Part shown: positions 1-64,000 of the stretch, piece by piece | Layout of the letters: the number at the start of each line of letters is the position of its first letter | Position numbering within the stretch: the stretch's first letter is position 1 | Origin: Candidatus Polarisedimenticolaceae bacterium | Lineage (GTDB): Bacteria; Pseudomonadota; Gammaproteobacteria; Chromatiales; Chromatiaceae | Direction: 5' to 3' | DNA: 64,000 nt | NCBI GenBank assembly: GCA_021648685.1 | Contig: JAKISI010000009.1 | Coordinates: 4 to 64,003, forward strand | The notes under the pieces: model-generated | Seen by the model: the letters and a program-made list of their open reading frames with translations, nothing else | Told to the model about the DNA's origin: nothing | The model's database searches: none | Translations under genes and position numbers: made by a program

Positions 1-1
1 G

Positions 2-247
2 AAAGCACAAGGCATCCACGACAGTTGGGAGACGATCCGTCAAAAGCTGAAAAACCAGCAGCGCATTACCGTGAGCTTATCCTGTGAAGCGGGCAAGCGA
101 CTGCATATCCGCAAGGCCACGCGTGCAGAGCCGCATCAGAAGGTGATTTATGAACGCCTTGGGTATCTCTTCGCAACCTGGCTCCGTTCAAAAAAACAGC
201 GGCCTGATCTTCCAAAAAACAAAATAGTTAAATTTGTAGTGCCATAA
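2..247 (+). CDS. 3' end of a transposase-like gene (IS4/IS1634-like); 5' part lies outside the window
   Basis: The frame is open from the window edge to TAA at 245-247. Translation: ...SWETIRQKLKNQQRITVSLSCEAGKRLHIRKATRAEPHQKVIYERLGYLF... The LHIRKxTxxEPxQxxIYxxLG tail resembles IS1634-group transposase C-termini as I recall them (memory only). It is absent from the ORF track because no start codon lies in the window. Confidence 0.35.
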   Translation, partial: KAQGIHDSWETIRQKLKNQQRITVSLSCEAGKRLHIRKATRAEPHQKVIYERLGYLFATWLRSKKQRPDLPKNKIVKFVVP

Positions 248-462
248 GAGGCGCTGCGTGCAGGCTAACCGTCTGTTTTTTAAAGCATTGTTGTCAGTGA
301 AATCGGAAGATGGGTTAACTTTGAAGCCGAATGAATCAGAAGGCATGAAGCATGTCAAAAAAACAAAGGGACAAGATGATCCGTATGTTTGCAGGGCTGG
401 CTTTTTTGGTTCTTGCCATCATGGTGACGCAGATCTAATTACTGGGCAGATCGCTTTGATAA

Positions 463-499
463 CACAAATCAGGCCGGGGAGTACCCGGCCTGATTTGTG
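463..499. terminator. Perfect 16-bp stem hairpin between the IS tail and ppiC; likely terminator for ppiC
   Basis: CACAAATCAGGCCGGG (463-478), loop GAGTA, CCCGGCCTGATTTGTG (484-499) are exact reverse complements. The hairpin lies 20 nt downstream of the ppiC stop on the minus strand. The U-rich tract is partly inside the stem. Confidence 0.5.
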
Positions 500-518
500 T
501 AGATACCCATGAAAACAG

Positions 519-812
519 TTAATCCTCGCGTGAGGTCACTTCCAGCAGATGATAGCCAAACTGGGTTTTTACTGGCCCCTGCACCGTGCCGACCTCTGCA
601 CTGAAGACCACTTTATCAAATTCCGGCACCATCATTCCCGGCCCAAACGAACCCAGATCTCCGCCATCCCGACCCGAAGGGCAGCTGGAGTGCTGCTTGG
701 CCAGCTCAGTAAACTCTGCCCCTTTGGCAATCTGCTCTTTGAGTGAACTACATTTCTCTTCTGAATCCACCAGGATATGTCGTGCTGTTGCGCTTGGCAT
801 GGCTCTCTCCAC
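519..812 (-). CDS. ppiC: Parvulin-type peptidyl-prolyl cis-trans isomerase C
   Basis: The 97-aa ORF contains ARHILV...CPSGRDGGDLGSFGPGMMVPEFDKVVF...TQFGYHLLEV. This is collinear with E. coli PpiC (HILV...CPSGKRGGDLGEF..MVPAFDKVVF..TQFGYHIIKV). The real start may be Met5 (nt 800). Confidence 0.85.
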   Translation of the reverse strand: MERAMPSATARHILVDSEEKCSSLKEQIAKGAEFTELAKQHSSCPSGRDGGDLGSFGPGMMVPEFDKVVFSAEVGTVQGPVKTQFGYHLLEVTSRED

Positions 813-852
813 TTAGCGTTAAAAAAAGGCCGGCATTGTAGCAGGCTATTGC

Positions 853-1290
853 TTATGGTTCTAACTCATACGCATAGCTGTTGACAGAAACGCCATCACC
901 CAGCATCAGGCATTGCAGCTTTTGGGGCTCTCTTGCCTCCCCGTACGGACTGAACTTCTCTTTTGTACTTATATCCAGGTAGAGCATCCTCCTGGCACCC
1001 GCTTTTTTCACAGTGACCCACTGGAATCGGTGCCCTTCAACACGCACATCGCTGCCGTTAAGGTAGGGCTTTTTCTGCTTCCAGTAGGAGAGGCAGCCTT
1101 TAATCGCCCGTTTCTCTAGCGTGGCATCCGAGGGGCCGCTCCTATCTTTTATCTTCTCCCTGGCAACGGTGCTACAGGCAGAGTCAGAAAATACCGTGTT
1201 CCCCTCTTCATCTTTGCATTGATAGATTTTGCCAACGGCGTGAGATGCAAAAAGCAGCAATATGCTGGCCATGATGATCCGTTTTTTCAT
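853..1290 (-). CDS. Secreted DUF4124-like protein
   Basis: Signal peptide MKKRIIMASILLLFASHAVG followed by KIYQCKDEEGNTVFSDSAC. This matches the DUF4124 'Y-x-W/C-x-D-x-x-G-x-x-x-F/Y-S-D' N-terminal signature. Confidence 0.6.
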   Translation of the reverse strand: MKKRIIMASILLLFASHAVGKIYQCKDEEGNTVFSDSACSTVAREKIKDRSGPSDATLEKRAIKGCLSYWKQKKPYLNGSDVRVEGHRFQWVTVKKAGARRMLYLDISTKEKFSPYGEAREPQKLQCLMLGDGVSVNSYAYELEP

Positions 1291-1345
1291 GGGTATATAC
1301 CTGTAATGGCGTTCCTGTTTTTACCTGCTGGTTAAAAATTTAGGG

Positions 1346-3136
1346 TTATTTTTTACGCTGCCTGCTGCCCAAAATCAGCTTCTGCCGCTCTAATACATGG
1401 GTAAATTCCTGAGCCGACAGCGGCTTATAAAAAAAGAAGCCCTGAAACTCATCACACCCTTGCTCGCAAAGATAGGCCAGCTGTTGCTCATCTTCAACGC
1501 CCTCTGCAATCACCCGCAATTTTAAGGAGTGCGCCATGGCAATGATGGCTTTAGTGATGGCCATGTCATCTGCATCACCCGGGATCCCATTAACAAACGA
1601 ACGGTCTATCTTCAGCGTAGTCAGTGGGAAACGCTTCAGGTAATTCAAGGAGGAGTAACCCGTTCCAAAATCATCCACAGAGAGTGTAATGCCCATATCA
1701 CAAAGCATATCCAGCATCTCTATGGTCTCATCAAGGTGCCGCATAAGCAGATTTTCTGTCAGCTCAAGCTCCAGATATTGAGCCGAAAAGCCGGTGCTGC
1801 GCAGGGTTTCCTTCACCATTGAGACCAGTCTGTTTTTTTGAAGTTGACGGGGGCTGAGGTTGACTCCAAGCCGCAAGCGGGGGAAACCGGCATTTTGCCA
1901 TGCCTGCGCCTGTGCACAGGCTGTTTTCAGTACCCACTCGCCAATCTCTACAATCAGCCCATTATTCTCCACAATAGAGATAAACTCGAAGGGTGAAACC
2001 GTGCCAAGCTCCGGGTTATCCCAGCGCAACAGCGCCTCCATCCCCACAATTTCACCACTCTTTGCATCTATTTGGGGCTGATAGCTGAGCCAAAACTCAT
2101 CATTCTCCAGCGCTTTGTGCAGTTTGCTCTCCATAGTCAGCCTGCGGAGCGCATGGGCATTCATGGATTGGGTGTAGAAACGGTACCTGTTTTTTCCGGC
2201 ACGTTTTGCTTCGTACATCGCTGCATCAGCATTTTTAAGCAGTGTATCGACTGTCTCCCCATCGTCAGGGTAGAGTGCTATGCCAATACTGGCGGTTACA
2301 AATACCTCCTGCTCCCCCAGCAGGACAGGCAGCGCCAATGCATTTTTAATGCGCTGCGCAACCTTGGCAACATCGTCCGCTTCATGCGCAATCGCCAGCA
2401 CCACCGTAAATTCATCACCGCCAAAGCGTGCCGCCTGGTGCCCATCACTCGAAATCGCACCATGTGTTACGCGATCACTCTCCCGGATGCTTTGCAGCAG
2501 TCGCTTCCCAACCGTCACCAGAAGCTGGTCGCCTGCTGAGTGCCCCAGTATGTCATTAATGCGTTTAAACTCATCCAGATCCATAAACAGGGCGGCAACC
2601 CGCCACCCCTGACGGCGTGCAATGGTGATAGCCTGCGCCAGATGCTCTTTGAACAGCTCGCGATTAGGCAGCCCCGTTAAACCATCAAAATAGGCCAGGT
2701 GCCGAACCTTCTCCTCTGCTGCACGTATATCATGAAAGGCCTTGCGTGCACGCAGGATGTGCCTGATCCGGTGGCTGATGATGGGCCAGTTTACCGGTTT
2801 GACCACAAAGTCAGTGGCTCCCACCTCGAACGCCCTGTTGATAGAGGCCTCATCTTCCAGACCCGTTAGCACCAGAGCCGGGGGATTTGCCTCACTGGTT
2901 ATATGGCTAAGCCTGCTACAGAGCTCAAAAGCATTCGATTTTGGCAGATCGACACTCAGCAGTACGATATCAGGCACTAGCTGCTCAAATCGCTCCAGTG
3001 CCTGCGCACCATCTTCAGCCCCCGCAACAACAAAACCGGCATCAGCCAGCACCTGCCTGGCATGCGCCAGTGCTTTTGGATCATGATCGACAACCAATAC
3101 CGTAGAGGAGGTCTTTTCTGGCATCTGTTTGCTCAT
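1346..3136 (-). CDS. Response regulator with REC-GGDEF-EAL domains (c-di-GMP turnover)
   Basis: N-terminal receiver (VLVVDHDP...DIVLLSVDLP), a GGDEF motif (RFGGDEFTVVL) and an EAL domain (MEALLRW...DDFGTGYSSL...KIDRSF...EGVE). Confidence 0.9.
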   Translation of the reverse strand: MSKQMPEKTSSTVLVVDHDPKALAHARQVLADAGFVVAGAEDGAQALERFEQLVPDIVLLSVDLPKSNAFELCSRLSHITSEANPPALVLTGLEDEASINRAFEVGATDFVVKPVNWPIISHRIRHILRARKAFHDIRAAEEKVRHLAYFDGLTGLPNRELFKEHLAQAITIARRQGWRVAALFMDLDEFKRINDILGHSAGDQLLVTVGKRLLQSIRESDRVTHGAISSDGHQAARFGGDEFTVVLAIAHEADDVAKVAQRIKNALALPVLLGEQEVFVTASIGIALYPDDGETVDTLLKNADAAMYEAKRAGKNRYRFYTQSMNAHALRRLTMESKLHKALENDEFWLSYQPQIDAKSGEIVGMEALLRWDNPELGTVSPFEFISIVENNGLIVEIGEWVLKTACAQAQAWQNAGFPRLRLGVNLSPRQLQKNRLVSMVKETLRSTGFSAQYLELELTENLLMRHLDETIEMLDMLCDMGITLSVDDFGTGYSSLNYLKRFPLTTLKIDRSFVNGIPGDADDMAITKAIIAMAHSLKLRVIAEGVEDEQQLAYLCEQGCDEFQGFFFYKPLSAQEFTHVLERQKLILGSRQRKK

Positions 3137-3312
3137 CCCAGATCACTCTTAAGTCACTACAAGTGCAATATAAGGCGCATCTGAATCAATCTGGTTGAAT
3201 TTTTTTCAAGATTTTTTGGCTAAATAATCAGCCGTCTACCCTGTTTTCGGCCAACAGAGAGAGAAATGAAGGGAAAGCTTGCTGTGATTTACAGGCAGGG
3301 AGGGGGTTAAGG

Positions 3313-3636
3313 TCAGCCGCGGTGCTCGTTCTCTTGCGCAGGGAGGGCCGAATCACTATTGATTTGAAAGGTGCCGGTAAAGCGCTGGCCATGGGTTCTT
3401 ACCGTCCACCATGTATAGACGGGGGAACCCAGAATAGCAAGCAACAGGCCGGTGAAGGCGCCCGCTACGGGTGCCCCTGCAACCAGATTCAGCAGGCCAT
3501 AGGTGTTTCCCAGCGAGGTTAACAACAGCAGCGGCACGGCAAACAGCCCGGCACAAAAACCCAGCAGCACGGTGAGCTTAACCAGTGAGCCATAATTGAG
3601 CCGAACCCGGCATTCGCCATATATTTTATCAGTCAT
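3313..3636 (-). CDS. Small membrane protein, unknown function
   Basis: The 107-aa ORF starts 9 nt downstream of pyrC on the same strand. It has two or three hydrophobic spans (LTVLLGFCAGLFAVPLLLL, LVAGAPVAGAFTGLLLAILG). No recognisable motif. Confidence 0.45.
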   Translation of the reverse strand: MTDKIYGECRVRLNYGSLVKLTVLLGFCAGLFAVPLLLLTSLGNTYGLLNLVAGAPVAGAFTGLLLAILGSPVYTWWTVRTHGQRFTGTFQINSDSALPAQENEHRG

Positions 3637-3645
3637 ATCAATTTA

Positions 3646-4980
3646 TCAGCGGTCAAATTCCAGGCGTTGGCCAAGGTGGGAGTCATCCAGTTTCCCTTGA
3701 TGGTAGGCCAGATGGCCATTCACAAAGGTGGAATCAATGACGGAGCGAAAGAGCCGTCCCTCTACCGGCGACCAGCCACATTTATAGCGCACATCCTCCC
3801 GCTCGACACGCTCACTCCGCTCCAGATCGAGCAGCACCAGATCCGCCCAGTACCCTTCACGGATATAGCCTCGCTCCGGGATATCGAACAGCCTTGCCGG
3901 GGCATGGCTGGTCTTCTCTGCAATCAGCTCCAGTGAGAGCAGCTTGTCATGATACATCTCCAGCACCATCGGCAAGGCATACTGCACCAGTGGCAGCCCG
4001 GCGGGGGCACTGAAGTAGCGGTTGAGCTTCTCTTCCAGGGTATGCGGGGCATGATCTGTGGCGATCACATCAATCCGCCCATCAATCAATGCCTGGCGAA
4101 TGGCATCCCGATCCTGGCGCGTCTTGATGGCCGGGTTGCACTTGATAAAGGCCTGCTTATGCGCATAGTCCGATGCATCAAAATAGAGGTGATGCACACA
4201 GGCCTCGGCGGTGATCCGCTTGTTATCCGGCGCCCCTTTCTGAAACAGCTTCATCTCCCGCGCGGTGGTGAGGTGCAGCACATGCAGACGGGTGCCGTGC
4301 CGCTTGGCAAGACCGACCGCAAAGGAGGAGGAGCGAAAACAGGCCTCTTCGCTGCGGATCTCAGGGTGTGCCTCCATCGGCACATCCTCACCAAACTGCT
4401 CACGGAAGGCTTGCTCGTTGGCCTGGATGATCGGGGTATCTTCACAGTGGGTAGCGACCAGTATCGGCGCATCACGGAAGATCGCCTCCAGCGCCGCCTC
4501 GCTATCGACCAGCATATTGCCGGTTGAGGCTCCCATAAAGACCTTGATGCCGCAGGCCTGCTTTGGATCGAGCGCACGGATTACATCGATGTTCTCATTG
4601 GTCGCCCCCAGATAGAAGGCGTAGTTGGCCAGTGATTTTTTGGCTGCCAGCAGATATTTATCCTCCAGCGCCTGTAGCGTGACGGTCAGCGGGTTGGTGT
4701 TGGGCATATCCATAAAACTGGTGATGCCACCGGCCACCGCCGCTCTGGACTCGGTGTGCAGATCGCCCTTGTGGGTCGCCCCCGGCTCCCGAAAGTGAAC
4801 CTGATCATCAATCATGCCCGGCATCAGCACCTTCCCCTCGGCATCGAGGATGATCTCTGCCGGTCTGGCACTGAGGTTGCTGCCAATCTGCTCGATGCGT
4901 CCATTACGAATCCAGATATCCTCTTCGGTAATCCGCCCATCATTGACCACACGGGCATTGAGTATCAGCGCATCTTTCAT
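3646..4980 (-). CDS. pyrC: Dihydroorotase (long, allantoinase-like class)
   Basis: 444 aa with IDDQVHFREPG...ESRAAVAGGITSFMDMPNTNP...KVFMG...ATHCED...LHVLHLTT...TDHAPH, typical of the cyclic amidohydrolase/DHOase family. Confidence 0.8.
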   Translation of the reverse strand: MKDALILNARVVNDGRITEEDIWIRNGRIEQIGSNLSARPAEIILDAEGKVLMPGMIDDQVHFREPGATHKGDLHTESRAAVAGGITSFMDMPNTNPLTVTLQALEDKYLLAAKKSLANYAFYLGATNENIDVIRALDPKQACGIKVFMGASTGNMLVDSEAALEAIFRDAPILVATHCEDTPIIQANEQAFREQFGEDVPMEAHPEIRSEEACFRSSSFAVGLAKRHGTRLHVLHLTTAREMKLFQKGAPDNKRITAEACVHHLYFDASDYAHKQAFIKCNPAIKTRQDRDAIRQALIDGRIDVIATDHAPHTLEEKLNRYFSAPAGLPLVQYALPMVLEMYHDKLLSLELIAEKTSHAPARLFDIPERGYIREGYWADLVLLDLERSERVEREDVRYKCGWSPVEGRLFRSVIDSTFVNGHLAYHQGKLDDSHLGQRLEFDR

Positions 4981-5047
4981 AAGGGTAGCCTCAGTTTTTT
5001 ATCCCGGTTGTTTGACTAAACCGGCCAAAACAGCCGGGATAGGGCAC

Positions 5048-5827
5048 TCAGTCATAGTCACGATCTTTCCAGCTTCGCAATGCGCTAAACAGCTCCACAT
5101 TGCCGTTTAACGGCTTTTGCGCCCACGCTTCTGCTGCAACAATCACCGTGGGGTTTTGGGTGCGCAGAAAGGGATTTGTCTCCAACTCCAGCGAGAGCAA
5201 GGATGGCACACTTGGCCGCCCATGGCTCCGCATCACTCGCGTTGCCTGCTGCCGCTCCTCTATCGCCTGGTTTTCGGGTTCGACCAGATACGCAAACCCC
5301 AGATTATCCTCTGTATATTCATGCGCGCAATAGAGCAGCGTCTCTTGCGGGAGCTGGGCAATGCGTTGCAGTGAGGCAGCCATCTGCGCCATGGTGCCAT
5401 CAAATACCCGCCCACAGCCACCCGCAAAGAGGGTGTCGCCACAAAACAGCAGACCATCACCCGCGTAGGCGATATGCCCTGCGGTATGACCCGGTATCTC
5501 AAAGACCCTGAGCGGCTCGCTGCATCCGGGCAGCTGAACCTCATCACCCTCCGCCAGTGGATCAGTGACCCCTGGGATGGTCTCACCTGCTGGCCCATAG
5601 ACCCTGGCGTGCGGGAATGCCGCCTTCAACCGGCCAATCCCCCCCGTGTGGTCGTGATGGTGATGGGTGATCAGGATGGCATCCAGGCTGAGTGATTCAC
5701 TCTGTAGCCGCTCCAGCACAGGGGCGGCATCACCCGGGTCGACCACGGCCACCTGCGGGCTTTGTCCACTCTTGAGCAGCCAGATGTAGTTGTCGGCAAA
5801 TGCCGGGATGGGGGTAATATCAAACAT
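5048..5827 (-). CDS. gloB: Hydroxyacylglutathione hydrolase (glyoxalase II)
   Basis: PAFADNYIWLL...ITHHHHDHTGG...GHTAGHIAY...FCGDTLF...CAHEYT...NPFLR is collinear with the GloB metallo-beta-lactamase fold. Confidence 0.9.
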   Translation of the reverse strand: MFDITPIPAFADNYIWLLKSGQSPQVAVVDPGDAAPVLERLQSESLSLDAILITHHHHDHTGGIGRLKAAFPHARVYGPAGETIPGVTDPLAEGDEVQLPGCSEPLRVFEIPGHTAGHIAYAGDGLLFCGDTLFAGGCGRVFDGTMAQMAASLQRIAQLPQETLLYCAHEYTEDNLGFAYLVEPENQAIEERQQATRVMRSHGRPSVPSLLSLELETNPFLRTQNPTVIVAAEAWAQKPLNGNVELFSALRSWKDRDYD

Positions 5828-5832
5828 AGCGG

Positions 5833-6297
5833 TTATTTATAGAGCTCTTTCGGGTCGATGAGTGGTTCACTGATCACCTCCAGGCGATCACCTCGAATGG
5901 CATTGTAGAAGCAGCTGCGCCGCCCGGAGTGACAGGCCGGGCCGGTTTGATCCACCTGCAGCAGGATGGTATCACCATCGCAATCCAGCAACAGCTCTTT
6001 AAGAATCTGCACCTGCCCGGAGGATTCACCCTTGCGCCACAGCTTTTGCCGCGAACGCGACCAGTAGCAGACCCGCCCCCGCTCCAGCGTCTCGGCCAGT
6101 GACTCCCGGTTCATCCAGGCCATCATCAGCACCTCGCCACTATCGTACTGCTGGGCAATCGCAGGGAGCAGCCCATCCTGATTAAACGGCAGCGATTGTA
6201 ACGCATCGGCCCAGGCCAGGCTCTCTCCCTTTTTAAAGGATTCGGTCTCTTTCAGCATGATCTCTCTCACGTAATGCAAATTATTCCTGAGCGGCAC
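5833..6297 (-). CDS. hisI: Phosphoribosyl-AMP cyclohydrolase
   Basis: GLLPAIAQQYDSGEVLMMAWMNRESL...YWSRSRQKLWRKGESSGQVQ...LDCDGDTILLQVDQTGPACHSGRRSCF is the canonical HisI core. Start may be Met14 (nt 6258). Confidence 0.9.
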   Translation of the reverse strand: MPLRNNLHYVREIMLKETESFKKGESLAWADALQSLPFNQDGLLPAIAQQYDSGEVLMMAWMNRESLAETLERGRVCYWSRSRQKLWRKGESSGQVQILKELLLDCDGDTILLQVDQTGPACHSGRRSCFYNAIRGDRLEVISEPLIDPKELYK

Positions 6298-6356
6298 ATT
6301 CTATCCTGAACCGTGGTGCTGATATACTTGAGTACCCAGTATCCGATGAGAACCAG

Positions 6357-6686
6357 ATGCAGATCTATCGCGTAGCCTTTATCAATCATGGCAAAATTTA
6401 CGAGCTTTATGTCCAGACCGTGCGCCAGGCGGAGCTGTTTGGCTTCATTGAGTTTGAGGATATCATCTTCGATGAGTCCAGCGGCATCGTCATCGACCCG
6501 GCCGAGGAGAAACTGAAGGATGAGTTTGCCGGAGTCAGCCGCACCATGGTGCCCATCAATGCGATCATCCGCATCGACGAGGTAGAGAAGCGGGGCACCA
6601 GCAAGATACTGGATCTGGATAAAAATGCCAATGTGACCCCCTTCCCAACCCCCGTCTGCCCGCCAGGACGCAGCAACGATACCTGA
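6357..6686 (+). CDS. DUF1820 family protein
   Basis: IYRVAFINHGKIYELYVQ...GFIEFEDIIF...IVIDPAEEKLKDEFAGV...VPINAIIRIDEVEK matches the DUF1820 pattern as I recall it. Confidence 0.65.
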   Translation: MQIYRVAFINHGKIYELYVQTVRQAELFGFIEFEDIIFDESSGIVIDPAEEKLKDEFAGVSRTMVPINAIIRIDEVEKRGTSKILDLDKNANVTPFPTPVCPPGRSNDT

Positions 6687-7985
6687 CTATGGTCTCTGGC
6701 AGACAACTCGCGATTCAGGAAATCGGCAGGAGAAACAGCTCCCCTTGCCCTCCTGGCTGCTGATCTCCAGCTTGCTGCCGTGATGCTGCAGGATATGCTT
6801 CACAATCGCCAGGCCCAGCCCAGTGCCGCCCAGGTCGCGAGAGCGTGCCGCATCAATGCGGTAAAAGCGTTCAGTCAACCTTGGGATATGGCGTGCCGGA
6901 ATCCCCTCCCCCGTATCCGTTACGGAGAATTGCGCCTCTTTGCCCTGCATGGCCCAGTCGATATGAACATGCGCTCTGCCTGGCGTATGGCGCACGGCGT
7001 TGAATACCAGGTTGGAGAAGGCGCTTTGCAGCTCTTTTTTGTCCCCCCGAAGCAGCAGAGCCGGATCTGCAGTGAGTGATATCTGGTGCCCTGCATCGCC
7101 ACTCAATGCCTCGGCTTCATCGGCAATGCGAGCAAGTAACGCTGGCACATCGACAATCTCCGCCACGGTTTTTTTACCATCCACCTCCAGGCGAGAGAGC
7201 ACCAGCAGATCACTGATGGTGTCCTCCATGCGCTTGGCCTGCCGCCGCATCAGGGGGATGAACTCGCCCCCTTTTTCACTGTATGTCTCCTCCATCGTCT
7301 CAAGAAACCCCGAGATAACCGTCAGTGGCGTACGCAGCTCATGTGAGACATTAGCAATAAAGTCACGCCGGGTGTGATCCAGATGGTAGAGCCGAGTGAT
7401 GTCCCTCACCACCACCAGTTGCTGGTTCTCTCTCTTTCCAAAAGGGGTGATGAACAGACTTAACACCTTGGTTTTATCTGTATGTGAAGCAAACTCAAGC
7501 GGGTTGCTGTGATCACCATGCGCCAGATAGTCTGACAATATGGGGTGCTGCAAAAGCCGGGCAAAGTTTTTCCCCGCAACCTCAGGCCAATCCAGCCCAA
7601 GCAGCATGCTGCTTGCAGGGTTGCACCATGCAATATTACCCTGCCGTTCAAGAATAACCGTAGCATCCGGCAGTGCCGTAGCGGCTTCACGAAAGCGGCT
7701 GAAATACTGGCTTAGCCGCCGTTTGCGCTTTTGGCTCTTGATCTGCAGCGTCCTGATGTGCTCATTCACATATCCCCAGAGCGTACCGGAGCTGTTGACC
7801 GGGAAACTGCGCCCCTCTTTGAGCCGGTAGTAGAGCTTCAATAGCTGGATAAAATGCCCGCACAAAAAACAGATCAGACCCAACAGCAGCATCAGGATAA
7901 GCTGCTGGCTCAAGAGGCCAATCAGCACCGCAACCGAAAGAGTAGCGGCCAGGCGGATCAGTTCAATTTTGATGGGTTTAGGCAA
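6687..7985 (-). CDS. phoR: Phosphate regulon sensor histidine kinase PhoR
   Basis: Two N-terminal TM helices, a charged linker (SQKRKRRLSQYFSRFREA), a PAS region, an H-box FIANVSHELRTPLT, and an ATPase with DTGEGI and GGTGLGLAIVKH. Its stop abuts the DUF1820 stop. TTG start. Confidence 0.9.
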   Translation of the reverse strand: MPKPIKIELIRLAATLSVAVLIGLLSQQLILMLLLGLICFLCGHFIQLLKLYYRLKEGRSFPVNSSGTLWGYVNEHIRTLQIKSQKRKRRLSQYFSRFREAATALPDATVILERQGNIAWCNPASSMLLGLDWPEVAGKNFARLLQHPILSDYLAHGDHSNPLEFASHTDKTKVLSLFITPFGKRENQQLVVVRDITRLYHLDHTRRDFIANVSHELRTPLTVISGFLETMEETYSEKGGEFIPLMRRQAKRMEDTISDLLVLSRLEVDGKKTVAEIVDVPALLARIADEAEALSGDAGHQISLTADPALLLRGDKKELQSAFSNLVFNAVRHTPGRAHVHIDWAMQGKEAQFSVTDTGEGIPARHIPRLTERFYRIDAARSRDLGGTGLGLAIVKHILQHHGSKLEISSQEGKGSCFSCRFPESRVVCQRP

Positions 7986-8076
7986 GTATGCGCTCTAATT
8001 GGTGGTCAATTCATTGGATTATATCGGTTAAGCAATGATAGACAACCCGCAGCCCCCGGAATGCGTTCCTACCACA

Positions 8077-8096
8077 TTGTCATACGCCTGAAACAT
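8077..8096 (+). promoter_or_regulatory. Candidate Pho box in the phoR-phoB divergent intergenic region
   Basis: TTGTCAT-ACGC-CTGAAAC: two 7-mers with 11-bp phasing (consensus CTGTCAT-A(A/T)A(A/T)-CTGTCA(C/T)). It lies ~40 nt upstream of the phoB ATG at 8138. Confidence 0.4.
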
Positions 8097-8137
8097 AACT
8101 AGGGTTTAATAGTTGCTTTTGGATAAATCACTGAGAC

Positions 8138-8830
8138 ATGAACACCCCGACTGTCCTTATAGTTGAAGATGAATCTGCGGTAAGAGAGATGATACGCTTT
8201 GCGCTCCAGCAGCAGGATTTGAATGTGCAGGAGGCGACAGAGAGCATCACCGCCGAGCAGATGATTGCTCGAACCCCGCCAGACCTGATCCTGCTGGACT
8301 GGATGTTACCGGGAAAAAGCGGCATTGAATTTGCCCGGCAGCTTAAATCCAGACCAGAGACTGCTGACATCCCCATCATCATGCTCACCGCCAGAGGTGA
8401 GGAGAACGACAAGGTGCAGGGGCTGGAGAGTGGTGCCGATGACTACATCACCAAACCCTTCTCAACCCGCGAGCTGATCGCCCGCATTCGCGCCACCCTG
8501 CGCCGCGCCGCATCAACAGATCATGTAGAGGAGATCGAGATCCAGGGGCTGTCACTGAACCTTGCCACCCATCGCGTGATGGCTCAAAAGAGGGTGGTGG
8601 ATCTTGGCCCTACCGAGTTCCGCCTGCTGCATTTTTTTATGACCCACACCGAGCGCGTCTACAGCCGCGCCCAGCTGCTCGACCAGGTCTGGGGCACCAA
8701 CATCTACGTTGGAGAGCGCACCGTTGATGTCCACATCCGACGCCTGCGCAAAGCACTGGAGCCTGGCGGCCATGACTCACTGCTACAGACTGTGCGTGGC
8801 TCGGGATATCGCTTCTCCACCGAAAGCTGA
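8138..8830 (+). CDS. phoB: Phosphate regulon response regulator PhoB
   Basis: REC domain (ILIVEDE...[11 protein letters not shown]...MLTARGEE) plus an OmpR/PhoB winged helix ([23 protein letters not shown]....[14 protein letters not shown]......QTVRG.GYRFS). Confidence 0.92.
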
Positions 8831-8837
8831 TCTTCAG

Positions 8838-8859
8838 TGTCATCAAATTGTCATCAAAT
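8838..8859 (+). promoter_or_regulatory. Perfect tandem 11-bp repeat = strong Pho box upstream of the PilZ gene
   Basis: TGTCATCAAAT (8838-8848) is repeated exactly at 8849-8859. A third degenerate unit CTACATCTAAC follows. The repeat starts 8 nt after the phoB stop and ~70 nt upstream of the ATG at 8931. Confidence 0.6.
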
Positions 8860-8930
8860 CTACATCTAACGGTCACCTTCCTGGCCTAACATTGTGCATG
8901 AACACAATGAAACAGGAGGAGACCCTAACC

Positions 8931-9257
8931 ATGTTCAAGTGCAATAGACCACAACCTCAACCCACGATAGATGTACTGATCCGTTACCGTGGCCGACGCA
9001 GTTTTCACGCCACTGCACAGCAGATAACCGAAGATGGCATGTTTCTGAACACACAGCTGCTAAGCCTTCCGCTCAATACCGATATTGAGCTGCAGTTTTC
9101 CATTGGCGGTGGCAACTACCGCATCCCGGCGGTTGTAATCGATGACTGCTCCCAGGGCATCTACGTTGGCTTCTATGCACTGCAGGCCGACATCTGCCAA
9201 ACCTTCCACAATCTACAGCAGCGCACCCCCACCGCCCCCCTGCCTGCCGCAGCATAG
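8931..9257 (+). CDS. PilZ-domain-like small protein
   Basis: The 109 aa from ATG 8931 (AGGAGG at 8914-8919) contain RYRGR (RxxxR) followed by QITEDGMFL, a partial D/NxSxxG motif. The longer track ORF (from 8709) overlaps phoB and is rejected. Confidence 0.5.
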   Translation: MFKCNRPQPQPTIDVLIRYRGRRSFHATAQQITEDGMFLNTQLLSLPLNTDIELQFSIGGGNYRIPAVVIDDCSQGIYVGFYALQADICQTFHNLQQRTPTAPLPAAA

Positions 9258-9349
9258 ATCGTTCACAAACAGCTGAAACACCATCCACCAGGCTCATTAT
9301 GGGCATGGTGATTTTGTGCGTTACAACAAATGAAAGCACCGCTTGTCTG

Positions 9350-9378
9350 CTGTAATATTTCTGTAACATTAATGCAAC
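9350..9378 (+). promoter_or_regulatory. Pho box array upstream of pstS
   Basis: CTGTAAT-ATTT-CTGTAAC-ATTA-ATGCAAC: three 7-mers in strict 11-bp phase, ~118 nt upstream of the pstS ATG. Confidence 0.55.
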
Positions 9379-9495
9379 ATAATGGCCGCTCAGCTTTACT
9401 GCCACCCTCACTATTTCCTGCAGATACTATCGGGGACGCACCTGTTGGCTGGCTTTTACCGCTCAATGAATCCATTTGTTTGGGGAGACCATCCA

Positions 9496-10371
9496 ATGAA
9501 AGCCAAATTTATTTCCATCACCCTGCTAAGCGCAGGCATCGCTCTTGCGGCCCTGAATGCCGAAGCACGCACCCTGATTCAGAACAAAGGCTCCGACACC
9601 CTGGTAAATGTTGCCCAGGCCTGGGCCGAGCAGTACCGTGAAATAAACCCCGAAGTGGCTGTTGCAGTCTCCGGCGGCGGATCTGGCACCGGCATTGCTG
9701 CCATGATCAATGGCACCGTGGATATTGCCAACTCTAGCCGCAAAATGAAAAAAAGGGAGCTGGCGCTGGCCAGGAAGCGGGGACGCGACCCCGTGGAGCA
9801 TGTAGTGGGATATGACGCCCTGGCCATCTACCTGCACCCCAATAACCCTGCAAAATCCCTCACCATTGCTCAAATTGCTGACATCTACGGTCGCAAGAGC
9901 AAGATCAAAAAATGGACAGATCTGGGCCTTGAAGTCCCTGGCTGCAAGGAGCAACAGATCATCCTGGTCAGTCGTCAGAACAACTCTGGCACCTACGCCT
10001 ATTTCAAGAAGGCGGTGCTGGGCAAGAAAGGTAAATACCGCATGGGTACCCTGGATATGCACGGCTCCAAGGATGTGGTGGAACTGGTTGAGAAGACCCC
10101 CTGCGCCATCGGCTACAGCGGGCTGGCCTATGCCACCGACCATGTCAAGCTGGCCTGCATTGCCAAAGACGCTGAATCCGCCTGCGTAGTCCCCAGCGTG
10201 GCCGCCGCAGGCGATGGCAGCTACCCCATCGCCCGCCCGCTCTACATGTACACCAATGGTGAACCCAAAGGCGAGATAAAGAGCTACATGGACTGGATCT
10301 ACGGTGAGCAAGGTCAATGTATTATCGTGAAAAAAGGCTATGCCCCGATCAGCGATGTGAGCTGCAAGTAA
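9496..10371 (+). CDS. pstS: Phosphate ABC transporter substrate-binding protein PstS
   Basis: Starts at ATG 9496 (GGGGAG RBS) with signal peptide MKAKFISITLLSAGIALAALNAEA. Contains GSDTLVNVAQAWAE...AVSGGGSGTGIAAMINGTVDIANSSR...SRQNNSGTY, typical of the PstS family. Confidence 0.85.
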   Translation: MKAKFISITLLSAGIALAALNAEARTLIQNKGSDTLVNVAQAWAEQYREINPEVAVAVSGGGSGTGIAAMINGTVDIANSSRKMKKRELALARKRGRDPVEHVVGYDALAIYLHPNNPAKSLTIAQIADIYGRKSKIKKWTDLGLEVPGCKEQQIILVSRQNNSGTYAYFKKAVLGKKGKYRMGTLDMHGSKDVVELVEKTPCAIGYSGLAYATDHVKLACIAKDAESACVVPSVAAAGDGSYPIARPLYMYTNGEPKGEIKSYMDWIYGEQGQCIIVKKGYAPISDVSCK

Positions 10372-10402
10372 ACCTCTCCAAACATTTTAGCCAGGAGCCA
10401 AC

Positions 10403-11488
10403 ATGAGTCATTACGAACAACGCCTGGAGCGGGATCTCAACCAGATCCGAAAGCAGGTGGCCGAGGTTGCTGAACGGGTAGAAACCGGGCTGAAGGATGC
10501 CATGCATGCGCTCCTCTCAGGCAACCAGAAACTGGCCTACGCCACCATCCTGGGCGATCTCCCCATCAATCGGCGGGTACGTCAGATCGACCAGCTCTGC
10601 CACAGCTTTATCGCCCTGCATCTGCCCAGCGCCGGGCATCTGCGGCTGATCTCTGCTGTGATCCGCATCAATATCGAGCTGGAACGCATTGGTGACTACG
10701 CGGTCACCATCTGCCGTGAATCGGTGCAGATGTCGCAGCCACAGCAGGGTGTCCTGACCGACAAGCTGGAGCTTATATCCGAAGAGTCACGCCACATGCT
10801 CTCCCAGGCCATCACTGCTTTCAATGAGGGAAATGCGGAGGCCGCCAGAGCGACCAAAGGGATGGCGACACAGATTGATCACCTCTTCAGCTCCGCCTTC
10901 TCTGACCTGACTGCTGAAAACAGCGGTTTTGCTCTCAAAGACCTCATGCGGCTGTTCAACATCTTTCACCGCCTGGAGCGCGTAGCCGCACAGGCCAAGA
11001 ATATCTGTGAAGAGACCCTGTTTGTCGTAACAGGTGAGACCAAGGCACCCAAGGTCTACCGCATCCTCTTTCTGGATGAGGAGAACAGCGGACTGAGCCA
11101 GATGGCGGAAGCGATTGCCCGGCGTAACTTTCCCAACAGCGGTCACTACAGCAGTGCCGGGCGTCATGCCAGCAAAGAGCTCAACCCCGCAGTCACTGAA
11201 TTTATGCAGCAACATGGTTTTGATCTTAGTGAGGCGCACCCCAAGCCGCTGGATATGACCACCAGTGAGCTGGGCGAACTGCATGTCATTGTCAGTCTGG
11301 AGGGGGCGGTAAAAAACTACATCACCGAGATCCCCTTTCACACGGTTGCCTTGGAGTGGGATGTGGGCACGCTGCCCGCAGGCCTGGATGCGGAACAGAC
11401 CCATCAGCGGCAAGAGGCCCTCTATCGTGAGATTGCTGTACGCATACAGGATCTGATGCAGACACTGCGTGGCGCAGAGGCCTCCTGA
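10403..11488 (+). CDS. phoU: PhoU fused to a C-terminal LMW-PTP/ArsC-like domain that lacks the CX5R catalytic loop
   Basis: Residues 1-~212 have the two PhoU repeats (ELERIGDYA and RLERVAAQAKNICEE). Residues ~217-361 align with LMW phosphatase/ArsC (YRILFLDEENSGLSQMAEAIA...SAG....LNP.....M...G.DLS), but CTGNSCRS is replaced by DEENSGLS. Confidence 0.8.
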   Translation: MSHYEQRLERDLNQIRKQVAEVAERVETGLKDAMHALLSGNQKLAYATILGDLPINRRVRQIDQLCHSFIALHLPSAGHLRLISAVIRINIELERIGDYAVTICRESVQMSQPQQGVLTDKLELISEESRHMLSQAITAFNEGNAEAARATKGMATQIDHLFSSAFSDLTAENSGFALKDLMRLFNIFHRLERVAAQAKNICEETLFVVTGETKAPKVYRILFLDEENSGLSQMAEAIARRNFPNSGHYSSAGRHASKELNPAVTEFMQQHGFDLSEAHPKPLDMTTSELGELHVIVSLEGAVKNYITEIPFHTVALEWDVGTLPAGLDAEQTHQRQEALYREIAVRIQDLMQTLRGAEAS

Positions 11489-11489
11489 C

Positions 11490-12398
11490 ATGTCTCATAA
11501 TCACGCAATTGACCGGCGCAACCTGGATTGGTACATCGACAAAGCCGTTCAGGTACTGGTTTTCATCGGCGGCATCTCCGCCGTCGTATTCATTGTCGGC
11601 ATCTTTCTCTTTATCACCAAAGAGGGGATCGGCTTCCTGATCAATACGCTCGACCTTCAGGAGTTCTTCGGTTCACCCTACTGGGAGCCGAGCGATGAGG
11701 ATGCACCGGAATATGGCATCCTGGCGCTGATGGCCGGCACCGCCAGTGTCACCGGGCTGGCGATGCTGATTGCCATCCCCTTCTCACTGGGCAGCGCCAT
11801 CTATGTCGCAGAGTTTGCCACTGGCAAGACCCGTGAGTGGCTGAAGATCCTGATTGAGCTGCTGGCCGCCATCCCTTCCGTGGTCTGGGGCTTCATTGGT
11901 TTGACCATCATGAACCCGCTGATCATCGAACTGTTTGATGTGCCGGTAGGGCTCACCGTACTCAATGCCGGCATCATACTGGGGCTGATGGCAGCGCCAA
12001 TCATGACCTCCATTGCCGAGGATGCCCTCAAGGCCGTGCCGGATCGCTACCGCGAAGCAGCCGAGGCACTGGGGGCGACCCGCTGGCAGATCATCTTCAA
12101 GACGGTGTTGCCTGCGGCCAAGAATGGTCTGCTGGGCGCGGTGCTGCTCGGTGTCGGGCGCGGCTTTGGTGAAACCATGGCGGTGCTGATGGCAACCGGC
12201 CATGCCGTCAACATCCCCGGCAGCGTCTTCGACTCAGTTCGTGCACTGACGGCTACCATCGCCGCCGAGCTGGGCGAGACTGCCGTCGGATCAGATCACT
12301 ATCAGGTGCTCTTCACCATTGGTCTCTTCCTCTTCCTGATCACCTTTCTGATCAACCTGACGGCTGATCTGATCGTGCGTGGTATTCGCAACAGCTAA
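11490..12398 (+). CDS. pstC: Phosphate ABC transporter permease PstC
   Basis: Multi-TM protein with the EAA-type loop (IAEDALKAVPDRYREAAEALGATRWQIIFKTVLPAAKNG). ATG 11490 lies 1 nt after the phoU stop. Confidence 0.9.
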   Translation: MSHNHAIDRRNLDWYIDKAVQVLVFIGGISAVVFIVGIFLFITKEGIGFLINTLDLQEFFGSPYWEPSDEDAPEYGILALMAGTASVTGLAMLIAIPFSLGSAIYVAEFATGKTREWLKILIELLAAIPSVVWGFIGLTIMNPLIIELFDVPVGLTVLNAGIILGLMAAPIMTSIAEDALKAVPDRYREAAEALGATRWQIIFKTVLPAAKNGLLGAVLLGVGRGFGETMAVLMATGHAVNIPGSVFDSVRALTATIAAELGETAVGSDHYQVLFTIGLFLFLITFLINLTADLIVRGIRNS

Positions 12399-12482
12399 TG
12401 AACTGAGAGACTTATGCGGCATTGCAGGCGGAGCTTTAGCCCCGCCAACAGCATCCGCTGTCACTGCTGACCCCCAATTTGA

Positions 12483-13364
12483 ATGGACAATTCTATGTTT
12501 GCAGCAACCGAACTCAACCGAAAAAACCAGCGTACCGAAAAACTGGTGCGCATACTCTTCGTTCTGATGGCTGGCCTGTTGATCTTGCCGGTGCTGATCA
12601 TCCTGACCACGCTGGTCTACAAGGGCGGAGGCATCCTCTCGATTGACTTCCTCTTTACCCACCCCACCAATGGTATGACCGAAGGAGGCATCTTACCCGC
12701 CCTGCTGGGTACCATCTGGCTGGTCGTGGTGGCGCTGCTCATCTCGGTGCCACTGGGTATCGCCGCAGCCATCTACCTCAGTGAATATGCCCCGGACAAC
12801 TGGGGTACCCGGCTGATCAATCTGGCCATCATCAACCTGGCCGGCGTACCTTCCATCGTACACGCCCTGTTTGGGCTGGGCGCCTTCGTGATCTTCTTTG
12901 AATTTGGCACCAGCATTCTGGCGGCCAGCCTGACGCTGGCCATCATGACGCTGCCGGTGGTCATCGTTGCCACCCGCGAATCGCTCCAGGCAGTGCCACA
13001 CGCCTTCCGTGAGGCCTGCTGGAATATGGGCGCCACCCGCTGGCAGACCATCCGCCGCGTGGTACTGCCCAATGCCATCAGCGGCATCCTGACCGGTGTC
13101 ATCCTGGAGGTCTCCCGCTCTGCGGGTGAAACCGCCCCAATCATGTTTACCGGCGCAGTATTCTTCAGCCCCTTTCTGCCGCAGGGGGTCATGGATCAGA
13201 CCATGGCCATGTCGCTGCACCTGTTTGTGGTCTCCACCCAGGTGCCCAACGTGCCAGAGGACCTGCCCTACGGCGTGGCGCTGGTGCTGATTGGCATGGT
13301 GCTGATCATGAACAGCGTCTCCATCGCCTTTCGCATGCACCTGCGAGGTAAGAAAAAATGGTGA
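12483..13364 (+). CDS. pstA: Phosphate ABC transporter permease PstA
   Basis: Multi-TM protein with TRESLQAVPHAFREACWNMGATRWQTIRRVVLPNAISG and SRSAGETAP, typical of PstA. Confidence 0.9.
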   Translation: MDNSMFAATELNRKNQRTEKLVRILFVLMAGLLILPVLIILTTLVYKGGGILSIDFLFTHPTNGMTEGGILPALLGTIWLVVVALLISVPLGIAAAIYLSEYAPDNWGTRLINLAIINLAGVPSIVHALFGLGAFVIFFEFGTSILAASLTLAIMTLPVVIVATRESLQAVPHAFREACWNMGATRWQTIRRVVLPNAISGILTGVILEVSRSAGETAPIMFTGAVFFSPFLPQGVMDQTMAMSLHLFVVSTQVPNVPEDLPYGVALVLIGMVLIMNSVSIAFRMHLRGKKKW

Positions 13365-14128
13365 ACGACACCCGTCCAGTCAAGCTGGAGATTCGGAACC
13401 TCAACATCAGCTATGGTGGCCAGGCAGCGATCAGCGGGGTCAACCTGAGCATCCGTGAACATGAGATCTTCGGCATCATTGGCCCGGCCAATGCGGGCAA
13501 GACCTCATTCCTGAAGGCGATCAACCGCATGGATATGTTCGACCGCAAGATGCGGGTCGAGGGCGACATCCTTTTTAACGGCCAGAATGTGCGGGAATGG
13601 CGCAACATTTACGCTCTGCGCTCCCGCATCGGAGTGGTCTTTCCACTGCCGGTGGGTCTGCCGATGTCGGTCTACGACAACGTCGCCCTCTCTGCCCGGC
13701 TGCGCGGTATCAAAGAGAAGGCCGAGCTGGATCTCATCGTGGAGCGCTGCCTCACCCGCGCCGCCCTCTGGGATGAGGTGAAGGATCGGCTGGATACACT
13801 CGGCAGCCTGCTCTCCGGGGGGCAGCAGCAGCGACTCACCATCGCCCGTGCACTTTCACAGGAGCCGGAGCTGCTGATGCTGGATGAGTTCTCCATCGCC
13901 GTTGACCCGGTCACCACCATGCGTATTGAGGATGTACTCAAAGAGCTGAAGAGTGAGATGACTATCATCCTGGTCACCAATCTGGTGCAGCAGGCCCGGC
14001 GGCTGGCTGACCGCACCGCCTTCTTTCTGGATGGGGAGTGTGTGGAGATTGCCCAGACCGAGGCACTGTTTACCGGTCAGGCCAGCGACCCACGTACCCA
14101 GGATTATGTCGAAGGGAGGTTTGGCTAA
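13358..14128 (+). CDS. pstB: Divergent PstB paralogue (Q-loop Gln and H-loop His missing, LSGGQ intact)
   Basis: Collinear with E. coli PstB with no gaps in the motif regions. Walker A GPANAGKTS; Q-loop VVFPLP (Q->P96); signature LSGGQQQRLTIAR; Walker B LLMLDEF; H-loop VTNLV (H->N208); C-terminal DYVEGRFG. Confidence 0.85.
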   Translation: MVNDTRPVKLEIRNLNISYGGQAAISGVNLSIREHEIFGIIGPANAGKTSFLKAINRMDMFDRKMRVEGDILFNGQNVREWRNIYALRSRIGVVFPLPVGLPMSVYDNVALSARLRGIKEKAELDLIVERCLTRAALWDEVKDRLDTLGSLLSGGQQQRLTIARALSQEPELLMLDEFSIAVDPVTTMRIEDVLKELKSEMTIILVTNLVQQARRLADRTAFFLDGECVEIAQTEALFTGQASDPRTQDYVEGRFG

Positions 14129-14131
14129 GCC

Positions 14132-14920
14132 ATGAATATAACCACCAAAGAGAAGCCCGTAGAACTTGCCATCCAGGCTCGCCAGCTCAACCTCTGGTAC
14201 GGCACCTTCCAGGCACTGTTTGAGGTTGATCTCAATATCAAGAAAGGGATGATCACCTCCCTGATCGGCCCCTCAGGTTGCGGCAAATCGACCTTTCTGC
14301 GCAGCATCAACCGCATTAACGAGCGGCTTGGTTATGTCCGCATCAGTGGTCGCGTGGAGGTCTTTGATCAGGACATCTACGCCCCGGAGGTAGAGCTGAT
14401 CCAGCTGCGTAAACAGGTCGGCATGGTGTTCCAACGCCCCAACCCACTGCCCACCTCGATCAGAGAGAATGTCCTGTTCGGCCATAAGCTGCACAATAGC
14501 AAGAGCGGCAGCCGTGCAGAACAGGATGAGATCGTAGAGAGCGCACTACAACAGGTGTTGCTGTGGGATAAGGTCAAAGACCGACTGCACCACAAGGCGA
14601 CCAAACTCTCGCTGGAGGAGCAGCAGAAGCTCTGCATCGCCCGACTGCTGCCGGTAAAGCCCGGCGTCCTGCTGATGGATGAACCCTGTTCGGCACTTGA
14701 TCCCAAAGGCACCGAAGCGGTCGAAGAGCTGATCTGGGAGCTGCGTGGAAAGTACAGCATTCTGATCGTAACGCACAACATGGCGCAGGCACGCCGCGCC
14801 AGCGAAGAGTGTATCTTCATGCTGATGGGCAAGGTGGTGGAGCACAGCCTCACCAGCCAGATGTTCGTCACCCCGGCACAGCAGGAGACGGCCGACTATA
14901 TTGAGGGGCGCTACGGGTAG
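14132..14920 (+). CDS. pstB: PstB with canonical Walker A/Q/B/H motifs but a degenerate signature motif
   Basis: GPSGCGKST, MVFQRPNP, LLMDEPCSALDP and VTHNMAQARR are canonical. The signature is LSLEEQQKLCIAR instead of LSGGQQQRLCIAR (nt 14606-14623 read CTC TCG CTG GAG GAG CAG). Confidence 0.9.
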   Translation: MNITTKEKPVELAIQARQLNLWYGTFQALFEVDLNIKKGMITSLIGPSGCGKSTFLRSINRINERLGYVRISGRVEVFDQDIYAPEVELIQLRKQVGMVFQRPNPLPTSIRENVLFGHKLHNSKSGSRAEQDEIVESALQQVLLWDKVKDRLHHKATKLSLEEQQKLCIARLLPVKPGVLLMDEPCSALDPKGTEAVEELIWELRGKYSILIVTHNMAQARRASEECIFMLMGKVVEHSLTSQMFVTPAQQETADYIEGRYG

Positions 14921-14921
14921 C

Positions 14922-16286
14922 TCAACCCCTCTCCCGCTTTTCGGTCTTAAAAAAGTCCCGAGTCAGGGCAAATACCACCGGGCTCAAGAGCAACAGCGCC
15001 AACAGGTTTGGCAGCGCCATCAGGCCGTTGAGGGTATCGGCAACCAGCCAGATAAAACCCAGATTGGCCGTGGCACCAATCGGGATGGCAATGATCCAGA
15101 GCACTCGGAAGGGGATGATGGATCTGACGCCAAACAGGTACTCCACGCACTTTTCGCCATAGAAGCTCCATCCCAGCAGGGTGGTAAAGGCGAAGATGCT
15201 CAGCCCCAGGGTCACCACATACCCCCCCACGCCGGGCAGCGCCTGCTCAAAGGCGGCCGATGAGAGAGCCGCTCCGGTCTCACCACTCGTCCAGGCTCCG
15301 GAGATTACAATCACCAGCCCGGTGATGCTGCATATAATAATAGTGTCGATAAAGGTGCCCAGCATCGCTACCGTGCCCTGTCTGACCGGGCTGTCAGTTG
15401 CGGCAGCAGCATGGGCAATGGGCGCACTGCCCAGCCCCGCCTCGTTGGAGAAGATGCCGCGCGCCACGCCCATCTGGATCGCCAGCATCACCGAGGCACC
15501 CGCAAAGCCTCCGGTGGCCGCCGTTGGAGTGAAGGCATCGGTGACAATCAGAGCCAGGGCTGCGGGGATCTCTGTGACGTTGAGGATCAAAATAATCAGG
15601 CCGGCACAGAGATAGGCCACCGCCATAAAGGGCACCAGCCTGCCTGCCACCTCGGCAATACGCCGGATGCCGCCGATCAGCACCAGCGCCACCAGCGTGG
15701 CCATCACCAGCCCGGTAACCCAGTGCGGGACACCAAAAACACCTGAGTTCAAGGCAGCAGCCACAGAGTTGGCCTGCACGGTGTTGCCAATGCCAAAACC
15801 AGCCAGCGCACCAAAAACGGCAAAGGCCGCGCCCAGCCAGCGCCAATTGTGGCTCAGCCCGTTTTTGATGTAGTACATGGGGCCGCCCACATGGTTGCCC
15901 TGCTCATCAACCTCCCGGTAGTGGACAGCGCAGACCGCCTCTGCATACTTTGTGGCCATGCCCAGCAGTGCCGTGCACCACATCCAGAAGAGCGCACCTG
16001 GGCCGCCGATGAAGATGGCAGTGGCAACACCGGCAATATTACCGGTTCCAATGGTTGCGGCAAGCGAGGTCATCAATGCGTTAAAGGGGCTGACATCACC
16101 CTCTCCTCGACCCTGCCGCCCCGCCCAGAGCATACGAAAACCGTACTTGAGCTGACGCAGCGGCATCGCTTTCAGGCCGATCATCAGATAGAGGCCGGTG
16201 CCAAGGATCAGCACCAACATATATTTGCCCCAAACCAGGCCATTCAGTGCCTCTATCAGGTTGGCAATCATCTCCACATTCAACAT
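14922..16286 (-). CDS. Alanine/glycine:cation symporter (AGCS family)
   Basis: 454 aa, ~11 TM. SPFNALMTSLAATIGTGNIAGVATAIFIGGPGALFWMW and GIFSNEAGLGSAPIAHAAA are hallmark AGCS segments. Confidence 0.9.
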   Translation of the reverse strand: MLNVEMIANLIEALNGLVWGKYMLVLILGTGLYLMIGLKAMPLRQLKYGFRMLWAGRQGRGEGDVSPFNALMTSLAATIGTGNIAGVATAIFIGGPGALFWMWCTALLGMATKYAEAVCAVHYREVDEQGNHVGGPMYYIKNGLSHNWRWLGAAFAVFGALAGFGIGNTVQANSVAAALNSGVFGVPHWVTGLVMATLVALVLIGGIRRIAEVAGRLVPFMAVAYLCAGLIILILNVTEIPAALALIVTDAFTPTAATGGFAGASVMLAIQMGVARGIFSNEAGLGSAPIAHAAAATDSPVRQGTVAMLGTFIDTIIICSITGLVIVISGAWTSGETGAALSSAAFEQALPGVGGYVVTLGLSIFAFTTLLGWSFYGEKCVEYLFGVRSIIPFRVLWIIAIPIGATANLGFIWLVADTLNGLMALPNLLALLLLSPVVFALTRDFFKTEKRERG

Positions 16287-16360
16287 CTCCCGTCATAAGC
16301 CGCAATCGGCTTGTGGGTTGTCACAAAAAGGGCTAACTTGTAGCCCTACAGAATAAAACA

Positions 16361-17224
16361 GTGAGTCCTGTGAAGCGACCTGATTTCTCCAAGCTGCTCC
16401 CTTTTTTGCTGATAGCAGCCACCCTGGCCGGGTGTAGCTCTCTGGCCTCAAAAACCGAGAAGATGGCGGACAGCATCTCCCGTGCCATGCTCAATCAGGA
16501 TGACCCGGACATTGTACGCGCAGGGGCACCCGCCTATCTTTTGCTGCTGGATGGAATGATCGAAGAGGCTCCGGATGATCGCGCACTGTTGATTGCCGGT
16601 GCACGGCTTTACGGTGCCTATGCGGCGGGCCTGGTGAAAGATGCCACCCGGCGCAAGCGGCTGAGCACAAGAGCCAGGAATTATGCCCGGCGCGCACTCT
16701 GCGGCATGCAGCCCATGATCTGTGAGCATGAAACCAAGCCGTTCAAGGAGCTTGCCCCCTATATCGAAGCAATTGGCCCCGCAGACCTGAAGGCGCTCTA
16801 CACCTACGCAACCAGCTGGGCAGGCTGGATCCAGGCACATAGCGGCAACTGGGAGGCCCTGGCCGATCTCCCCAAGGTGGAGCACATCCTGCAGCGGGTC
16901 ATCACCCTGGAGCCAGAGCATGACCGGGGGCGCGCCCAGCTCTATCTTGCTGTCATGCATACACAGCTGCCACCGGCCATGGGCGGCAGGCCCGAGGTGG
17001 GAAAGGCACACTTTGAGCAGGCAATTCAATATTCCAATGGCAGAGATTTGATGGCCAAGGTTGAGTTTGCCCGCCGCTACGCCCGGCTGCTGTTTAACCA
17101 GCCACTGCACGACCGGCTGCTAAACGAGGTACTGGAAGCCGACCCAATTGAACCTGAACTGACCCTGAGCAATACCCTGGCACAGCAACAGGCACGAGCG
17201 CTGCTGGCTGATGATTACTTCTGA
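16361..17224 (+). CDS. TatT-type TPR lipoprotein component of a TRAP transporter (TPAT system)
   Basis: Lipobox LAGCSS. Contains NQDDPDIVRAGAPAYLLLLDGMIE...WAGWIQAHSGNWEALADLPKVE...GGRPEVGKAHFEQAI..S.GR.LMAKV.FAR.YARL....LHDRLL.EVL.ADP......TLSN.LAQ..A..LL...DDYF, which fits the TatT family as I recall it. Followed by a DctP-type gene. Confidence 0.7.
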   Translation: MSPVKRPDFSKLLPFLLIAATLAGCSSLASKTEKMADSISRAMLNQDDPDIVRAGAPAYLLLLDGMIEEAPDDRALLIAGARLYGAYAAGLVKDATRRKRLSTRARNYARRALCGMQPMICEHETKPFKELAPYIEAIGPADLKALYTYATSWAGWIQAHSGNWEALADLPKVEHILQRVITLEPEHDRGRAQLYLAVMHTQLPPAMGGRPEVGKAHFEQAIQYSNGRDLMAKVEFARRYARLLFNQPLHDRLLNEVLEADPIEPELTLSNTLAQQQARALLADDYF

Positions 17225-17237
17225 TCCGGAGCCCCCC

Positions 17238-18236
17238 ATGCGTCTCTTTTTGCTGCTGATACTCTTTGCCCTTTCACCACTCACCCAGGCTCAGCCCGGC
17301 ACCCTGAAGATCGCCACCCTGGCACCCGATGGAACCCGCTGGATGCAGATCATGCGGGAGGGGGCAAAAGAGGTCAAAGAGGCCACCCAGGGGCGGGTCA
17401 ACATCCGCTTCTACCCCGGCGGGGTGATGGGCAACGACAAAAGCGTGCTGCGCAAGATCCGGGTGGGGCAGCTTCAGGGCGGCGCGCTCACCGGCGGCGG
17501 ACTGATCCCCATCTGCCCGGACTGCCAGCTCTACAGCCTGCCGTTTATGTTTCACTCATACACAGAAGTTGACTATGTGCGCAAGCGCATGGATCCGCTC
17601 CTCAGCGAGGCACTGGAGAAGAAGGGATTTGTCAGCTTTGGCATCAGCGAAGGGGGCTTTGCCTACCTGATGTCCAGCCAGCCCCTCACCCAGGTTGAGC
17701 AGCTGAGAAAGCAGCGGGTCTGGGTGCCGGAGGGTGACCGGGTCAGCCGTGTCGTCTTCGAGGCGCTCTCGGTCTCCCCCATCCCTCTGCCACTGACCGA
17801 TGTGCTGACCGGCCTGCAGACCGGGCTGATTGATACCGTAGGCATCTCACCCACAGCGGCCATCGCCTTGCAGTGGCACACCCAGGTGAAATACCTTACC
17901 GATATGCCGCTGCTCTATCTCTACGGCATGCTGGTGATTCAAAAGCGCGCCTTCCAGCGACTCTCAAAACCGGATCAGGCCATCGTAAGGCGCGTGATGG
18001 AGAACGCCTTCCGCAAAATCAACCAGCAGAGCCGGCAGGATAACCGCAGCGCCCGCAAGGCACTGCAGCGCCAGGGCATCCAGCTGACCCGCCCCTCATC
18101 CAGGGACATTGCCCAGTGGCAAACAATTATTGACCAGGCCGTGAACCAAATGGGAGAGGAGGGTGTCTATTCGTCTGAGATGCTGGAGAGGTTACGCCAA
18201 TATCTTAAAAAGCTGAGAAATTCCGGAGATCAATAA
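17238..18236 (+). CDS. TRAP transporter substrate-binding protein (DctP / TatP(T) type)
   Basis: ATG 17238 with GGAG 6 nt upstream. Signal peptide MRLFLLLILFALSPLTQA, then LKIATLAPDGTRWMQ...VNIRFYPGGVMGNDKSVLRKIRVGQLQGG, typical of the DctP family. Confidence 0.8.
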   Translation: MRLFLLLILFALSPLTQAQPGTLKIATLAPDGTRWMQIMREGAKEVKEATQGRVNIRFYPGGVMGNDKSVLRKIRVGQLQGGALTGGGLIPICPDCQLYSLPFMFHSYTEVDYVRKRMDPLLSEALEKKGFVSFGISEGGFAYLMSSQPLTQVEQLRKQRVWVPEGDRVSRVVFEALSVSPIPLPLTDVLTGLQTGLIDTVGISPTAAIALQWHTQVKYLTDMPLLYLYGMLVIQKRAFQRLSKPDQAIVRRVMENAFRKINQQSRQDNRSARKALQRQGIQLTRPSSRDIAQWQTIIDQAVNQMGEEGVYSSEMLERLRQYLKKLRNSGDQ

Positions 18237-18298
18237 ATCCGGTTTCTCAAATCCAGAGTAAAAAGTGAAAACTTGAGTAACTTGATCGGAAATTAAAT

Positions 18299-18327
18299 TT
18301 GACCAATGTCAAAAGCACTGGTATAAA
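18299..18327 (+). promoter_or_regulatory. Sigma70-like promoter for the cytochrome c5 gene
   Basis: TTGACC (18299-18304), a 17-nt spacer, then TATAAA (18322-18327), ~125 nt upstream of ATG 18451. Confidence 0.4.
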
Positions 18328-18450
18328 TCCTTGCTCTTTTTATTTGACCTAACGCATTAGTTACATGGTCAACCTTTTGTTTACTACAACTGATGCCCCA
18401 AAACGGTTTACAACTGGACTAGAGATGGGGCCTTCGCGGAGATAGATCGT

Positions 18451-18774
18451 ATGAAAAAAACCATTATCGCATTGGCTGCTGCCGGTATGGTGGTATTCGG
18501 AATGAACGCCCAGGCCCGTTCTGGTGAAGAGGTATACAACGCTGTATGCAAAAACTGTCATGATGCTCCAATGGCAGCAGCGGTTATGTCTCCAGAAGTC
18601 GGCAACAAAGAGCAATGGGCTCCGCGTATCGCCAAAGGTGCAGATGCGCTCTATGACGTAGCCATCAACGGCTCCAAGGTCAACCCTGCAATGACCCCTC
18701 GTGGTACCTGCCCGGATTGTACTGATGATGAACTGAAGGCTGCTGTTGATTACATGATCGAAAAGAGCCAGTAA
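18451..18774 (+). CDS. Cytochrome c5-type monohaem cytochrome
   Basis: Signal peptide, a single CKNCH haem motif, a PAMTPRG distal Met region and a CPDC disulfide pair, typical of cytochrome c5. Confidence 0.85.
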   Translation: MKKTIIALAAAGMVVFGMNAQARSGEEVYNAVCKNCHDAPMAAAVMSPEVGNKEQWAPRIAKGADALYDVAINGSKVNPAMTPRGTCPDCTDDELKAAVDYMIEKSQ

Positions 18775-18784
18775 GTCGTCTATG

Positions 18785-18845
18785 TAAGACTACCATCTGA
18801 TAGTCTTATCGAAAGGCCGGCGTTCATTGAACGGCGGCCTTTTTT
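18785..18845 (+). terminator. Two hairpins plus a T-run after the cytochrome c5 gene
   Basis: TAAGACTA/TAGTCTTA (18785-18808, perfect 8 bp). Then AAAGGCCGGCGTT...AACGGCGGCCTTT (one mismatch), followed by TTTTTT (18840-18845). Confidence 0.6.
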
Positions 18846-18902
18846 GTGCCTGCCTGAAAATATTGATTCCTGTCTGCGCAGCAATCCTCTATAAATGAGG
18901 GT

Positions 18903-19226
18903 ATGCCCCCAATAAATCTTTTTTCTGCACTCCCTGGTCTATCCCAGGGCGAGCATTTTGAAGAGCTGCTGCGCCACCGCAATATTGTGATTGAGCGCAT
19001 CGTCAGCACCGATAGCATCAAAGCCAGAATCTACAACCAGCCACAGGATGAGTGGGTGGCTCTACTGCAAGGAGAGGCTCGACTGGAGCTGGATGGCAAA
19101 GAGATCACCCTGCACCGCGGGGAGAGCTGCTTCATCCCCGCCCACACCCCGCACCAGGTGATTGCCACCTCAACCGAGCCACGCTGCATCTGGCTGGCCA
19201 TACATATCTTTGCGGATAAACAGTGA
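18903..19226 (+). CDS. Cupin-domain protein
   Basis: 107 aa with EWVALLQGEARLELDGKEITLHRGESCFIPAHTPHQV, a cupin beta-barrel pattern. Its stop overlaps the dctQ start (GTGA). Confidence 0.65.
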   Translation: MPPINLFSALPGLSQGEHFEELLRHRNIVIERIVSTDSIKARIYNQPQDEWVALLQGEARLELDGKEITLHRGESCFIPAHTPHQVIATSTEPRCIWLAIHIFADKQ

Positions 19227-19717
19227 TAAACCGCTCACTTCTGCAACGCACCCAACAGCGCATCCTGACCATTGAGAATGGCCTGCTGGTGCTGTTGCTG
19301 ACCGGCATGATCCTGCTCGCAACCCTGCAGATCGTGCTGCGCAACGGCTGGTCTACCGGCCTGAGCTGGGCGGATCCTGCCCTGCGTGTGGCGGTACTCT
19401 GGATCACCCTTTTGGGGGCAATGGCCGCCACACGGGATAACAATCACATCAAGATTGATCTCTTGGCCCGCTTTCTGCCAGCGCAGCTGAAGAGCTATAT
19501 GCAACTGGCAACCGACCTCTTCAGCGCCTTTATCTGTGGGCTGCTGGCCTGGCATGGTGGCCGCTTTGTCTACTTTGAGTGGCAGGATGGGAGCATCCTG
19601 TTTGCCTCTGTCCCGGCCTGGGCGTGTGAGCTGATTATCCCGCTGGGGTTTGGCGTGATGGCACTGCGCTTTCTGCTATCCGCGCTGTTACAGATCAGAC
19701 CCCAGGGGATGAAATGA
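19223..19717 (+). CDS. dctQ: TRAP transporter small permease (DctQ)
   Basis: 164 aa, 4 TM, and LLGAMAATRDNNHIKIDLL typical of DctQ. GTG start overlaps the cupin stop. Confidence 0.8.
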   Translation: MINRSLLQRTQQRILTIENGLLVLLLTGMILLATLQIVLRNGWSTGLSWADPALRVAVLWITLLGAMAATRDNNHIKIDLLARFLPAQLKSYMQLATDLFSAFICGLLAWHGGRFVYFEWQDGSILFASVPAWACELIIPLGFGVMALRFLLSALLQIRPQGMK

Positions 19718-20985
19718 TCCTGACCGGGCTACTGCTGATCTTTCTGGCACTGCTGGGCACCCCACTGTTTATCATTATTGCAGCCAGTGCGCTGCTGGGG
19801 TTTTACCACTCGGAGATCGACCTCTCCGTAGTCACCATCGAGTTCTACCGCATCGCAGAGATGCCGGTGCTGCTGGCCATTCCACTCTTTACCTTTGCCG
19901 GTTATCTGCTGAGCGAGAGCCAGGCACCCCAGCGGCTGGTGCGTGTGACCCATGCCCTGCTGGGGTGGCTGCCCGGGGGGCTAGCGGTTGTCTCACTGGT
20001 CGCCTGCGCACTCTTTACCGCCTTTACCGGCGCTTCCGGTGTCACTATTGTGGCGCTGGGGGCGCTGCTCTACCCGGCATTGGTTCAGGCAGGCTACCAA
20101 CAGAATTTCAGCCTGGGGCTGGTGACCACCTCTGGCAGCCTGGGGCTGCTCTTTGCCCCGGCTCTGCCTCTGATCCTCTATGCCGTCATCGCCCAACAGC
20201 TGGGGATAGGCGATGGCATCACGGTAGAGAATATGTTTCTGGCCGGGGTTCTGCCTGGGCTGCTGATGCTGACCATGCTGGCAGCCTGGAGCATCTGGTC
20301 CAGTCGCAATCAGCCGCTATCAACCTTCTCATGGGCAGAAGCAGGTGCCGCCCTGCGTGAGGCGGCCTGGGAGATACCTCTGCCCGTGGTGGTACTGGGC
20401 GGCGTCTATAGTGGCTATTTTGCCATCTCAGAGGCCGCCGCTGTGACCGCCTTCTATGTGCTGGTGGTGGAGGTGCTGATCCATCGTGAGATCCACCCGA
20501 GGGATCTGCCAAAGATCATGCGCGAGGCGATGGTGCTGGTCGGCGGCATCCTGGTGATTCTTGGCATGTCTCTGGCCTCAACCAGCTATCTCATCGACGC
20601 CGAGGTTCCCTCCCGTCTGTTTGAGACCATTCGTGAGCTGGTGACGGACAAGCTCACCTTTCTGATCCTGCTCAACCTGTTCCTGCTGATCCTGGGCACC
20701 ATGCTGGATATCTTCTCTGCCCTGGTATTGATTGTGCCACTGCTGCTGCCGATTGCACTGGGATATGGCATCGACCCGGTGCATCTGGGCATCATCTTTC
20801 TGGCCAATATGCAGATTGGCTATTTCACGCCGCCGGTTGGCATGAACCTGTTTATTGCCAGCTACCGTTTTAAGAAGCCTATTTTGCAACTCTACCGCGC
20901 CACCCTGCCCTGGTTTCTGATTCTGTTGCTGGCCGTGCTGATCATTACCTACTGGCCCGCATTGTCACTGGTTTTGGTGCGATGA
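19714..20985 (+). CDS. dctM: TRAP transporter large permease (DctM)
   Basis: 423 aa, ~12 TM, ending in ...IFLANMQIGYFTPPVGMNLF, a typical DctM segment. ATGA overlap with dctQ. Confidence 0.9.
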   Translation: MILTGLLLIFLALLGTPLFIIIAASALLGFYHSEIDLSVVTIEFYRIAEMPVLLAIPLFTFAGYLLSESQAPQRLVRVTHALLGWLPGGLAVVSLVACALFTAFTGASGVTIVALGALLYPALVQAGYQQNFSLGLVTTSGSLGLLFAPALPLILYAVIAQQLGIGDGITVENMFLAGVLPGLLMLTMLAAWSIWSSRNQPLSTFSWAEAGAALREAAWEIPLPVVVLGGVYSGYFAISEAAAVTAFYVLVVEVLIHREIHPRDLPKIMREAMVLVGGILVILGMSLASTSYLIDAEVPSRLFETIRELVTDKLTFLILLNLFLLILGTMLDIFSALVLIVPLLLPIALGYGIDPVHLGIIFLANMQIGYFTPPVGMNLFIASYRFKKPILQLYRATLPWFLILLLAVLIITYWPALSLVLVR

Positions 20986-21644
20986 CTCTTTCTATCATGC
21001 AGGCGGGTAATGAACCGTGGCAGATAGGCCATGATGACCAATAACCCCAGTGCGATCAGCAATTTTTGGATCAGCGCCTCCCCGCCTGTCAGCGCCTCCT
21101 TCCCCACATACCCCAGATAGGTGATAGCCGCCACGCCCGGCAGGCTACAGATAAAGGTCGTCACGATATAGGGATAGAAGCTGATCCGCGTCAGCCCCAA
21201 GGCGTAGTTGAGCAGGAAAAAGGGGAAGATGGGCACCAGACGGACAAAGGCCACGAAGCGCCACCCCTCTGCCTCCACACCATCCATCAGCTGTTTGAAG
21301 CGGCCACGACTCTTGCGGACAATCCAGTCCGCGGCAATATAGCGTGCGATCAGAAAGGCCAGTGCTGCCCCCAGGGTGGCGCCGAAAAGCGAATAGAGGG
21401 TTCCCAGCAGCGGCCCGAACAGTACCCCACCCACCAGCACGAAAAGAGAGCCTGGCACCAATAAAACCGTAGCCGCAGCAGCAAATAGCATATAGACCGC
21501 AGGGGCGTAATAGCCCGTGCTGCCCACCCAGGATTCAAACTGCTCAACATCAAACTCACCATAGTGCGTTACAACCCAGCCCGCCGCCCCCAGCAGCAGA
21601 ACCAGCAGTGCAATACGTCTGATTTTATTACCGCTTAATTGCAT
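20949..21644 (-). CDS. TVP38/TMEM64 (DedA-related) membrane protein
   Basis: FVRLVPIFPFFLLNYALGLTRISFYPYIVTTFICSLPG is the family signature. The 3' end overlaps the dctM 3' end by 37 nt (convergent). Confidence 0.8.
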   Translation of the reverse strand: MQLSGNKIRRIALLVLLLGAAGWVVTHYGEFDVEQFESWVGSTGYYAPAVYMLFAAAATVLLVPGSLFVLVGGVLFGPLLGTLYSLFGATLGAALAFLIARYIAADWIVRKSRGRFKQLMDGVEAEGWRFVAFVRLVPIFPFFLLNYALGLTRISFYPYIVTTFICSLPGVAAITYLGYVGKEALTGGEALIQKLLIALGLLVIMAYLPRFITRLHDRKSHRTKTSDNAGQ

Positions 21645-21696
21645 TGCAAAACCAACCTGCTACAGTGGATTCAATGCACACCACCAAGCCCAATGA

Positions 21697-23682
21697 ATGA
21701 CCGCTTTGCCATTTAACAGGCTGTTGCCCGCCGCGCTGATCTGGGTGACTGCCGCTTTTCTGCTGCATGAACTTTGCTCGCTCGATGTCTGGTGGCATCT
21801 GGTGATTGGCAGGGATATTCTGCAAACCCTTCAGGTTCCCGAGTTGAATATCTACTCTGCGGGCGCCCTCAATCAACCCTACCATGATTCACACTGGCTG
21901 TTTCAGGTTGCACTGGCCATCACCCATGCTGTGGCGGGACTCAATGGCCCGATACTGTTCATGATGCTGCTCTGGGGGGCGACGCTGTTTATCATCTACC
22001 GCGAAACTCATCTCTATAGCGGCACCGCTGCGGCTGTTTTTATCACTTTTTTGGTGATGGGAGCATCGGCAGAGCGATTTCTGCCCCGCCCTGAGATCAT
22101 CACCTTTCTGATGATCCCCCTCTTCTACAGTCTGCTGCGACAGGCCCGGTACCAGTCACCCGCCCAGATCGCCCTTTTCGTGGCACTACAGATCATCTGG
22201 GTCAACAGCCATGGCCTATTTGTGATCGGCCCCTTTATGGTAGGCTGTTACTGGCTGGTTCATCTTATCTACGCCGTTCGCAAGCAAGAGAACCATCTCC
22301 GCCAACTCTCCATTTTGCTGCTGCTGATCGGTCTCAGTCTGCTGGCTTCACCCTATGGCTCAGGCGCACTAGAGTACAGCTTTCTGCTATTCAGTGAAGT
22401 GGGCAAGGATGCCCCTGAATACATGCAGGCAGTGAATGAACTAAGCCCCACCTTTGGCGAGGCGGCGATGAACGCCTCCGCCTTCTGGTTTTTTGCTGCC
22501 CTTATGCTGCTGGTGCTGCTCTCCATAGCCCTCAATCCAAGGCAGGTCTCTGTTCCACGGCTGCTCATTGTCGGCGCACTCTGCCTGGCCGCCTTCACCG
22601 GGCGGCGCAACATCGTGCTGTTTGCACTGGTCGCCGCCCCTTTTGTGGGGGAGCAGCTTGCCGGTCGGCTATCCCAACTTGCACTCAAGCCCGCCATGGC
22701 GCAATTCCTGAAAGGGGCGCTGCTGGCCGCCCTGCTGGCATGGAGCAGTTATCCGCTCTCTGGAGCCTATTATCTTGATATGGAGATCCCCGCCCGTGCC
22801 GGATTGGGCGTAACCCCCAACTTCTTCCCGCACAGGCTGCCCGACTTTATCCGGCAACATAATATTCAGGGGCAGGTCTACAACACCAATCGCCTCGGCG
22901 GCTTCTATCTCTATCACCTCTACCCCGAGCGAATCCCCTTTATGGATGGCCGCTGGGAGATCTATGGCGCACCCTTTTTTATGGCCAAACAGGCTGCACT
23001 ACAGAGCTTCCCCGCATGGCAGCGGTGGGTTGAAAAGTATAAAGTCCAGTCTGCACTGCTGCACCACAGCTCCCCGGAATCCAGACTGCTGGCTCCGGCG
23101 CTCTACCAACACCCCGACTGGTCACTGGTCTACTATGATTTTGCCGCCTCATACTTTGTAAAAAACAGCGCACGGGGCAGCGCAGCACCCATTATCTTCA
23201 ACAGCGACTCTGCGCTGCCAGCAGGAGAGAACGTACGCCCCGACAGCCGCTTCATATTGAATGCCTTCTATCGCAACATGGGACTAAAATCACAACTGCT
23301 CGCCAACCTGGAGCAACTTCTTCCCACCGGATTACATCAGCAAAAGATACTGTTCGAGATGGCAAAGAGCAGTCTGGAGCTGAACCGTACCGAGCAGGCA
23401 ATAACATATTATCTGCAACTGCTTGAGGATGATGGCTCGCACACGGAAGCACTTTCTGACCTATCCTTCATCTATTATCAGAAACAGCAGTTTTCAACAT
23501 CACTGAAATACTCAAAACAGGCCGTCAGCAGCGCCCCTGGGAATCTGGATGTGCGATTCAATCACAGCCTGGTTCTTGTGGCACTGGACCGTAAACAGGA
23601 TGCCGTTGCTGAGCTCAATAAAATCCTGGCCATCAACCCCAATTACGCCAAGGCAAAATATCTGCAGCAGCAGATAAGATAG
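21697..23682 (+). CDS. Polytopic membrane protein with C-terminal TPR repeats (possible GT-C-like glycosyltransferase)
   Basis: 661 aa. The first ~380 aa form ~10-12 TM helices. The C-terminus has TPR-like repeats (AITYYLQLLEDDG...ALSDLSFIYYQKQQF..SLKYSKQAV...AELNKILAINPNYAKAKYL). A GT2 gene lies immediately downstream. The functional call is inference. Confidence 0.55.
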   Translation: MTALPFNRLLPAALIWVTAAFLLHELCSLDVWWHLVIGRDILQTLQVPELNIYSAGALNQPYHDSHWLFQVALAITHAVAGLNGPILFMMLLWGATLFIIYRETHLYSGTAAAVFITFLVMGASAERFLPRPEIITFLMIPLFYSLLRQARYQSPAQIALFVALQIIWVNSHGLFVIGPFMVGCYWLVHLIYAVRKQENHLRQLSILLLLIGLSLLASPYGSGALEYSFLLFSEVGKDAPEYMQAVNELSPTFGEAAMNASAFWFFAALMLLVLLSIALNPRQVSVPRLLIVGALCLAAFTGRRNIVLFALVAAPFVGEQLAGRLSQLALKPAMAQFLKGALLAALLAWSSYPLSGAYYLDMEIPARAGLGVTPNFFPHRLPDFIRQHNIQGQVYNTNRLGGFYLYHLYPERIPFMDGRWEIYGAPFFMAKQAALQSFPAWQRWVEKYKVQSALLHHSSPESRLLAPALYQHPDWSLVYYDFAASYFVKNSARGSAAPIIFNSDSALPAGENVRPDSRFILNAFYRNMGLKSQLLANLEQLLPTGLHQQKILFEMAKSSLELNRTEQAITYYLQLLEDDGSHTEALSDLSFIYYQKQQFSTSLKYSKQAVSSAPGNLDVRFNHSLVLVALDRKQDAVAELNKILAINPNYAKAKYLQQQIR

Positions 23683-23691
23683 ACAACCATC

Positions 23692-24450
23692 ATGATCCAC
23701 GGCAAACGAGTGACAGTGGTAATGCCAGCATATAACGCTGAGGCCACACTAAGGCAGACATACGGCGAGGTGGATTTTGCCTTTGTTGATGATGTGATAC
23801 TGGTTGATGATGCCAGCTCAGACCATACAGTACACATTGCCAAAGAGCTGGGGCTAAAGACCATCGTGCATCCCAAAAACCAGGGGTACGGCGCCAATCA
23901 GAAGACCTGTTACCAGGCCGCCCTGGATCAGGGTGCAGATGTCATCATCATGCTGCACCCGGACTATCAGTACACGCCCAGGCTGTTGGTGGCCATGGCT
24001 TCGATGGTGGCCGTTGGTGTATATGATGCAGTTCTTGGCTCAAGAATCCTGACAGAGGGGGCACTGAAGGGGGGTATGCCACCCTATAAATATATCGCAA
24101 ACCGGGCGCTGACCCTGTTCCAAAACACCCTGATGTTAAAAAAACTCTCTGAATACCACACCGGCTATCGCGCCTTCTCCCGCAAGGTTTTAGAGACCCT
24201 GCCACTGAACGAAAATTCAGATGATTTTGTATTTGACAACCAGATGCTGGCACAGATCGCCTACTTTGGCTTCTCGATTGGCGAGCTATCCTGCCCCACG
24301 AAATACTTTAAAGAGGCCTCCTCCATCAATTTTCAGCGCAGTGTGGTCTATGGTTTGGGAGTGGTCCATACCTCGATACTCTACCGGCTAAACAGGTGGG
24401 GCATTGTCCAGAGTCCCATCTTTGATGCGGCAGGTCGCAAGCTGGGCTGA
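23692..24450 (+). CDS. Family 2 glycosyltransferase (polyprenyl-phosphate sugar synthase-like)
   Basis: [11 protein letters not shown]...[12 protein letters not shown]...[10 protein letters not shown]...[12 protein letters not shown] is a classic GT2 (DxD/ED) layout. Confidence 0.85.
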
Positions 24451-24456
24451 CAACTC

Positions 24457-24479
24457 ATTGCATCAGAAACTGATGCAAT
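24457..24479 (+). terminator. Hairpin after the GT2 gene
   Basis: ATTGCATCAG-AAA-CTGATGCAAT: a perfect 10-bp stem 7 nt after the stop. The downstream tract is only weakly T-rich (ATATAT). Confidence 0.4.
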
Positions 24480-24750
24480 ATATCCGCTACAGATGGCAAG
24501 AAGGGGCAAACCCTAAATTGGGATTTAAAATCCTGAACCCCGCCATAGGCTAATACCCAAAAAATCTACGCTCTGGGTGCCTGCCAATGGAGCAATCGCT
24601 GCTAAACCCTCAGGTTTTATAATAGTTTTCACCCCTCTGCCATGAACGAAGTCCACTCTGCTTTTGGCTCAACTCAGACCCACTTCATATTGGACTCGGC
24701 ACAAGCACCAAAACCGGAAATCTTCTGCTATGCTGAAGGTGCTTATTATG

Positions 24751-25027
24751 ATCCTAGATTCCGCAGTTGACCGCTTTGAGGATGTATCAACATATTGATG
24801 TACTTAATATTTTTCACTTTTATCCAGTGCCCAAAGCACTCGCTACGCTCATGGGGCAGGCTCCTCACCTGCTGGATGAACCACGCTACGGGGCGGATTG
24901 CACGCTTGTGGCGGCGCATGGCCGCGTTGCAACTCCCTGGAATAGATCAACTATTCTACGTCGTTGCGCCTTGCCCTGCACCCTCACAAGCGCACACTCC
25001 ACCCCGTCCAACTGCGGATTCTAGGAT
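24751..25027. mobile_element. 277-bp MITE-like element with 19-bp terminal inverted repeats
   Basis: ATCCTAGATTCCGCAGTTG (24751-24769) versus the reverse complement of CAACTGCGGATTCTAGGAT (25009-25027) matches 18/19. The interior has no credible gene and contains GC-rich hairpin-prone segments. Confidence 0.45.
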
Positions 25028-25137
25028 GATTGTAAACGTAAAAACTGTTGCATGCTGTCGGGTCTACCCAAATGGAAATCCGGGATATCATATCGGCACG
25101 ATGCACTGTTTGTCTCCCTGCAGGCTATACAACAATA

Positions 25138-25689
25138 ATGGAGGGCTTGGTGCAAAAGATTGATCCCTACTGGGCCGCTACTCTGCGGTTTAAAATGATC
25201 TCCAGGATTACTTTGGCGACCATGCTTGCGGCTGGGTTGGTGCTGCTTGCTGCACTGCTGTTTTTTAAAAATGAACAGGGGTTCGATTACCTTGGTTTAG
25301 TGCAATCTTATACGGTTACTGCAAAAAACCTGGATGCAATGCTGATAATAGCGGGGCTGTTCCTGCTGTTTTGTGTCGGCGCTGCATCCTGGGTGCTGAC
25401 ACTATATGCCAGCTTTAGAATCGCTGGACCGCTGTTTCGAATAGCCAGAAATCTTGAATCCGCATCAAACAGCCGAGACCTCCCAGGCATCCGCAAAAGA
25501 GACTGCCTGCAAGATGTTTCGCAGCAGCTGCAAACGGCTGTGAACATGCTGCATGACCACTACGCCTGCATAGGCTCGATGCTTGATCACCTTGAGCAAG
25601 AGCTATTAAAGGAGGCAAAGGATAAAGACGCAATAAAATCATATATTAACGCATTAAAAAATGACGTGCATCGTGTTCGATTGGGTTAG
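25138..25689 (+). CDS. 2-TM membrane protein with HAMP-like segment (start uncertain: 25048/25072/25138/25195)
   Basis: TM1 ITLATMLAAGLVLLAALLFF; TM2 LIIAGLFLLFCVGAASWVLTLY, followed directly by ASFRIAGPLFRIARNLE (HAMP-like AS1), then a helical tail. No output domain. Confidence 0.5.
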   Translation: MEGLVQKIDPYWAATLRFKMISRITLATMLAAGLVLLAALLFFKNEQGFDYLGLVQSYTVTAKNLDAMLIIAGLFLLFCVGAASWVLTLYASFRIAGPLFRIARNLESASNSRDLPGIRKRDCLQDVSQQLQTAVNMLHDHYACIGSMLDHLEQELLKEAKDKDAIKSYINALKNDVHRVRLG

Positions 25690-26461
25690 AGTTTTCCAGG
25701 TGCGAATATATGCACTGCTATTCCTCTGCATCGGTATAGCCCTGGTCTATGGATTGCTTGGCTTTGCCAGTGCAAAAAACCGGCATCTGGACTCCACAGG
25801 GTGCCAGACATGCCACCTTGCTGGAAATGCCGTAACAGCGAATAACGCACATCAGCTTATTGATACGCAGGAGCGCCTCTGCAAAGGGTGCCACGTTGAT
25901 GCACTGGCCGTCAGCCACCCCAGTGGTTTTCAGGCCGGGCGTCTGCTGCCGGCCGAGTACCCCGTAGACTGGAAAGGTGATCTGACCTGTAGCAGCTGTC
26001 ATCTGGTGCATGGCGACAACCCGGGGCTGATGCGCGGCAACAAACGGGGCAAAGAGCTCTGTCTCTCATGCCATGAGATTGAGTTCTTTTATCAAATGGC
26101 AGATGGTGGGGTTTCCGTCCTGAATGGGGTTCATTTGGCTCAGCCCCCAAAGGATTCATTCATAGAGATTCTTGATTCATACAGCCAGCACTGCATGAGC
26201 TGCCATTATGAGAATGTAAGAGAGGTATCAGGTGTTATTTTGGCACATAGCCAGACCACCATGCCGCACCCGGTTGGGGTTCAATATAATGTAAGCGGTA
26301 AAGAGAAATACCATGAGCTGGATTCGCTTTCTGAGAAAATCACACTCCCTGACGGTCAGCTCAGCTGTATAAGCTGCCACCAGGCCTATGATGAAAAGCA
26401 TGGAGAGTTGGTTATGTCTAATAAGGGTTCGGCCCTCTGTTTTCAATGCCACAACATATAA
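25661..26461 (+). CDS. Heptahaem c-type cytochrome with N-terminal signal/anchor
   Basis: Seven CxxCH motifs: CQTCH, CKGCH, CSSCH, CLSCH, CMSCH, CISCH, CFQCH. N-terminal hydrophobic segment IYALLFLCIGIALVYGLLGFASA. An alternative GTG start at 25700 would remove the overlap with the upstream gene. Confidence 0.8.
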   Translation: MTCIVFDWVRVFQVRIYALLFLCIGIALVYGLLGFASAKNRHLDSTGCQTCHLAGNAVTANNAHQLIDTQERLCKGCHVDALAVSHPSGFQAGRLLPAEYPVDWKGDLTCSSCHLVHGDNPGLMRGNKRGKELCLSCHEIEFFYQMADGGVSVLNGVHLAQPPKDSFIEILDSYSQHCMSCHYENVREVSGVILAHSQTTMPHPVGVQYNVSGKEKYHELDSLSEKITLPDGQLSCISCHQAYDEKHGELVMSNKGSALCFQCHNI

Positions 26462-27063
26462 TCAAACTAAAAACACCCAAACGGGATAAGCGGCGGCTGC
26501 CACTAAAGCCGCGGGTGCGTGATAGCCGCCGGGTCAGCCGCTATATAGACAGCCGTCTTCAGGGAGGGCTGATTGTAGCTGTTCTATTGTTTGAACTCTT
26601 GCTGATTGTGGCAGGCCTGATGATCCTGCATGACGAGCTGCATCAGGTCGTTGAGGATCAGCTCTTTCGTATTCACCCAGGCGTGCAGGAAGGCATGCCG
26701 ATCCTGGTGCATCATCTTGTATCTGCTATGGGTGTAATTGTTCTGGCCAATGTATCACTGGTCATTGCAATCGAGTGGTTCTGGTCACGCCATGTTGCGA
26801 AGATCATCACCCCTCTAAGAGCTATTTTTGATGCCGTCCGCTTTCTGGATCTACGCCATAAGCCAGAACCAGCCGTTGATCACGATGTGCTAAACAGGGC
26901 GGGGAGCTGGGTGCAGACAGAGCATCTCCGCTGCTCCCGGCTTTTGCGGCTAATGGAAGAGCTGAACCCCGATACAGATACCGACAAAGCGATAAGCCTG
27001 ATTGCAGAGATGCGACAGTGCCTGCCGGACAAACCTGTCACGAATAAAGAACAACCACTTTAG
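26446..27063 (+). CDS. 2-TM membrane protein, same architecture as 25138-25689
   Basis: Basic N-terminus (KRDKRRLPLKPRVRDSRRVSRYIDSRLQ), TM1 GLIVAVLLFELLLIVAGLMIL, TM2 AMGVIVLANVSLVIAIEWFW, then SRHVAKIITPLRAIFDAV and a helical tail. Overlaps the cytochrome gene end by 16 nt. Confidence 0.5.
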   Translation: MPQHIIKLKTPKRDKRRLPLKPRVRDSRRVSRYIDSRLQGGLIVAVLLFELLLIVAGLMILHDELHQVVEDQLFRIHPGVQEGMPILVHHLVSAMGVIVLANVSLVIAIEWFWSRHVAKIITPLRAIFDAVRFLDLRHKPEPAVDHDVLNRAGSWVQTEHLRCSRLLRLMEELNPDTDTDKAISLIAEMRQCLPDKPVTNKEQPL

Positions 27064-27176
27064 GAGTCTATGCCATATCGAGTGGTTCAATGAATAGACA
27101 CAGACGTCTATATGGATATAGGCGTCTGTGTCTATGAAAAATAGCTGCATTCCCCACTCAATATGGCATAGCCTCC
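27063..27176. repeat. 114-bp nested palindrome (outer 23-bp arms enclosing a 42-nt near-perfect palindrome)
   Basis: Outer arms GGAGTCTATGCCATATCGAGTGG (27063-27085) / CCACTCAATATGGCATAGCCTCC (27154-27176) pair 21/23. Inner arms ATAGACACAGACG (27094-27106) / CGTCTGTGTCTAT (27123-27135) pair perfectly and are extended by CTATAT/ATATAG. Confidence 0.7.
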
Positions 27177-27384
27177 ACTTTAGTCTGGCAGGGGCTGACG
27201 AACCCAGCAAGCAACGCAGCTCTTGCCGTGACTCCACGACCCAAACAGACAAAACCTGAAAGCGCCTGTTACTGCTTGAAAACATTTGAGGTAGACGAAC
27301 AGTTGTTCTGAACATAGTAAGGCACAACATGAATTTTCCGGGATATAATGTACCGTTTATCTCCCCCGCAAGCCTGGATTCACC

Positions 27385-30300
27385 ATGACCAAAGCCCTCC
27401 CCAAAGACCGCTCCGCTGAACTGGAAGCGATCATGAATGAACGCATCATGATCCTGGATGGTGCCATGGGCACCATGGTTCAGCGTCATAAGCTGGAGGA
27501 GGCCGATTATCGCGGCGAGCGCTTTGCCGGCTGGCCGACCAGTCTCAAGGGGATGAATGACCTGCTGGTGCTGACTCAGCCCGATCTGATCCAGGGCATC
27601 CACGAACAGTATCTGGCCGCCGGTGCGGACATTGTCGAGACCAACAGCTTTGGTGCAACCCGCAGTGACCTGGTCAAGTTTCAACTCTCGGAATTTGCCT
27701 ATGAGCTGAATGTGGCCGCCGCCCGGCTGGCCAGAGAGGCGGCTGATAAATACGCCACAGCTGAAAAACCACGCTTCGTGGCCGGTGTGTTGGGGCCAAC
27801 CCAGAAGATGGCGTCCGCCTCTGTGGGGGCGCAATCCATCACCTTTGACGAGCTGCGGGAGGAGTATGTCGAGGCAACGCGCGGACTGATCGAAGGCGGC
27901 GCCGATATCATCCTGATCGAGACAGTATTCGACACCCTCAATGCGAAGGCCGCCATCTATGCGGTGCAACAGCTCTTTGAAGAGGATGGCATCCGGCTGC
28001 CGATTATGATCTCTGGCACCATCACCGATGAAGCGGGGCGCACTCTGTCAGGGCAGACCGCCGAGGCTTTCTATAACTCCCTGCGGCATGCCAAACCGAT
28101 TACCTTTGGCCTGAACTGCGCCCTGGGGCCAGACCAGCTGCGCCAGCATGTAGAGGAGTTTGCACGCATCTCCGAGGTGCGCACCTCTGCCCACCCCAAC
28201 GCCGGCAAGCCAAATGAGCTGGGCGAGTATGACCTGGGGCCGGAGGAGATGGCCGCCAAGATCGCCGAGTGGGCGCAGAGCGGTTTTCTGAATATCGTAG
28301 GCGGCTGCTGCGGCACCTCACCGGATCACATCAAGATGATAGCCGATGCGGTATCAGAAATAGCACCTCGCAAACTGCCCAAACTGCAACCCGCCTGTCG
28401 TCTGGCCGGTCAAGAGCCGTGCAACATCACCGCCGACCGCCTGTTTGTGAATATTGGTGAACGCGCAAACGTAGCCGGCTCTGCGCGTTTCAAACGGCTG
28501 ATCATGGAAGAAAATTACGAAACTGCACTGGAGATTGCCCATCAGCAGGTGGAGACTGGCGCACAGATCATCGATGTCAATATGGATGACGCGATGCTGG
28601 AATCCGTGCCGTCGATGGTGCGTTTTCTGAATCTGATCGAGGGAGAGCCGGAGGTCGCCAAGGTTCCCACCATGATCGACTCCTCCAAATGGGAGGTGCT
28701 GGAAGCCGGGCTTAAATGCCTCCAGGGCAAAGGGATCGTCAACTCTATCTCTCTCAAAGAGGGCGACGAAAAATTTATCGAGCAGGCTAAAATCATTCGC
28801 CGCTTTGGTGCCGCCGTAGTCGTGATGGCCTTTGATGAGCAGGGGCAGGCTGACTCACGGGCGCGCAAGGTCGAGATCTGCACCCGCGCCTACAATATCC
28901 TGACCCAGCAGCTCGGCTTTCCGGCAGAGGACATCATCTTCGACCCCGCCGTGCTGACTGTCGGCACCGGCATGCAGGAGCATGATCGCTACGGCCTGGA
29001 CTTTATCGAGGCCACGGCAGAGATCAAACAGAATCTGCCACATGCGCTGATCTCCGCCGGTGTCTCCAATATCTCTTTCGCCTTCCGAGGTAACAACCCG
29101 GTGCGTGAAGCGATCCACGCGGTATTTCTCTACCACGCCATCCGGGCCGGACTGGACATGGGCATCGTCAACGCCGGGCAGCTGGCGATCTACGATGATC
29201 TGCCCACTGAGCTGCGCGACCTGGTCGAGGATATGGTACTCAGCCGCCGTCCTGATGCCACCGAGCGGCTGCTGGATGCGGCCGAAAAGTACCGGGGTGA
29301 CGGCAGTGTAGCGGTACAAACAGAGGATCTGGCCTGGCGCGAACAACCCGTCTCCCAGCGGCTGGAACATGCACTGGTCAAAGGTCTGACCAAATTCATC
29401 ATTGAAGATACTGCCGAGGCGCTGGAGGCATTGGGTCGACCGCTGCACGTCATCGACGGCCCCCTGATGTCCGGCATGAACCATGTGGGCAAGCTGTTTG
29501 GCGAGGGCAAGATGTTTCTGCCACAGGTGGTCAAGTCTGCCCGGGTGATGAAAAAGGCCGTTGCCTGGCTACAGCCCTATATGGAGAAAGAAAAAGATGG
29601 CGGCACACAATCCGCAGGCCGCATCCTGCTGGCAACCGTCAAGGGAGATGTACACGACATCGGCAAAAATATCGTGGCCGTGGTGCTGGAGTGCAACAAC
29701 TACGAGGTGATTGATGCCGGCGTAATGGTGCCAGCTGAGACTATTCTGCAACAGGCACGGGAGCAGCAGGCTGACATTATCGGTCTCTCCGGCCTGATCA
29801 CCCCCTCGCTGGATGAGATGGTACACATTGCCAAAGAGATGAAGCGGCAGGGCTTTAAGGTGCCGCTGCTGGTAGGTGGAGCCACCACTTCCAAGATCCA
29901 CGCCGCCGTGAAGATCGACCCCGAATATGACCAAGCCGTCGTGCATGTGCTGGACGCCTCGCTGGCGGTAGGTGTTGCCGGCAAGCTGTTATCCGCAACC
30001 CAGCGGGACGAGTATGTTCAATCCATCAAGCGCGATTACGCCAAGGCCCGCACAGCCCGTCTGGCCAAAAACAGTCAACGCAAACTGATCTCGCTGGAAG
30101 CGGCTCGCGCCAACGCGGTGCAGACCGACTGGGCAACCTTTCAGCCTGTCGAACCCAACCAGCCTGGCATCCAGTGCTTTGATGAAATCTCTCTGGCCGA
30201 TATAGCAAAGTACATCGACTGGACGCCCTTCTTCCACGCCTGGGAGATGAAAAAGCGTTATCCCGCCATCCTGGATGACCCCAAAAAGGGGGCCGAGGCA

Positions 30301-31080
30301 ACCCGCCTTTTTCAGGATGCCCAAACCATGCTGAAGCAGATCATCGACGAAAACTGGCTCCAGGCCAAGGCCATAATCGGCCTCTTCCCGGCCGCTCGCT
30401 GCGGAGCTGATGACGTGGTGCTCTATACCGACGAAAGCCGCAGCAAAGTCAGCACTCACTTCCGCTTTATCCGGCAGCAGATAAACAAAAAACAGGCCGG
30501 AGAACCCAACCTCTGCCTGGCTGATTTTATCGCCCCAGAGGATACCGGAGTCGCAGACCACATCGGTGCCTTTGCCGTCACTGCGGGTATCGGTATCGAG
30601 AAAAAACTGGCAGAGTTCAAGGCCGATCATGACGACTACAGCAGCATCATGCTCAAGGCGCTGGCCGACCGTCTGGCAGAAGCGCTGGCGGAATGGATGC
30701 ACGGGCGAGTGCGCCGAGAGCTCTGGGGCTACAGCGCCGACGAGCAGCTTACCAATAATGAGCTGATCGCAGAGAAATACCTGGGCATCCGGCCTGCGGC
30801 AGGCTACCCGGCCAGCCCGGAGCACACCGAGAAGGGCGTACTGTGGGCGCTGCTACAGGTGGAAGAGAACACCGGCATCCAACTGACCGAGAGCTACGCC
30901 ATGCACCCTGGCGCATCCGTCAGCGGCCTCTATTTTGCCCACCCCCAGGCGCGCTACTTCAGCACCGGCAAGATCGGTCGTGATCAGGTCGAAGATTATG
31001 CCCGGCGCAAAGGGATGAGCCTGCCAGAGGCCGAACGTTGGCTGGCACCTGTGCTTGGCTACTCCACATCATCACCCTGA
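27385..31080 (+). CDS. metH: Cobalamin-dependent methionine synthase
   Basis: 1231 aa with all modules: the Hcy domain (GGCCGTSP), a pterin-binding domain, a B12 cap and DxHxxG ([11 protein letters not shown]), and the AdoMet activation domain (RPAAGYPA...). Confidence 0.95.
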
Positions 31081-31140
31081 TATCGGTTATCATTAACCCA
31101 CAAGCCACACAAGGTGGCTGCTGCAACCTCAGGAGAAGGC

Positions 31141-31491
31141 ATGCAAGTTGAAGCGTTACGCGATCTGGTCATCAAGGTACTGGAAGATATGAAGGCCAAA
31201 GAGATCACTGTTATTGATGTCAGAGGTCGAAGCAGCATCACCGATGTTATGGTGATTGCCAGCGGCACCTCCAGCCGGCACGTTAAATCCCTTGCCGAAA
31301 GCGTCGCCTTCCAGGCAAAAAAAGCGGGAGAGACCCCTTTGGGCTCAGAAGGGGTAGACGAAGGCGAATGGGCGCTGGTTGATATCAATGGCGTCGTCGT
31401 CCACATCATGCTGCCCAAGGTGCGTGACTTCTACCAGCTGGAGCGACTGTGGCAGATGGATGCGCCACAAGCTGGCGAAACCAGCGGATAA
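31141..31491 (+). CDS. rsfS: Ribosome silencing factor RsfS (Iojap)
   Basis: ATG 31141 preceded by AGGAGAAGG. Contains LEDMKAKEITVIDVRGRSSITDVMVIASGTSSRHVKSLAE...EGVDEGEWALVDINGVVVHIM....R.FY.LE.LW. Confidence 0.85.
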   Translation: MQVEALRDLVIKVLEDMKAKEITVIDVRGRSSITDVMVIASGTSSRHVKSLAESVAFQAKKAGETPLGSEGVDEGEWALVDINGVVVHIMLPKVRDFYQLERLWQMDAPQAGETSG

Positions 31492-31579
31492 GGCAGTTGA
31501 TGGAAAACCCTGATACTATCCCACCCAAATTATAAAAAGACCTCACACACCTCTGCCTTGGCTGTTGTAGCAAATAATC

Positions 31580-32137
31580 TTGAAGATCCCGATTGCGCTG
31601 CTGTTTCTGATGCTGTTCTCCAGCTTCGCCTCTGCGAATGAGAGCGTGGCGTGCCTGATAAAGCACTACGATGAATACAGCAACAACCGGATCGCTCTAT
31701 TTGAAAAGATGCACCGGGTCTACGCACAAAAACACCCCGATATCTACAAAGTATATGCCCCTGCACTCTCAAGACATGCGCTGTTTGCCAGGATAGACCA
31801 GTTTGTGTTTCGCCATTTTGCCGAAAATGACATCCGTAAATTAAAGCTGCGCCACGGCTTTACCAATGCCACTCCAAACTGGATCAAGAATGCCTGCCGT
31901 GGACGTGACTGCACCAACGCCCTCTATCTGAAACTGATGGCGCTTCCTGAATTTGCCACGCTCTATACGCAGTGGGACAGGGTTAGAAAAGAGACCAAAG
32001 AGTCCTACAAACAGAAAGCGATTGCCCAGGCAGGGCGGCTCTACTTTGAGCTGCTGGGGGAGAAAAGCGTCCTGCCTCACGCCCTTAAAGATATGCAATA
32101 TTACGATATAAAGGTGTCTGGGCTGGTTTGCGATTAA
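31580..32137 (+). CDS. Secreted hypothetical protein
   Basis: TTG start and signal peptide KIPIALLFLMLFSSFASA. No motif recognised. Confidence 0.4.
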   Translation: MKIPIALLFLMLFSSFASANESVACLIKHYDEYSNNRIALFEKMHRVYAQKHPDIYKVYAPALSRHALFARIDQFVFRHFAENDIRKLKLRHGFTNATPNWIKNACRGRDCTNALYLKLMALPEFATLYTQWDRVRKETKESYKQKAIAQAGRLYFELLGEKSVLPHALKDMQYYDIKVSGLVCD

Positions 32138-32141
32138 CCTC

Positions 32142-32975
32142 TTACTTCTCCTGAGGCATTGGTGGCACCAGCAACTGGGGGTCAACCCGCTTGGTAAAAA
32201 GGTTCATGCGCCAATCCAGATGGGCGCCCGTTACGCGACCCGTTGCGCCTATCTCGGCAATCAGCTCACCCTGCTCGACCCGCTGCCCCTTCTCGACCAG
32301 AATACGACTCAGATGCAGGAAGGATGATGAGAGACCGTGGCCGTGGTCCAGAATCAAAGTCCCCCCCGAAAAGAACATATCGGGATGCGCCAGCGTCACG
32401 ATACCGGCTGCGGGTGCCGCTACCGGCGTGCCGGTGGGGCGTGCAATATCAACCCCAAAGTGGGGGCGCCTGGGCTGGCCATTCAAAATACGCTGGCTAC
32501 CATAGACACCGGAGATAGGTCCCGTCACCGGCCAGATAAAATCGACCAGAAAGTCCGTACGGGGGTCATCCCGCTTACGGGCACTGCGCGACAGCGCCGA
32601 CTCTTTGCGGATGCGCGCCAGATCCTCTTTTGAACGAGGGGTCACCTTGCGCTTTGGCAGGCCGTCGATACGCTGTACTTTATATTCACGCCTGGCCACC
32701 CTGAGCAGCTTCTCTGCCGTGCGGCCGTCAGGATAGCTGACCTGAACCAGCGACTCCGCCAGCGCATCACGTCCAAACCCGACCAGAAACAGCCCGCCTT
32801 CAGAGACCCGCACCGGCTTGCCATCCACCTTCACCGTGGCGCCAGGTTGTGCCACCCCCTGCACCAGACCACCCTGTACAAAGTCACCCACAAGCCTCAG
32901 CTCAGGTTGCGCCTCTGCCCAGAGCAGACCCGGCAACAGCAGGATGGCAACAGCCAATTGAGTTATATCTTTCAT
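32142..32975 (-). CDS. M23 family metallopeptidase
   Basis: Signal peptide, then HFGVDIARPTGTPVAAPAAGIV...LDHGHGLSSSFLHLS...GATGRVTGAHLDW (HxxxD and HxH motifs of the LytM/M23 family). Confidence 0.85.
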   Translation of the reverse strand: MKDITQLAVAILLLPGLLWAEAQPELRLVGDFVQGGLVQGVAQPGATVKVDGKPVRVSEGGLFLVGFGRDALAESLVQVSYPDGRTAEKLLRVARREYKVQRIDGLPKRKVTPRSKEDLARIRKESALSRSARKRDDPRTDFLVDFIWPVTGPISGVYGSQRILNGQPRRPHFGVDIARPTGTPVAAPAAGIVTLAHPDMFFSGGTLILDHGHGLSSSFLHLSRILVEKGQRVEQGELIAEIGATGRVTGAHLDWRMNLFTKRVDPQLLVPPMPQEK

Positions 32976-33312
32976 TAATCTACCACTGATTATTTCTGCA
33001 ACAAAACAGCCATCTAAAATACCTGATTTTTTCCCTCAAGAATATGGGGTTGTAGCCGACTTCTTTAGACATGACTTTATTAGGTTTTAGGCGCTTCACA
33101 ACAACCGCTGACCACAGCCATCCTGTTTTAGGAGGCATCGGAATTAGTAATGTAAACCTTATGCGCCTGAAGGTCACGGGAATTGAGCATGGCATACTCA
33201 TGCTGCACCGCAATGAAAAGGATTTTATGACCCGAACCGACCTCAAGTGTGCAGACAGGTGCCAGAAGAACTTTAAGGTCTGGCACAATTCACAAAGCCA
33301 GGAGAGCATACA

Positions 33313-35640
33313 ATGCTTCTAAAACAGAAAATGATAATCGGTGCCACACTATTGGCCGCCATTCCAGTGATCATCGCCAGCCTTACCATCCAGATGGTCG
33401 CAACCAGCACCAGCCATAAAGCACTTGAAGTTGCCTCAAAAGAGCGCCTGATTGCGGTTCGTAACGCCACCAAGGAGAACGTCGAGGACTATTTTGGCAC
33501 CATTCGCAATCAAGTCCTGACCTTTTCAAAAGACCTTATGGTGGTTGAAGCGATGTCATCCTTCAAGGATAGCTTCCCTCTCTTTCAACAAGAGAGCTCC
33601 ACCGCCGATACCGAAACACTGCGCCGCCAGCTGGGGCAATACTACAGCGGTGATTTTAGCCGTGAATACCAGCAGCGCAACCCTGACGAACAGACCAGTA
33701 CCGCCCAGTGGCTGGCACAGCTGGATGCTGACTCCGTGGCGCTTCAATATCACTTCATCAAGGCCAACCCCAATCCTCTGGGCGAGAAGGACAGGCTGGA
33801 CGACCCCGGCGGTTATTCAAGCTATGGCCGACAGCATGCCCGATTTCATCCTGTAGTTCGCGATTACCTGAATAAATTTGGGTACTACGACATCTTTCTG
33901 GTTGACTCAGAAACAGGCGATATCATCTACTCCGTATTCAAAGAGCTGGACTATGCCACCTCTCTAAAAGACGGCCCCTTCGCCAATACCGGTATTGGCG
34001 AGGTATTCCGCAAGGCAAACCAGGCCGGTTCACCTGACTTTGTAGCGCTCTCCGATTTTGCCGCCTATCCGCCCTCCTACCAGGATCCGGCAGCCTTCAT
34101 CGCCTCCCCTGTTTTTAAGGATGGAGAGAAGATTGGCGTGCTGATCTTCCAGATGCCCATTGACCGGATCAATGCAACCATGACCCATAACAGCAACTGG
34201 AAGCAGGCCGGGCTGGGGCTCTCCGGCGAGACCTATCTGGTAGGTGCCGACAACACCCTGCGCAGCATGAGCCGCTTTCTCATTGAAGATAAAGAGAGCT
34301 ACCTGCAGGCCCTTAGCAGCGCCGGCGTAAACCAAAAGACCCTGCAACTGATCCGCGCCAAAGGAACCAGCATCAACCTGCAACCGGTCAACTCCCCCGG
34401 CAGCAGGGCGGCTCTGGCCGGAACCACCGGCTTTGACATCTTTCCAGATTACCGGAACATACCGGTTCTCTCCGCCTATGCCCCGATAGAGATCGACGGT
34501 CTGCATTGGGCCATCATGAGTGAAATTGATGAGACCGAGGCCTTTGCTGCAGCTGACACCCTGACAGAAGAGATTCTGCTGCTGTCGGCAGGCATTACCA
34601 TTGCTCTGATTATAGTTGCCCTTGGTGTCGGCTTCTGGTTTGCAAGCAGCATTACCAGACCCATCACCCAACTCAGCAAAACCATCCGCGACATTGAAAG
34701 CGAATCTGACCTGACCCGGCAAATCGACATCAACTCCAACGATGAACTGGGTCAGACTGCACAAGCCATCAATGCCATGCTGGCAAAGTTCCGTTCCATC
34801 CTGCAACAGGTCTCCAGCAACACCTGTCAGCTGGCTACAGCAGCAGAAGAGACCTCTGTCATAACCCGGCAGACCACCGAAGCCGTTCAGCAACAGCTGA
34901 CAGAGACGACTCAGGTCGCCACCGCCATGAATGAGATGAGCACCACCGTGCAGGAGGTGGCAACCAATACATCCAGCACCGCTACCGCCTCTGCTGAAGC
35001 CAATGCGGAATCCAGAGAGGGACGGCAAGTGGTGGATCAAGCTATTGCTCAAATCAGTGAACTGGCCAGCCAGATTGAGAGCGCTGCCTCTGTCATTCAA
35101 TCCGTACAGCAGGATACAGACAACATCAGCGCCATACTGGATGTAATCAAAGGGATTGCAGAGCAGACCAACCTACTCGCACTCAACGCCGCCATTGAGG
35201 CGGCCAGAGCCGGTGAGCAGGGACGCGGCTTTGCCGTAGTAGCCGATGAGGTGCGCAACCTGGCCAGCCGCACCCAGCAATCCACCAAAGAGATCCATCA
35301 GATGATCGAAAAGCTCCAGTCTGGCTCCCAACAGGCGGTAGGCGTTATGGAGCAGAGCCAAAAACAGGCTCAATCTGCTGTTGAACACGCAACCAACGCA
35401 GGCGCATCGCTCACCAGCATCGCCGGAGTTGTGGAGAACATCAATGACATGAGCACCCAGATTGCCAGTGCCGCAGAAGAGCAGAGCCTGGTGGCAGAGG
35501 AGATCAACCGCAACATCGTAAGCATTCGAGACAAGGCAGAGCAGACAGCAGCCGGCACGGAACACACCGCTGCTGCCAGTGATGAACTGGCTCAGCTGGC
35601 TACCAAGCTGCAAGGCCTGGTTGGGCAATTCCGCGTGTAA
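33313..35640 (+). CDS. Methyl-accepting chemotaxis protein with periplasmic dCache-like domain
   Basis: TM, a ~380-aa periplasmic domain, TM, HAMP ([13 protein letters not shown]), then the signalling hairpin [37 protein letters not shown]. Confidence 0.9.
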
Positions 35641-35766
35641 CGGAAAATGGGATCCATCCAGCTATACAGCTGAAAGAGAGGGCAAGATCCACGATTGATT
35701 GTGGATCTTGGAAAAGAGCTGTTTCTCAAACGGGAGGCCTGGTTTTAGGCTACAATCGCCCTCGCC

Positions 35767-37611
35767 TTGAATCAGCCACCAAACGATATGCCAGCAGATA
35801 GCACCACCGGCCAACCCGAACCGACCATCCGCAATACCGACTTCAGCTGGCACGAGCTGATCGGGATGATCAAAAGCCACAAGCGGGAGCTGGTGCTGGC
35901 CAATATCATCGCCATCCTTGGTGCCGTGGTGAGTGTGCCTATTCCGCTCTTTATCCCGCTGCTGGTGGATGAGGTGCTACTGAATCAGCCTGGGAAATCC
36001 ATCGAAATCATGAATGGACTCTTCCCGGAGAGCTGGCATGGCCCCGCACTCTACATCACCGCCATCCTGATTCTGACACTGCTGCTGCGATTGATCGCCC
36101 TGGTGCTTGGCGTCTGGCAGATGCGCCAGTTCACCCTCATCTCCAAGGATGTCATCTATCGTATGCGCCGGGTGCTGCTGCTGCGGCTGGAGCGCATCTC
36201 CATGGCAGAGTACGAGACCATGGGCAGCAGCACGGTTGCCTCCCATCTGGTTACCGACCTGGATGCGGTCGACCAGTTTATCGGTGTCGCCACCAGCAAA
36301 TTTCTGGTCGCTGTGCTCAGCATCATTGGCACCGCTATTGTGCTGCTCTGGATGAACTGGCAGCTGGCGCTCTTTATCCTGATTCTCAACCCGGTGGTGA
36401 TCTATGTCACCACGGTATTCGGGCGCAAGGTCAAACAGCTGAAACGCCGTGAGAACAGCGCCTATCAGGCCTTCCAGGAATCCCTGGCTGAAACACTGGA
36501 TGCCATCCAGCAGATCCGCGCCAGCAACCGTGAACGCCACTACATCCACCGTATCATCGACCAGGCCGGAAAGATCCGCCACCACTCCACCGCCTTTACC
36601 TGGAAAAGCGATGCCGCTGCCCGTCTCTCCTTCGTCATCTTCCTGTTTGGCTTTGATACCTTCCGCGCCGTGAGCATGTTCATGGTGCTCCACTCCGACC
36701 TCTCCATCGGCCAGATGATGGCCGTCTTTGCCTACCTCTGGTTCATGATGGGGCCGGTGCAGGAGATCCTGGCCATTCAATACACCTACAATGGTGCCAG
36801 CGCAGCATTGGGGCGCATCAACCAGCTGATCCGGGTCGATCTGGAGCCGGAGCACCCCCATCAGAAGAACCCCTTTGCCGACAAACCCACCACCTCTGTA
36901 GAGCTGAAGGATATCTGCTTTGCCTACGGCAATGGGCCGCAGGTACTGGATCATGTCTCACTCAAGATCCGCAGTGGCGAAAAGGTCGCACTGGTGGGCG
37001 CCAGTGGCGGTGGCAAAACCACGCTGGTGCAGGTACTGCTGGGGCTCTATCCGGCGCAATCGGGTGAACTCTATTTCGACGGCATCCCGGTCACGCAGAT
37101 CGGCATGGATGTGGTCAGAGACAATGTAGCCACCGTGCTGCAGCACCCGGCTCTGTTCAACGACACCATTCGCCAAAACCTGACACTGGGGCGGGAGGTC
37201 TCTGAAGAGGCGCTTTGGCACGCACTTGAGATCGCTCAGCTGCGTGAAACCATAGAGGGGCTGGAGCAGGGGCTGGAGACACAGGTCGGGCGCTTTGGCA
37301 TTCGTCTCTCTGGTGGTCAGCGTCAGCGTCTGGCTGTCGCCCGAATGGTGCTGACCGACCCTAGGGTCGTGATTCTGGATGAAGCGACATCCGCACTCGA
37401 CACCACCACCGAGAGCCAACTGCACAGTGCGTTACAAGAGTTTTTGCACGGCCGCACCACCATCATCATTGCTCACCGCCTGAGCGCAGTGAAACAGGCC
37501 GACCGGGTGCTGGTATTTGAGGATGGACGCATCGTGGAGGAGGGACGGCATGATGAGCTGATCCACAATGACGGACTCTATGCTTCACTTTATGGGCGGC
37601 AGGAGCATTAG
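35767..37611 (+). CDS. ABC exporter, fused permease/ATPase (MsbA-like)
   Basis: Six-TM domain followed by an NBD with GASGGGKTT, LSGGQRQRLAVAR, ILDEATSALD and IIAHRLS. Start may be ATG 35788. Confidence 0.85.
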   Translation: MNQPPNDMPADSTTGQPEPTIRNTDFSWHELIGMIKSHKRELVLANIIAILGAVVSVPIPLFIPLLVDEVLLNQPGKSIEIMNGLFPESWHGPALYITAILILTLLLRLIALVLGVWQMRQFTLISKDVIYRMRRVLLLRLERISMAEYETMGSSTVASHLVTDLDAVDQFIGVATSKFLVAVLSIIGTAIVLLWMNWQLALFILILNPVVIYVTTVFGRKVKQLKRRENSAYQAFQESLAETLDAIQQIRASNRERHYIHRIIDQAGKIRHHSTAFTWKSDAAARLSFVIFLFGFDTFRAVSMFMVLHSDLSIGQMMAVFAYLWFMMGPVQEILAIQYTYNGASAALGRINQLIRVDLEPEHPHQKNPFADKPTTSVELKDICFAYGNGPQVLDHVSLKIRSGEKVALVGASGGGKTTLVQVLLGLYPAQSGELYFDGIPVTQIGMDVVRDNVATVLQHPALFNDTIRQNLTLGREVSEEALWHALEIAQLRETIEGLEQGLETQVGRFGIRLSGGQRQRLAVARMVLTDPRVVILDEATSALDTTTESQLHSALQEFLHGRTTIIIAHRLSAVKQADRVLVFEDGRIVEEGRHDELIHNDGLYASLYGRQEH

Positions 37612-37613
37612 CC

Positions 37614-38912
37614 TCAGCTGATTTTTCTGATATAAGGAACCTCTTCATTTTTTACAAAGCGTACCACCCGATTACGCCCTCCCCCTTTCGCATCGTACAG
37701 TGCTGCATCCGCATCACTTATCATGTGATCAAGCGAATCGGTCAGCTCCATGCTGTAGCCAATGCTCACCGTCATCGGCACGACCACGTCACCAACCACC
37801 AGCGGGGTATCGGCTATGGCCTCTCGAAAACGTGTAAACAGCACCTCGGCACTGCTGCCACTGACATTGACGCACAGCATGCAGAACTCCTCTCCACCAA
37901 AGCGGGTGATCACATCCGCCTGGCGCAACTGCTGCGTAAATATTGATGCAACATGTTTCAGCGCCATATCACCGACATGGTGACCATGCGTGTCATTTAT
38001 CTTTTTGAAAAAATCAATATCAATCATCGCCACTGTCAAACTGATATTTTTTCGCTGTGCATTCTGAAACAGCTTATTGCCTGTATTAAAGAGATATTTC
38101 CGGTTAAAAAGGCCGGTTAGAAAATCACGATCTGCCGCATCTCTCAACTTGCAATAGCTTGCAACCGCATCAATATTTTGATTGATGCGACAGTAGAACT
38201 CCTCATGCATAAAGGGGCGGGTAATAAAATCATTGGCACCTGATTTCAGCAGTTTAATAGAGACGGTGCCTGAGCCTGAGGTGGAGATCCCGATAATGGC
38301 CAGTTCATTGCGCGACTTTTTCTCACGCACCCTGGTGATCAACTCCATGCCATCCATTCTTGGCATATTGTAATCTGTGACCATCAGCAGAATATCATCA
38401 TTCTCAGAGAGCACATCCAGCGCTTCAACGCCGTCACAGGCCTCCAGCACCTCCAGGTAGTGACGCTGCAGCAGTGACGACAGCAGCTGCCGGGATGACC
38501 TTGAGTCATCCACTACCAGAACCTTTCTATCCCTGTTCTCCCGCAGGCGCTGTACCGTCTCGATGACATACTCAATCTCATTGAGGTTGCGTTTTATCAC
38601 ATAGTCAACGATGGGCTTTTCCAACATCTCATCATGCAGATCATCACACATGCTGCCTGTAAGTATGATCGGAGGTATCCCTAAACCCAGAACGACATCG
38701 ACCACCTCGCCATTGGGTGCATCCGGAAGATTCAGGTCAAGGATCGCAACAAAAAATTGCTCACTCTGTTTGTCAAGAATCTGTTTGGCCTCCTGCATGG
38801 AGACCGCAGATTCGACATCAATATGCAGTTGCGTTGCAATATGGTGTGCAAGCATTTTATTGATTGCTCGGCTATCTTCGACAATGAGCACCTTATTGGC
38901 TGATTGGTACAT
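37614..38912 (-). CDS. Response regulator diguanylate cyclase (REC-REC-GGDEF)
   Basis: ATG at 38912 preceded by GGGGGAAA. Two receiver domains (VLIVEDS..., VLVVDDS...DYNMPRMDG) and a GGDEF domain with RFGGEEFCML. Confidence 0.85.
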   Translation of the reverse strand: MYQSANKVLIVEDSRAINKMLAHHIATQLHIDVESAVSMQEAKQILDKQSEQFFVAILDLNLPDAPNGEVVDVVLGLGIPPIILTGSMCDDLHDEMLEKPIVDYVIKRNLNEIEYVIETVQRLRENRDRKVLVVDDSRSSRQLLSSLLQRHYLEVLEACDGVEALDVLSENDDILLMVTDYNMPRMDGMELITRVREKKSRNELAIIGISTSGSGTVSIKLLKSGANDFITRPFMHEEFYCRINQNIDAVASYCKLRDAADRDFLTGLFNRKYLFNTGNKLFQNAQRKNISLTVAMIDIDFFKKINDTHGHHVGDMALKHVASIFTQQLRQADVITRFGGEEFCMLCVNVSGSSAEVLFTRFREAIADTPLVVGDVVVPMTVSIGYSMELTDSLDHMISDADAALYDAKGGGRNRVVRFVKNEEVPYIRKIS

Positions 38913-39244
38913 GATTTCCCCCTGTTGTAAGGTGCGCCTTGCCCTGAACGCTGGCAATATCACATTGAAAGAGCACTAGAAGCCTGTTTGAGAAGAGGTA
39001 AAATTGCGATTTATCAAAAAACAAACCCCTCGCAATTCAATAAGTTAAAAACCTTAATGTGCAAAAAAACCGGGTTCTCGGACAGTCTCTAGGGGTTATA
39101 GCGGCACACCATCTCCTAACTTTATTACCCAGGCATCCCGTACTCTGCCTACCCGCTAATCTACACAACCCAGATCAAACATCTTCACTTTGATCCAGGT
39201 TAGCCGTACAGTGTCAGCAAGCACAACCGACCCTCACAGGAACC

Positions 39245-40429
39245 ATGGCAAAAACGCTCATCATAGACCTGTCAGCAGGCAGGCAGACCCCTTTTTTACG
39301 GGGCATACTTACCCGCTCACTACAGGCCGCTGGACTCTCATTTGAAGATGCCTTCAACACCGCATCATCAATCCGCCAGCTGCTGGATAATAAAACCGAA
39401 ATCTCCACCGGCGACCTGCGGAAGCTGGTAGCACAAGAACTGGAAGCCTCTTTTGGCGAAGCCACAGCACAGCGTTACCAGACCTCCTCCCATACCCCCG
39501 CCACCATTCTGGTTGAACGCTCCAACATGCAGAGTTTCCCCTTCTCCAGAGGGGAGTTACGACGCAGCCTGGAGTGCTGCGGATTGGCAGAAGAGGGGGC
39601 GATGACCATCGTAGCCAGAATCTACGACCATCTTGTCAGCCAAGGCACGGAGCGTATCAGCTCACGCGACCTGGGGCTGCTGACTCACCGTTACCTCAGA
39701 CGGGAGCTGGGGGCCGATGCCGCAAAACGCTACCTGGTCTGGAGCGATTATCGCCACGGCAACCGCCCTCTGCTGATCCTTATCGGCGGCGCACCCGGCA
39801 GTGGAAAAAGCACCCTGGCAACCGAGCTGGCCACCCGGCTGGATATTGTACGCACCCAGTCTACCGACATGCTGCGCGAGGTGATGCGCATGATGCTGCC
39901 CCATCGCCTGCTGCCGATCCTGCACACTTCATCATTTGATGCCTGGAAGGCGCTGCCATCCCCCACCGAGTCGCTTACAGACCGCGACAGCCTGCTGATA
40001 GATGGCTTCCTCACACAGGTCGAACTGCTCTCTGTTGCTGCCGAGGCCGTACTGCAACGCACACTCAAAGAGCGGGTCTCACTGATACTGGAAGGGGTGC
40101 ACATGCACCCCTCCTTCCTGGACAGCATTCCAAAGGAGGAGGATGCCATCGTCGTCCCCATCATGCTCCGCGTTGCCGACCAAAAGCTTCTGCGCCAACG
40201 ATTTACCGGGCGCGGACAGCAGGCCCCCAACCGCCGTGCCAAACGTTATCTGGATAATTTTGATGCCATCTGGCGGCTACAGACCTTTCTGCTGACAGCC
40301 GCTGAGCGAGCCAACCTGAATATCATCACCAACGATAATCGAGAGGATGCCATAAGGGCCGTCATGGGGGCCGTCATCAACGCCCTCTCCAAGGATTTTT
40401 CCAGCACCCCCGAAGAGGTTTTCGTATGA
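39245..40429 (+). CDS. 2-phosphoglycerate kinase-like P-loop kinase with two N-terminal ATP-cone-like repeats
   Basis: Two ATP-cone-like repeats: LIIDLSAGRQTPFLRGILTRSL..AGLS...A...A..I...L.....EIST.DLR.LV and ILVERSNMQSFPFSRGELRRSLECCGL.... Then a P-loop LILIGGAPGSGKSTLATELA.RL and TDMLREVMR...LPILHTSSFDAWKAL, resembling COG2074 2PGK as I recall it. Confidence 0.65.
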   Translation: MAKTLIIDLSAGRQTPFLRGILTRSLQAAGLSFEDAFNTASSIRQLLDNKTEISTGDLRKLVAQELEASFGEATAQRYQTSSHTPATILVERSNMQSFPFSRGELRRSLECCGLAEEGAMTIVARIYDHLVSQGTERISSRDLGLLTHRYLRRELGADAAKRYLVWSDYRHGNRPLLILIGGAPGSGKSTLATELATRLDIVRTQSTDMLREVMRMMLPHRLLPILHTSSFDAWKALPSPTESLTDRDSLLIDGFLTQVELLSVAAEAVLQRTLKERVSLILEGVHMHPSFLDSIPKEEDAIVVPIMLRVADQKLLRQRFTGRGQQAPNRRAKRYLDNFDAIWRLQTFLLTAAERANLNIITNDNREDAIRAVMGAVINALSKDFSSTPEEVFV

Positions 40430-41718
40430 ATCTGCGCTACAAAGGGCTGATGATCATCCTCGACGGCCTGGGCGACCGACCCTGCGCGCCACTCGATGGT
40501 GCCACACCCCTGGAAGCGGCTCACACCCCACACCTGGACAGGTTGGTCACTGAAGGGCTATGCGGGCTGGTAGACCCGCTGGCACCCGGCATTCCGGTCG
40601 CTACCCACACCGGCACCGGCATCCTGCTGGGGCTGATCCCCACAGATGCCGCCAGGCTGTCCCGCGGGCCGGTTGAGGCAGCAGGTATCGGACTCTCCAT
40701 GGCAGCGGGTGATATTGCCATCCGCTGCAACTTTGCAACACTTAAAAGCAGCAACCAACGCCTCACCGTCACTGACCGTCGGGCCGGGCGTATCAGCAAA
40801 GGAACCGATCAGCTAGCCAGAGCACTGCAAGGGATAGCCGTTGGCGATGGCATCACCGCAACCCTTAAACCGGCCACACAACATCGTGCGGTACTGAAAT
40901 TATCGGGAGAGGGGCTGTCAGCCGCCGTGAGCGACACAGACCCTGACGAGACCTGTGGTCTGGGCATCACCATAGAGAGCAGGCCGCACAACCCGAATGA
41001 CCGTGCCGCCATCCGAACCGCCAGCGCAATCAACCACTTCATTGCCGAGGCGCACCAGCGATTGGAGAACCACCCAATCAACCGGCAGCGCAGGGAGCAG
41101 GGGCTGCTGCCCGCCAATGGCATCATCACCCGCGGGGCGGGGATGTTTCACACAAGCCGAAGCATCATCAACCACCTGCAACTCAAAGCGGCGCTGATCG
41201 CTGGTGAGCGTAGTGTCTGCGGCCTGGGCAAACTGCTTGGGTATACCGTTATCACACAACCGGAATTCACTGCGCTGGCCAATACCGATCTGACAGCCAA
41301 GATATCAGCAGCCCGGAATGCCCTGGAAGATCATGACATGGTATTTCTGCACATCAAGGCACCGGATATCTGCGCCCATGACCTGCTGCCAGCTGAAAAA
41401 CGTGATTTTCTTGGGCATTTTGATACAGCACTGGCACCGCTGCTATCCAGCAATATGGTTATTGGAGTCTCCGGAGACCACTCAACCAACTCTATCCATG
41501 GCAACCACTGTGCTGACCCGGTGCCAACACTGCTTCACTATCCAGGAACACGCCGGGACAGCTGCACCGTATTTGGGGAGACCCCCTGCATACAGGGCGG
41601 CCTGGGGCGCATAACCGCTAGCGGCTTTCTGATGTCGGCACTGGATGCCATGGGTGCCATGCACAACTATCGACCGGATGATCAGGATTTTGTTATGTCA
41701 AACCAGATGGGGTGGTAA
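40426..41718 (+). CDS. ApgM-like cofactor-independent phosphoglycerate mutase family metalloenzyme (alkaline-phosphatase superfamily)
   Basis: GLMIILDGLGDRP...TPLEAAHTPHLDRL...GLVDPLAPGIPVATHTG... and C-terminal VSGDHSTNS..GNHCADPVPTLL match the archaeal-type iPGM/ApgM family layout. ATGA overlap with the upstream kinase gene. Confidence 0.7.
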   Translation: MNLRYKGLMIILDGLGDRPCAPLDGATPLEAAHTPHLDRLVTEGLCGLVDPLAPGIPVATHTGTGILLGLIPTDAARLSRGPVEAAGIGLSMAAGDIAIRCNFATLKSSNQRLTVTDRRAGRISKGTDQLARALQGIAVGDGITATLKPATQHRAVLKLSGEGLSAAVSDTDPDETCGLGITIESRPHNPNDRAAIRTASAINHFIAEAHQRLENHPINRQRREQGLLPANGIITRGAGMFHTSRSIINHLQLKAALIAGERSVCGLGKLLGYTVITQPEFTALANTDLTAKISAARNALEDHDMVFLHIKAPDICAHDLLPAEKRDFLGHFDTALAPLLSSNMVIGVSGDHSTNSIHGNHCADPVPTLLHYPGTRRDSCTVFGETPCIQGGLGRITASGFLMSALDAMGAMHNYRPDDQDFVMSNQMGW

Positions 41719-41748
41719 AGCAATCAAAGAAGGGGGGCTAAAATAGAG

Positions 41749-42144
41749 CTATTGCAGCTCCAGCTGCCTGACAAACCCGGCAAACTCCCTATCTTCGGTC
41801 GTGACATGAGGAATAAGCCAGTCTGCCAGATTAGAGGCAATTTCTGCAGCATTAAGCATGTCAACAAGGTAGAGGCCGATCTGCCCGTTTAACCTCTCAA
41901 GCAGCTCCTGATGGGTTGCACAATGCTTTTCCATGCCAGGAAAACCCAGTTTGTGCATGATATTCTCTTCACTCATGAAGTGCTGTTGAGTGTAGCTGCC
42001 CAGCTCATTGATAAGCCTTGTTTGATGAGTAGTATCCCTGGCTTCTGTCTCAGCATAAATCCGGTTAATGAGATCAATAAAATAGCGATGCTGGAGATCA
42101 ATACCTTCAACACCAACCGACCACTTCTGATCCCATGCGAGCAT
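41749..42144 (-). CDS. Bacteriohemerythrin
   Basis: 131 aa. WDQKWSVGVEGIDLQHRYFIDLINRI...HFMSEENIM....FP....H...H..LL......DWL..H...ED matches the hemerythrin His/Glu/Asp ligand pattern. Confidence 0.85.
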   Translation of the reverse strand: MLAWDQKWSVGVEGIDLQHRYFIDLINRIYAETEARDTTHQTRLINELGSYTQQHFMSEENIMHKLGFPGMEKHCATHQELLERLNGQIGLYLVDMLNAAEIASNLADWLIPHVTTEDREFAGFVRQLELQ

Positions 42145-42156
42145 TTGCCAGCCTGA

Positions 42157-42339
42157 TTATTTTTCGGGGTTAACCTTGTTTTCGACACACTTGGATTTAG
42201 TGGTATGGCACCCGCAGCCTTTCGTCTCAAACTTTGGTTTTGCAGGATCCTTCTTATTCAGCCACATCTGGAAAGCTATCCAACCTGCACATAGTGCTAC
42301 CAAGCCAATCAGAGCAAAAAGGTGGTTCCAGATGGACAT
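42157..42339 (-). CDS. Small single-TM protein with Lys/Cys-rich tail
   Basis: 60 aa, starting 5 nt after the rnfA stop. TM HLFALIGLVALCAGWIAFQMW, then KKDPAKPKFETKGCGCHTTKSKC. Loosely resembles FeoB-associated Cys-rich membrane peptides. No clear SD. Confidence 0.35.
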   Translation of the reverse strand: MSIWNHLFALIGLVALCAGWIAFQMWLNKKDPAKPKFETKGCGCHTTKSKCVENKVNPEK

Positions 42340-42344
42340 AGATA

Positions 42345-42926
42345 TTAACTTGAACTAAAAAGCCCGGCAAAGCCCATGAAGGCCATGGACAGGATACCTG
42401 AAATTATAAGGTTAAAGGCAAAACCTCTAATAAGCTTTGGCATGGCATTGACCTTTTCAACCTCTTGACGCATGCCCGCCATCAGTACAATAGCCAGCGT
42501 GAAGCCCATGCCTGCACCCAAAGCGTAGACCAACCCTTCCCAGAGTCCATAGCCTTTGTTGGTTGCAAAGATAGCAAGGCCGAGGATTGCGCAGTTGGTA
42601 GTGATCAGTGGCAGGAAGATACCCAGCGCTCGAAAGAGCGTTGGACTCGTTTTTTTGATGGCCATCTCAATCAACTGCACCACGCTGGCAATCACGACAA
42701 TGAAGCTGATCAGGCGCAGATAGGGGGCATGGATTAAAACATAGGTGTTAAGAAACCAGGCACATAGCGCTGTAACCACCATCACAAAGATGGTTGCCAG
42801 GCCGAGTCGAAACGAGACCTCCAGTTTATTGGATACCCCCAAGAAAGGGCAGAGTCCAAGGAAATAAGCCAGTACAAAGTTATTGATCAGCAGTGTGCTG
42901 ATAAAAATCCAACCTAGATCACCCAT
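42345..42926 (-). CDS. rnfA: Rnf complex subunit A
   Basis: 193 aa, 6 TM, NNFVLAYFLGLCPFLGVS... is an RnfA/NqrE-like signature. Adjacent to rnfE. Confidence 0.9.
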   Translation of the reverse strand: MGDLGWIFISTLLINNFVLAYFLGLCPFLGVSNKLEVSFRLGLATIFVMVVTALCAWFLNTYVLIHAPYLRLISFIVVIASVVQLIEMAIKKTSPTLFRALGIFLPLITTNCAILGLAIFATNKGYGLWEGLVYALGAGMGFTLAIVLMAGMRQEVEKVNAMPKLIRGFAFNLIISGILSMAFMGFAGLFSSS

Positions 42927-42927
42927 T

Positions 42928-43572
42928 TCAGTTTACTCCATCTTCTGTAGCCAGCTGCTTGTCGATCTTATTCTTCTTCTCTTCAAGCCAGTTGAAATAG
43001 AGCAACATGACGCCCAGTGTAATAAAGCCGCCAGGAGGTAGAATCATAATAACCCATGGCTCAAAATTCGCCCCAAACAGGGCAAAACCAAAGATCTCGC
43101 CAACGCCCAGAATCTCACGGACAGCACCCAGGGAAACCAGAGCAAAGAGAAAGCCAGCCCCCATACCGAAAGCATCAGCAACCGACATGCGCAAGGTATT
43201 GCGCGATGCAAATGCCTCCATACGACCGAGAATCAGGCAGTTAGCAACAATCAGCGGGATAAAGGCGCCCAGCTCTTTATGAATTACAGGCAGCGCTGCT
43301 GCCAATGTGTAGTCCACAACGGTAACAAAGGTAGCGATTATGATAATAAAGCAAGAGATACGCACCTGCTTGGGGATGTAGCTTTTAAACAGTGAGACCA
43401 GAATACTGGAACCGAGCAATACGAAAAAACTGGCAAGCCCCATGGCCAATCCGTTGATGGCCGAGTTGGTTACCGCAAGCAATGGACACAACCCCAAGAC
43501 CTGCACGAAAACAGGGTTTTCACGCCAGAGGCCCTTCATAAATTCATCGTATGCGAGTTGTTCTTTAGCCAT
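42928..43572 (-). CDS. rnfE: Rnf complex subunit E
   Basis: 214 aa. GLWRENPVFVQVLGLCPLLAVTNSAINGLAMG is an RnfE/NqrD-like signature. Confidence 0.9.
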   Translation of the reverse strand: MAKEQLAYDEFMKGLWRENPVFVQVLGLCPLLAVTNSAINGLAMGLASFFVLLGSSILVSLFKSYIPKQVRISCFIIIIATFVTVVDYTLAAALPVIHKELGAFIPLIVANCLILGRMEAFASRNTLRMSVADAFGMGAGFLFALVSLGAVREILGVGEIFGFALFGANFEPWVIMILPPGGFITLGVMLLYFNWLEEKKNKIDKQLATEDGVN

Positions 43573-43615
43573 GATTAATGCTTCTAATTTAGTCGATTAT
43601 TTTTCAGGATGTCAG

Positions 43616-44317
43616 CTACTGCGCTTGCGCATCTTCAGCTTCAGGTGGGGTTTCCACCTCTACATAAGCAGGTTCAGCGCCTGGTTCTGGCAGCCTGGAA
43701 ACCCAATAGTCGTTACCCTTGTTGATAATTTTTGCCACTGCTACAGAGGAGATCGTGGCGCCCGTGATCGCATCTATCTCATTAGGCTTACTTTTCCCCT
43801 TCTTCGTAGCAACAATAGGGGGTTCAATAGCCAGATCATCAAAGTTGGCAACAAATGCTGCATCTTTATAAATTTTATCACCCAGACCGGGGGTTTCGCG
43901 GCTGGCAAGTATCCACATGCCGATCACCTTGCGATCCGATGGGCGATAGCCATAAAGCACGCTTATGGTATCTGCAAACCCTGGCCCATCACTTGGAATG
44001 GCGTATCCCATGAATTTGTTGTTGTCGTCATAACCGGCATAAATGGGCTCTTCACCTTTCTCCTCTTTGTAAGAGACCTCCAGCTTGCCCTCTTTGAGCA
44101 GCAGCTTCTGCATCTTGCTTACATTGGGAAGCACCCGGAAGACAGCCTCACGCAACTCACGCGCCTTGTTCTCTTTGATGGTCTCAAAGGTAGCCAGGTA
44201 GATCGCAATAATAATGATCCCTGAAACCAGCCCGGCAATCGCAAGCGTGCCAATCAGGCGAGCCGGGCTTGGCTCATCTGCTACAACAGCAGCTTGCTCT
44301 ACTTTATCTTCACTCAT
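43616..44317 (-). CDS. rnfG: Rnf complex subunit G (FMN-binding)
   Basis: TM anchor plus an FMN_bind domain with IDAITGATISS (covalent FMN Thr motif). I prefer Met17 of the track ORF (nt 44317), 2 nt after the rnfD stop. Confidence 0.85.
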   Translation of the reverse strand: MSEDKVEQAAVVADEPSPARLIGTLAIAGLVSGIIIIAIYLATFETIKENKARELREAVFRVLPNVSKMQKLLLKEGKLEVSYKEEKGEEPIYAGYDDNNKFMGYAIPSDGPGFADTISVLYGYRPSDRKVIGMWILASRETPGLGDKIYKDAAFVANFDDLAIEPPIVATKKGKSKPNEIDAITGATISSVAVAKIINKGNDYWVSRLPEPGAEPAYVEVETPPEAEDAQAQ

Positions 44318-45323
44318 TTTGATCCAGCTCCCGTCCAAATACCCGTGGCTGGGTGTACATGTCAATCAAAGGTGTTGCCGCATTCATCAGCAGGATGGCG
44401 TACATTATCCCTTCTGGAAAGCCGCCAAAGACACGGATGAGTACAACCAGGAGCCCAATGCCAATGGCAAAGATCCAGGTTCCCTTCCGTGTGAGTGGCG
44501 AGGTAACCGGGTCAGTGGCCATAAAGATGGCACCGAGCAACATGCCGCCTGAAAAGACGGTAAAGACTGGCCCTGGATATCTATCCGCATCGACCATAAA
44601 GAGTATCAATGAGAAGATTACTGCAGTACCAATAATGCCCACTGGAATACGCCAATCAAGATCGCGTCGCCACCAGAGATAGATTCCGCCAAGAATAAGC
44701 AGCAGTCCGCTGGTCTCTCCCAGGGAACCTGATGTATTACCGAACAGCAGATCGATAAATGGGGTATCGATATGCTCAAACTTCATCATCCCCAGCGGTG
44801 AGGCTTGCGTAACCGTATCGACAACACCTGTCATCAGGGGCAGTGCAAAAAGGGATGAAGGAATGGTGAAAAAGTCCCCAGGGGCTGTCCATGTGGTCAT
44901 TGCAATCGGGAAAGTGGCCAGCAGAAAGGCACGGCCAACCAGCGCGGGGTTGAATATGTTGGCGCCCATTCCTCCCCAGATGGTCTTTCCAATACCAACA
45001 GCAACGACACCACCGAGAAAGGCCATCCACAAAGGCAGCGCAGGCGGCAGCGTAAGCCCCAGCAACCAACCCGTAAGGATGGCTGTGCCGTCACCAAGGA
45101 AATAGCCTCGTTTCTCTTCGGGGGCAAAATACCACTCGACCAGAACAGCGCCAGCAATACATGCCAGCAGCACCAGAAATGCACCCAAGCCAAAGAACCA
45201 GATGCCAGCCAGGGTGGCAGGCGTTAGCGCATACCAAACATCACGCATAACAACAGGGGTGGTCATCTGCTGCCGCAGCTGTGGCCCGGGTTGTATAAGA
45301 AGTTTTGGATCCTTTTGTGTCAC
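44310..45323 (-). CDS. rnfD: Rnf complex subunit D
   Basis: 337 aa polytopic protein. GANIFNPALVGRAFL and FMATDPVTSP motifs of RnfD/NqrB. Confidence 0.9.
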   Translation of the reverse strand: MTQKDPKLLIQPGPQLRQQMTTPVVMRDVWYALTPATLAGIWFFGLGAFLVLLACIAGAVLVEWYFAPEEKRGYFLGDGTAILTGWLLGLTLPPALPLWMAFLGGVVAVGIGKTIWGGMGANIFNPALVGRAFLLATFPIAMTTWTAPGDFFTIPSSLFALPLMTGVVDTVTQASPLGMMKFEHIDTPFIDLLFGNTSGSLGETSGLLLILGGIYLWWRRDLDWRIPVGIIGTAVIFSLILFMVDADRYPGPVFTVFSGGMLLGAIFMATDPVTSPLTRKGTWIFAIGIGLLVVLIRVFGGFPEGIMYAILLMNAATPLIDMYTQPRVFGRELDQNE

Positions 45324-46684
45324 TGAACCTTCCCCTTCATGGAACGCAGATGATCTTTAGCTGTACGAATATGTTGTACAATCGGAATGCCTGAAGGGCA
45401 CGAGTAGGTGCAACAGCCACACTCTACACAATCCATAACCTTATAGGTTTCAGCCATCTCTTCAAACATGCGCGCCTTTGCCAGACGTGCAAAACGAGCC
45501 GGATTCAGGAAATAGGGACAGGCCTCAACGCAACGACCACAACGGATGCAGTTGTACTCCTGCGGACGTCCGGTCTCATTTTCAGTCAACGCCAATACGC
45601 CTGCGCTGCCTTTGAGCATTGGCGCATCGAGATCGGCAATCGAATCACCCATCATCGGGCCGCCCAGAACCACCTGGCGTGTCTCGTCTGTGAGTCCGCC
45701 GGCATAATCCAGCACTTCGCGTATCGAGGTTCCGAGTGGCACGATCAGGTTGGCAGGATAGGAGACGCCTGGCCCCGAAACTGTAACCACACGCTCGATC
45801 AGCGGCTTGCCGGTCTGAAAATATTCGGCAATGGCGATGATGGTGCCCACGTTATTGACTGCCACCTCGACATCACGCGGCAGCTTGCCTGCTGGCACCT
45901 CAACACCGAACACGGATTTGATCAGCATCTTCTCAGCGCCCTGGGGATACTTCACCTCCAGCGGCATCACACGGATGGGCTGTCCTGGCTTGATCGCATC
46001 CTGCAACGCCTTGATCGCATCGGGCTTGTTCTTCTCGACACCAATGACGATCTCCTCTGCGCCCAGCTTCTGACGCACAATCTCTGCGCCATAGAGCAGC
46101 GCCTCCGTCTGCTCCACCATCTGGCGGTGGTCATTGGTCAGATAGGGTTCACACTCAGCGCCATTGATCAGCAGATAACGGATCTTGTTGCCATCCGGGA
46201 TGGCATATTTCACATGACACGGGAATGCAGCGCCGCCCAACCCCACGATGCCGGCCTTCTGCATCTCGCTGATGAACGCCTCAATTGAGAGCGACTCCCA
46301 GTCGATGGGGTGAACCTCCATCTGCTGCGCATCATATTGATCCGCCTCAATCACGATCGCCTCTTGAAAGGTGCCGTCAGCGTAGCGCTCTGAACCGACG
46401 CCGGTCACGCGCCCGGTGACGGGGCTGTGGAGTGCCACGGAGACAAAGCCACCCGGCTCAGCAATCATCTGACCACGCTTCACTGCATCGCCTGCCTGCA
46501 CAATCGGTTTGGCTGGCGCGCCAACATGCTGACCAAGCGGGATCACAAAGCGTTTGCCAAAAGGAAGGCGCTGGATTGCGAGTTGCTCCGTCTGCTCTTT
46601 GTGATGATGGGGAAACACCCCATGATCAAAGCTGTTACTTAATCGCCGAAATAGATTCATAGTAAAACGGTTATCAGTTGCCAC
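45320..46684 (-). CDS. rnfC: Rnf complex subunit C
   Basis: 454 aa. GLGGAAFPCHVK (NuoF-like NADH/FMN fold), an SLBB domain, and 2x[4Fe-4S] CIRCGRCVEACP / CVECGCCTYSCP. Confidence 0.9.
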   Translation of the reverse strand: MATDNRFTMNLFRRLSNSFDHGVFPHHHKEQTEQLAIQRLPFGKRFVIPLGQHVGAPAKPIVQAGDAVKRGQMIAEPGGFVSVALHSPVTGRVTGVGSERYADGTFQEAIVIEADQYDAQQMEVHPIDWESLSIEAFISEMQKAGIVGLGGAAFPCHVKYAIPDGNKIRYLLINGAECEPYLTNDHRQMVEQTEALLYGAEIVRQKLGAEEIVIGVEKNKPDAIKALQDAIKPGQPIRVMPLEVKYPQGAEKMLIKSVFGVEVPAGKLPRDVEVAVNNVGTIIAIAEYFQTGKPLIERVVTVSGPGVSYPANLIVPLGTSIREVLDYAGGLTDETRQVVLGGPMMGDSIADLDAPMLKGSAGVLALTENETGRPQEYNCIRCGRCVEACPYFLNPARFARLAKARMFEEMAETYKVMDCVECGCCTYSCPSGIPIVQHIRTAKDHLRSMKGKVQ

Positions 46685-46699
46685 ACTACAGGAGGGCGA

Positions 46700-47575
46700 T
46701 TAGCCATTCATCAGCTGAGCCATATGCTCACCCATGTCAGCCGGTGAGCGGGAGACCGTTACACCAGCCGCTTCCAGCGCAGCAATCTTATCGGTGGCAG
46801 CACCTTTGCCGCCCGAGATGATGGCCCCCGCATGTCCCATGCGACGCCCTGGAGGTGCTGTCAGACCCGCGATATAGGAGACAACCGGCTTGGTGACATT
46901 GGCCTTGATGTACTCTGCGGCCTCCTCCTCTTTACTGCCGCCGATCTCTCCCACCATGATGATCCCTTCGGTCTGCTCATCCTCCTGGAACAGCTTCAGG
47001 CAGTCGATAAAGTTCATGCCGTGAATGGGATCACCACCAATGCCGACACAGGTGGATTGCCCCAGGCCGGCCAGAGAGGTCTGACGAACCGCCTCATAGG
47101 TGAGCGTACCGGAGCGTGAGACAACACCAATCTTGCCCGGCTGGTGGATGGCTCCCGGCATGATGCCGATCTTGCATTCGCCGGGTGTGATCACACCCGG
47201 GCAGTTGGGGCCAATCAGATAGGGCTTGTTGTGGCCACGTAGCGCTGCCTTCACCTTCAGCATATCCACAACCGGAATACCCTCGGTGATGCAGACAATC
47301 ACCTTGATACCGGCATCGGCTGCTTCCAGGATGGCATCGGCTGCAAAGGCGGGCGGCACATAGATCATGCTGGCATCCGCGCCGGTTGCATCGACCGCAT
47401 CGGCCACTGTGTTGAACACCGGCCGATCCAGATGGGATTGACCACCCTTGCCGGGGGTCACGCCACCAACGATGTTGGTACCGTACGCAATGGCCTGTTC
47501 AGCATGGAATGTACCCTGCTTTCCCGTGTAACCCTGGACGACAACCTTGGTCTCTTTATTGATTAAAATACTCAT
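46700..47575 (-). CDS. sucD: Succinyl-CoA synthetase alpha subunit
   Basis: [22 protein letters not shown]...[10 protein letters not shown]...GIGGDP...RRMGHAGAI (catalytic His loop). Canonical SucD. Confidence 0.95.
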
Positions 47576-47621
47576 TTTAATATTCCTGTATCAGCATTCA
47601 GCTAAAGCCGCTAGCAGACGG

Positions 47622-47984
47622 TCAGAAGCGCTTCACAACCGTCCAGCCACTATCTTCTTTCACCATTCGTATGCTGGCCTTGCGCTTCTGGCGCTTGGCG
47701 GGGGGATAGGTTATATCCATCTCCACCCGGCAGCGATACCCCTGCTTGCCATCCACTTCGCTCCGCTTGCAGTTGAGCTTGTCGAGGGCATGGATCGTTG
47801 TTGCAACCGCAGCGCCCGCCTCTTCACCCAACATGGTCTGCGCCAGCTCATTGGCTCTCTCCATCTCGGATTGCAGCGCCTTTTTCAGATCCGCTTCCGT
47901 TGGCTCTCCTGAGCATCCTGCCAGCGCTGCTCCCAGCACTGCAATGGTGAAACCGGTAACCAGGGTCTTCAGTGATCTCCCCAT
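47622..47984 (-). CDS. Small lipoprotein inserted between sucC and sucD
   Basis: MGRSLKTLVTGFTIAVLGAALAGCSG is a textbook Sec/SPII signal with the lipobox LAGC. 120 aa, no other motif. Weak SD. Confidence 0.6.
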   Translation of the reverse strand: MGRSLKTLVTGFTIAVLGAALAGCSGEPTEADLKKALQSEMERANELAQTMLGEEAGAAVATTIHALDKLNCKRSEVDGKQGYRCRVEMDITYPPAKRQKRKASIRMVKEDSGWTVVKRF

Positions 47985-48013
47985 AACCGGCGTCGATGGT
48001 ATACAGCCGTTGG

Positions 48014-49174
48014 TCAGGCGATGGATGCGACGACCTTCTTGGCCGCATCGGTCAACCCTTCGGCAGAGATCAGGTTCAGACCACTCTGATCCAGCAGCTC
48101 CCGGCCCTGTGGCGCATTGGTACCCTCCAGCCGCACAACGACCGGGATTGAGATACCCACATCCTTCACTGCGGCGATGATCCCTTCCGCAATCAGATCA
48201 CAGCGAACGATGCCGCCGAAGATATTCACCAGAATGGCTTCCACCTTTGAATCACTCAGAATCAGTTTGAAGGCAGCCGCCACACGTTCAGCCGTGGTGC
48301 CACCACCCACATCCAGAAAGTTGGCCGGGTCACCACCGTGCAGTTTGATCAGATCCATGGTGGCCATCGCCAGACCTGCACCGTTGACCATGCAGCCGAT
48401 ATTGCCGTCCAGGGTGATGTAGTTGAGGTCATGCTTCTGCGCCTCACACTCCTGTGCGTCTTCCTGGCTCTCGTCGCGCATCTCCAGCAGATCCGGATGG
48501 CGATAGAGGGCATTGTCATCAATGTTGATCTTGCCATCCAGTGCCAGCAGATCACCATCGCCAGTCACGATCAGCGGGTTGATCTCAACCAGGCTCATAT
48601 CTTTGTCATCAAACAGTCGGTAAAGCCCCATCATGATTCGGGTCAGCGCACCAACCTGCTTCCCCTCCAGCCCCATACGAAAGGCCGCTTGGCGACACTG
48701 GTAGGGTTGCAGGCCTGCGGCCGGATCGGCACAGACGGTGACGATCTTCTCCGGTGTTGCCTCGGCAACCTCTTCAATATCCATACCGCCCGATGCCGAG
48801 GCCATGAAGACAACCCGCTCGGTTGCGCGGTCAACCACAGCACTCAGATAGAGTTCACGGTCGATATCCAGTGTCTGCTCAATCAGCACCTGGCTGACCG
48901 GCAGCTCGCGCCCGTGGGTCTGGAAGGTAGCCAGAGCGCTTCCCAACATGCGATCCGTCTCCAGCTTCAGCTCATCGATGCTTTTGACCAGCTTCACGCC
49001 ACCAGCCTTGCCTCGCCCACCAGCATGTATCTGCGCCTTGACCACCCAGGCCTCACCGCCGATGGCATTGGCCGCAGATTCAGCATCGTTTACTGAATCA
49101 ACCATCTGTCCCACAGGGATGGGGATTCCATACTCTGCGAAGAGGCCCTTCGCTTGATATTCATGTAGGTTCAT
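48014..49174 (-). CDS. sucC: Succinyl-CoA synthetase beta subunit
   Basis: [18 protein letters not shown]....[15 protein letters not shown]...[38 protein letters not shown]...[11 protein letters not shown] is near-collinear with E. coli SucC. Confidence 0.95.
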
Positions 49175-49261
49175 AGGCTTTTACTCAATTTGTCGGTAAA
49201 TTTGCTTAAGCTATCAGCAGCGGGGGCAAGCTGGCCACGCGCCAATAGCCCTCCCTTACTC

Positions 49262-52200
49262 TTAATAACCTGCCAGTTTGAGCAATTGCTCACGCACATG
49301 GGCGGATGTCTCTGCCTGCGCGCCACTCTGCTGCGCACTGCTCTGTTGCTGATACTCGCTCTTCAATGCTGCCAGTGCTGCCTCATGCTCTTTTGCCAGA
49401 CGCTCCTCTGTCGCTTGAACGATGACCGCAGCAAAAGGTGTCTTGATACCCGCCAGCTCCTGCAAGGTGCACCAGCTCTGGGCACGCTCGGCAATCTCGG
49501 CGGCCAGCTCGGCATCGACACGGATGCGTTGTCTCTCACCACCCTCTTCCGGCAGCTGAATAAACGGCGTTTTCCCCTGACGCGCATCAACCTCCAGTCC
49601 CAGCCAGAGATCCAGTGCGGTTGGCGCTGGGTCTTCGCTGGTGATCGGTACAAAGCGACTCGCAAAACGGCTTTCACTCAATGCCCACTGCACGGGGGTA
49701 AACGGTGTACCATCCTCATTGGCAAGCCAGGGGGCATTCAGCTCCGGGTTCCCTTCCAGCGTGATGCGGGAGCCAAACACTCCTTCCGCAGCAGGATTAT
49801 ATCTAAATAGTGGAAAGGCACGACTGTTCAGCGCAAGCTCCGCCTGTTGCAGGGTCTGGCTTACGGAAAAACCGTGTCGCCCTGGGCTGGGAACATGCAG
49901 ATGAATCAGCGCTGGCCCTTTGTATTTAAGGGCTTCCCGTACGCTTTGACGGAGATGATCCGCTGCTGCGATAGAGCTCTGAGCCACATAGGCCACTCGC
50001 TGCGCCATCGCCATCAACCCCAGATCTGCCTTGGGATCACGCGATGATGCCACCGCAGCATCCCTCAGATCGCCACTGTCCAGGCCAAAACCCAGGTCGG
50101 CAAGCAGCAGGATCTTTACCGGCAGTCCGGATTTCAACAACCAGGCTACCTGTGAAAAACCACGCCCGGCCAGTGTCTCATCATTGCCTACCAGCAACAG
50201 CGGCGGGCAGAGCGCACGCTCCTGATCGTTCAGATCCTGCCAGCCCAGCCCATCCAGCTCATCGCGTAGCTGTTGGATGCCAGTAGGCTGGTCAAGCTCC
50301 AGTTTCGCAGCACGGAGCAGGCGCTGTGCCTCTGTTGCCTCGCGCAACTGCCCCTGCAGCAGACCGGCTGCCATCTGTGCGGTATCGCCCGTGGTGTCTA
50401 TCGCAACCGGCACCTGGAATGGGTTATTGGGGAAGACACCCGCCCAGGCTGCAACCGTGCCTGGCGCAATTGCCAGGCCAAAGCGGGAACGCCCCAACCC
50501 GGTCTCACCCTCCGCAAGCCGCCAGTGCAGCTCACCCAACGCCTTGGCCAGATCAACCAGCCGACGCAGCCGCACCGCGTTGACATTGCCCTCTTCAACC
50601 GAGGTCTCGATCTGGCTGGTCAACTCACCAACATCAACGATTCCACTCTTGAGCTGATCCAGACCCGCAGTCAGGGCATCCAGATTATCCACTGGCAGCG
50701 CGGAAGCGATCTCTTCACGGATCTGATCCTTCAGCTGTTGCAGGGTCTCTGCAATCTCCTTGGTAAAGCTGTGCAGCAGAGGCTGCTGATGATATTCCGT
50801 TGCTGCCAGCGCCATGCGGACGGCGATCTTCTCGCCCGATCCAGATTCAGCACCATCGCCACCTGCCACCGCCATGGCACAGTAGCGTGACAGCATGACC
50901 GCAGCCATTGCGCCAACCTCTGGGTTGTTACTGACTTTTTCTATAATCTCTGAAGGGGTATCGGGGGTGTTGCCCCAAATATCCCAAATCTCACGCGCCT
51001 GTTGCAGGCGTGTCGCATCCTGCTTCTCTGCCTGCATGGAGCCCGGCTCACACACGGTGATGCAGATGCCGCAGTTCTTGCAGGCATTCGGGTTGATCGC
51101 CAGCGCCAGCAGTGCGCCGCTATCCTTTTTCTCTGCTTCCAGGTCGTTAAAAAGAGGCGTGGTGACCGCAACCGGGAGTGCGCCAATCCGGGCGTTGACT
51201 GCCGCGAAGGCCTCATCCATCGCCTGTTTGCGATCCTCTGGCAGCGGCATCTTCTCTGACAGCCAGGCGTAGCCCTCTTCCAACAACGCACTTGCCGAAC
51301 CACTTTTGGCCTTTCTGGTGCGAACCTGGCTACAGATCCGCCCAGCGATTTTTGAACCAGATGGGCGCAGGGCATCGCCACCGGCAATCTTGATGCCGGC
51401 ATCGATCAGTGCCGCCGGGGTCACGGCGACCGCGCCGATGGCGCCTTCCGGGCAGCTGCTCCAGCATTTTCCACAACCTGTACACTCGGTTGGGTCAAAT
51501 GCAGGCAGCATACGGCGGGTATCACTCAGGTCACGAAAGGTCGAGGTCAGCGGCGGCAGGGTGCCGGCCGTGATATAGGGGTCGGCGGTCTGCGCGTCAG
51601 CCTCACCGTCACGGTAGAGGATGCCGACCTGATCCCAGAATCTGGGCAGGCTGTCGTGGCGCTCGTTTTTGCTCTTGAGCTGGCGCACCGCAATAGGGGT
51701 TGAATCGGTTTTAGCCACTGTGCGAGCAGGCTCATCCAGTGCCGTATAATCAATCTTTCTGATGGCCGCCATGCCGGTCTGAAAGGCGGCCAGCAGCGCA
51801 CTGCTCGTCCCACTGGGGAGGTTATCCAGCGCCTCTTCGCGAGCAGGGATAAGTCGGCGCGCCTTGACATCGACCGCCTCAGCATCCAGCAATGCCTTGA
51901 AGAGACCACCCAGCAGATGTTCGCGGGTCAGATCGGCAGCCGGAATACCTGGTACTTTGGCATCTTTACTGCGCGGCATGACCGCATAGAGGGTTAAACC
52001 TTTCTGTTTGACTGCTGCGCGAGTATCTGCTGAGAGGCCTTGCCATACTGCTTTGTCAGTACCTGCTGACAATATCATCAAGGCACCACCATCGCGCAGC
52101 TGCGTATGGGGCTTGAACAGCGGATTAGGACGTTTGGCCGCCAGAATAGAGAAGTCAACCGTGATATCGTCGCCGCTGTCCAGCAGCCCGCTCCCGGCAT

Positions 52201-53887
52201 GTGTTACCAGATCGGTACAGCAGGCACCCCAGCGCTCCCAGCTCAGGCCTGTCCGGCTGCGAAGCTCACCACCAACCAGTTGGTGCAGGTAGCTTCCCAC
52301 CTCATCCACCAGCCCCTCTCCACCCTGACCCGTCATGCGGTGCACCGCAATGGTCAGTGCTTTTTCAGGGCGCAGATCAGGTGCCGCTATGGTTGAGCGC
52401 AGACCCTGTTTGGCAATCTCAGGATAGGCACGATTCAGGTTATCCAGCAGCACCTGGCGTTTGGGGTAGCTGGTCGATCTCTGCGCAAGGTCGACTCCCA
52501 GATAGTGGCGCGAGCCATTGAGTTGTTCCAGATCCCGGCACAGCGCAATCAGATCCGCACTGCGTACCGGCTGACCACCGACACCATAGACTACGGTACG
52601 CAGCCGAGGGCGGGCCTTTTCGTCCATTGCAGGAATGCCAGGGTGGGTCTGTTCGCCATAGCGGCTGTTCTCTTGCGCCTGGTCAAAAGCAGCTCGTATC
52701 TCGCGGGTCAGTGGGGCATCACCCGCCAACGGGGTTTCCGCACGCTCCAGGACCACAACATTGGCACGGCCACGCAGCCGGCCAACAATCTCAGCAGATG
52801 GAAACGGGCGCACCGCATGGATGCCAACCACACCGACTCGCTGCCCGGTCTCTGACAGAACATGTGCGGCAACGGCCTTTGCTGTCTCAATGGCTGAACC
52901 CTGTGCCACCAATACCAGTTTTGCGTCATCCGCTGAGTAGCGGGGCCACTCTGCGCTATCCGTGCCCAATTCAAAATCGGTTACAGAGGAGTAGTCCCTG
53001 CCCGTCTGCGCGGCAAAATCTGTAATCGCCTGTTGCAGGATGGTCGGCAGATGCTGTTCAAAAAAGGCACTCTGTCCAATCGCACCCAAGGCGTAGACCT
53101 CGGCGCCCTGTAGTGCACCATGCATCACCGGGTTGTCCAGGTCATGCCAGTTCGGCACCTGGCGGCGGTGATCGCCAAACAGCATTTTTTGCGCATCGGT
53201 GGGGGTCGGGATAGCGGCATCGGATGCGCCAATAAATCGCTCTGCCAACTCTTGCGAGGCCAGCCTGACATTTTGCAGCGAACGGGCGGTCTGTTCCCCA
53301 TCCATCGCCACCACACCCGGCACCAGCGCGCGCTCAGCGACGCGACGGGCAATCAGGGTAAAGTCCACCGCCTCTTGCACGGTGGATGCCACCAGTGTGA
53401 AGGCACCGGAATCGGCGCATAGATGGATCGCCTCATGCCCCGTACCCAGCGCCGGACCCTGACCTGAGAGAGCGCTGTTTTCAAGATGTATCACCAGCGG
53501 AAGATGGCGGTTGGCAGCGGTTCGCAGCTGATCCTGAACCGCAGCAGCATCCTGCCCGGAGATAAAGGCCGTAGCCCGCCCACCCGACAGGGCAAGCCCT
53601 ATCGCGGCAGCGAGCGCACCACGTGGCCCATCTGTCTCGCAGGAGCTGATCCGCCCGCCAAAGGCGTTACTGTCACGCTGCTCTTGCTCGGATCGCCACG
53701 CTTGGTTAGCGCCGACCCCTGGAAAGCTACTGCCCAGGGCAGCGGCTCCAGAGATAGCGGCTTCGGTTACGGCAACGGCTGTATTCCCATCCAGAACGGT
53801 CTCTATCCCATCTTCCTTTGCGGCTCTCTTGGAAGAAACAAATAGGCGCCGGTACAGGCGGATGGCCATGGTATTATTACTAGGCAT
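49262..53887 (-). CDS. Giant divergent pyruvate:ferredoxin oxidoreductase (NifJ/PFOR) paralogue, 1541 aa
   Basis: PFOR domain order is recognisable: domain I (LDGNTAVA...SCETDG...FISGQ), domain III (TGQGGEGLVDEVG), two CxxCxxCxxxCP motifs (aa 802-813 and 936-948), and a domain VI-like C-terminal third (GAESGSGEKIAVR; LLVGNDETLAGRGF; FPLFRYNP). The proximal-cluster Cys are replaced and there are large insertions. Start may be Met7 (53869). Confidence 0.8.
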   Translation of the reverse strand: MPSNNTMAIRLYRRLFVSSKRAAKEDGIETVLDGNTAVAVTEAAISGAAALGSSFPGVGANQAWRSEQEQRDSNAFGGRISSCETDGPRGALAAAIGLALSGGRATAFISGQDAAAVQDQLRTAANRHLPLVIHLENSALSGQGPALGTGHEAIHLCADSGAFTLVASTVQEAVDFTLIARRVAERALVPGVVAMDGEQTARSLQNVRLASQELAERFIGASDAAIPTPTDAQKMLFGDHRRQVPNWHDLDNPVMHGALQGAEVYALGAIGQSAFFEQHLPTILQQAITDFAAQTGRDYSSVTDFELGTDSAEWPRYSADDAKLVLVAQGSAIETAKAVAAHVLSETGQRVGVVGIHAVRPFPSAEIVGRLRGRANVVVLERAETPLAGDAPLTREIRAAFDQAQENSRYGEQTHPGIPAMDEKARPRLRTVVYGVGGQPVRSADLIALCRDLEQLNGSRHYLGVDLAQRSTSYPKRQVLLDNLNRAYPEIAKQGLRSTIAAPDLRPEKALTIAVHRMTGQGGEGLVDEVGSYLHQLVGGELRSRTGLSWERWGACCTDLVTHAGSGLLDSGDDITVDFSILAAKRPNPLFKPHTQLRDGGALMILSAGTDKAVWQGLSADTRAAVKQKGLTLYAVMPRSKDAKVPGIPAADLTREHLLGGLFKALLDAEAVDVKARRLIPAREEALDNLPSGTSSALLAAFQTGMAAIRKIDYTALDEPARTVAKTDSTPIAVRQLKSKNERHDSLPRFWDQVGILYRDGEADAQTADPYITAGTLPPLTSTFRDLSDTRRMLPAFDPTECTGCGKCWSSCPEGAIGAVAVTPAALIDAGIKIAGGDALRPSGSKIAGRICSQVRTRKAKSGSASALLEEGYAWLSEKMPLPEDRKQAMDEAFAAVNARIGALPVAVTTPLFNDLEAEKKDSGALLALAINPNACKNCGICITVCEPGSMQAEKQDATRLQQAREIWDIWGNTPDTPSEIIEKVSNNPEVGAMAAVMLSRYCAMAVAGGDGAESGSGEKIAVRMALAATEYHQQPLLHSFTKEIAETLQQLKDQIREEIASALPVDNLDALTAGLDQLKSGIVDVGELTSQIETSVEEGNVNAVRLRRLVDLAKALGELHWRLAEGETGLGRSRFGLAIAPGTVAAWAGVFPNNPFQVPVAIDTTGDTAQMAAGLLQGQLREATEAQRLLRAAKLELDQPTGIQQLRDELDGLGWQDLNDQERALCPPLLLVGNDETLAGRGFSQVAWLLKSGLPVKILLLADLGFGLDSGDLRDAAVASSRDPKADLGLMAMAQRVAYVAQSSIAAADHLRQSVREALKYKGPALIHLHVPSPGRHGFSVSQTLQQAELALNSRAFPLFRYNPAAEGVFGSRITLEGNPELNAPWLANEDGTPFTPVQWALSESRFASRFVPITSEDPAPTALDLWLGLEVDARQGKTPFIQLPEEGGERQRIRVDAELAAEIAERAQSWCTLQELAGIKTPFAAVIVQATEERLAKEHEAALAALKSEYQQQSSAQQSGAQAETSAHVREQLLKLAGY

Positions 53888-54737
53888 GTCGTTTCTGGCT
53901 CTTCTCTTGGCTATGTTCTTCGAACTGGTTACCCTCCAGCCACTTTATCGCCCCGGTCGGGCAGCGGTAGGTGGCTTTTGGCTTTGCATTACCGAGATCA
54001 AAATGCACGATGGGCAGATTGTTCTCCATGACCACTACGCCCGGCTCAGCATCCAGGGCACAACGGCCACAGGCATCACAAGCTACGGTACACAGCGCCA
54101 CTGCATCATCACCAGCTAAGGGGTTGTTGCATTGAACGTAGAGTTTTTCGTTAAGCGGCAAAATCTCAAACAGATCGCGCGGACAGGCATCAACGCAGTC
54201 GCCACAGGCAGTACAGAGATCGACCTCGACCTTTGGCAGGCCATTGTCGTTCATGGTGATTGCACCGAAGGTGCAGGAGATCTCGCAGTCGGCAAGCCCC
54301 AGGCAACCCCAGGAACAGCCCTTGCCACCACCTGCAACCATATCCGCAGCCCGACAGCCATCAAAACCTTTGTACTCCGCAATCTGATGCGCTTCTGCCA
54401 CACCACCGGCACAGCGCAGCCGCGCTACCCGTTTGTTCTGCTCGCCCGCATCCACCCCGAGATATTCGGCGATGCTTTCCAGTACATCCGGGCTTGCAAC
54501 GGTGCACAGGCTTGGCTCTACCTCGCCTGAAACCAGTTTCTCAGAGAAGGCGCGACAGCCGGGTTCACCGCAGGCACCGCAGTTGGTACCCGGGAGCAAA
54601 TCTTCGGTATCGTCGATGCGTGGGTCTTCCTCTACCTTCAGGTATCGGTAGGCCACGGCAAGGACAACACCAAAGAACAGTCCCAGTCCGAGCATGATGC
54701 CCGGTGCAGAAAATAGTGTTCCGAGATCAAATGACAT
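53880..54737 (-). CDS. rnfB: Rnf complex subunit B (long, polyferredoxin form)
   Basis: N-terminal TM and a CGACGEPGCRAF motif, then several 4Fe-4S motifs (CTACGDCVDACP, CDACGRCA...). 285 aa. Confidence 0.85.
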   Translation of the reverse strand: MSFDLGTLFSAPGIMLGLGLFFGVVLAVAYRYLKVEEDPRIDDTEDLLPGTNCGACGEPGCRAFSEKLVSGEVEPSLCTVASPDVLESIAEYLGVDAGEQNKRVARLRCAGGVAEAHQIAEYKGFDGCRAADMVAGGGKGCSWGCLGLADCEISCTFGAITMNDNGLPKVEVDLCTACGDCVDACPRDLFEILPLNEKLYVQCNNPLAGDDAVALCTVACDACGRCALDAEPGVVVMENNLPIVHFDLGNAKPKATYRCPTGAIKWLEGNQFEEHSQEKSQKRHA

Positions 54738-54832
54738 TCGATATTCGCTTCGTTGTCAGGGAGCCAGGAGAGGCGCGGGAAACCACTGCCTCAGGGCAGT
54801 TCGTTTCGCGCCTTGCTCCTATGCGGCAATCC

Positions 54833-57319
54833 CTAGTTGTACGCTTCTGCCCGCTTGATCAGATCATCCAGATCAGGCTCATCCGGGTTCAGAGGTTTGC
54901 CTGGATGGATGCAGTTAGCAGGACAGAACTCAGCCGACTCTACCAGTTGGGCAAAGGTTCCAGCCGTTGCATCTGCAATATAGGCCTGCTTGTTGTCGTC
55001 ATAGACGAACATCAGCGGGTTGAGATTGATACAGTCATTGCAGGTGGTGCATAGAATCGTTTCGATCCACGGATCATCGAAGCTCACCTCTTCCTCTTCA
55101 GGTTCGGGTGCCGCTTCAGGCTCAGCTGCAGCCTCTGGTTCCGCCTTTTCCGTCGATACAGCAGCAGAGGCTGTGGTTGCCACAGCCGGTGTACCGGCAG
55201 CAGGCAGTGCCGCGGAGAGATCCATTCCCACCAGCGCATTAGCCAATCGACCCAGTGCCTCGCCCGCTGTTTCGCTACGGACACGCTCCAGCTCTTCAGC
55301 CTGCTCGCTCTGCATGGCCTCAATCTCGGCAGCCGCAGCCGCTTGCGCCTCTTCACTGGCTCTCTGTACCGCCAGATCTATATAGCGGCTACGCACACCG
55401 GCCAGCTCCTGAAGAGTGCGCCAGTAGTTGCGGCGGTCACGGCAGGCTATGACCAGTGCACGGGAGATCACCAGACGCTGCATCACATCGTTACCATCCA
55501 CCGCCCAGATGAAGGGTACGCTGCTATTGGCCTGCTCTTCTGGCAGCGTCAACCACTGTGCAACTGGCACAAGATCATCTGCGCTATTTCCCTCCGTGAC
55601 CACGCCAAAGTGTGCCTTCAGGCTTGGAATCAGCAGCGCATAATCGGCAAAGGTGAAGGAGAGTTCTGAATGTACTGTGTTGCCGTCTGCATCAACATAG
55701 CTGTAGTTGTGGTTTGGCCAATCATGCTCGGCCTGCGGATTGCCGCTGAAATCCATGCGCGAGGCAAAATCATCGCCTGCATCAGGATTGATCAGAAAGG
55801 CTGGATGGGCGCGCCCTTCCAGTGCGGCACTGGCCACAAACCACGGATCAAGCGAACCGCCTTCGGATGACTTAACGCCCGTGCTGACCAGGTGCAGGCC
55901 GGTGCAGGTGGCATCAAGTGCCAAGCCGTACTGCGTCAGCAGATGCTCGTAGCGTGCCGCAGAGGACTGAGCAACCACAGCCTGGCGATGGCTGATACCG
56001 AGGTACCCAAGCTCCACACGGTAGCGCGCAAATGGATCTTCACCTTCAGCCGCAGCCGGATTACTGTGCGCCTGAACCCGCACCAGTATCTGTACCGGAC
56101 GACCGGAACTCAGCAGCTGCGAAAAGGAGCAGAGTCCGCTGGTTGCGACATTGCTGGCATTATCAATGGCAACAATGGTCGGCAGCAGCAGCAGCTCTTC
56201 CTGAGAAAAACCTTCCCAGCCAAAATTCTTGAACCAGGCATCATGGATCGCAGGCCTGTAGGCATCTCTGCTCTCCAGCCGGGCAATGCGTACCGCCGCA
56301 AAAATCTGAGCCAGTTTCTCTGCCTCTGCATCAAAGGCGGCTGCAGCTACTGCGCAGGGATCCACATCGCTGACGGATGCAAAATCAGCCGCATCGGAGA
56401 GTAGCGCCCCACCCAGTTTATCGGTGTGTACAGCACGCACCAGCACAGGATCGCTCTGATAAGATTCAAGAACCTCCAGTGCAGCTTCAACACGTTTACG
56501 TCGCGCAGCTGCCATTGATGCAGAACCCTGTGTATGGTTCATCATCTTCGACATGGCTGTAGCATTGAAATAGCCGCTTGAAACACCAATGCTCTGTTTG
56601 ATGGCGGTCGACTTCCTTGCCGCAGCTGTCTTGCCTTTTTCCACGGCCAACAGCGCTTTCAGGCTGGCGGCCAGCTGGACAATCTCCTGATGGAATGCCG
56701 CGCGGCGGGGCAGTGATTTGCAGCGCGCCACATGCAGCAGCAGATAGACCGCTGCCAGACGCCCATAGCCCAAGAACTGGCCACCCTCTTCAACGGCAGC
56801 AACCAGTTGGTTCAGGTCGGCCTGCAGACGTTCAACATGCTCACCCTTCAGGTCAAGCTGCTTCTGCAACGCCTCTGCTGCATCAGCAACCAGAGGAGCC
56901 GCATCGACCGGTGCCTCCTGGCCTTGCAATTTGCTGCACAGCTCGCGCTCGATCCAGGCAAGGTTGTCTTTGAGGATGCGCGCGCTTTCGGCAGCGGGCG
57001 CAAAACCCTCTACTACATCACCAAGAAAGCGGGAGAGCGGCTTTGCCAAAACATCACCGCCACTCTGCGCTGGGTAGAGGAACAACGGGTAGTCGTACCT
57101 GACCTTCGAAACATCCCGAAAGCTGTTGAGTGAGACGGGCAGGAACTCGCTGCTCACTTTTCCAAGTGTGGATTTAGCGCCAGGCTCACCCAGATGAAAG
57201 TGGCGCAGAGTGTTCATCAGCTCGTCAGAGGCATCAGCAGAAGCGGGGAGAAAAGGCACTCCTCCCGCGCTTCGCTCTGATTCCTGCAGCGGCTGCTTTT
57301 TACTAGCTTGTGCTGTCAT
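54833..57319 (-). CDS. 828-aa protein: unknown N-terminal region + PFOR domain-VI-like region + Ala/Glu/Pro linker + C-terminal single-cluster ferredoxin
   Basis: aa ~370-645 parallel the C-terminal third of the 1541-aa protein (ELGYLGISHRQAVVAQSS vs DLGLMAMAQRVAYVAQSS; PFIWAV...MQRLVISR...NYWRTLQELAGV vs PFIQLP...RQRIRVDA...QSWCTLQELAGI). The linker is AEPEAAAEPEAAPEPEEEE. The ferredoxin motif is CTTCNDC...CPANC (nt ~54920-55051). Confidence 0.7.
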   Translation of the reverse strand: MTAQASKKQPLQESERSAGGVPFLPASADASDELMNTLRHFHLGEPGAKSTLGKVSSEFLPVSLNSFRDVSKVRYDYPLFLYPAQSGGDVLAKPLSRFLGDVVEGFAPAAESARILKDNLAWIERELCSKLQGQEAPVDAAPLVADAAEALQKQLDLKGEHVERLQADLNQLVAAVEEGGQFLGYGRLAAVYLLLHVARCKSLPRRAAFHQEIVQLAASLKALLAVEKGKTAAARKSTAIKQSIGVSSGYFNATAMSKMMNHTQGSASMAAARRKRVEAALEVLESYQSDPVLVRAVHTDKLGGALLSDAADFASVSDVDPCAVAAAAFDAEAEKLAQIFAAVRIARLESRDAYRPAIHDAWFKNFGWEGFSQEELLLLPTIVAIDNASNVATSGLCSFSQLLSSGRPVQILVRVQAHSNPAAAEGEDPFARYRVELGYLGISHRQAVVAQSSAARYEHLLTQYGLALDATCTGLHLVSTGVKSSEGGSLDPWFVASAALEGRAHPAFLINPDAGDDFASRMDFSGNPQAEHDWPNHNYSYVDADGNTVHSELSFTFADYALLIPSLKAHFGVVTEGNSADDLVPVAQWLTLPEEQANSSVPFIWAVDGNDVMQRLVISRALVIACRDRRNYWRTLQELAGVRSRYIDLAVQRASEEAQAAAAAEIEAMQSEQAEELERVRSETAGEALGRLANALVGMDLSAALPAAGTPAVATTASAAVSTEKAEPEAAAEPEAAPEPEEEEVSFDDPWIETILCTTCNDCINLNPLMFVYDDNKQAYIADATAGTFAQLVESAEFCPANCIHPGKPLNPDEPDLDDLIKRAEAYN

Positions 57320-57343
57320 AATCGTGGAGTCTGCCTGTAGCGG

Positions 57344-58297
57344 TTAGATCGAGAAGGAGTCAAGCGCCTTGTTAACACCGGCGATCTTCTCTTCGTCAGA
57401 CATGTCCATGCCTACGTTGCTCCAGTCGTCATAGACCGGGGCTTCCGGGTCGTGGTAGAGCAGCCCGCAGGGCACCCTGCTCTCATCACGAGCGATATTC
57501 ATGGCGCCACTCCAGTCAGACGGGTCATGCACTACCTGATTCGGGTAGATGCGTTCAACCGCCTCATTGGTCGGGATACCGTTCTCATGCTTCAGCAGCA
57601 GGATCTGGGATGGATCGTCCATCATCTCCTTATGAATATCCTCCACAAAGACCGGGCAACGCTGGATGATGCGCACAAAGCTGGTACCACGGTGGGCATG
57701 CGCCATCTTGATGGTCTCATAGACCAGCAGCGGGTTCCAATCCACAACCTGTGCCACAAATGACACGTTGGTAATGCCCAGGGTAATGGTCAGTGGATTC
57801 ATCGCCGGCAGGAAAGAGCCAGTTGGATGGGTGCTGGTTCCATAATCTTTTGGCGTGGTGGGTGAAGTCTGGTTTTTAGTCAAACCATAAATGGCATTGT
57901 CAAATACCAGAACCACCATATCAATGTTGTAACGTATGCCGTGTATCCAGTGGCAGCCGCCAATGGAGAAGCAGTCACCATCACCGGTGGAGACCCAGAC
58001 ATCCAGATCCGGGCGACGCGCCTTGATGCCAGAGGCAAAGGGCAGCGCACGACCATGCAGGCCGTGAAAGCCGTAGGTCTTCATGTAGTGCGGCAGGCGG
58101 CTTGAACAGCCGATGCCCGATACATTGACAATTTTCTCGGGCGCCAGCTGCGCCTCTCGGCACACCTTTTGCACGGCAGTCAATACACCATGGTCGCCAC
58201 AACCGGTACACCAGCGTGGCTGCGCACCTTCATAATCTTCAAGCGTAAAATAGCGGTCTTGAACGTCAAGTGACCAATCTGCTTTAAGTCCGAACAT
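57344..58297 (-). CDS. korB: 2-oxoglutarate(2-oxoacid):ferredoxin oxidoreductase beta subunit (TPP-binding)
   Basis: WCTGCGDHG, GIGCSSR and the canonical TPP motif STGDGDCFSIGGCHWIHGIRYNIDMVVLVFDNAIYGLTKNQ. Confidence 0.9.
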   Translation of the reverse strand: MFGLKADWSLDVQDRYFTLEDYEGAQPRWCTGCGDHGVLTAVQKVCREAQLAPEKIVNVSGIGCSSRLPHYMKTYGFHGLHGRALPFASGIKARRPDLDVWVSTGDGDCFSIGGCHWIHGIRYNIDMVVLVFDNAIYGLTKNQTSPTTPKDYGTSTHPTGSFLPAMNPLTITLGITNVSFVAQVVDWNPLLVYETIKMAHAHRGTSFVRIIQRCPVFVEDIHKEMMDDPSQILLLKHENGIPTNEAVERIYPNQVVHDPSDWSGAMNIARDESRVPCGLLYHDPEAPVYDDWSNVGMDMSDEEKIAGVNKALDSFSI

Positions 58298-58309
58298 CGA
58301 CGTAATCTC

Positions 58310-60214
58310 CTAATTCAGTTTCTTCAGACGACCAAGAACGGCCTCACAAATCATTCCAGGCTGCAACGGCGCGGCCTGCACGATAGACCAGCAGTCAATA
58401 TCCAGCAGCGTATGGTGGCGCAGGATATTGGCCAGCTGGGCATAGCGGCGGGTGGCATCGGTGATCAGCGGCATATCAGGATCGTCGCTATAGTTCAGCT
58501 CAACGGTCATCACCTTCTTGAACTTGGAGAAGATCTCTTTCAGATCCTTCTCAAACGGATGCAGGAAACGCAGGTGAACATTAGAGACCTTATGACCCTC
58601 AGAACGCATACGATCCACAGCCTCCTTAACAGCCCCCATGGTGGAACCCCAGGAGACAACCAGCATGTCACCCTCTTTGTCACCATAGATCTCAGGCCGC
58701 TGCAGGGTAGCGGCAAAGGCAGCCATTTTGCGGCTGCGCATGTTACAACCGATCTGATTTGACATGGAGTCGTAGGCCACCTTACTGCGCTTGGTGTGAG
58801 CCAGTCCGGTCAGGACGTACTCACCACCAGGCTGACCTGGGATTGGCCGTGGCGACAGGCCGGTCTCATCATCCCAGTCATAGGGTGGAATATTTTTGTC
58901 CCACTCCGACTGGTCAATCGGCGCAGAGAGCCATTCGGCCTGAGGCTCTGGACGATCATAGGGTTGCACAGCGGTCGCCAGGTTGGCATCGGTCAGGATA
59001 ATGACCGGGGTGCGGAAGGCCTCGGCCAGCTTGCGCGCCGTGATCACAAAGTGGAAACACTCGGAGATGGTGGCCGGTGCCATAACGATCTTGGGTGCGT
59101 CGCCAGGCATGCTGTAGATCGCTGAGAGCAGATCACCCTGTTCGATCTTGGTCGGCTGGCCGGTTGCCGGGCCGCCACGCTGAACATTGACAACTACCAG
59201 TGGCACCTCACACATTACAGCCAGACCCAGAATCTCGGTCTTAAGTGCCATACCGGGGCCAGAGGTGACAGTAACAGCGGTTCTGCCTGCAAAGGAGGAG
59301 CCGACTGCATAGGCAACTGCCGCAATCTCATCCTCGGCCTGATGCATAAACCCGCCGGTATGGTGAAACACTTCTGATACATAGTGAGAGACAGAGGTTG
59401 CCGGAGTGATCGGATACATTGCCAGCATATCCATACCGGAAGCCAGTATACCCAGGCCAACCGCCGTGTTGCCGTTGGTCACTACCGTAGGCTTCTGTAT
59501 GCCCTCATGCTCAGGCGGAACCTCGTAATGGTATTCGAGGTTCTCAGCAGCGTACTGGTAGCCCGCCTTAAACAGCTCGTGGTTTGGCTTGATCACCTTC
59601 TCGCCCTTGCGTGCGAAGACCTTTGCAATCTCATCCAATGCACGCTGGGTATCACGACTGTAGATACGGCAGAGCATGCCAAGTACAAACATGTTCTTGC
59701 CCTGGCGGGCATTTTTAACAATCTTGAGGCACTCTTTCTCAAGCGGCAGCTCATGGATAACCAGGCCTCGCTCCTTGAAGTCAGCCAGCGCCGCCGCATA
59801 CTGCTCGCGGATTGCCGGCTGCGGATCATCTGCCCATTTGTTCTCCAGCAGAACCACCGTGCCCTTGCGGAAAGCACCATTTACGATGCGGTTGTAGAGC
59901 ACCTGCTCGTTCAGGGCGACAACCAGATCTGCCTGGTCGCCCATGTTGGTGACATATTTGGAACCCAGACGGATGCGAACACCACTGGCACCCTCCTGCG
60001 AACGGGCAGGCGGCTGAATCTCAGCGGGGATGATCTCCACTGTCCAGACGCCGTTCCCCATCTTGCCACTAACGATGCCAAAGGTTTGTCCACACTTCTG
60101 GGCACCTTCGCCAGAGTCACTGACAACCTCAATGATATGCTCTTCAATACGCTTTGGTTTTCCTGCGGAAATCTCAGCGACATTGCTTTTTTGCGCTGTT
60201 GCTTGTTTAGTCAT
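58310..60214 (-). CDS. korA: 2-oxoglutarate(2-oxoacid):ferredoxin oxidoreductase alpha subunit (gamma-alpha fusion)
   Basis: 634 aa. N-terminal gamma-like domain (SDSGEGAQKCG), then an alpha domain (GNTAVGLGILASGMDMLAMYPITPAT...QAEDEIAAV...TSGPGM). Confidence 0.9.
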   Translation of the reverse strand: MTKQATAQKSNVAEISAGKPKRIEEHIIEVVSDSGEGAQKCGQTFGIVSGKMGNGVWTVEIIPAEIQPPARSQEGASGVRIRLGSKYVTNMGDQADLVVALNEQVLYNRIVNGAFRKGTVVLLENKWADDPQPAIREQYAAALADFKERGLVIHELPLEKECLKIVKNARQGKNMFVLGMLCRIYSRDTQRALDEIAKVFARKGEKVIKPNHELFKAGYQYAAENLEYHYEVPPEHEGIQKPTVVTNGNTAVGLGILASGMDMLAMYPITPATSVSHYVSEVFHHTGGFMHQAEDEIAAVAYAVGSSFAGRTAVTVTSGPGMALKTEILGLAVMCEVPLVVVNVQRGGPATGQPTKIEQGDLLSAIYSMPGDAPKIVMAPATISECFHFVITARKLAEAFRTPVIILTDANLATAVQPYDRPEPQAEWLSAPIDQSEWDKNIPPYDWDDETGLSPRPIPGQPGGEYVLTGLAHTKRSKVAYDSMSNQIGCNMRSRKMAAFAATLQRPEIYGDKEGDMLVVSWGSTMGAVKEAVDRMRSEGHKVSNVHLRFLHPFEKDLKEIFSKFKKVMTVELNYSDDPDMPLITDATRRYAQLANILRHHTLLDIDCWSIVQAAPLQPGMICEAVLGRLKKLN

Positions 60215-60501
60215 AGGCCTTCCCGTGAAGTACTCTCAAGGATGTATTTTAAAAAAAACTTATGGCTGCACGCATTTGTTAAAGCTGTGCGCACCGCCCG
60301 AAACTATAGGCTTTCCGTTGGATTTTACAGGCAAAAACAGCCCTGAAAATCGCTGCAATAACTCTCAAAGAGGCCGCACTATGTCAAAAGTGAGCCACAA
60401 GGTCAAATAATATAATCACTTAAATTTATCTTTTTTTCATTGAGCATAAGTCATTGTTTATAGCCGCCATAATCCATCAGTTACCCAACAGAGGGGGGGC
60501 A

Positions 60502-61749
60502 CTACCGTCTGAGCGCCTGCTCATACTCATCCTTGAAATGGAAGAGTGAACTCTCCAGCACCTTTACTGCACCATCCAGCAGATGGCAGCGCCCACTGCC
60601 CGGCAGGATCTCACATAGATTTTCCAGCGAATCAAGGTCGGCCTGCCGCCCCTGGCCTGTATCAATCTTGCCCAGCAGCTGAGATATATAGTAAGTACCT
60701 GTCTTACAAGGGGGACACTGACCACAGGAGGAGTGGGCAAAGAAATCAACATACTCTGAAACCCGCTTGACAATGCCGGTTCCTTCAGAGATTACAATCA
60801 TCGCCCCGGTTCCCAGGCTGGAGCGGCGCGCCCGTACCGAGTCAAAATCCAGCGGCACATCCAGATCCCTCGGGGTCAGGATGGTATTGGATGGGCCGCC
60901 GGTAAATACCGCCTTCAGTTTTTTTCCCAGCAATACACCACCACCGTAGGTGTAGATCAGATCCTTCAGCGGCGTACCCATCGGCAGCTCGTAGGAGCCG
61001 GGTTTCAGCACATCGCCACTCAGACAGAAGATCTTGGTACCACTCGCTTTGCCAATACCCTGATCCTTAAACCACTGCGCACCATTACGCACCAGATGGG
61101 GGATATTGGCCATGGTCTCCATATTGTTAACCAGTGTGGGACAGCCATGCACACCATGCTGGGCAGGATACGGCGGCTTGCCACGCGGGAAGGGGAATTT
61201 TCCTTCCACCGACTCAATGGCCGCAGTCTCTTCACCGCCAATATAGTGGCCGGAGCTTTCCACCACCTGATACTTCAGCGCTCTTTTCAACACCACAGCC
61301 GCCTTGTCCACAAGCCCAGACGCTTGCCACTGCGTCACTGCGGTACGCATCGCGTCTATGCCACCATCAAGATCGGGGTTGATGTAAAAAACAATTTGGT
61401 TGATTCCGGTCGCCAGCGCGGTAATCGTCGCCCCTTCAATGATCTGATGCGGCGTCTCTTCCAGCAGTGTGCGATCCTTAAAGGTGCCGGGTTCATCTTC
61501 ATTGCCATTGCAGATCAGATATTTCTCTTTTGCCTCTTTCTGCTGCGCAACCGCTGCCCACTTGATATGCACCGGGAAGCCGCTCCCACCCAAGCCGGGC
61601 AGCTGCGCCTCCTTTATCAGCGCAACCAATCGGGAAGGATCTTGCAGTGCAACCTGCAACCCCTCTCCACCCACATGCGCAAGCCACGCATCGAGATCGG
61701 CGCCCACTCTGTTTTTGGGATGCAGTAAGACCTGATTCAATTTTTCCAT
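60502..61749 (-). CDS. Stand-alone NuoF-like protein (FMN/NADH-binding, SLBB, [4Fe-4S])
   Basis: GLGGSGFPVHIKW, YLICNGNEDEPGTFKDR, GHYIGGEETAAIESVEG, and SCGQCPPCKTG...RCHLLDG parallel the complex I 51-kDa subunit motifs. No nuoE/nuoG neighbours in the window. Confidence 0.8.
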   Translation of the reverse strand: MEKLNQVLLHPKNRVGADLDAWLAHVGGEGLQVALQDPSRLVALIKEAQLPGLGGSGFPVHIKWAAVAQQKEAKEKYLICNGNEDEPGTFKDRTLLEETPHQIIEGATITALATGINQIVFYINPDLDGGIDAMRTAVTQWQASGLVDKAAVVLKRALKYQVVESSGHYIGGEETAAIESVEGKFPFPRGKPPYPAQHGVHGCPTLVNNMETMANIPHLVRNGAQWFKDQGIGKASGTKIFCLSGDVLKPGSYELPMGTPLKDLIYTYGGGVLLGKKLKAVFTGGPSNTILTPRDLDVPLDFDSVRARRSSLGTGAMIVISEGTGIVKRVSEYVDFFAHSSCGQCPPCKTGTYYISQLLGKIDTGQGRQADLDSLENLCEILPGSGRCHLLDGAVKVLESSLFHFKDEYEQALRR

Positions 61750-61867
61750 GGATAATGTTCGCTGAAGCTGAAATCAGCACCCATTTTAGGAGAGGCTTTC
61801 CTGCATCGCACCCTTTTTTTCTTCTCACCGGGAGAAGTTGTGAGATAATAGACGATTACCAAAAACC

Positions 61868-61906
61868 AAAAACGCCCTGACACTCATCCGCCAGGGCGTT
61901 TTTTTA
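61868..61906 (+). terminator. Intrinsic-terminator-like hairpin 16 nt upstream of the ybiT start
   Basis: AACGCCCTG (61871-61879) / CAGGGCGTT (61892-61900), followed by TTTTTTT. The complementary strand also has a T-rich tail (TTTTTGGTTTTTGG). Confidence 0.55.
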
Positions 61907-61922
61907 TCATCGGAATAACACC

Positions 61923-63539
61923 TTGATCTCTACCGCTAATATCACCATGCAATTCGGGGCCAAGCCCCTGTTCGAAAATGTCTCTGTCAAATTTGGTGGC
62001 GGCAACCGCTACGGCCTGATCGGTGCCAATGGTTGTGGCAAATCGACCTTCATGAAAATCCTTGGTGGTGATCTGGACCCCACCTCTGGCAACATCAACC
62101 TTGCCCCCAACGAACGACTGGGCAAGCTGCGTCAGGATCAATTCGCTTTTGAAGAGGATACGGTTCTGGACACCGTCATCATGGGTCACGCAGAGCTGTG
62201 GGTCGTCAAACAGGAGCGCGACCGCATCTACTCCCTGCCCGAGATGAGCGAAGAAGAGGGCATGAGAGTGGCCGAGCTGGAGGTTGAATTTGCCGAGATG
62301 GATGGCTACACCGCCGAGTCCCGCGCTGGTGAGCTGCTGCTGGGGCTGGATATCCCACTGGAGCAGCACAATGGCCTGATGAGCGCCGTCGCTCCCGGCT
62401 GGAAACTGCGGGTGCTGCTGGCGCAGGCTCTATTCGCTGACCCCGACATCATGCTGCTGGACGAGCCGACCAACAACCTCGACATCAACACCATTCGCTG
62501 GCTGGAAAATGAGCTGAACAAACGCAACAGCACCATGATCATCATCTCGCATGATCGCCATTTTCTGAACAGCGTCTGCACCCACATGGCCGATCTCGAC
62601 TACGGTGAGATCCGCATCTACCCTGGCAACTATGATGACTACATGATCGCCTCCACCCAGATCCGCGAGCGCATGTACGCCGACAACGCCAAGAAAAAGG
62701 CCAAGATTGCCGAGCTACAGACCTTTGTCAGCCGTTTCTCCGCCAACGCATCCAAGGCCAAGCAGGCCACCTCCCGCGCCCGGCAGATCGACAAAATCGA
62801 GCTGGATGAGATCAAACCCTCCAGCCGCGTCAGCCCCTATATCCGCTTCAATCAGGAGAAAAAGCTCTTTCGTCTGGCACTGGAGCTGGAAGATGTAAGC
62901 AAAGGATTCGAAGGGCAGCCACTCTTCAGCGGGTTGGATCTGATGATCGAAGTGGGCGAACGGGTCGCCATCATCGGCCCCAACGGCATCGGCAAGACCA
63001 CCCTGCTGCGCACCCTGGTGGGCGACCTGACGCCCGACAGCGGCACGGTGAAGTGGTCAGAAAACAGTAACATCGGCTACTACGCGCAGGATCACTCCGC
63101 AGACTTTAACAGCGAAACAAACCTCTACGACTGGATGGAACAGTGGGGCAAGGAGAGTGATGACGAGCAGGTGATTCGCGGCACCCTGGGGCGGCTGCTC
63201 TTCTCTCAGGATGAGATCAACAAGCAGGTCAATGTCCTCTCCGGTGGCGAGCAGGGGCGCATGCTGTTCGGTAAAATTATGTTACAGCAGCCCAACATCC
63301 TGCTGATGGATGAACCGACCAACCACATGGATATGGAAACCATTGAGTCGCTCAACCTGGCGCTGGAGAACTTCCCCGGCACCCTGCTCTTTGTGAGCCA
63401 CGACCGTGAATTTGTATCATCACTGGCCACCCGCATCATTGAGCTGACAGCCGATGGCATCGTTAACTTCAGCGGCAGCTACGATGATTACCTGCACAGC
63501 CAGGGGGTAGAGATCGAGGTCAGCAGCAAGGCGTCATAA
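61923..63539 (+). CDS. ybiT: ABC-F family ATPase YbiT
   Basis: TTG start. [50 protein letters not shown]... is near-collinear with E. coli YbiT across both NBDs (second: [32 protein letters not shown]). Confidence 0.88.
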
Positions 63540-63583
63540 AAAGTGTAAGCGACTGACCCGCTTCTTTGAAGAGGCAATCTTTT

Positions 63584-63699
63584 GTAGGGTGGATTAGCGA
63601 TAGCGCAACCCACCATTTAAAGATTTGCATGCGACACAACCGCCTTTTTGGTGCGTTACGGCTATCACCTAACGCACCCTGCCTCCCCGTTGGCAACGG
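63584..63699. repeat. Cluster of REP-like GC-rich hairpins
   Basis: GGGTGGATT...AACCCACC (63587-63614); GGTGCGTTA-N11-TAACGCACC (63650-63678, perfect 9 bp); CCGTTG-G-CAACGG (63687-63699). Outer GTAGGGTG / CACCCTGC could pair as well. Confidence 0.5.
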
Positions 63700-63860
63700 C
63701 GGCGACCGGCCAGGCTCAGGCACCTGCTGCCCACCCCCAGCACCCCCGCTCCCGCCACTCCATACGGCATAAGTATATCTATCCGCACTGCTATTTCTAA
63801 GACTAAAATCTGATCCTCTATAGCCCAATACCGCTACCAGTCACGTAAAGTACTGATAAA

Positions 63861-64000
63861 TCATGCGGTTATACATCCATCCCGTGGTTTCTTCATCAGC
63901 GGATAAGGTTTTGGCCTTCGCTTGACAACCCTGGGCTGGTTCTTTCGTTTCCGATTACCAATCATCGTGTAGGCAATGGCATTTAGCAATGGCTCTAATA
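63861..64000 (-). CDS. 3' end of an ORF entering from beyond the window; basic tail, possibly mobile-element related
   Basis: The reverse-complement frame reads ...LEPLLNAIAYTMIGNRKRKNQPRVVKRRPKPYPLMKKPRDGCITA*, with the stop at 63861-63863. Identity not established. Confidence 0.2.
   Translation of the reverse strand, partial: LEPLLNAIAYTMIGNRKRKNQPRVVKRRPKPYPLMKKPRDGCITA

What the first reader, a model, noticed from the sequence alone, without database searches (positions are those of the whole stretch)
41749..60214. 18.5-kb same-strand block interleaving Rnf genes with reductive-TCA enzymes
The order on the minus strand is korA, korB, the 828-aa gene, rnfB, the PFOR paralogue, sucC, a lipoprotein gene, sucD, rnfC, rnfD, rnfG, rnfE, rnfA, a small ORF and a hemerythrin gene. 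Gaps range from -8 to 95 nt.

The rnf genes are not contiguous: rnfB is separated from rnfCDGEA by ~7.2 kb of 2-oxoacid/succinyl-CoA metabolism. The CDGEA order is the clostridial/anaerobe order rather than the gammaproteobacterial rnfABCDGE.

Succinyl-CoA synthetase, OGOR and a ferredoxin-reducing Rnf together make up the thermodynamically difficult carboxylation arm of the reverse TCA cycle. The physical interleaving suggests co-translation or assembly of a ferredoxin-channelling unit.
Basis: partly seen in the sequence, partly recalled or inferred. Interest (0 to 1): 0.6.

Follow-up and report, generated by a model that had tools for sequence, protein, structure and literature searches.

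The report
Rnf-linked 2-oxoglutarate synthase gene cluster
This is a real, tightly packed 18.5-kb gene block joining an Rnf ion pump to 2-oxoglutarate:ferredoxin oxidoreductase and succinyl-CoA synthetase, but the same cluster is conserved in hundreds of sulfur-oxidising Gammaproteobacteria and is already published for tubeworm and clam symbionts, so this is a new member of a known kind.

Summary
Fifteen minus-strand genes lie at 41749-60214 in the stated order, with gaps of -8 to 95 nt. rnfB lies 7.2 kb from rnfCDGEA. No promoter- or terminator-like sites were found beyond chance.

The order is conserved. The core korAB, 828-aa protein, rnfB, ~1500-aa PFOR-like gene, rnfCDGEA appears in 42 of 55 informative loci from sulfur-oxidising Gammaproteobacteria. 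sucCD sits between the PFOR-like gene and rnfC in 12 of these. The 828-aa marker occurs in 361 species genomes.

It is already published. Rubin-Blum et al. 2019 list it as "rTCA cycle cluster 2" of tubeworm symbionts. Dmytrenko et al. 2014 describe rnfBCDGEA with "PFOR" between rnfB and rnfC. Both propose that Rnf recycles ferredoxin.

My analysis adds three points:
- The two "PFOR" genes lack the TPP motif, the proximal-cluster cysteines and the activating Glu, but keep ferredoxin-type clusters. KorAB is intact.
- The cluster is not rTCA-specific: 13 of 19 carrier genomes lack ATP-citrate lyase.
- This genome has ACL and no RuBisCO, and this block holds its only OGOR, SCS and Rnf.

The direction of electron flow is unproven.

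The parts
60215..60501 (-). 287-nt AT-rich spacer upstream of korA. It is the likely promoter region of the block, with two sigma-70-like matches at 60406-60378 and 60349-60322.
   Evidence: The matches are consensus hits only, and the count over the whole region is not above that in shuffled sequence.
58310..60214 (-). korA, 634 aa. It is the fused gamma+alpha subunit (domains III, I, II) of a two-subunit 2-oxoglutarate:ferredoxin oxidoreductase.
   Evidence: POR, POR_N, PFOR_II. (TIGR03710, 506 bits against a cut-off of 483). (best PDB match 6N2N, Magnetococcus marinus OGOR, E 1e-80).
57344..58297 (-). korB, 317 aa. It is the TPP- and [4Fe-4S]-binding beta subunit, with intact motifs.
   Evidence: The alignment shows WCTGCGDHG, GIGCSS, TGDGDCFSIG and RCPV conserved against 5B46_B.
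54833..57319 (-). 828-aa protein (p828). It has an N-terminal helical region and a degenerate PFOR domain-VI-like core (aa ~363-672). An Ala/Glu/Pro-rich linker connects this to a C-terminal single-cluster ferredoxin (CxxCxxC...CP).
   Evidence: Fer4_13. (28% identity, E 1e-24 to PFOR-like aa 1211-1511). (D. africanus Fd I). (AF2 pLDDT 65.5; weak Foldseek hits to PFOR/OFOR beta and Fd I). (invariant C757, C760, C763, C799).
54738..54832 (-). 95-nt spacer between p828 and rnfB. It folds into a long hairpin with no U tract after it.
   Evidence: -37.9 kcal/mol, z -3.0. (present in the own clade L003-L006 and L008; absent in L007).
53880..54737 (-). rnfB, 285 aa. It has an N-terminal membrane helix, an FeS (PF04060) domain and several 4Fe-4S motifs. 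It is the only rnfB in the genome.
   Evidence: (no paralogue). It overlaps the next gene by 8 nt, and the same overlap is seen in 25 of 52 related loci.
49262..53887 (-). 1541-aa PFOR-like protein (PFL). It keeps domains I-II and the two CxxCxxCxxxC clusters of domain V. It lacks the GDG...N TPP/Mg motif, all four proximal-cluster Cys and the TPP-activating Glu.
   Evidence: Alignments against the genome's own canonical PFOR (C87) and against 6CIN_A.
48014..49174 (-). sucC, the ADP-forming succinyl-CoA synthetase beta subunit. It is the only copy in the genome.
   Evidence: NF001913, 580 bits. (the only other hit is the 22%-identical ACL beta on C91).
47622..47984 (-). 120-aa ORF with a lipoprotein-type signal (LAGC). 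It occurs only in the own clade.
   Evidence: (hits only in L003, L005-L008). No Pfam or NCBIfam family.
46700..47575 (-). sucD, the succinyl-CoA synthetase alpha subunit. It is the only copy in the genome.
   Evidence: NF004230, 472 bits..
45320..46684 (-). rnfC, the NADH/FMN-binding subunit.
   Evidence: TIGR01945, 523 bits.
44310..45323 (-). rnfD.
   Evidence: TIGR01946, 337 bits.
43616..44365 (-). rnfG. The true start is probably the ATG at 44317.
42928..43572 (-). rnfE.
   Evidence: TIGR01948, 233 bits.
42345..42926 (-). rnfA.
   Evidence: TIGR01943, 229 bits.
42157..42339 (-). 60-aa membrane mini-protein with a CGCH...C tail. It is conserved directly after rnfA in many relatives.
   Evidence: (tblastn hits after rnfA in about 17 loci, 38-55% identity).
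41749..42144 (-). Bacteriohemerythrin, the last gene of the same-strand run.
   Evidence: NF033749, 97 bits. Its conservation in relatives was not tested because the flanks end before it.
60502..61749 (-). NuoF-like flavoprotein upstream on the same strand. It is outside the reported block but accompanies korA in many relatives.
   Evidence: (upstream of korA in about 30 loci). Listed as nuoF* in "rTCA cycle cluster 2" of PMC6315080, Table S1.

Best explanation
The block is one operon-like unit. It is a member of the conserved gammaproteobacterial cluster korAB, p828, rnfB, PFOR-like, (sucCD), rnfCDGEA, which wires the cell's only Rnf complex to its only 2-oxoglutarate:ferredoxin oxidoreductase and succinyl-CoA synthetase.

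Shown:
- gene identities and tight spacing;
- conservation of the gene order;
- an intact KorAB of the single-cluster type that has no ferredoxin domain;
- a membrane-anchored poly-FeS RnfB;
- two PFOR-derived proteins that have lost their TPP and proximal-cluster motifs but keep ferredoxin-type clusters.

Inferred:
- RnfCDGEA uses the Na+/H+ gradient to push electrons from NADH up to low-potential Fe-S carriers. These carriers are RnfB, the two domain-V clusters of the PFOR-like protein, and the tethered ferredoxin of p828.
- These carriers reduce KorAB.
- KorAB carboxylates the succinyl-CoA made by SucCD to 2-oxoglutarate.

In this organism (type-II ATP-citrate lyase present, RuBisCO absent) that would be the ferredoxin-dependent carboxylation step of an rTCA cycle. 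The chain is reversible, and it could also run oxidatively under other conditions.
For: - Identities.
- Spacing of -8 to 95 nt, and no excess of promoter- or terminator-like sites.
- Synteny: of 55 loci with at least 8.5 kb downstream, 30 have p828-rnfB-PFL-rnfC.., 12 have sucCD in between, and 5 have sucCD without rnfC. korB lies upstream in 61 of 66.
- The sucCD variant is scattered over at least 6 clades of the p828 tree, so the association is recurrent.
- The rnfB/PFL 8-nt overlap is conserved in 25 of 52 loci.
- In tubeworm-symbiont genomes rnfB stays with kor-p828-PFL, while rnfCDGEA lies 8.8 kb away without an rnfB of its own.
- KorAB is intact and resembles MmOGOR and StOFOR.
- PFL and p828 are degenerate for catalysis but keep Fe-S motifs.
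- This genome holds only one rnf, one rnfB, one korAB and one sucCD. ACL is on C91, RuBisCO is absent, and a canonical PFOR lies elsewhere.
- Literature: the orthologous genes are expressed in the Escarpia symbiont and are reported as co-transcribed with rnf (PMC6315080, Table S1 and Text S1 Note 4).
Against: - Direction is not determinable from sequence.
- The genome also encodes sucA-sucB-lpd. The sole SucCD must therefore also serve an oxidative cycle.
- 13 of 19 carrier genomes lack ACL, and 15 of 19 have RuBisCO. The cluster's general role cannot be the rTCA cycle.
- In Endoriftia, korAB(3) and "PFOR-like" fall in expression when the ACL/korABCD rTCA cluster rises (PMC11636981).
- There is no evidence of physical contact between KorAB, p828, PFL and RnfB.
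- The strong hairpin between p828 and rnfB could be an internal regulatory or processing site.
- No dsrB was found, so the organism's lithotrophic or autotrophic status is uncertain.
Confidence: 0.55

Rival explanations
1. The hardware is the same but the main direction is oxidative. KorAB oxidises 2-oxoglutarate to succinyl-CoA and SucCD makes ATP. The reduced Fe-S carriers are re-oxidised by Rnf, which reduces NAD+ and pumps ions. This would be an anaerobic, energy-conserving replacement for 2-oxoglutarate dehydrogenase.
For: - Most carriers are CBB autotrophs without ACL.
- Tubeworm symbionts are reported to lack ogdh, and their korAB neighbours gltA (PMC6315080, Text S1 Note 2).
- In Endoriftia, korAB(3) and PFOR-like are regulated opposite to the rTCA cluster.
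- Rnf in anaerobes usually runs in this direction (established knowledge).
Against: - This genome has its own sucAB-lpd, so a replacement is not needed aerobically.
- It has ACL and no RuBisCO, and no other OGOR that could serve an rTCA cycle.
- The closest solved relative of KorA is the CO2-fixing M. marinus OGOR.
Confidence: 0.3
2. This is the published reading. The 1541-aa gene is a working pyruvate:ferredoxin oxidoreductase, and the 828-aa gene is a PFOR-like enzyme. Rnf merely recycles a free ferredoxin for separate soluble carboxylases, with no dedicated adaptor role.
For: - Both are annotated as por and por-like in PMC6315080 and as PFOR in PMC4287430.
- Domains I-II match PFORs at E 1e-28 to 1e-60.
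- The two domain-V clusters are kept.
Against: - The GDG...N TPP/Mg motif, the four proximal-cluster Cys and the activating Glu are all replaced. The replacements are conserved across 17 homologues of 36-70% identity.
- The genome has a separate canonical PFOR with all motifs.
- p828 matches only the degenerate C-terminal part.
Confidence: 0.1
3. The neighbourhood has no functional coupling. Unrelated central-metabolism genes happen to have been inserted into an rnf operon.
For: - sucCD and the lipoprotein gene are lineage-variable inserts.
- Tubeworm symbionts tolerate an 8.8-kb insertion between sucD and rnfC.
- Beggiatoaceae have the pieces rearranged.
Against: - The core order is conserved across families at 45-70% protein identity, in 42 of 55 informative loci.
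- The rnfB/PFL overlap is conserved.
- Even the rearranged Beggiatoaceae loci keep rnfDG next to korAB.
- A second paralogous rnfB-PFL2-rnfCDGEA cluster exists.
Confidence: 0.05

Closest known systems
"rTCA cycle cluster 2" of vestimentiferan tubeworm symbionts (Escarpia laminata, Riftia). Source: Rubin-Blum, Dubilier & Kleiner 2019, mSphere, PMC6315080.
   Same: The same genes appear in the same order: nuoF*, korA, korB, por-like (= p828), rnfB, por (= PFOR-like), sucC, sucD. Orthologues are 48-80% identical. The authors propose the same idea, that Rnf recycles ferredoxin for OGOR/PFOR.
   Different: - Here rnfCDGEA follows sucD directly. In the symbionts it lies about 8.8 kb downstream.
- This window has an extra lipoprotein ORF.
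- This window lacks the ferredoxin and FAD-protein genes, gltA and mdh that lie upstream of nuoF in the symbionts. A hemerythrin gene ends the run here; the symbionts' rnfA end was not examined for one.
- This host lacks RuBisCO, and tblastn with this korA found no second OGOR (a four-subunit korABCD was not searched for by profile), so this korAB is the only OGOR seen.
rnf2 (rnfBCDGEA) operon of the Solemya velum symbiont. Source: Dmytrenko et al. 2014, PMC4287430.
   Same: It has the rnfBCDGEA order with a "pyruvate:ferredoxin oxidoreductase" gene between rnfB and rnfC.
   Different: - That genome also has a conventional rnfABCDGE operon. This genome has none.
- The paper treats the inserted gene as a working PFOR that feeds pyruvate electrons to Rnf. 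The motif analysis here argues against that.
Two-subunit OGOR of Magnetococcus marinus (PDB 6N2N/6N2O) and StOFOR (5B46).
   Same: KorA and KorB align over nearly their full length (E 1e-80 and E 3e-48 to 9e-50). The TPP and single [4Fe-4S] motifs are intact, and there is no ferredoxin domain.
   Different: Here the enzyme is encoded inside an rnf operon, next to two PFOR-derived Fe-S proteins.
Canonical homodimeric PFOR (M. thermoacetica 6CIN, D. africanus 1B0P).
   Same: The PFOR-like protein shares domains I-II and the two domain-V [4Fe-4S] motifs, plus the fold-level remnant of domain VI. p828 shares that remnant.
   Different: - The TPP/Mg motif, the proximal-cluster Cys and the activating Glu are lost.
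- There are insertions of about 100 aa and about 230 aa.
- There is a C-terminal coiled extension.
- The protein is 1541 aa against about 1170-1230 aa for canonical PFORs.
rnfBCDGEA operons of Chlorobi/Bacteroidetes (PMC4014512).
   Same: The subunit order is B-C-D-G-E-A. RnfB is of the long poly-ferredoxin type. Its best NCBIfam hits are PRK07118 and Methanosarcina-type RnfB at 185-211 bits, against RsxB at 76 bits.
   Different: The host is a gammaproteobacterium. 7.2 kb of other genes lie between B and C, and korAB-p828 lies in front.

Membership tests
Rnf complex (RnfABCDGE) | All six subunit genes are present. | tested here: met
   rnfB, C, D, G, E and A were all identified. rnfB, C, D and E score above the curated NCBIfam subfamily cut-offs. 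rnfA is exactly at its cut-off (229.3). rnfG scores 96 against a cut-off of 102, slightly below, but it has the FMN_bind domain.
Rnf complex (RnfABCDGE) | RnfB has an N-terminal membrane anchor and Fe-S clusters. RnfC has an NADH/FMN site and 2x[4Fe-4S]. | tested here: met
   RnfB sequence: a hydrophobic N-terminus, PF04060, and CxxCxxCxxxCP motifs. RnfC has RnfC_N, Complex1_51K, SLBB and Fer4 domains.
Rnf complex (RnfABCDGE) | Ion-translocating ferredoxin:NAD+ oxidoreductase activity. | not testable with these tools
   This needs membrane-vesicle assays.
[quoted passage not shown] | Alpha subunit with domains III+I+II. Beta subunit with the GDG TPP motif and four Cys for one [4Fe-4S]. | tested here: met
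[quoted passage not shown] | Specificity for 2-oxoglutarate. | tested here: inconclusive
   The best solved relative is the M. marinus OGOR, and the orthologues are called korAB in the literature. However, only the subfamily model TIGR03710 is passed, and no equivalog cut-off is reached.
ADP-forming succinyl-CoA synthetase | SucC and SucD equivalog models are passed. | tested here: met
   NF001913 at 580 bits (cut-off 370) and NF004230 at 472 bits (cut-off 336).
Pyruvate:ferredoxin oxidoreductase (for the 1541-aa protein) | TPP/Mg2+-binding GDG...N motif in domain VI. | tested here: not met
   GGDGWAYDIG is replaced by VGNDETLAGRG, and LDTE(T/V)YSNTGGQ by LADLGFGLD. The changes are conserved in 17 homologues. 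TIGR02176 scores 152 bits against a cut-off of 911.
Pyruvate:ferredoxin oxidoreductase (for the 1541-aa protein) | Four Cys ligands of the proximal [4Fe-4S] cluster. | tested here: not met
   GACVGCGET is replaced by GDGAESGSGEK, STGCSS by APGTVA, and SPCI by PSPG.
Pyruvate:ferredoxin oxidoreductase (for the 1541-aa protein) | Two ferredoxin-type clusters of domain V. | tested here: met
   CTGCGKCWSSCP and CKNCGICITVC are invariant in alignment A2.
Reductive TCA cycle (organism level) | ATP-citrate lyase together with OGOR and PFOR. | tested here: met
   Type-II ACL at C91:10540-14658. korAB in this block. Canonical PFOR at C87:7669-11319.
Reductive TCA cycle (organism level) | Fumarate reductase, and actual reductive flux. 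| tested here: inconclusive
   Several FAD_binding_2 flavoproteins are present, but none was assigned. Flux is not testable here. OGDH is also present.
Published "rTCA cycle cluster 2" / rnfB-PFOR-rnfCDGEA cluster | Gene content and order: korA-korB-por-like-rnfB-por-(sucCD)-rnf. | tested here: met

The most novel reading that the evidence does not exclude
The 828-aa and 1541-aa proteins are not relict enzymes. They are dedicated Fe-S adaptor subunits, derived from PFOR, that dock the ferredoxin-domain-less KorAB onto membrane-bound RnfB. This would create a supercomplex that needs no free ferredoxin. In it, the ion gradient directly drives NADH-dependent carboxylation of succinyl-CoA, or the reverse reaction. 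The tethered ferredoxin of p828 would act as a swinging arm. The conserved 8-nt rnfB/PFL overlap would reflect co-assembly.
Probability: 0.2. Interest if true: 0.75.

Novelty: new member of a known kind. Interest (0 to 1): 0.38.

Why it matters
If Rnf, two PFOR-derived Fe-S proteins and KorAB really work as one unit, this widespread cluster (361 species genomes) would show how aerobic or microaerobic sulfur oxidisers pay for a ferredoxin-dependent carboxylation. NADH alone cannot drive that step.

It would also be a clear case of enzymes turned into electron-wiring subunits.

For this genome specifically, the block holds the only OGOR, the only SCS and the only Rnf. The lineage has ACL but no RuBisCO. 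The block is therefore the natural place to test whether this Sedimenticola-like clade fixes CO2 by the rTCA cycle alone.

The gene order itself and the ferredoxin-recycling idea are already published, so the surprise for a specialist is moderate.

Tried and rejected
- Promoter/terminator scan: nothing above shuffled expectation, so it neither splits nor proves the operon.
- AF2 model of p828: only moderate quality (pLDDT 65.5). Foldseek hits to PFOR/OFOR-beta are weak (E 6e-3, TM 0.14) and serve only as support for the sequence-level paralogy.
- The PFOR-like protein was not folded, because 1541 aa exceeds the 1200-aa limit.
- "Clostridial order" was considered and rejected in favour of the rnfBCDGEA type.
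- "Second conventional rnf operon" was rejected. tblastn finds only Nqr on C71.
- "Cluster = rTCA marker" was rejected on the ACL and RuBisCO distribution.
- A single origin of the sucCD insertion was rejected. The p828 tree needs 8 changes.
- Literature searches for rnfB + rnfC + PFOR + sulfur-oxidizing gave nothing useful.
- An RnfC/D phylogeny against a host tree was not done. No named outgroup sequences were available in the box.

Full report
**1. Observation**

- korA (634 aa; POR, POR_N and PFOR_II domains; TIGR03710 above cut-off)
- korB (317 aa)
- an 828-aa protein in which only a C-terminal single-cluster ferredoxin domain is recognised
- rnfB (285 aa)
- a 1541-aa PFOR-like protein
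- sucC
- a 120-aa ORF with a lipoprotein-type signal
- sucD
- rnfC, rnfD, rnfG, rnfE and rnfA
- a 60-aa membrane mini-protein
- a bacteriohemerythrin

Recomputed gaps run from -8 to 95 nt. The -56 at rnfD/rnfG disappears if rnfG starts at the ATG at 44317. rnfB and rnfC are 7,195 nt apart.

A consensus scan finds no more promoter- or terminator-like sites than in shuffled sequence. None of the minus-strand terminator-like sites lies in a spacer. A 287-nt AT-rich spacer with two sigma-70-like matches precedes korA.

The one notable internal feature is a -37.9 kcal/mol hairpin (z -3.0) in the 95-nt p828-rnfB spacer. It has no U tract. It is present in the closest relatives but absent in L007.

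**2. Is the order conserved?**

The 828-aa protein is the most specific marker. It has 637 relatives in the protein collection. The named ones come from Sedimenticola, from tubeworm, Solemya and lucinid symbionts, and from Chromatiaceae. It has relatives in 361 species genomes of GTDB.

I ran tblastn with all 16 window proteins against 80 loci with 10-kb flanks. Among the 55 loci with at least 8.5 kb downstream:
- 30 have p828-rnfB-PFL-rnfCDGEA.
- 12 have sucCD between PFL and rnfC, as here.
- 5 (tubeworm symbionts) have p828-rnfB-PFL-sucCD without rnfC behind.
- 8 (Beggiatoaceae, Thiosymbion, Thiorhodococcus) have p828 alone.

Further points on synteny:
- korB lies just upstream in 61 of 66 loci.
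- Several of the rearranged Beggiatoaceae-type loci (L021, L024, L027, L054) keep rnfD-rnfG divergently next to korA.
- On a p828 tree the sucCD variant is scattered over at least six clades. The tree needs 8 changes, against a shuffled mean of 12.2. SCS has therefore joined or left the cluster repeatedly.
- The 8-nt rnfB/PFL overlap recurs in 25 of 52 loci.
- In tubeworm-symbiont genomes the orthologous rnfCDGEA lies about 8.8 kb downstream of sucD and has no rnfB of its own.
- A second, paralogous rnfB-PFL2(1644 aa)-rnfCDGEA cluster exists elsewhere in those genomes.

**3. What the parts are**

KorA's best solved relative is the Magnetococcus marinus OGOR (6N2N, E 1e-80). KorB keeps the Cys ligands and the GDGD TPP motif. 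This is an intact two-subunit OGOR of the kind that carries a single [4Fe-4S] cluster and has no ferredoxin domain.

RnfB has an N-terminal membrane helix and several Fe-S motifs. It scores far better against anaerobe- and Methanosarcina-type RnfB models than against RsxB.

The subunit order B...CDGEA is the rnfBCDGEA type described for Chlorobi/Bacteroidetes (PMC4014512) and for rnf2 of the Solemya velum symbiont (PMC4287430). It is not the clostridial CDGEAB type.

I aligned the 1541-aa protein with the genome's own canonical PFOR (C87). I also aligned it, as a 17-sequence profile, with M. thermoacetica PFOR 6CIN. Results:
- It keeps domains I-II and both CxxCxxCxxxC motifs of domain V.
- The TPP/Mg motif is lost: GGDGWAYDIG becomes VGNDETLAGRG, and LDTE.YSNTGGQ becomes LADLGFGLD.
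- All four proximal-cluster cysteines are lost.
- The TPP-activating Glu (SEAG) is replaced by Pro or Ala.
- These changes are conserved in homologues only 36-70% identical to it.

p828 residues 363-672 are paralogous to PFL residues 1211-1511 (28% identity, E 1e-24), which is the same degenerate domain. p828 ends in a D. africanus Fd-I-like ferredoxin behind an Ala/Glu/Pro-rich linker. A moderate AF2 model (pLDDT 65.5) gives weak Foldseek hits to PFOR, to OFOR-beta and to Fd I.

The "PFOR paralogue" is therefore very unlikely to be a working PFOR. Both large proteins look like Fe-S proteins derived from PFOR.

**4. Genomic context**

The genome is 2.95 Mb in 98 contigs and 98.8% complete.
- It has only this rnf set and this rnfB. 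The hits on C71 are Nqr.
- It has only this korAB and only this sucCD.
- sucA-sucB-lpd lie on C93 without sucCD.
- A type-II ATP-citrate lyase, with monomeric IDH and MDH, lies on C91.
- A canonical PFOR lies on C87.
- Aconitase and several fumarate-reductase-type flavoproteins are present.
- RuBisCO is absent here and in the three closest carrier genomes. dsrB is absent.

Among 19 other carrier genomes, only 6 have this ACL and 15 have RuBisCO. The cluster as a family is therefore not an rTCA module. In this particular clade, though, it supplies the only OGOR for a possible rTCA cycle.

**5. What is already known**

Rubin-Blum, Dubilier and Kleiner 2019 (PMC6315080) list "rTCA cycle cluster 2" of the Escarpia laminata symbiont in Table S1: gltA, ferredoxin, frdx*, nuoF*, korA, korB, por-like, rnfB, por, sucC, sucD. 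All are expressed. Their text makes three relevant statements:
- The dimeric KorAB may run in both directions.
- The symbionts lack ogdh.

Dmytrenko et al. 2014 noted PFOR genes between rnfB2 and rnfC2.

Mitchell et al. 2024 (PMC11636981) found that korAB(3) and "PFOR-like" decrease in expression when the ACL/korABCD cluster increases under sulfide limitation. They list the direction of Rnf and of the OGOR/PFOR isoforms as unknown.

In the papers I read, the published annotations treat the large gene as a real PFOR; the motif analysis here argues against that.

Two earlier follow-up notes of this scan, on other genomes, reached the same reading. I re-derived it here independently, but they are not independent evidence.

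**6. Mechanism**

The best-supported model (confidence 0.55) has these steps:
1. One transcription unit starts upstream of korA.
2. RnfCDGEA and RnfB, driven by the ion gradient, lift electrons from NADH to low-potential Fe-S carriers.
3. The clusters of PFL and the tethered ferredoxin of p828 carry the electrons to KorAB.
4. KorAB carboxylates the succinyl-CoA supplied by SucCD.

Gene identities, motif states, conservation and copy numbers are shown. Electron path, physical association and direction are inferred.

Three rivals remain:
- The oxidative reading (0.3) uses the same hardware in reverse. It is favoured by the distribution in CBB autotrophs and by the Endoriftia expression data.
- The published "real PFOR" reading (0.1) conflicts with the motif losses.
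- Pure coincidence of neighbourhood (0.05) conflicts with the synteny.

**7. Verdict**

The block is a new member of an already described cluster type. It has local peculiarities:
- a fully contiguous arrangement;
- a clade-specific lipoprotein ORF and spacer hairpin;
- a hemerythrin gene at the tail;
- a host with ACL but no RuBisCO.

Interest is moderate (0.38). The open and testable question is whether the two dead PFOR paralogues physically bridge KorAB and Rnf.

Noticed in passing
window 54738-54832 (minus strand): The 95-nt p828-rnfB spacer folds into a long hairpin (-37.9 kcal/mol, z -3.0) with no U tract. The hairpin is present, with sequence changes, in the closest relatives (L003-L006, L008) but missing in L007. 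In the Riftia symbiont a "23S rRNA IVP" gene sits at this junction (L001:12550-12972).
   Followed up: partly
genome G000: C91:7845-15652; whole genome: The host genome (98.8% complete) has a type-II ATP-citrate lyase next to monomeric IDH and MDH. It has no RuBisCO large subunit and no dsrB. The three closest carrier genomes (G001-G003) also have ACL and no RuBisCO. This may be a Sedimenticola-like clade with rTCA as its only CO2-fixation route, or a heterotroph.
   Followed up: partly
window 60502-61749 (minus strand): A solitary NuoF-like flavoprotein lies 287 nt upstream of korA. It is found upstream of korA in about 30 related loci. In tubeworm symbionts it follows a Fer2_4 protein and a 539-aa FAD-binding protein (L001:3158-6681). 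This might be a further NADH-linked electron entry.
   Followed up: partly
L094 (G021:C4:84000-102000), minus strand 6856-17859: A second, paralogous cluster is present in a tubeworm-symbiont-like genome: rnfB (54% identity), a PFOR-like protein of 1644 aa (27%), a 165-aa ORF, and rnfCDGEA (37-61%). The rnfB-PFOR-like-rnfCDGEA architecture therefore exists in at least two lineages.
   Followed up: partly
window 47622-47984 (minus strand): The 120-aa lipoprotein-like ORF between sucC and sucD is found only in the own clade (L003, L005-L008). It matches no Pfam or NCBIfam family.
   Followed up: partly
window 42157-42339 (minus strand): A 60-aa protein with one membrane helix and a CGCH...C tail is conserved directly after rnfA in about 17 related loci (38-55% identity). 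It may be an unrecognised small Rnf-associated subunit.
   Followed up: partly
genome G000: C93:25451-31045: sucA-sucB-lpd form an operon without sucCD. The genome's only sucCD has moved into the kor/rnf block.
   Followed up: yes
L048:12603-13415: In one MAG the rnfB of the cluster is broken into four frame-shifted pieces, and the PFOR-like gene is split. This is either a pseudogenised copy or long-read assembly errors.
   Followed up: no
window 39245-41718 (plus strand): Two genes converge on the hemerythrin end of the block. One encodes an ATP-cone + P-loop kinase protein. The other encodes an ApgM-type metalloenzyme (PhosphMutase family). The two overlap by 4 nt.
   Followed up: no

Follow-up and report, generated by a model that had tools for sequence, protein, structure and literature searches.

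A PFOR-derived protein encoded in an rnf operon is probably an electron-relay or scaffold protein rather than a pyruvate synthase

The stretch of DNA analysed here (the window: 64,000 nucleotides of contig JAKISI010000009.1 from Candidatus Polarisedimenticolaceae bacterium, assembly GCA_021648685.1) carries an open reading frame for a 1541-aa protein, called PFL, whose family bears the pipeline labels 'pyruvate ferredoxin/flavodoxin oxidoreductase' and '4Fe-4S binding protein'. The question raised by this locus is whether such a protein can be the pyruvate synthase that its annotation implies. A first-pass annotation, which regarded PFL as a paralogue of pyruvate:ferredoxin oxidoreductase (PFOR) lacking the proximal [4Fe-4S] cluster, left two options: PFL is something other than a conventional pyruvate synthase, or it relies on a partner for the missing relay. 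The first of these options is strongly supported by our analysis (Table 1). Judged from its sequence and predicted structure, PFL is probably an electron-relay or scaffold protein.

Table 1. Coordinates of PFL, its altered sites and the neighbouring genes in the window.
Feature	Positions	Strand	Basis
PFL, 1541-aa PFOR-derived ORF	49262..53887	minus	Pfam, NCBIfam, hhalign, PDB profile matches, dN/dS
Pro88 at the TPP N1'-activating Glu position (last E of EMQSE, canonical PFOR)	53624..53626	minus	phmmer, hhalign; family counts
First ferredoxin-type motif C802-x2-C805-x2-C808-x3-C812-P813 (CTGCGKCWSSCP, aa 802-813)	51449..51484	minus	family counts; Pfam Fer4
~100-aa helical insertion (823-924) splitting the dicluster ferredoxin domain	51116..51421	minus	AF2, gap opposite YdbK
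Second ferredoxin-type motif C936-x2-C939-x2-C942-x3-C946-E-P (CKNCGICITVCEP, aa 936-948)	51044..51082	minus	family counts
Remodelled proximal loop G1010-D-G-A-E1014-S-G-S1017-G-E-K1020, for GACSGCGET	50828..50860	minus	hhalign, insert excised; family counts
Domain VI helical insertion, four helices 1018-1125, ex-CxxC loop to ex-GC strand	50513..50836	minus	AF2 DSSP; gap opposite YdbK
Thr1144, third proximal Cys position (IANATGC)	50456..50458	minus	hhalign; family counts
N1235-D1236-E1237 for GDG of the TPP-Mg motif; downstream SNTGGQ loop deleted	50177..50185	minus	phmmer, hhalign; family counts
Ser1334 in invariant P-S-P, fourth proximal Cys position	49886..49888	minus	phmmer, hhalign; family counts
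C-terminal extension (about 1371-1541), common to p828	49265..49777	minus	BLASTP, hhalign vs p828; AF2
rnfB, long multi-cluster type, 285 aa, 20 Cys	53880..54737	minus	Pfam, NCBIfam; PDB matches
p828, paralogue of the PFL C-terminal half	54833..57319	minus	BLASTP, hhalign, Foldseek, AF2
Tethered single-[4Fe-4S] ferredoxin domain of p828, aa 750-810	54890..55072	minus	Fer4_13, 1dax matches; AF2
korB, genuine OFOR beta subunit, keeps C30-x2-C33, C64, GDG, C214	57344..58297	minus	NCBIfam; motif inspection
korA, OFOR alpha subunit (gamma-alpha fusion)	58310..60214	minus	TIGR03710, 506 bits vs cut-off 483
NuoF-like FMN/[4Fe-4S] protein, first gene of the unit	60502..61749	minus	NCBIfam
sucC, 120-aa lipoprotein ORF, sucD (succinyl-CoA synthetase)	46700..49174	minus	Pfam, NCBIfam
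rnfC-rnfD-rnfG-rnfE-rnfA	42345..46684	minus	Pfam, NCBIfam

The ancestor of PFL is a single-chain PFOR. When E. coli YdbK is aligned by hhalign with a profile of the 65-member PFL family, the match runs end to end (probability 100%, 1098 aligned columns), which confirms that the PFOR domain order is kept as I-II-III-IV-V-VI, followed by a C-terminal extension. A PDB profile search recovers the PFOR entries 6cin, 7plm and 1b0p (E 1e-52 to 1e-59), with alignments that span domains I-II, III-V and VI. The AF2 model (pLDDT 85) is PFOR-like, and the C-terminal half of the protein shares the PFOR fold according to Foldseek (E 1e-14). The profile-HMM domain scan suggested earlier was run with Pfam and matches POR_N, PFOR_II, Fer4 and, weakly, TPP_enzyme_C (16 bits against a cut-off of 21.9), with the POR (gamma) and EKR domains undetected. 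The NCBIfam model TIGR02176 gives PFL 152 bits, one sixth of its curated equivalog cut-off of 911.35. The label 'PFOR paralogue' is kept as a statement of ancestry and dropped as one of function.

Single-chain PFORs (NifJ/YdbK; Desulfovibrio africanus 1b0p, M. thermoacetica 6cin) and PFL have equal domain order and share two ferredoxin-type [4Fe-4S] motifs in domain V. Unlike these enzymes, PFL lacks the proximal Cys residues, the activating Glu, the GDG...N motif and the SNTGGQ loop, and it carries a conserved 28-aa N-terminal extension, inserts of ~100 aa in domains V and VI and a C-terminal extension. It also differs from this comparison set in being encoded inside an rnf operon. All motifs listed by the first-pass annotation were located at the residues it gave, namely CTGCGKCWSSCP, CKNCGICITVCEP, GAESGSGEK (1012-1020), APGT (1141-1144), VPSP (1332-1335) and NDE (1235-1237).

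The four Cys ligands of the proximal cluster, found in canonical PFOR in CxxC, GC and PC motifs, are all substituted in PFL, by E1014, S1017, T1144 and S1334. In the phmmer and hhalign alignments alike, T1144 lines up with the Cys of IANATGC and S1334 with that of (A/S)PC. Global hhalign shifted the GACSGCGE segment into a helical insert, and this segment was realigned with the insert (1036-1128) excised, which pairs E1014 with C819 of YdbK, S1017 with C822, T1144 with C847 and S1334 with C1071 (probability 97.5%, E 8e-12). AF2 secondary structure is consistent with this alignment, with a loop at 1008-1017 and a strand at 1137-1140, each followed by a helix. Profile alignment to PFOR places a conserved Cys at none of the four positions, as had been proposed. 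KorB of the same window, which serves as an internal control, retains the CxxC, the GC, the GDG and the late Cys.

These replacements are a property of the family. E1014, S1017 and S1334 are each present in 65/65 PFL homologues, and position 1144 holds Ser or Thr in 56/65 (36 Ser, 20 Thr). Across 150 family representatives, one per 50%-identity cluster, Glu occupies position 1014 in 136, Ser occupies 1017 in 138 and 1334 in 128, and Cys is absent from position 1144 in all 150; no representative has more than one Cys across the four positions.

The loss exceeds what was noted earlier, in that the TPP machinery is gone as well as the proximal cluster. At position 88, where the N1'-activating Glu would stand, the 65 homologues have Pro (43), Ala (12), Gly (9) or Ser (1), and never Glu. 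Among the 104 full-length representatives, Pro (41), Ala (27), Gly (10), Ser (7), Val (5) and Thr (3) account for 93, with gaps or less common residues in the others; Glu does not figure among the residues observed. The GDG motif reads NDE, as reported before, and is degenerate across the family: position 1236 is Asp in 38, Glu in 35, Ser in 21 and Ala in 21 of the 150 representatives. Its Asp is retained in the window PFL and in 48/65 homologues, and phmmer and hhalign both show the SNTGGQ loop to be deleted. Because the activating Glu, the GDG...N motif and the proximal cluster have been lost, PFL is probably not a pyruvate synthase. A relay supplied by a partner would not restore catalysis, since PFL lacks a credible TPP site from which electrons could be relayed, and this half of the earlier either/or proposal is improbable.

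The PFL gene is nonetheless functional, because dN/dS is low in every domain (about 0.08, with values of 0.03-0.2 for single domains and 0.08-0.14 overall). The lowest values are found in segment 961-1030 for two of three comparisons (0.03-0.08), and the former active-site region is sharply conserved rather than decaying, with the patterns GD-AE-GSGEK and P-S-P. PFL would thus be classed as a pseudoenzyme, in that family-wide loss of catalytic and cofactor residues is combined with purifying selection. The pyruvate-binding Arg position holds Arg in 52/65 homologues and Ser in the window PFL, and Ser or Thr is retained in the homologues at the position resembling Thr31.

The two distal ferredoxin-type motifs are intact, ~124 aa apart and separated by a helical insert, as described previously. 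All eight of their Cys residues are invariant in 65/65 homologues; among the 150 representatives, the Cys residues of the first motif are present in 133-144 and those of the second in 135-145 (about 90-96%), with some ferredoxin Cys lost in about 10. The helices of the domain V insert (824-901) are modelled with pLDDT >90. The second helical insertion, placed earlier at aa ~1031-1130, is likewise real, and its four helices lie in domain VI. The C-terminal extension also exists, with a WxTLQELAG motif (W1472, L1475, Q1476, E1477 and G1480 are invariant) and a long terminal helix at 1484-1538 in the AF2 model, although relative to YdbK its length comes closer to 90-120 aa than to the ~140 claimed.

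The genomic setting points to Rnf. As the first-pass annotation stated, PFL is translationally overlapped with rnfB, whose stop overlaps the PFL start by 8 nt (ATGCCTAG). The RnfB encoded here finds its closest PDB matches in the Acetobacterium woodii and C. tetanomorphum proteins and is of the long, ferredoxin-accepting type. The survey of co-occurrence proposed in that annotation reveals the gene order korA-korB-p828-rnfB-PFL-rnfCDGEA in about 80 species. At loci with enough flanking sequence, rnfB is the gene directly upstream of PFL in 67/71, rnfC is found on the downstream side in 58/66, p828 is present in 61/66 and korB in 55/61. The description of the setting as an rnf/rTCA operon holds for its tightest link, that with rnfB and rnf, and not for those of the rTCA: sucCD comes after PFL in just 7/66 loci, and the sucC/lipoprotein ORF/sucD block is inserted between PFL and rnfC in the lineage of the window. 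A NuoF-like gene, which about one in four related loci carries upstream of korA, is preceded in the window by a strong terminator (61903-61868). In a few lineages (L012, L013, L027, L064) korAB and p828 are not adjacent to PFL; one of these, a Thiotrichaceae MAG (L013), keeps the rnfB-PFL pair as an isolated unit. Thiorhodococcus has the pair within its rnf cluster, where korAB is absent, and a single MAG (L025) has PFL alone. PFL matches none of the described Rnf subunits (A, B, C, D, E, G, H) in Pfam or NCBIfam, and its similarity to RnfB is of the generic Fer4 kind only (7zc6_B, E 2e-4, one cluster motif).

The 828-aa protein p828, encoded between korB and rnfB, is a second degenerate relative. 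It is homologous to the C-terminal half of PFL (BLASTP, E 1e-23; hhalign, probability 99.9%, E 5e-34), and Foldseek assigns it the PP-domain fold of OFOR beta subunits (9bt4_C, 3.7e-4; 5exd_F, 4.7e-4; 6n2n_B, 5.8e-3; probability 1.00); neither Pfam nor NCBIfam gives it an OFOR family match. Its beta-like domain lacks the Cys ligands and the GDG, which reads IDN, and beyond its ferredoxin domain the conserved Cys residues are C322 and C626 only, with no proximal-type set. It keeps the domain V insert of PFL, which aligns to p828 residues 95-175, and lacks both PFL ferredoxin motifs. The C-terminal 60 aa match Fer4_13 and D. africanus ferredoxin I (1dax, E 3.5e-6), with C757, C760, C763 and C799 invariant. 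Unlike 1dax, this ferredoxin is joined to a 700-aa degenerate OFOR-like body by an acidic, disordered linker (about 50 aa, 699-746, pLDDT <50 in AF2). The p828 gene was previously unannotated, and its nature as a degenerate paralogue with a tethered ferredoxin had escaped the first-pass annotation; databases label the family 'ferredoxin', 'pyruvate decarboxylase' or 'D-alanyl-D-alanine carboxypeptidase'.

In Ca. Endoriftia persephone, the gene directly after korB(3), 'PFOR-like ferredoxin' LOY14_RS16070, is co-regulated with korAB(3) (PMC11636981) and is the p828 orthologue by position and annotation. It is named only in an expression table (Mitchell et al. 2024, PMC11636981), where it comes without sequence analysis, cofactor analysis or a link to Rnf. 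The same genome has a separate canonical PFOR(3), and the paper explicitly gives the function of the dimeric OGOR and 'PFOR-like' isoforms there as unknown (PMC11636981). Apart from this 'PFOR-like' name, used for the p828 orthologue in one paper, the PFL family is uncharacterised, and a literature search turned up no account of a PFOR-like protein associated with Rnf.

KorAB, encoded two genes upstream, provides the third element. It is orthologue-like with respect to the Magnetococcus marinus OGOR, the closest solved relative of KorA (6n2n_A, E 1e-80), and belongs to the same superfamily as PFL. The KorB beta-subunit fold is common to p828 and to domain VI of PFL; KorB keeps the cluster Cys residues and GDG, whereas PFL and p828 have lost both. 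KorAB, like the M. marinus enzyme, has no ferredoxin domain, in contrast to the dicluster domain of PFL and the tethered single-cluster domain of p828. PFL resembles the RnfB and ferredoxin partners of Rnf (A. woodii 9eri, C. tetanomorphum 7zc6) in being an Fe-S protein encoded in an rnf operon, and RnfB, of the same long type in the window, lies on the cytoplasmic, ferredoxin-facing side of those complexes.

The explanation that we favour, with a little more than even confidence, is that PFL and p828 are non-catalytic, OFOR-derived Fe-S adaptors that link RnfB to KorAB. We infer this in part from rnfB being the most conserved neighbour of PFL, from the long form of RnfB and from the lack of a built-in ferredoxin domain in KorAB. 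PFL is produced along with RnfB, through the overlapping stop and start codons, and with p828 it may dock on the cytoplasmic arm of RnfB in an Rnf of the A. woodii/Clostridium type. The adaptor would then shuttle low-potential electrons between RnfB and the proximal cluster of KorB, the two fixed clusters of PFL acting as a relay and the tethered ferredoxin of p828 as a swinging arm, and would replace or supplement soluble ferredoxin. In one direction, the ion gradient and NADH could drive reductive carboxylation of succinyl-CoA; in the other, Rnf could be fed by 2-oxoglutarate oxidation. Counting against this model are the loci in which korAB and p828 lie apart from PFL and the MAG that has PFL alone. 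Furthermore, a non-cluster body of ~1100 aa, kept under strong purifying selection, seems more than a mere relay would need, and the loss of ferredoxin Cys residues in some representatives is easier to reconcile with a scaffold than with a relay.

The conserved GD-AE-GSGEK and P-S-P patterns and the frequent Arg could equally mean a new ligand-binding, metal-binding or catalytic site. It is accordingly conceivable, if unlikely, that the remodelled site gives PFL a new enzymatic activity, in which another metal or cofactor serves a redox or carboxylation-related reaction and electrons are exchanged with Rnf through the two retained clusters. Candidate ligands would be D1011, E1014, S1017, E1019, S1334 and the acidic residues 1236, 1237, 1264 and 1266. 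The replaced positions are fixed rather than drifting, all 65 homologues share G1010, D1011, G1016 and G1018 along with E1014 and S1017, and E1019, the Glu of canonical GCGE, is retained in 63/65; the low dN/dS of segment 961-1030, the Arg that would hold the substrate carboxylate and the Thr31-like Ser/Thr point the same way. However, the wider family is less fixed, with Glu in 78 and Ala in 40 of the 150 representatives at 1019 and the mixture described above at 1236, the PFL of the window carries Ser in place of that Arg, and neither Pfam nor NCBIfam recognises a known cofactor-binding motif. Judging from PFOR geometry, the retained clusters would also be expected to lie past normal tunnelling distance from the old active site once the proximal cluster is missing.

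A similarly small likelihood attaches to PFL and p828 being regulatory pseudoenzymes that tune OGOR or gate Rnf electron flow instead of carrying electrons, either by binding or heterodimerizing with active KorAB, in the manner of dead paralogues elsewhere, or by sensing 2-oxoacids or CoA at the relic site. An active OFOR is indeed encoded beside two degenerate paralogues, the surfaces of domains I and VI are strongly constrained, substrate-contact residues are partly retained, members without some ferredoxin Cys residues persist, and the Endoriftia p828 orthologue is co-regulated with korAB(3). Yet the eight invariant ferredoxin Cys residues of the 65 closer homologues and the extra ferredoxin domain gained by p828 point to electron transfer as the core function, and the top conserved neighbour is rnfB rather than korAB, the rnfB-PFL pair being found without adjacent korAB. 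Most improbable of all is that PFL still works as a 2-oxoacid:ferredoxin oxidoreductase or pyruvate synthase, with unconventional TPP use and a bypass of the proximal site such as a partner-supplied cluster: the full domain order, the partly retained GDG Asp and the precedent of glyoxylate carboligase, a TPP enzyme that works without the activating Glu, are outweighed by the joint, family-wide absence of that Glu, both GDG Gly residues, the SNTGGQ loop and four Cys residues, by a position 1236 that is Asp or Glu in only 73/150 representatives, by the low TIGR02176 score, by a p828 likewise devoid of a proximal-type Cys set and by the separate canonical PFOR of Endoriftia.

If PFL is a non-catalytic adaptor, it would clearly exemplify the reuse of a large TPP/Fe-S enzyme as a redox module. 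Reconstructions of metabolism in which PFL figures as a pyruvate synthase are probably wrong. The combination of Rnf, a ferredoxin-less OGOR and two Fe-S-bearing dead OFOR paralogues is a testable candidate, in microaerobic autotrophs, for the coupling of low-potential electrons from Rnf to CO2-fixing 2-oxoacid synthases. More tentatively, PFL, p828, RnfB and KorAB might form a membrane-anchored, ferredoxin-free supercomplex that hard-wires Rnf to 2-oxoglutarate synthase. In such a complex, NADH and the ion gradient would power CO2 fixation directly, low-potential electrons would not be released into an oxygen-exposed cytoplasm, Rnf would have a class of accessory subunit not known before, and chemiosmosis would be coupled to carboxylation in a new way.

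Carriers of PFL include sulfur oxidisers of ecological prominence: symbionts of tubeworms, clams and nematodes, Beggiatoaceae, Thiomargarita, Woeseiaceae, Sedimenticolaceae and purple sulfur bacteria, among them a cultured strain, Thiorhodococcus mannitoliphagus DSM 18266.

PFL, the 1541-aa PFOR-derived protein encoded downstream of rnfB, has an identical counterpart in the databases, from a Candidatus Polarisedimenticolaceae MAG, labelled "4Fe-4S binding protein". A Pfam scan of PFL recovers POR_N (residues 90–224), PFOR_II (322–404), Fer4 motifs and a sub-threshold TPP_enzyme_C match, and finds neither a POR(gamma) nor an EKR domain. The curated PFOR equivalog model TIGR02176 has a cut-off of 911 bits, and PFL reaches 152. 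Despite this low score, descent from PFOR is clear from profile and fold comparisons. Specifically, a profile of 65 family members aligns over its whole length with E. coli YdbK, a canonical single-chain PFOR (hhalign probability 100%), and matches the solved PFORs 6cin, 7plm and 1b0p with E values of 1e-52 to 1e-59. An AF2 model of residues 780–1541 (pLDDT 85, pTM 0.83) has M. thermoacetica PFOR as its top structural match (Foldseek E 1e-14). Residues 1–28 form a conserved basic extension (consensus MPxFxxxAIRLYRRLFG) that has no counterpart in canonical PFOR, with residue 29 pairing with YdbK residue 1; a docking or amphipathic segment is possible.

Features of the window discussed in the text
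Feature	Position	Strand	Description
MetH	27385–31080	+	1231-aa ORF
2-phosphoglycerate kinase homologue, then apgM	39245–41718	+	
Bacteriohemerythrin	41749–42144	−	
Lipoprotein	47622–47984	−	120-aa ORF, lipoprotein signal LGAALAGC
PFL	49262–53887	−	1541-aa ORF
PFL C1227	about 50207–50209		
PFL C1003	about 50879–50881		
PFL residues 1–28	53804–53887	−	N-terminal extension
p828	54833–57319	−	828-aa ORF; sole Pfam match a weak Fer4_13
NuoF-like protein	60502–61749	−	FMN/NADH site and [4Fe-4S] domain
161-aa ORF	61884–62369		no family match
Terminator	61903–61868		strong

The motifs quoted for PFL in the first-pass annotation all lie at the residues it gave, and its central claim, that the four Cys ligands of the proximal cluster have been lost, is upheld, by hhalign for all four and by phmmer for two. 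Cys positions are mapped here in YdbK numbering throughout; a literature search found no source for the D. africanus PFOR numbering, in which we take the ligands to be Cys812/815/840/1071. When PFL 1036–1128 is excised, hhalign realigns the CxxC segment with a probability of 97.5% (E 8e-12), and E1014, S1017, T1144 and S1334 fall opposite YdbK C819, C822, C847 and C1071, respectively. T1144 thereby faces the Cys of IANATGC and S1334 that of (A/S)PC, as phmmer also finds. This mapping is supported by the AF2 secondary structure, in which a loop (1008–1017) leads into a helix and a strand (1137–1140) precedes a helix at 1144–1149. A global hhalign run that put YdbK GACSGCGE inside the helical insert is a gap-cost artefact, judged against both the insert excision and the AF2 secondary structure. 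KorB in the window, a subunit of the two-subunit OGOR KorAB, serves as an internal positive control and retains C30xxC33, GC64, GDG and C214.

These substitutions are fixed rather than drifting. E1014, S1017 and S1334 are each present in 65/65 homologues, and Ser or Thr occupies 1144 in 56 of them. An unbiased search of 1.84 billion cluster representatives gave 602 matches at E ≤ 1e-30; among the best 150 of these (the 150th scoring 405 bits), Glu is found at 1014 in 136, Ser at 1017 in 138 and Ser at 1334 in 128, Cys never occurs at 1144, and any one protein has at most one Cys across the four positions. The loop that replaces CxxC (G1010-D-x-A-E-x-G-S-G-E-K) is among the best-conserved stretches of PFL. 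Two other Cys residues are common in close homologues and less so in the wider representatives: C1003 (58/65 versus 94/150) and C1227 (63/65 versus 104/150). A second [4Fe-4S] site built from this variable pair is judged unlikely, as it would offer two Cys only.

Cofactor-binding residues have been lost as well. By phmmer and hhalign, Pro88 aligns with the Glu of PFOR that activates N1′ of TPP, and the SNTGGQ loop is absent by deletion. The 65 homologues carry P, A, G or S in place of the activating Glu, and in the 104 full-length representatives the residues seen (P in 41, A in 27, G in 10, S in 7, V in 5 and T in 3) do not include Glu. PFL reads NDE for GDG, as first reported, and the degeneracy extends across the family: the central position among the best 150 of 602 representatives is D in 38, E in 35, S in 21 and A in 21, with the flanking Gly mostly replaced. 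The Arg that binds the pyruvate carboxylate is kept in 52/65 homologues and is Ser in the window PFL. With Glu, GDG and SNTGGQ lost, PFL has no credible TPP site. The view that PFL is not a conventional pyruvate synthase is borne out by the missing proximal Cys and TPP hallmarks and by the TIGR02176 score. A partner of the kind suggested at first pass, if it supplied the missing relay alone, could not bring back pyruvate synthase activity.

PFL retains two clusters of a PFOR and neither the proximal cluster nor the TPP hallmarks. Each of the eight Cys belonging to the two ferredoxin-type clusters is found in all 65 homologues and in 133–145 of the best 150 representatives. The spacing between these motifs is widened, as the first-pass annotation described, by a helical insert at 823–924, and the helical insertion that it proposed consists of four helices in the AF2 model (1018–1125). 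The C-terminal extension that it described also exists, at about 90–120 aa beyond YdbK instead of about 140 aa. In about 10/150 representatives (P0241–P0387), at least one Cys of the two ferredoxin motifs is replaced (for example, C805 by D, S or H, C808 by L, and C939 by P or A), and some lineages may therefore have lost the distal clusters too. Several representatives are only about 750–820 aa long, corresponding to the C-terminal half, which may reflect split genes or fragments at contig ends.

The PFL gene is under strong purifying selection and is not decaying. Compared with three orthologues (86%, 82% and 70% identity), overall dN/dS is 0.08–0.14, and domain by domain it is 0.03–0.2, a range that also holds for domains I and VI, which formerly bound TPP. 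These values, together with hundreds of intact orthologues, argue against a pseudogene or assembly artefact.

A paralogue of PFL is encoded by its 828-aa neighbour, p828. It matches PFL 1211–1491 by BLASTP (E 1e-23), and its residues 15–700 align with PFL 711–1539 in profile–profile comparison (probability 99.9%, E 5e-34). Direct hhalign comparison of p828 with YdbK gives nothing significant apart from one Cys motif, and kinship with PFOR is visible only via PFL and via the fold, the AF2 model matching the OFOR beta subunits 9bt4_C, 5exd_F and 6n2n_B. Unlike those subunits, p828 has no GDG and no proximal Cys. It also lacks, by deletion, the two ferredoxin motifs seen in domain V of PFL; the helical inserts are retained, and a C-terminal WxTLQELAG-plus-long-helix module is common to the two proteins. 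Residues 699–746 of p828 form a disordered acidic linker (AF2 pLDDT below 50), followed by a single-[4Fe-4S] domain resembling D. africanus Fd I (1dax, E 3.5e-6) with invariant C757, C760, C763 and C799. The predicted flexibility of this tether suggests a swinging electron carrier.

The minus-strand gene order in the window is NuoF-like, korA, korB, p828, rnfB, PFL, sucC, lipoprotein, sucD, rnfC, rnfD, rnfG, rnfE, rnfA. A terminator lies just 5′ of the first gene, and none was found inside the NuoF-like-to-rnfA unit. PFL overlaps rnfB by 8 nt (ATGCCTAG), confirming the translational overlap noted at first pass. KorA is closest to the rTCA-type OGOR of M. marinus (6n2n, E 1e-80), and RnfB most resembles the long, ferredoxin-accepting type found in A. 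woodii and C. tetanomorphum; the PFL profile segment gave no significant hhalign match to KorB.

The order korA-korB-p828-rnfB-PFL-rnfCDGEA recurs across a sample of 80 loci, drawn from different species in GTDB. Where the flank is long enough, rnfB is immediately upstream of PFL in 67/71, p828 upstream in 61/66, korB upstream in 55/61, rnfC downstream in 58/66 and sucC downstream in 7/66. Cultured Thiorhodococcus mannitoliphagus carries rnfB-PFL-rnfDGEA with rnfC inverted beside it and no adjacent korAB or p828, a Thiotrichaceae MAG (locus L013) has an isolated rnfB-PFL pair in otherwise unrelated surroundings, and one Thiotrichales MAG has PFL without the other genes. RnfB is therefore the most persistent partner of PFL. 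Two candidate canonical PFOR genes were rejected: the 1228-aa ORF upstream of rnfB-PFL in L013 is DUF6079, and the window 1231-aa ORF, as long as a PFOR, is cobalamin-dependent MetH (NF007024, 2050 bits). Searches with tblastn gave a second rnfB plus PFL-like signal downstream of rnfA in locus L009 (JASMJM010000112.1) and an additional PFL-like segment ahead of rnfB in locus L073, which may be duplications or p828 cross-hits.

PFL is linked at the operon level to RnfB, Rnf and a KorAB without its own ferredoxin domain. We consider it somewhat probable that PFL and p828 are non-catalytic Fe–S adaptor or relay proteins between RnfB and KorAB, where they would replace soluble ferredoxin or work alongside it. 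Electrons could move in the reductive direction, with NADH and an ion gradient driving 2-oxoglutarate synthesis, or in the oxidative one. A conserved non-cluster body of about 1100 aa hints that PFL is more than a wire. The sharp conservation of the remodelled loop would suit a new enzymatic or metal site there, which we regard as unlikely, and a pseudoenzyme that acts on KorAB as a regulator or sensor seems equally doubtful. An unconventional but still catalytic OFOR is very improbable, given the lost proximal Cys and TPP hallmarks.

The PFL family, best filed within the PFOR/OFOR superfamily as a member recruited to the Rnf operon, is widespread, uncharacterised and routinely mis-annotated. 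Literature searches (Rnf with PFOR-like; rnf operon with korAB) found no prior analysis of it. Carriers are mainly Gammaproteobacteria (Sedimenticolaceae, Thiohalomonadaceae, Woeseiaceae, Chromatiaceae and Beggiatoaceae), including tubeworm, lucinid and nematode symbionts; a few MAGs bear Eisenbacteria or Myxococcales labels. Mitchell et al. 2024 (PMC11636981) name RNF and the OGOR/PFOR isoforms of Endoriftia among the complexes whose role in vivo, or whose direction, is not known. The supplementary table of that study places KorA(3) (LOY14_RS16060), KorB(3) (LOY14_RS16065) and a "PFOR-like ferredoxin" (LOY14_RS16070) consecutively, all three declining when H2S is limited; by position and annotation, LOY14_RS16070 is the p828 orthologue. 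The same genome encodes a distinct canonical PFOR(3) at another site, so PFL carriers can possess a true PFOR too.

Several neighbouring genes also merit description. The lipoprotein ORF, which has no Pfam or NCBIfam match, splits a sucC–sucD pair that usually sits side by side with coupled translation. The ORF is kept in the three closest loci (L002–L004) and absent from tubeworm-symbiont sucCD pairs. A bacteriohemerythrin gene directly 3′ of rnfA, present also in L002 and L003, may buffer or sense O2 beside O2-sensitive Fe–S enzymes. The NuoF-like protein stands alone, without a NuoE or NuoG partner; its gene, which opens the unit, precedes korA in about one in four related loci and could provide a second point at which NADH enters. 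Further upstream, the 161-aa ORF overlaps the terminator. Finally, apgM, which encodes an archaeal-type cofactor-independent phosphoglycerate mutase, comes after the gene for a 2-phosphoglycerate kinase homologue, a pairing better known in archaea, in 2,3-bisphosphoglycerate and cyclic-DPG metabolism, than in Gammaproteobacteria.

Follow-up and report, generated by a model that had tools for sequence, protein, structure and literature searches.

A PFOR-related protein lacking cofactor motifs and carrying a tethered ferredoxin is encoded beside korAB: anatomy, gene context and possible role

The window, meaning the whole 64,000-nt stretch of DNA that was analysed, contains an operon in which korAB, the rnf genes and sucCD stand together with two large genes related to PFOR. 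One of these encodes a protein of 828 aa, the gene under study (T828), and the other a protein of 1541 aa (P1541). The features are as follows, with the evidence for each in brackets:

60502..61749, minus strand: stand-alone NuoF-like flavoprotein gene, the first of the operon (Pfam Complex1_51K, SLBB, NADH_4Fe-4S)
58310..60214, minus strand: korA, alpha subunit, domains III-I-II (NCBIfam OAFO_sf, 505.7 bits, above cut-off; Pfam POR, POR_N, PFOR_II)
57344..58297, minus strand: korB, intact OFOR beta subunit (Pfam TPP_enzyme_C, NCBIfam PorB_KorB)
54833..57319, minus strand: T828, 828 aa, ATG start (ORF listing and translation)
56330..57202, minus strand: T828 aa 40-330, what is left of the PFOR domain IV/V junction, with a helical insert (hhalign, MAFFT, AlphaFold)
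55226..56329, minus strand: T828 aa 331-698, PFOR domain VI/VII-like core (BLASTP, Foldseek, column frequencies)
55073..55225, minus strand: T828 aa 699-749, flexible Ala/Glu/Pro-rich tether (pLDDT, composition, dN/dS)
54833..55072, minus strand: T828 aa 750-828 and stop codon, single-cluster [4Fe-4S]-type ferredoxin domain (Pfam, PDB, Foldseek, Cys invariance)
53880..54737, minus strand: rnfB, membrane-anchored polyferredoxin subunit of Rnf (Pfam FeS and Fer4; NCBIfam rnfB models)
49262..53887, minus strand: P1541, full-length dead PFOR paralogue, 1541 aa (Pfam, NCBIfam, alignment, column counts)
42345..49174, minus strand: sucC, sucD, rnfC, rnfD, rnfG, rnfE and rnfA, the rest of the operon (Pfam, NCBIfam; synteny conserved across loci)

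T828 lies between korB and rnfB, as the earlier note had placed it, with gaps of 24 nt and 95 nt, respectively; its strand had been left unstated. The 3' end of rnfB overlaps the start of the P1541 gene by 8 nt. KorB has its cysteine motifs and GDG...N, is a single-cluster subunit, and finds its best PDB matches in 5b46_B and 6n2n_B; Pfam and NCBIfam searches place no delta ferredoxin subunit with KorAB here. RnfB scores 74.6 bits against TIGR01944 (cut-off 68.7) and shows a hydrophobic helix at its N-terminus as well as several Cys motifs. The NuoF-like gene is kept upstream of korA in gammaproteobacterial loci. A 161-aa ORF at 61884-62369 was considered as a NuoE-like gene and rejected: it has no Pfam match and shadows, in antisense, a plus-strand gene for a 538-aa ABC-F ATPase, which accounts for its apparent conservation in tblastn.

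Same-length close homologues align over 100% of T828. Aa 363-672 match P1541 1211-1511 in BLASTP at 28% identity (E 1e-24), and the strings quoted earlier in favour of a homology between aa ~370-645 and the C-terminus of P1541 fall inside this match. The homology to PFOR thus stands, while its limitation to the middle of the protein does not: profile-profile comparison with the P1541 family (hhalign) aligns T828 40-713 with P1541 749-1541 at a probability of 100% (E 5.9e-52), and the whole non-ferredoxin body is homologous. The first ~330 aa had been described as matching nothing recognisable, but they too are PFOR-like, with aa 40-330 pairing with P1541 ~749-1210.

A single-chain AlphaFold model of T828 has a pLDDT of 90.6 and a pTM of 0.81. 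Aa 40-330 are mostly helical in this model (pLDDT >90), and a long helix formed by aa 645-698 closes the domain VI/VII-like core. Foldseek matches the model to PFOR and to OFOR beta subunits (6cin, PorB 9bt4_C, OOR beta 5exd_F, StOFOR beta 5b47_B and MmOGOR beta 6n2n_B), with E ranging from 1.6e-6 (6cin, ~437 aligned columns) to 1e-2. By sequence profile and by fold alike, T828 significantly resembles the PP domain and thus belongs to the PFOR/OFOR superfamily. There was no PFOR among the PDB sequence matches of T828 or of its 100-member family profile, which were confined to ferredoxin I and to low-complexity matches with designed helical repeats; the connection to PFOR is therefore made through the P1541 paralogue and the predicted fold. 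In other lineages, full-length T828-type proteins of ~1300 aa carry PFOR domains I and II, and T828 is therefore an N-terminally truncated dead PFOR. Membership of the IglI family was rejected, as the NCBIfam score (18.8 bits) falls below the cut-off of 100.

The sites that hold the cofactors of PFOR have been lost from T828. When aligned with E. coli YdbK (MAFFT), 'AQSGGD' of T828 stands opposite the first CxxCxxCxxxCP motif, while the second domain-V cluster motif and CSGC are deleted; aa 40-330 keep 'FRD...DYPLFL' of the domain IV/V junction, with the Fe-S motif gone. The GGDGW of YdbK faces AIDNA in T828, and ETGER, ETALR or IESGE in relatives. Among 100 family sequences, 44 have E in the column of the GDG aspartate, 16 have D and 40 have another residue, and the columns to either side hold A, V or L, without glycines. 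Column frequencies over these members reveal neither a TPP motif GDG(X)~25-30 N nor a conserved Asn downstream. The four proximal [4Fe-4S] cysteines of domain VI/beta are missing from T828 in the YdbK alignment, and the fourth position reads 'KSSEGG', 'PTWNG' and similar in the family. Only one column outside the ferredoxin reaches 60% Cys or more (C626, 74%), and the only invariant cysteines among the 100 members are C757, C760, C763 and C799, all in the ferredoxin.

Domains I-III are absent from T828, including the pyrimidine-binding domain I with its catalytic glutamate; the residue aligned with this glutamate in full-length T828 relatives (P0210 and others) is not Glu. Pfam, NCBIfam and PDB sequence searches gave no known cofactor-binding motif in the body, and Pfam and NCBIfam gave no Rnf family for T828, the Rnf subunits (RnfA-E, G) being encoded separately as six genes. 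The lack of a GDG-type TPP motif and of proximal-cluster cysteines, which had been noticed previously, is thus confirmed by the YdbK alignment and the column counts.

The linker that follows the body is predicted to be disordered, with pLDDT <50 for most of residues 699-745. Across 100 family members it measures 42-72 aa (median 52), and its composition across the family is A 24%, E 15% and P 14%; an Ala/Glu/Pro-rich linker is a family trait. The sole Pfam match of T828 is Fer4_13 at aa 756-805 (E 1.4e-5, 26.1 bits against a gathering cut-off of 24.5). In PDB sequences, the C-terminus matches ferredoxin I of D. africanus (1dax/1fxr), and Foldseek superposes it on 1fxr_A with a TM of 0.84 and an rmsd of 0.9 over 58 columns. 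In the family, C757, C760, C763 and C799-P800 vary little or not at all. The CxxCxxC...CP pattern, the Pfam score and the fold all identify a ferredoxin, with a predicted cluster of the 4Fe or 3Fe type. BLASTP, hhalign, Foldseek, the alignment and the column counts thus uphold the main claim of the earlier note, that of a PFOR domain VI/VII paralogue without cofactor motifs, joined to a single-cluster ferredoxin by an AEP-rich tether. T828 is best read as a non-catalytic derivative of the C-terminal half of PFOR with a tethered ferredoxin, one of a widespread and uncharacterised kind.

The large neighbour has also lost its active site. P1541 matches domain VI of 6cin (i-E 1.8e-9). In its family, the catalytic Glu is present in 0/37 members, the proximal cysteine positions C1, C2 and C4 read E, S and S in 37/37, the Mg/diphosphate-binding Asn is replaced by Leu in 33/37, and the GDG motif is degenerate. 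All four proximal-cluster cysteines are lost from P1541, while all 8 domain-V cysteines, and with them both [4Fe-4S] motifs, are kept. Judged by its alignment, P1541 lacks residues required for TPP catalysis. The earlier note had proposed that T828 supplies a mobile cluster to complement the missing relay cluster of P1541; this idea loses its force, since without the catalytic Glu and the Mg-binding Asn there is no plausible TPP site for such a cluster to serve. Proteins of the P1541 type are called 'por' in papers on tubeworm symbionts, and have been counted as the pyruvate synthase step in published rTCA reconstructions (PMC6315080 supplement). Should this loss of TPP residues hold true, another pyruvate synthase would have to be found for the metabolic models that describe these symbionts.

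Gene neighbourhoods were compared within the available locus flanks (1.5-10 kb), which limit the following counts. KorB is encoded directly upstream of the T828-type gene, on the same strand, in 66/70 informative loci and is missing nearby in 4/70; the korB-T828 order is found in MAGs of Gammaproteobacteria, Deltaproteobacteria and Alphaproteobacteria. Downstream, rnfB follows in 63/79 informative loci, and then P1541 and rnfCDGEA, and is missing in 16/79. In these 16 loci, among them all of the ~750-aa subfamily that goes with NfnAB-like genes, neither rnfB nor the large paralogue lies within 1.5-10 kb. T828-type genes with korAB and with no rnfB or P1541 within 9-10 kb are exemplified by L020, L023, L088, L093 and L096. 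In the distant subfamily (L093, L096), the operon reads nfnA-like, nfnB-like, korA, korB, T828-like, and has no Rnf. The most constant partner of T828 is KorAB, rather than Rnf or P1541, and neither the korB nor the rnfB link is absolute. The earlier note had named wide occurrence of the gene without the large paralogue as a finding against its reading, and these loci show this in part.

Individual loci show other arrangements. In L013, rnfB stands between the genes for a full-length T828-type protein of 1310 aa and a P1541-type protein of 1193 aa. The Gemmatimonadota MAG locus L011 has no separate T828 after korB; there, the P1541-type protein itself carries the fused linker and ferredoxin. 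An ORF located between korB and rnfB in this locus aligns only weakly with T828 aa 299-399 (E 0.045), which is a hint at most. A 1619-aa ORF in L080 was considered as a KorB-T828 fusion, i.e., as Rosetta-stone evidence, and was rejected, as its frame is not that of KorB and its only Pfam match is Fer4_13.

At E<1e-3 the T828 family numbers 2040 representative clusters, and at the stricter E<1e-30 it numbers 913, from several phyla. Judging from source names, the hosts are sulfur oxidisers of oxic-anoxic interfaces. The genes are labelled 'ferredoxin', 'pyruvate decarboxylase' or 'por-like'. Against six orthologues, the whole-gene dN/dS of T828 is 0.07-0.10. By part, it is 0.06-0.13 for the cofactor-less body, 0.11-0.22 for the linker, which is the least constrained, and 0.02-0.065 for the ferredoxin. 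R503, W633, 'ELGYLG.SHR' and 'FTFADFALL' are near-invariant in the body, G641 is invariant, and the histidines H359, H444 and H505 are conserved. A T828 orthologue labelled 'por-like' is transcribed in the Escarpia symbiont at a log TPM of 2.64, near korA/korB (PMC6315080 supplement).

How might a protein of this kind work? T828 is almost always encoded right after korAB and is therefore probably KorAB's built-in electron carrier. We propose that it is a non-catalytic scaffold whose swinging ferredoxin serves KorAB, linking it to ferredoxin reductases of the Rnf or Nfn type, a reading to which we give about an even chance of being right. The order of the genes suggests that the body docks on KorAB. 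The tethered ferredoxin would then swing between the single cluster of KorB and a co-encoded machine that reduces or oxidises ferredoxin. In this window, the machine would be Rnf, reached through RnfB and through P1541 with its two retained relay clusters, and in the distant subfamily it would be the NfnAB-like NAD(P)H flavoprotein. The two paralogues, T828 and P1541, may also pair with each other by way of the dimer interface inherited from PFOR, an idea backed by the arrangement in L013. The net effect would be a private, channelled supply of low-potential electrons. As sucCD belong to this operon too, we propose that the electrons are for the reaction of succinyl-CoA and CO2 to 2-oxoglutarate, or its reverse.

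A more elaborate version of this proposal has a heterodimer of T828 and P1541 bridging KorAB to the membrane-bound Rnf via RnfB. Electrons from NADH, driven by the ion gradient, would pass from the RnfB clusters to the relay clusters of P1541, to the ferredoxin of T828 and finally to KorB. We consider this bridge tentative and on balance doubtful. Literature searches gave no relevant account of an Rnf-OGOR supercomplex, of a link between KorAB and RnfB or of a dead PFOR. If the bridge is real, the operon would encode an ion-gradient-driven CO2-fixing supercomplex with no need for soluble ferredoxin, and the Nfn-linked subfamily would be its soluble, bifurcation-driven counterpart. Two observations sit uneasily with the carrier role as proposed. 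In Endoriftia, 'PFOR-like' and korAB(3) decrease under H2S-limited and O2-limited conditions where the rTCA cluster increases (PMC11636981), a pattern that counts against it. Moreover, it is not obvious why a scaffold should keep ~700 residues at a dN/dS of ~0.08, and the near-invariant body motifs could mark a ligand site instead of protein interfaces.

The canonical PFOR domain VI/VII region helps to bind CoA and, in D. africanus, also provides protection from oxygen. These roles lend some appeal to a protective, assembly or regulatory function, with the ferredoxin as a redox or oxygen sensor and not the main carrier. The tight linkage to korAB would suit such a partner, as would hosts living at oxic-anoxic interfaces, and the strong conservation of the body, in which many polar and aromatic positions hardly vary, is what one would expect of a ligand pocket. 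Nevertheless, a tether of kept length and composition and a ferredoxin at a dN/dS of 0.02-0.065 better suit a shuttling carrier, and the operons consistently include Rnf or Nfn-like genes, whose products couple ferredoxin to NAD(P)H, which points to electron flow; we regard this function as unlikely. The same low probability applies to its specific form, in which the body binds KorAB or else CoA, succinyl-CoA or 2-oxoglutarate, and shields the oxygen-sensitive cluster, aids assembly or gates activity. Slightly less likely still is a purpose centred on Rnf, with T828 docking the oxidoreductases on RnfB, as the earlier note had also suggested, or furnishing the mobile cluster that enables P1541 to act as a pyruvate synthase. 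The adjacency to rnfB in 63/79 loci, with P1541 following, fits the docking, and P1541 has two domain-V clusters yet no proximal cysteines, while L011 joins the linker and ferredoxin to a P1541-type protein. However, KorB is the more constant neighbour (66/70), the five loci named above have korAB and T828 in the absence of rnfB and P1541, and the state of the P1541 family (Glu in 0/37, Asn to Leu in 33/37, GDG degenerate) leaves the synthase with no plausible TPP site.

The constraint on the body, as strong as that on typical enzymes, might also be read as a sign of catalysis, i.e., a new TPP-independent chemistry on the PFOR fold that passes electrons to the protein's own ferredoxin. The invariant R503, W633 and G641 together with the conserved H359, H444 and H505 could make up an active site. 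This is very unlikely, given that the Pfam, NCBIfam and PDB sequence searches gave no cofactor-binding motif of a known kind and that no cluster inside the body would join the putative site to the tethered ferredoxin. Domains I-III are dispensable here and present elsewhere, which would be unusual for an active site at domain interfaces. As for T828 being an evolutionary relic, a decaying duplicate of a P1541-like neighbour, the loss of all catalytic motifs and N-terminal domains is what one would expect of decay. The data on selection and conservation in effect refute this reading: a dN/dS of 0.07-0.10, 913 clusters at E<1e-30 in several phyla and a conserved operon position, in addition to transcription in the Escarpia symbiont.

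A carrier dedicated to KorAB would bear on the question of how KorAB obtains electrons of about -500 mV in microoxic cells. Two-subunit KorAB is widespread in sulfur-oxidising Gammaproteobacteria, including the symbionts of tubeworms, clams and lucinids and the giant sulfur bacteria. The large gene adjacent to korAB encodes a conserved pseudoenzyme with a tethered ferredoxin, which sets it apart both from plain ferredoxins and from PFOR. The operon is also a candidate for a hard-wired electron channel from Rnf, or from Nfn, to OGOR.

The closest known relatives of T828 are the PFORs of D. africanus (1b0p) and M. thermoacetica (6cin) and E. coli YdbK, with which it shares the core fold and, via P1541, a collinear homology from the IV/V junction to the C-terminus. 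It differs from them in lacking the TPP motif, the proximal cluster and the domain-V clusters, as well as domains I-III in this lineage, and in having a ~200-aa helical insert, a long C-terminal helix, the AEP linker and the single-cluster ferredoxin. P1541, from the same operon, has the helical insert and the 'W.TLQELAG' C-terminal region in common with T828 and has likewise lost the TPP site and the proximal cluster. Unlike T828, it keeps domains I-III and the domain-V [4Fe-4S] motifs, has no tethered ferredoxin in this lineage, and comes after rnfB, whereas T828 comes after korB.

The proposed role is similar to that of the PorD/KorD/OorD delta subunits, which are co-encoded Fe-S modules between the beta-subunit cluster and outside partners. 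The delta subunits are small, rigidly bound and have two clusters, in contrast to T828 with its one cluster of the Fer4_13/D. africanus FdI type, its flexible tether and its dead body of 700 aa. In Azoarcus evansii, KorABC is an NADP-dependent 2-oxoglutarate oxidoreductase in which KorC is a flavoprotein resembling ferredoxin:NADP reductase. There too, an operon for a two-subunit KorAB also encodes a link to the pyridine-nucleotide pool; by this description KorC is a flavoprotein and not a dead PFOR with a ferredoxin. The E2 component of 2-oxoacid dehydrogenases carries small lipoyl domains on flexible Ala/Pro/Glu-rich linkers. The likeness of T828 to these swinging arms is by analogy only, that is, a carrier on an Ala/Pro/Glu-rich linker attached to a structural core in a 2-oxoacid system. 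The two are non-homologous, and the carrier of T828, whose movement is proposed, is an Fe-S ferredoxin instead of a lipoyl-lysine.

By homology, the 828-aa protein encoded between korB and rnfB (T828) is a member of the PFOR/OFOR superfamily. Of the features of a functional member, neither a TPP motif, nor a proximal cluster, nor a domain I with its glutamate is found in it, and its tail is a ferredoxin of the Fer4_13, D. africanus FdI type. The earlier note had described a likeness between T828 and a neighbouring 1541-aa PFOR-like protein (P1541), and BLASTP bears this out (aa 363-672 versus 1211-1511, 28% identity, E 1e-24), with both of the quoted strings inside the alignment. Pfam places the C-terminal single-cluster ferredoxin noticed there at aa 756-805 (Fer4_13). 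This is the sole Pfam match in T828, whose body is covered by no Pfam or NCBIfam model, and a sequence search of the PDB returned D. africanus ferredoxin I only.

Among 1.8 billion representative proteins searched, matches fell into 2040 representative clusters at E<1e-3 and into 913 at the stricter E<1e-30; a family alignment of 100 members was built from them. In profile-profile comparison with the P1541 family (37 members), columns 40-713 are collinear with 749-1541 (probability 100%, E 5.9e-52). The first ~330 aa, which had been left unplaced, are therefore PFOR-like too, and homologous to a segment of P1541 that starts at the domain IV/V junction and takes in a helical insert specific to the family. 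In some relatives (1260-1370 aa), a whole T828-like region with its ferredoxin is preceded by PFOR domains I and II; T828 is therefore a full-length dead PFOR that has been truncated at the N-terminus. One full-length family member (P0178, 1565 aa) has two tandem linker-ferredoxin units at its C-terminal end, not one.

The AlphaFold2 model of T828, made with the 100-member alignment, is confident (mean pLDDT 90.6, pTM 0.81) and consists of a helical N-terminal region, an alpha/beta core, a long helix (645-698), a disordered stretch (699-745) and a well-folded C-terminal domain. When compared with the PDB by Foldseek, it matched M. thermoacetica PFOR 6cin (E 1.6e-6, ~437 aligned columns), followed by PorB 9bt4_C (E 4.9e-6), oxalate oxidoreductase beta 5exd_F (E 2.3e-5), Sulfolobus OFOR beta 5b47_B (E 2.1e-3) and Magnetococcus OGOR beta 6n2n_B (E 1.0e-2); the tail matched ferredoxin I 1fxr_A (TM 0.84).

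Alignment with a canonical PFOR, E. coli YdbK, confirms that T828 lacks a GDG-type TPP motif and proximal-cluster cysteines. GGDGW of YdbK is replaced by AIDNA, which is not conserved across the family (at the TPP-motif position, 44 of the 100 members have E, 16 have D and 40 have something else). The first domain-V CxxCxxCxxxCP, present in YdbK and P1541, has become AQSGGD, the second domain-V cluster motif and the proximal-cluster CSGC are deleted, and the fourth Cys of the proximal cluster is absent. Outside the ferredoxin, the only conserved Cys column in the family is C626 (74%).

P1541 has its own losses. Among the 37 family members, the catalytic glutamate position of domain I holds Pro, Gly or Ala in 36 and Glu in 0; all 37 have Glu for proximal-cluster Cys 1 and Ser for both Cys 2 and Cys 4; 33 have Leu in place of the Mg-binding Asn; and G-N-D-E stands where GDG would be. 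None of the eight Cys that make up the two domain-V clusters varies. On these residue counts, P1541 looks non-catalytic and keeps its two-cluster relay; judged by sequence, it is probably a pseudoenzyme. A ~110-aa insert lies between its two domain-V clusters. The earlier note's idea that T828 supplies the relay cluster missing from a working P1541 is thereby undercut, and the losses put in question the published rTCA cycle reconstructions, where the P1541 gene is taken as pyruvate synthase.

The T828 gene (828 codons, ATG start) belongs to a minus-strand operon of roughly 19 kb:

60502-61749, minus strand, NuoF-like flavoprotein, operon head
58310-60214, minus strand, korA
57344-58297, minus strand, korB
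54833-57319, minus strand, T828
53880-54737, minus strand, rnfB
49262-53887, minus strand, P1541, PFOR-like, 1541 aa
downstream of P1541, minus strand, sucC and sucD
after sucC/sucD, ending at 42345, minus strand, rnfC, rnfD, rnfG, rnfE and rnfA

The gaps from korB to T828 and from T828 to rnfB are 24 nt and 95 nt, respectively, and the start of P1541 overlaps the 3' end of rnfB by 8 nt, an arrangement suggestive of translational coupling. Between rnfB and rnfCDGEA (42345-46684) lie the P1541 gene and sucCD, and RnfB (285 aa) is of the long polyferredoxin type, not the short gammaproteobacterial RsxB type. The NuoF-like gene stands alone, with an FMN/NADH site and a 4Fe-4S motif and without a NuoE partner; gammaproteobacterial loci keep it upstream of korA, and in the Escarpia symbiont it bears the label 'nuoF*'. 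The minus-strand ORF of 161 aa that precedes the operon (61884-62369) is neither a NuoE-like nor a ferredoxin gene; it is a spurious frame antisense to the gene for a 538-aa ABC-F-type ATPase (61923-63539, plus strand). The operon promoter should lie within 61750-61922. A 'Candidatus Polarisedimenticolaceae' MAG encodes a protein with 100% identity to P1541, and the closest genome locus is that of a Sedimenticola MAG.

Synteny was examined at 95 loci, comprising 12 genome loci, 80 metagenome loci retrieved with the family profile and three contigs from exact protein look-up, annotated by tblastn with the window's proteins. KorB lies directly upstream of the T828-type gene, on the same strand, at 66 of the 70 loci with sufficient upstream sequence, and RnfB directly downstream at 63 of 79 informative loci, where a P1541-type gene and then rnfCDGEA usually come next. 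The korB-T828-rnfB order is found in Gammaproteobacteria (Sedimenticola, Woeseiaceae and Ectothiorhodospiraceae MAGs) and one Deltaproteobacteria MAG. A Gemmatimonadota MAG (L011) has the linker and ferredoxin fused to the C-terminus of its P1541-type protein (6599-11659, 1686 aa), which may be the same parts divided in another way; a shorter ORF between its korB and rnfB (4563-5744) aligns weakly to T828 aa 299-399 (E 0.045). At L013, rnfB is flanked by a 1310-aa full-length T828-type gene and a 1193-aa P1541-type gene, with apbE, a hemerythrin-like gene and korAB ahead of the former (side genes at 1565-3010). ApbE is a flavin transferase, as required for Rnf flavinylation, and the hemerythrin-like gene may hint at a role in sensing oxygen or protecting against it.

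Two groups make up the 16 loci that lack rnfB. In a group of ~50% identity to T828 the cluster has been rearranged: L018-L024, L027 and L028 have no downstream rnfB or P1541, and at several of these korB and T828 are separated by 1.3-3.3 kb of other sequence. L030 has a P1541-type gene upstream, in the opposite orientation. The other group is a distant, large subfamily of ~750 aa, whose operon runs PyrK/NfnA-like (DHODB_Fe-S_bind), GltD/NfnB-like (Fer4_20 and Pyr_redox_2), korA, korB, T828-like and then unrelated genes (L093, 3447-11271; L096, 4559-12250), with no Rnf or P1541 within 10 kb. A few genes upstream, L096 also encodes a canonical PFOR of 1189 aa. Across the loci, KorAB is the constant partner, and the variable partner is an NAD(P)H/ferredoxin electron-exchange machine.

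Against six orthologues (74-86% identity), dN/dS is 0.07-0.10 for the whole T828 gene, 0.08-0.13 for the N-terminal part, 0.06-0.10 for the core, 0.11-0.22 for the linker and 0.02-0.065 for the ferredoxin. The AEP-rich linker is family-wide (42-72 residues, median 52; A 24%, E 15%, P 14%); its sequence varies, while its presence is conserved. The Escarpia laminata symbiont has the same cluster, listed as gltA, ferredoxin, frdx*, nuoF*, korA, korB, por-like, rnfB, por, sucC and sucD (Rubin-Blum et al. 2019, supplementary tables, PMC6315080), with log TPM of 2.64 for 'por-like', 2.98 for korB and 2.37 for 'por' (PMC6315080). In Endoriftia, dimeric korAB is co-regulated with a 'PFOR-like' gene (Mitchell et al. 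2024, PMC11636981). Neither paper analyses a T828-type protein, and further literature searches returned no such analysis. The gene and cluster are already on record, as 'por-like', and T828 is a genuine protein, expressed and widespread, and an uncharacterised variant within a known superfamily. The anatomy of T828, the dead-enzyme status of T828 and P1541, and the korAB-centred synteny did not turn up in the papers searched.

KorB has the full set of motifs of an active OFOR beta subunit with a single cluster (nearest to 5b46_B and 6n2n_B), KorAB is an OFOR without a ferredoxin subunit, and T828 has a fixed place directly after its genes. Docking on KorAB with a swinging ferredoxin best fits a strongly conserved body free of cofactor motifs, a single ferredoxin on a long flexible tether, this position after a ferredoxin-less OFOR and the ferredoxin-linked NAD(P)H machine of the operon; we give the general reading, a scaffold with a swinging ferredoxin, about an even chance. 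Set beside the constant KorAB, an adaptor or cluster complement centred on Rnf, which is the neighbour at most loci and missing around L093 and L096, seems unlikely. A protective, regulatory or metabolite-binding partner is hardly less doubtful. A new TPP-independent enzyme has a distinctly lower probability. A relic, as loss of every catalytic motif might suggest, deserves next to no credence for a gene with the dN/dS measured here, and T828 is not one. The earlier note's observations on the sequence are confirmed and extended, and its interpretation is partly supported.

In the scaffold reading, T828 would dock on KorAB, and its ferredoxin would swing between the KorB cluster and the partner machine, in the window via RnfB and the two P1541 clusters. 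Given sucCD, the reaction served would be succinyl-CoA + CO2 + 2 e- -> 2-oxoglutarate, or the reverse. A putative T828-P1541 heterodimer, formed through the old PFOR dimer interface, is an attractive possibility that would physically link KorAB to Rnf; a hard-wired Rnf-OGOR complex, if demonstrated, would make T828 of much greater interest. T828 would resemble the delta subunits of four-subunit OFORs in proposed function, and the lipoyl swinging arms of 2-oxoacid dehydrogenases in proposed design, but is homologous to neither.
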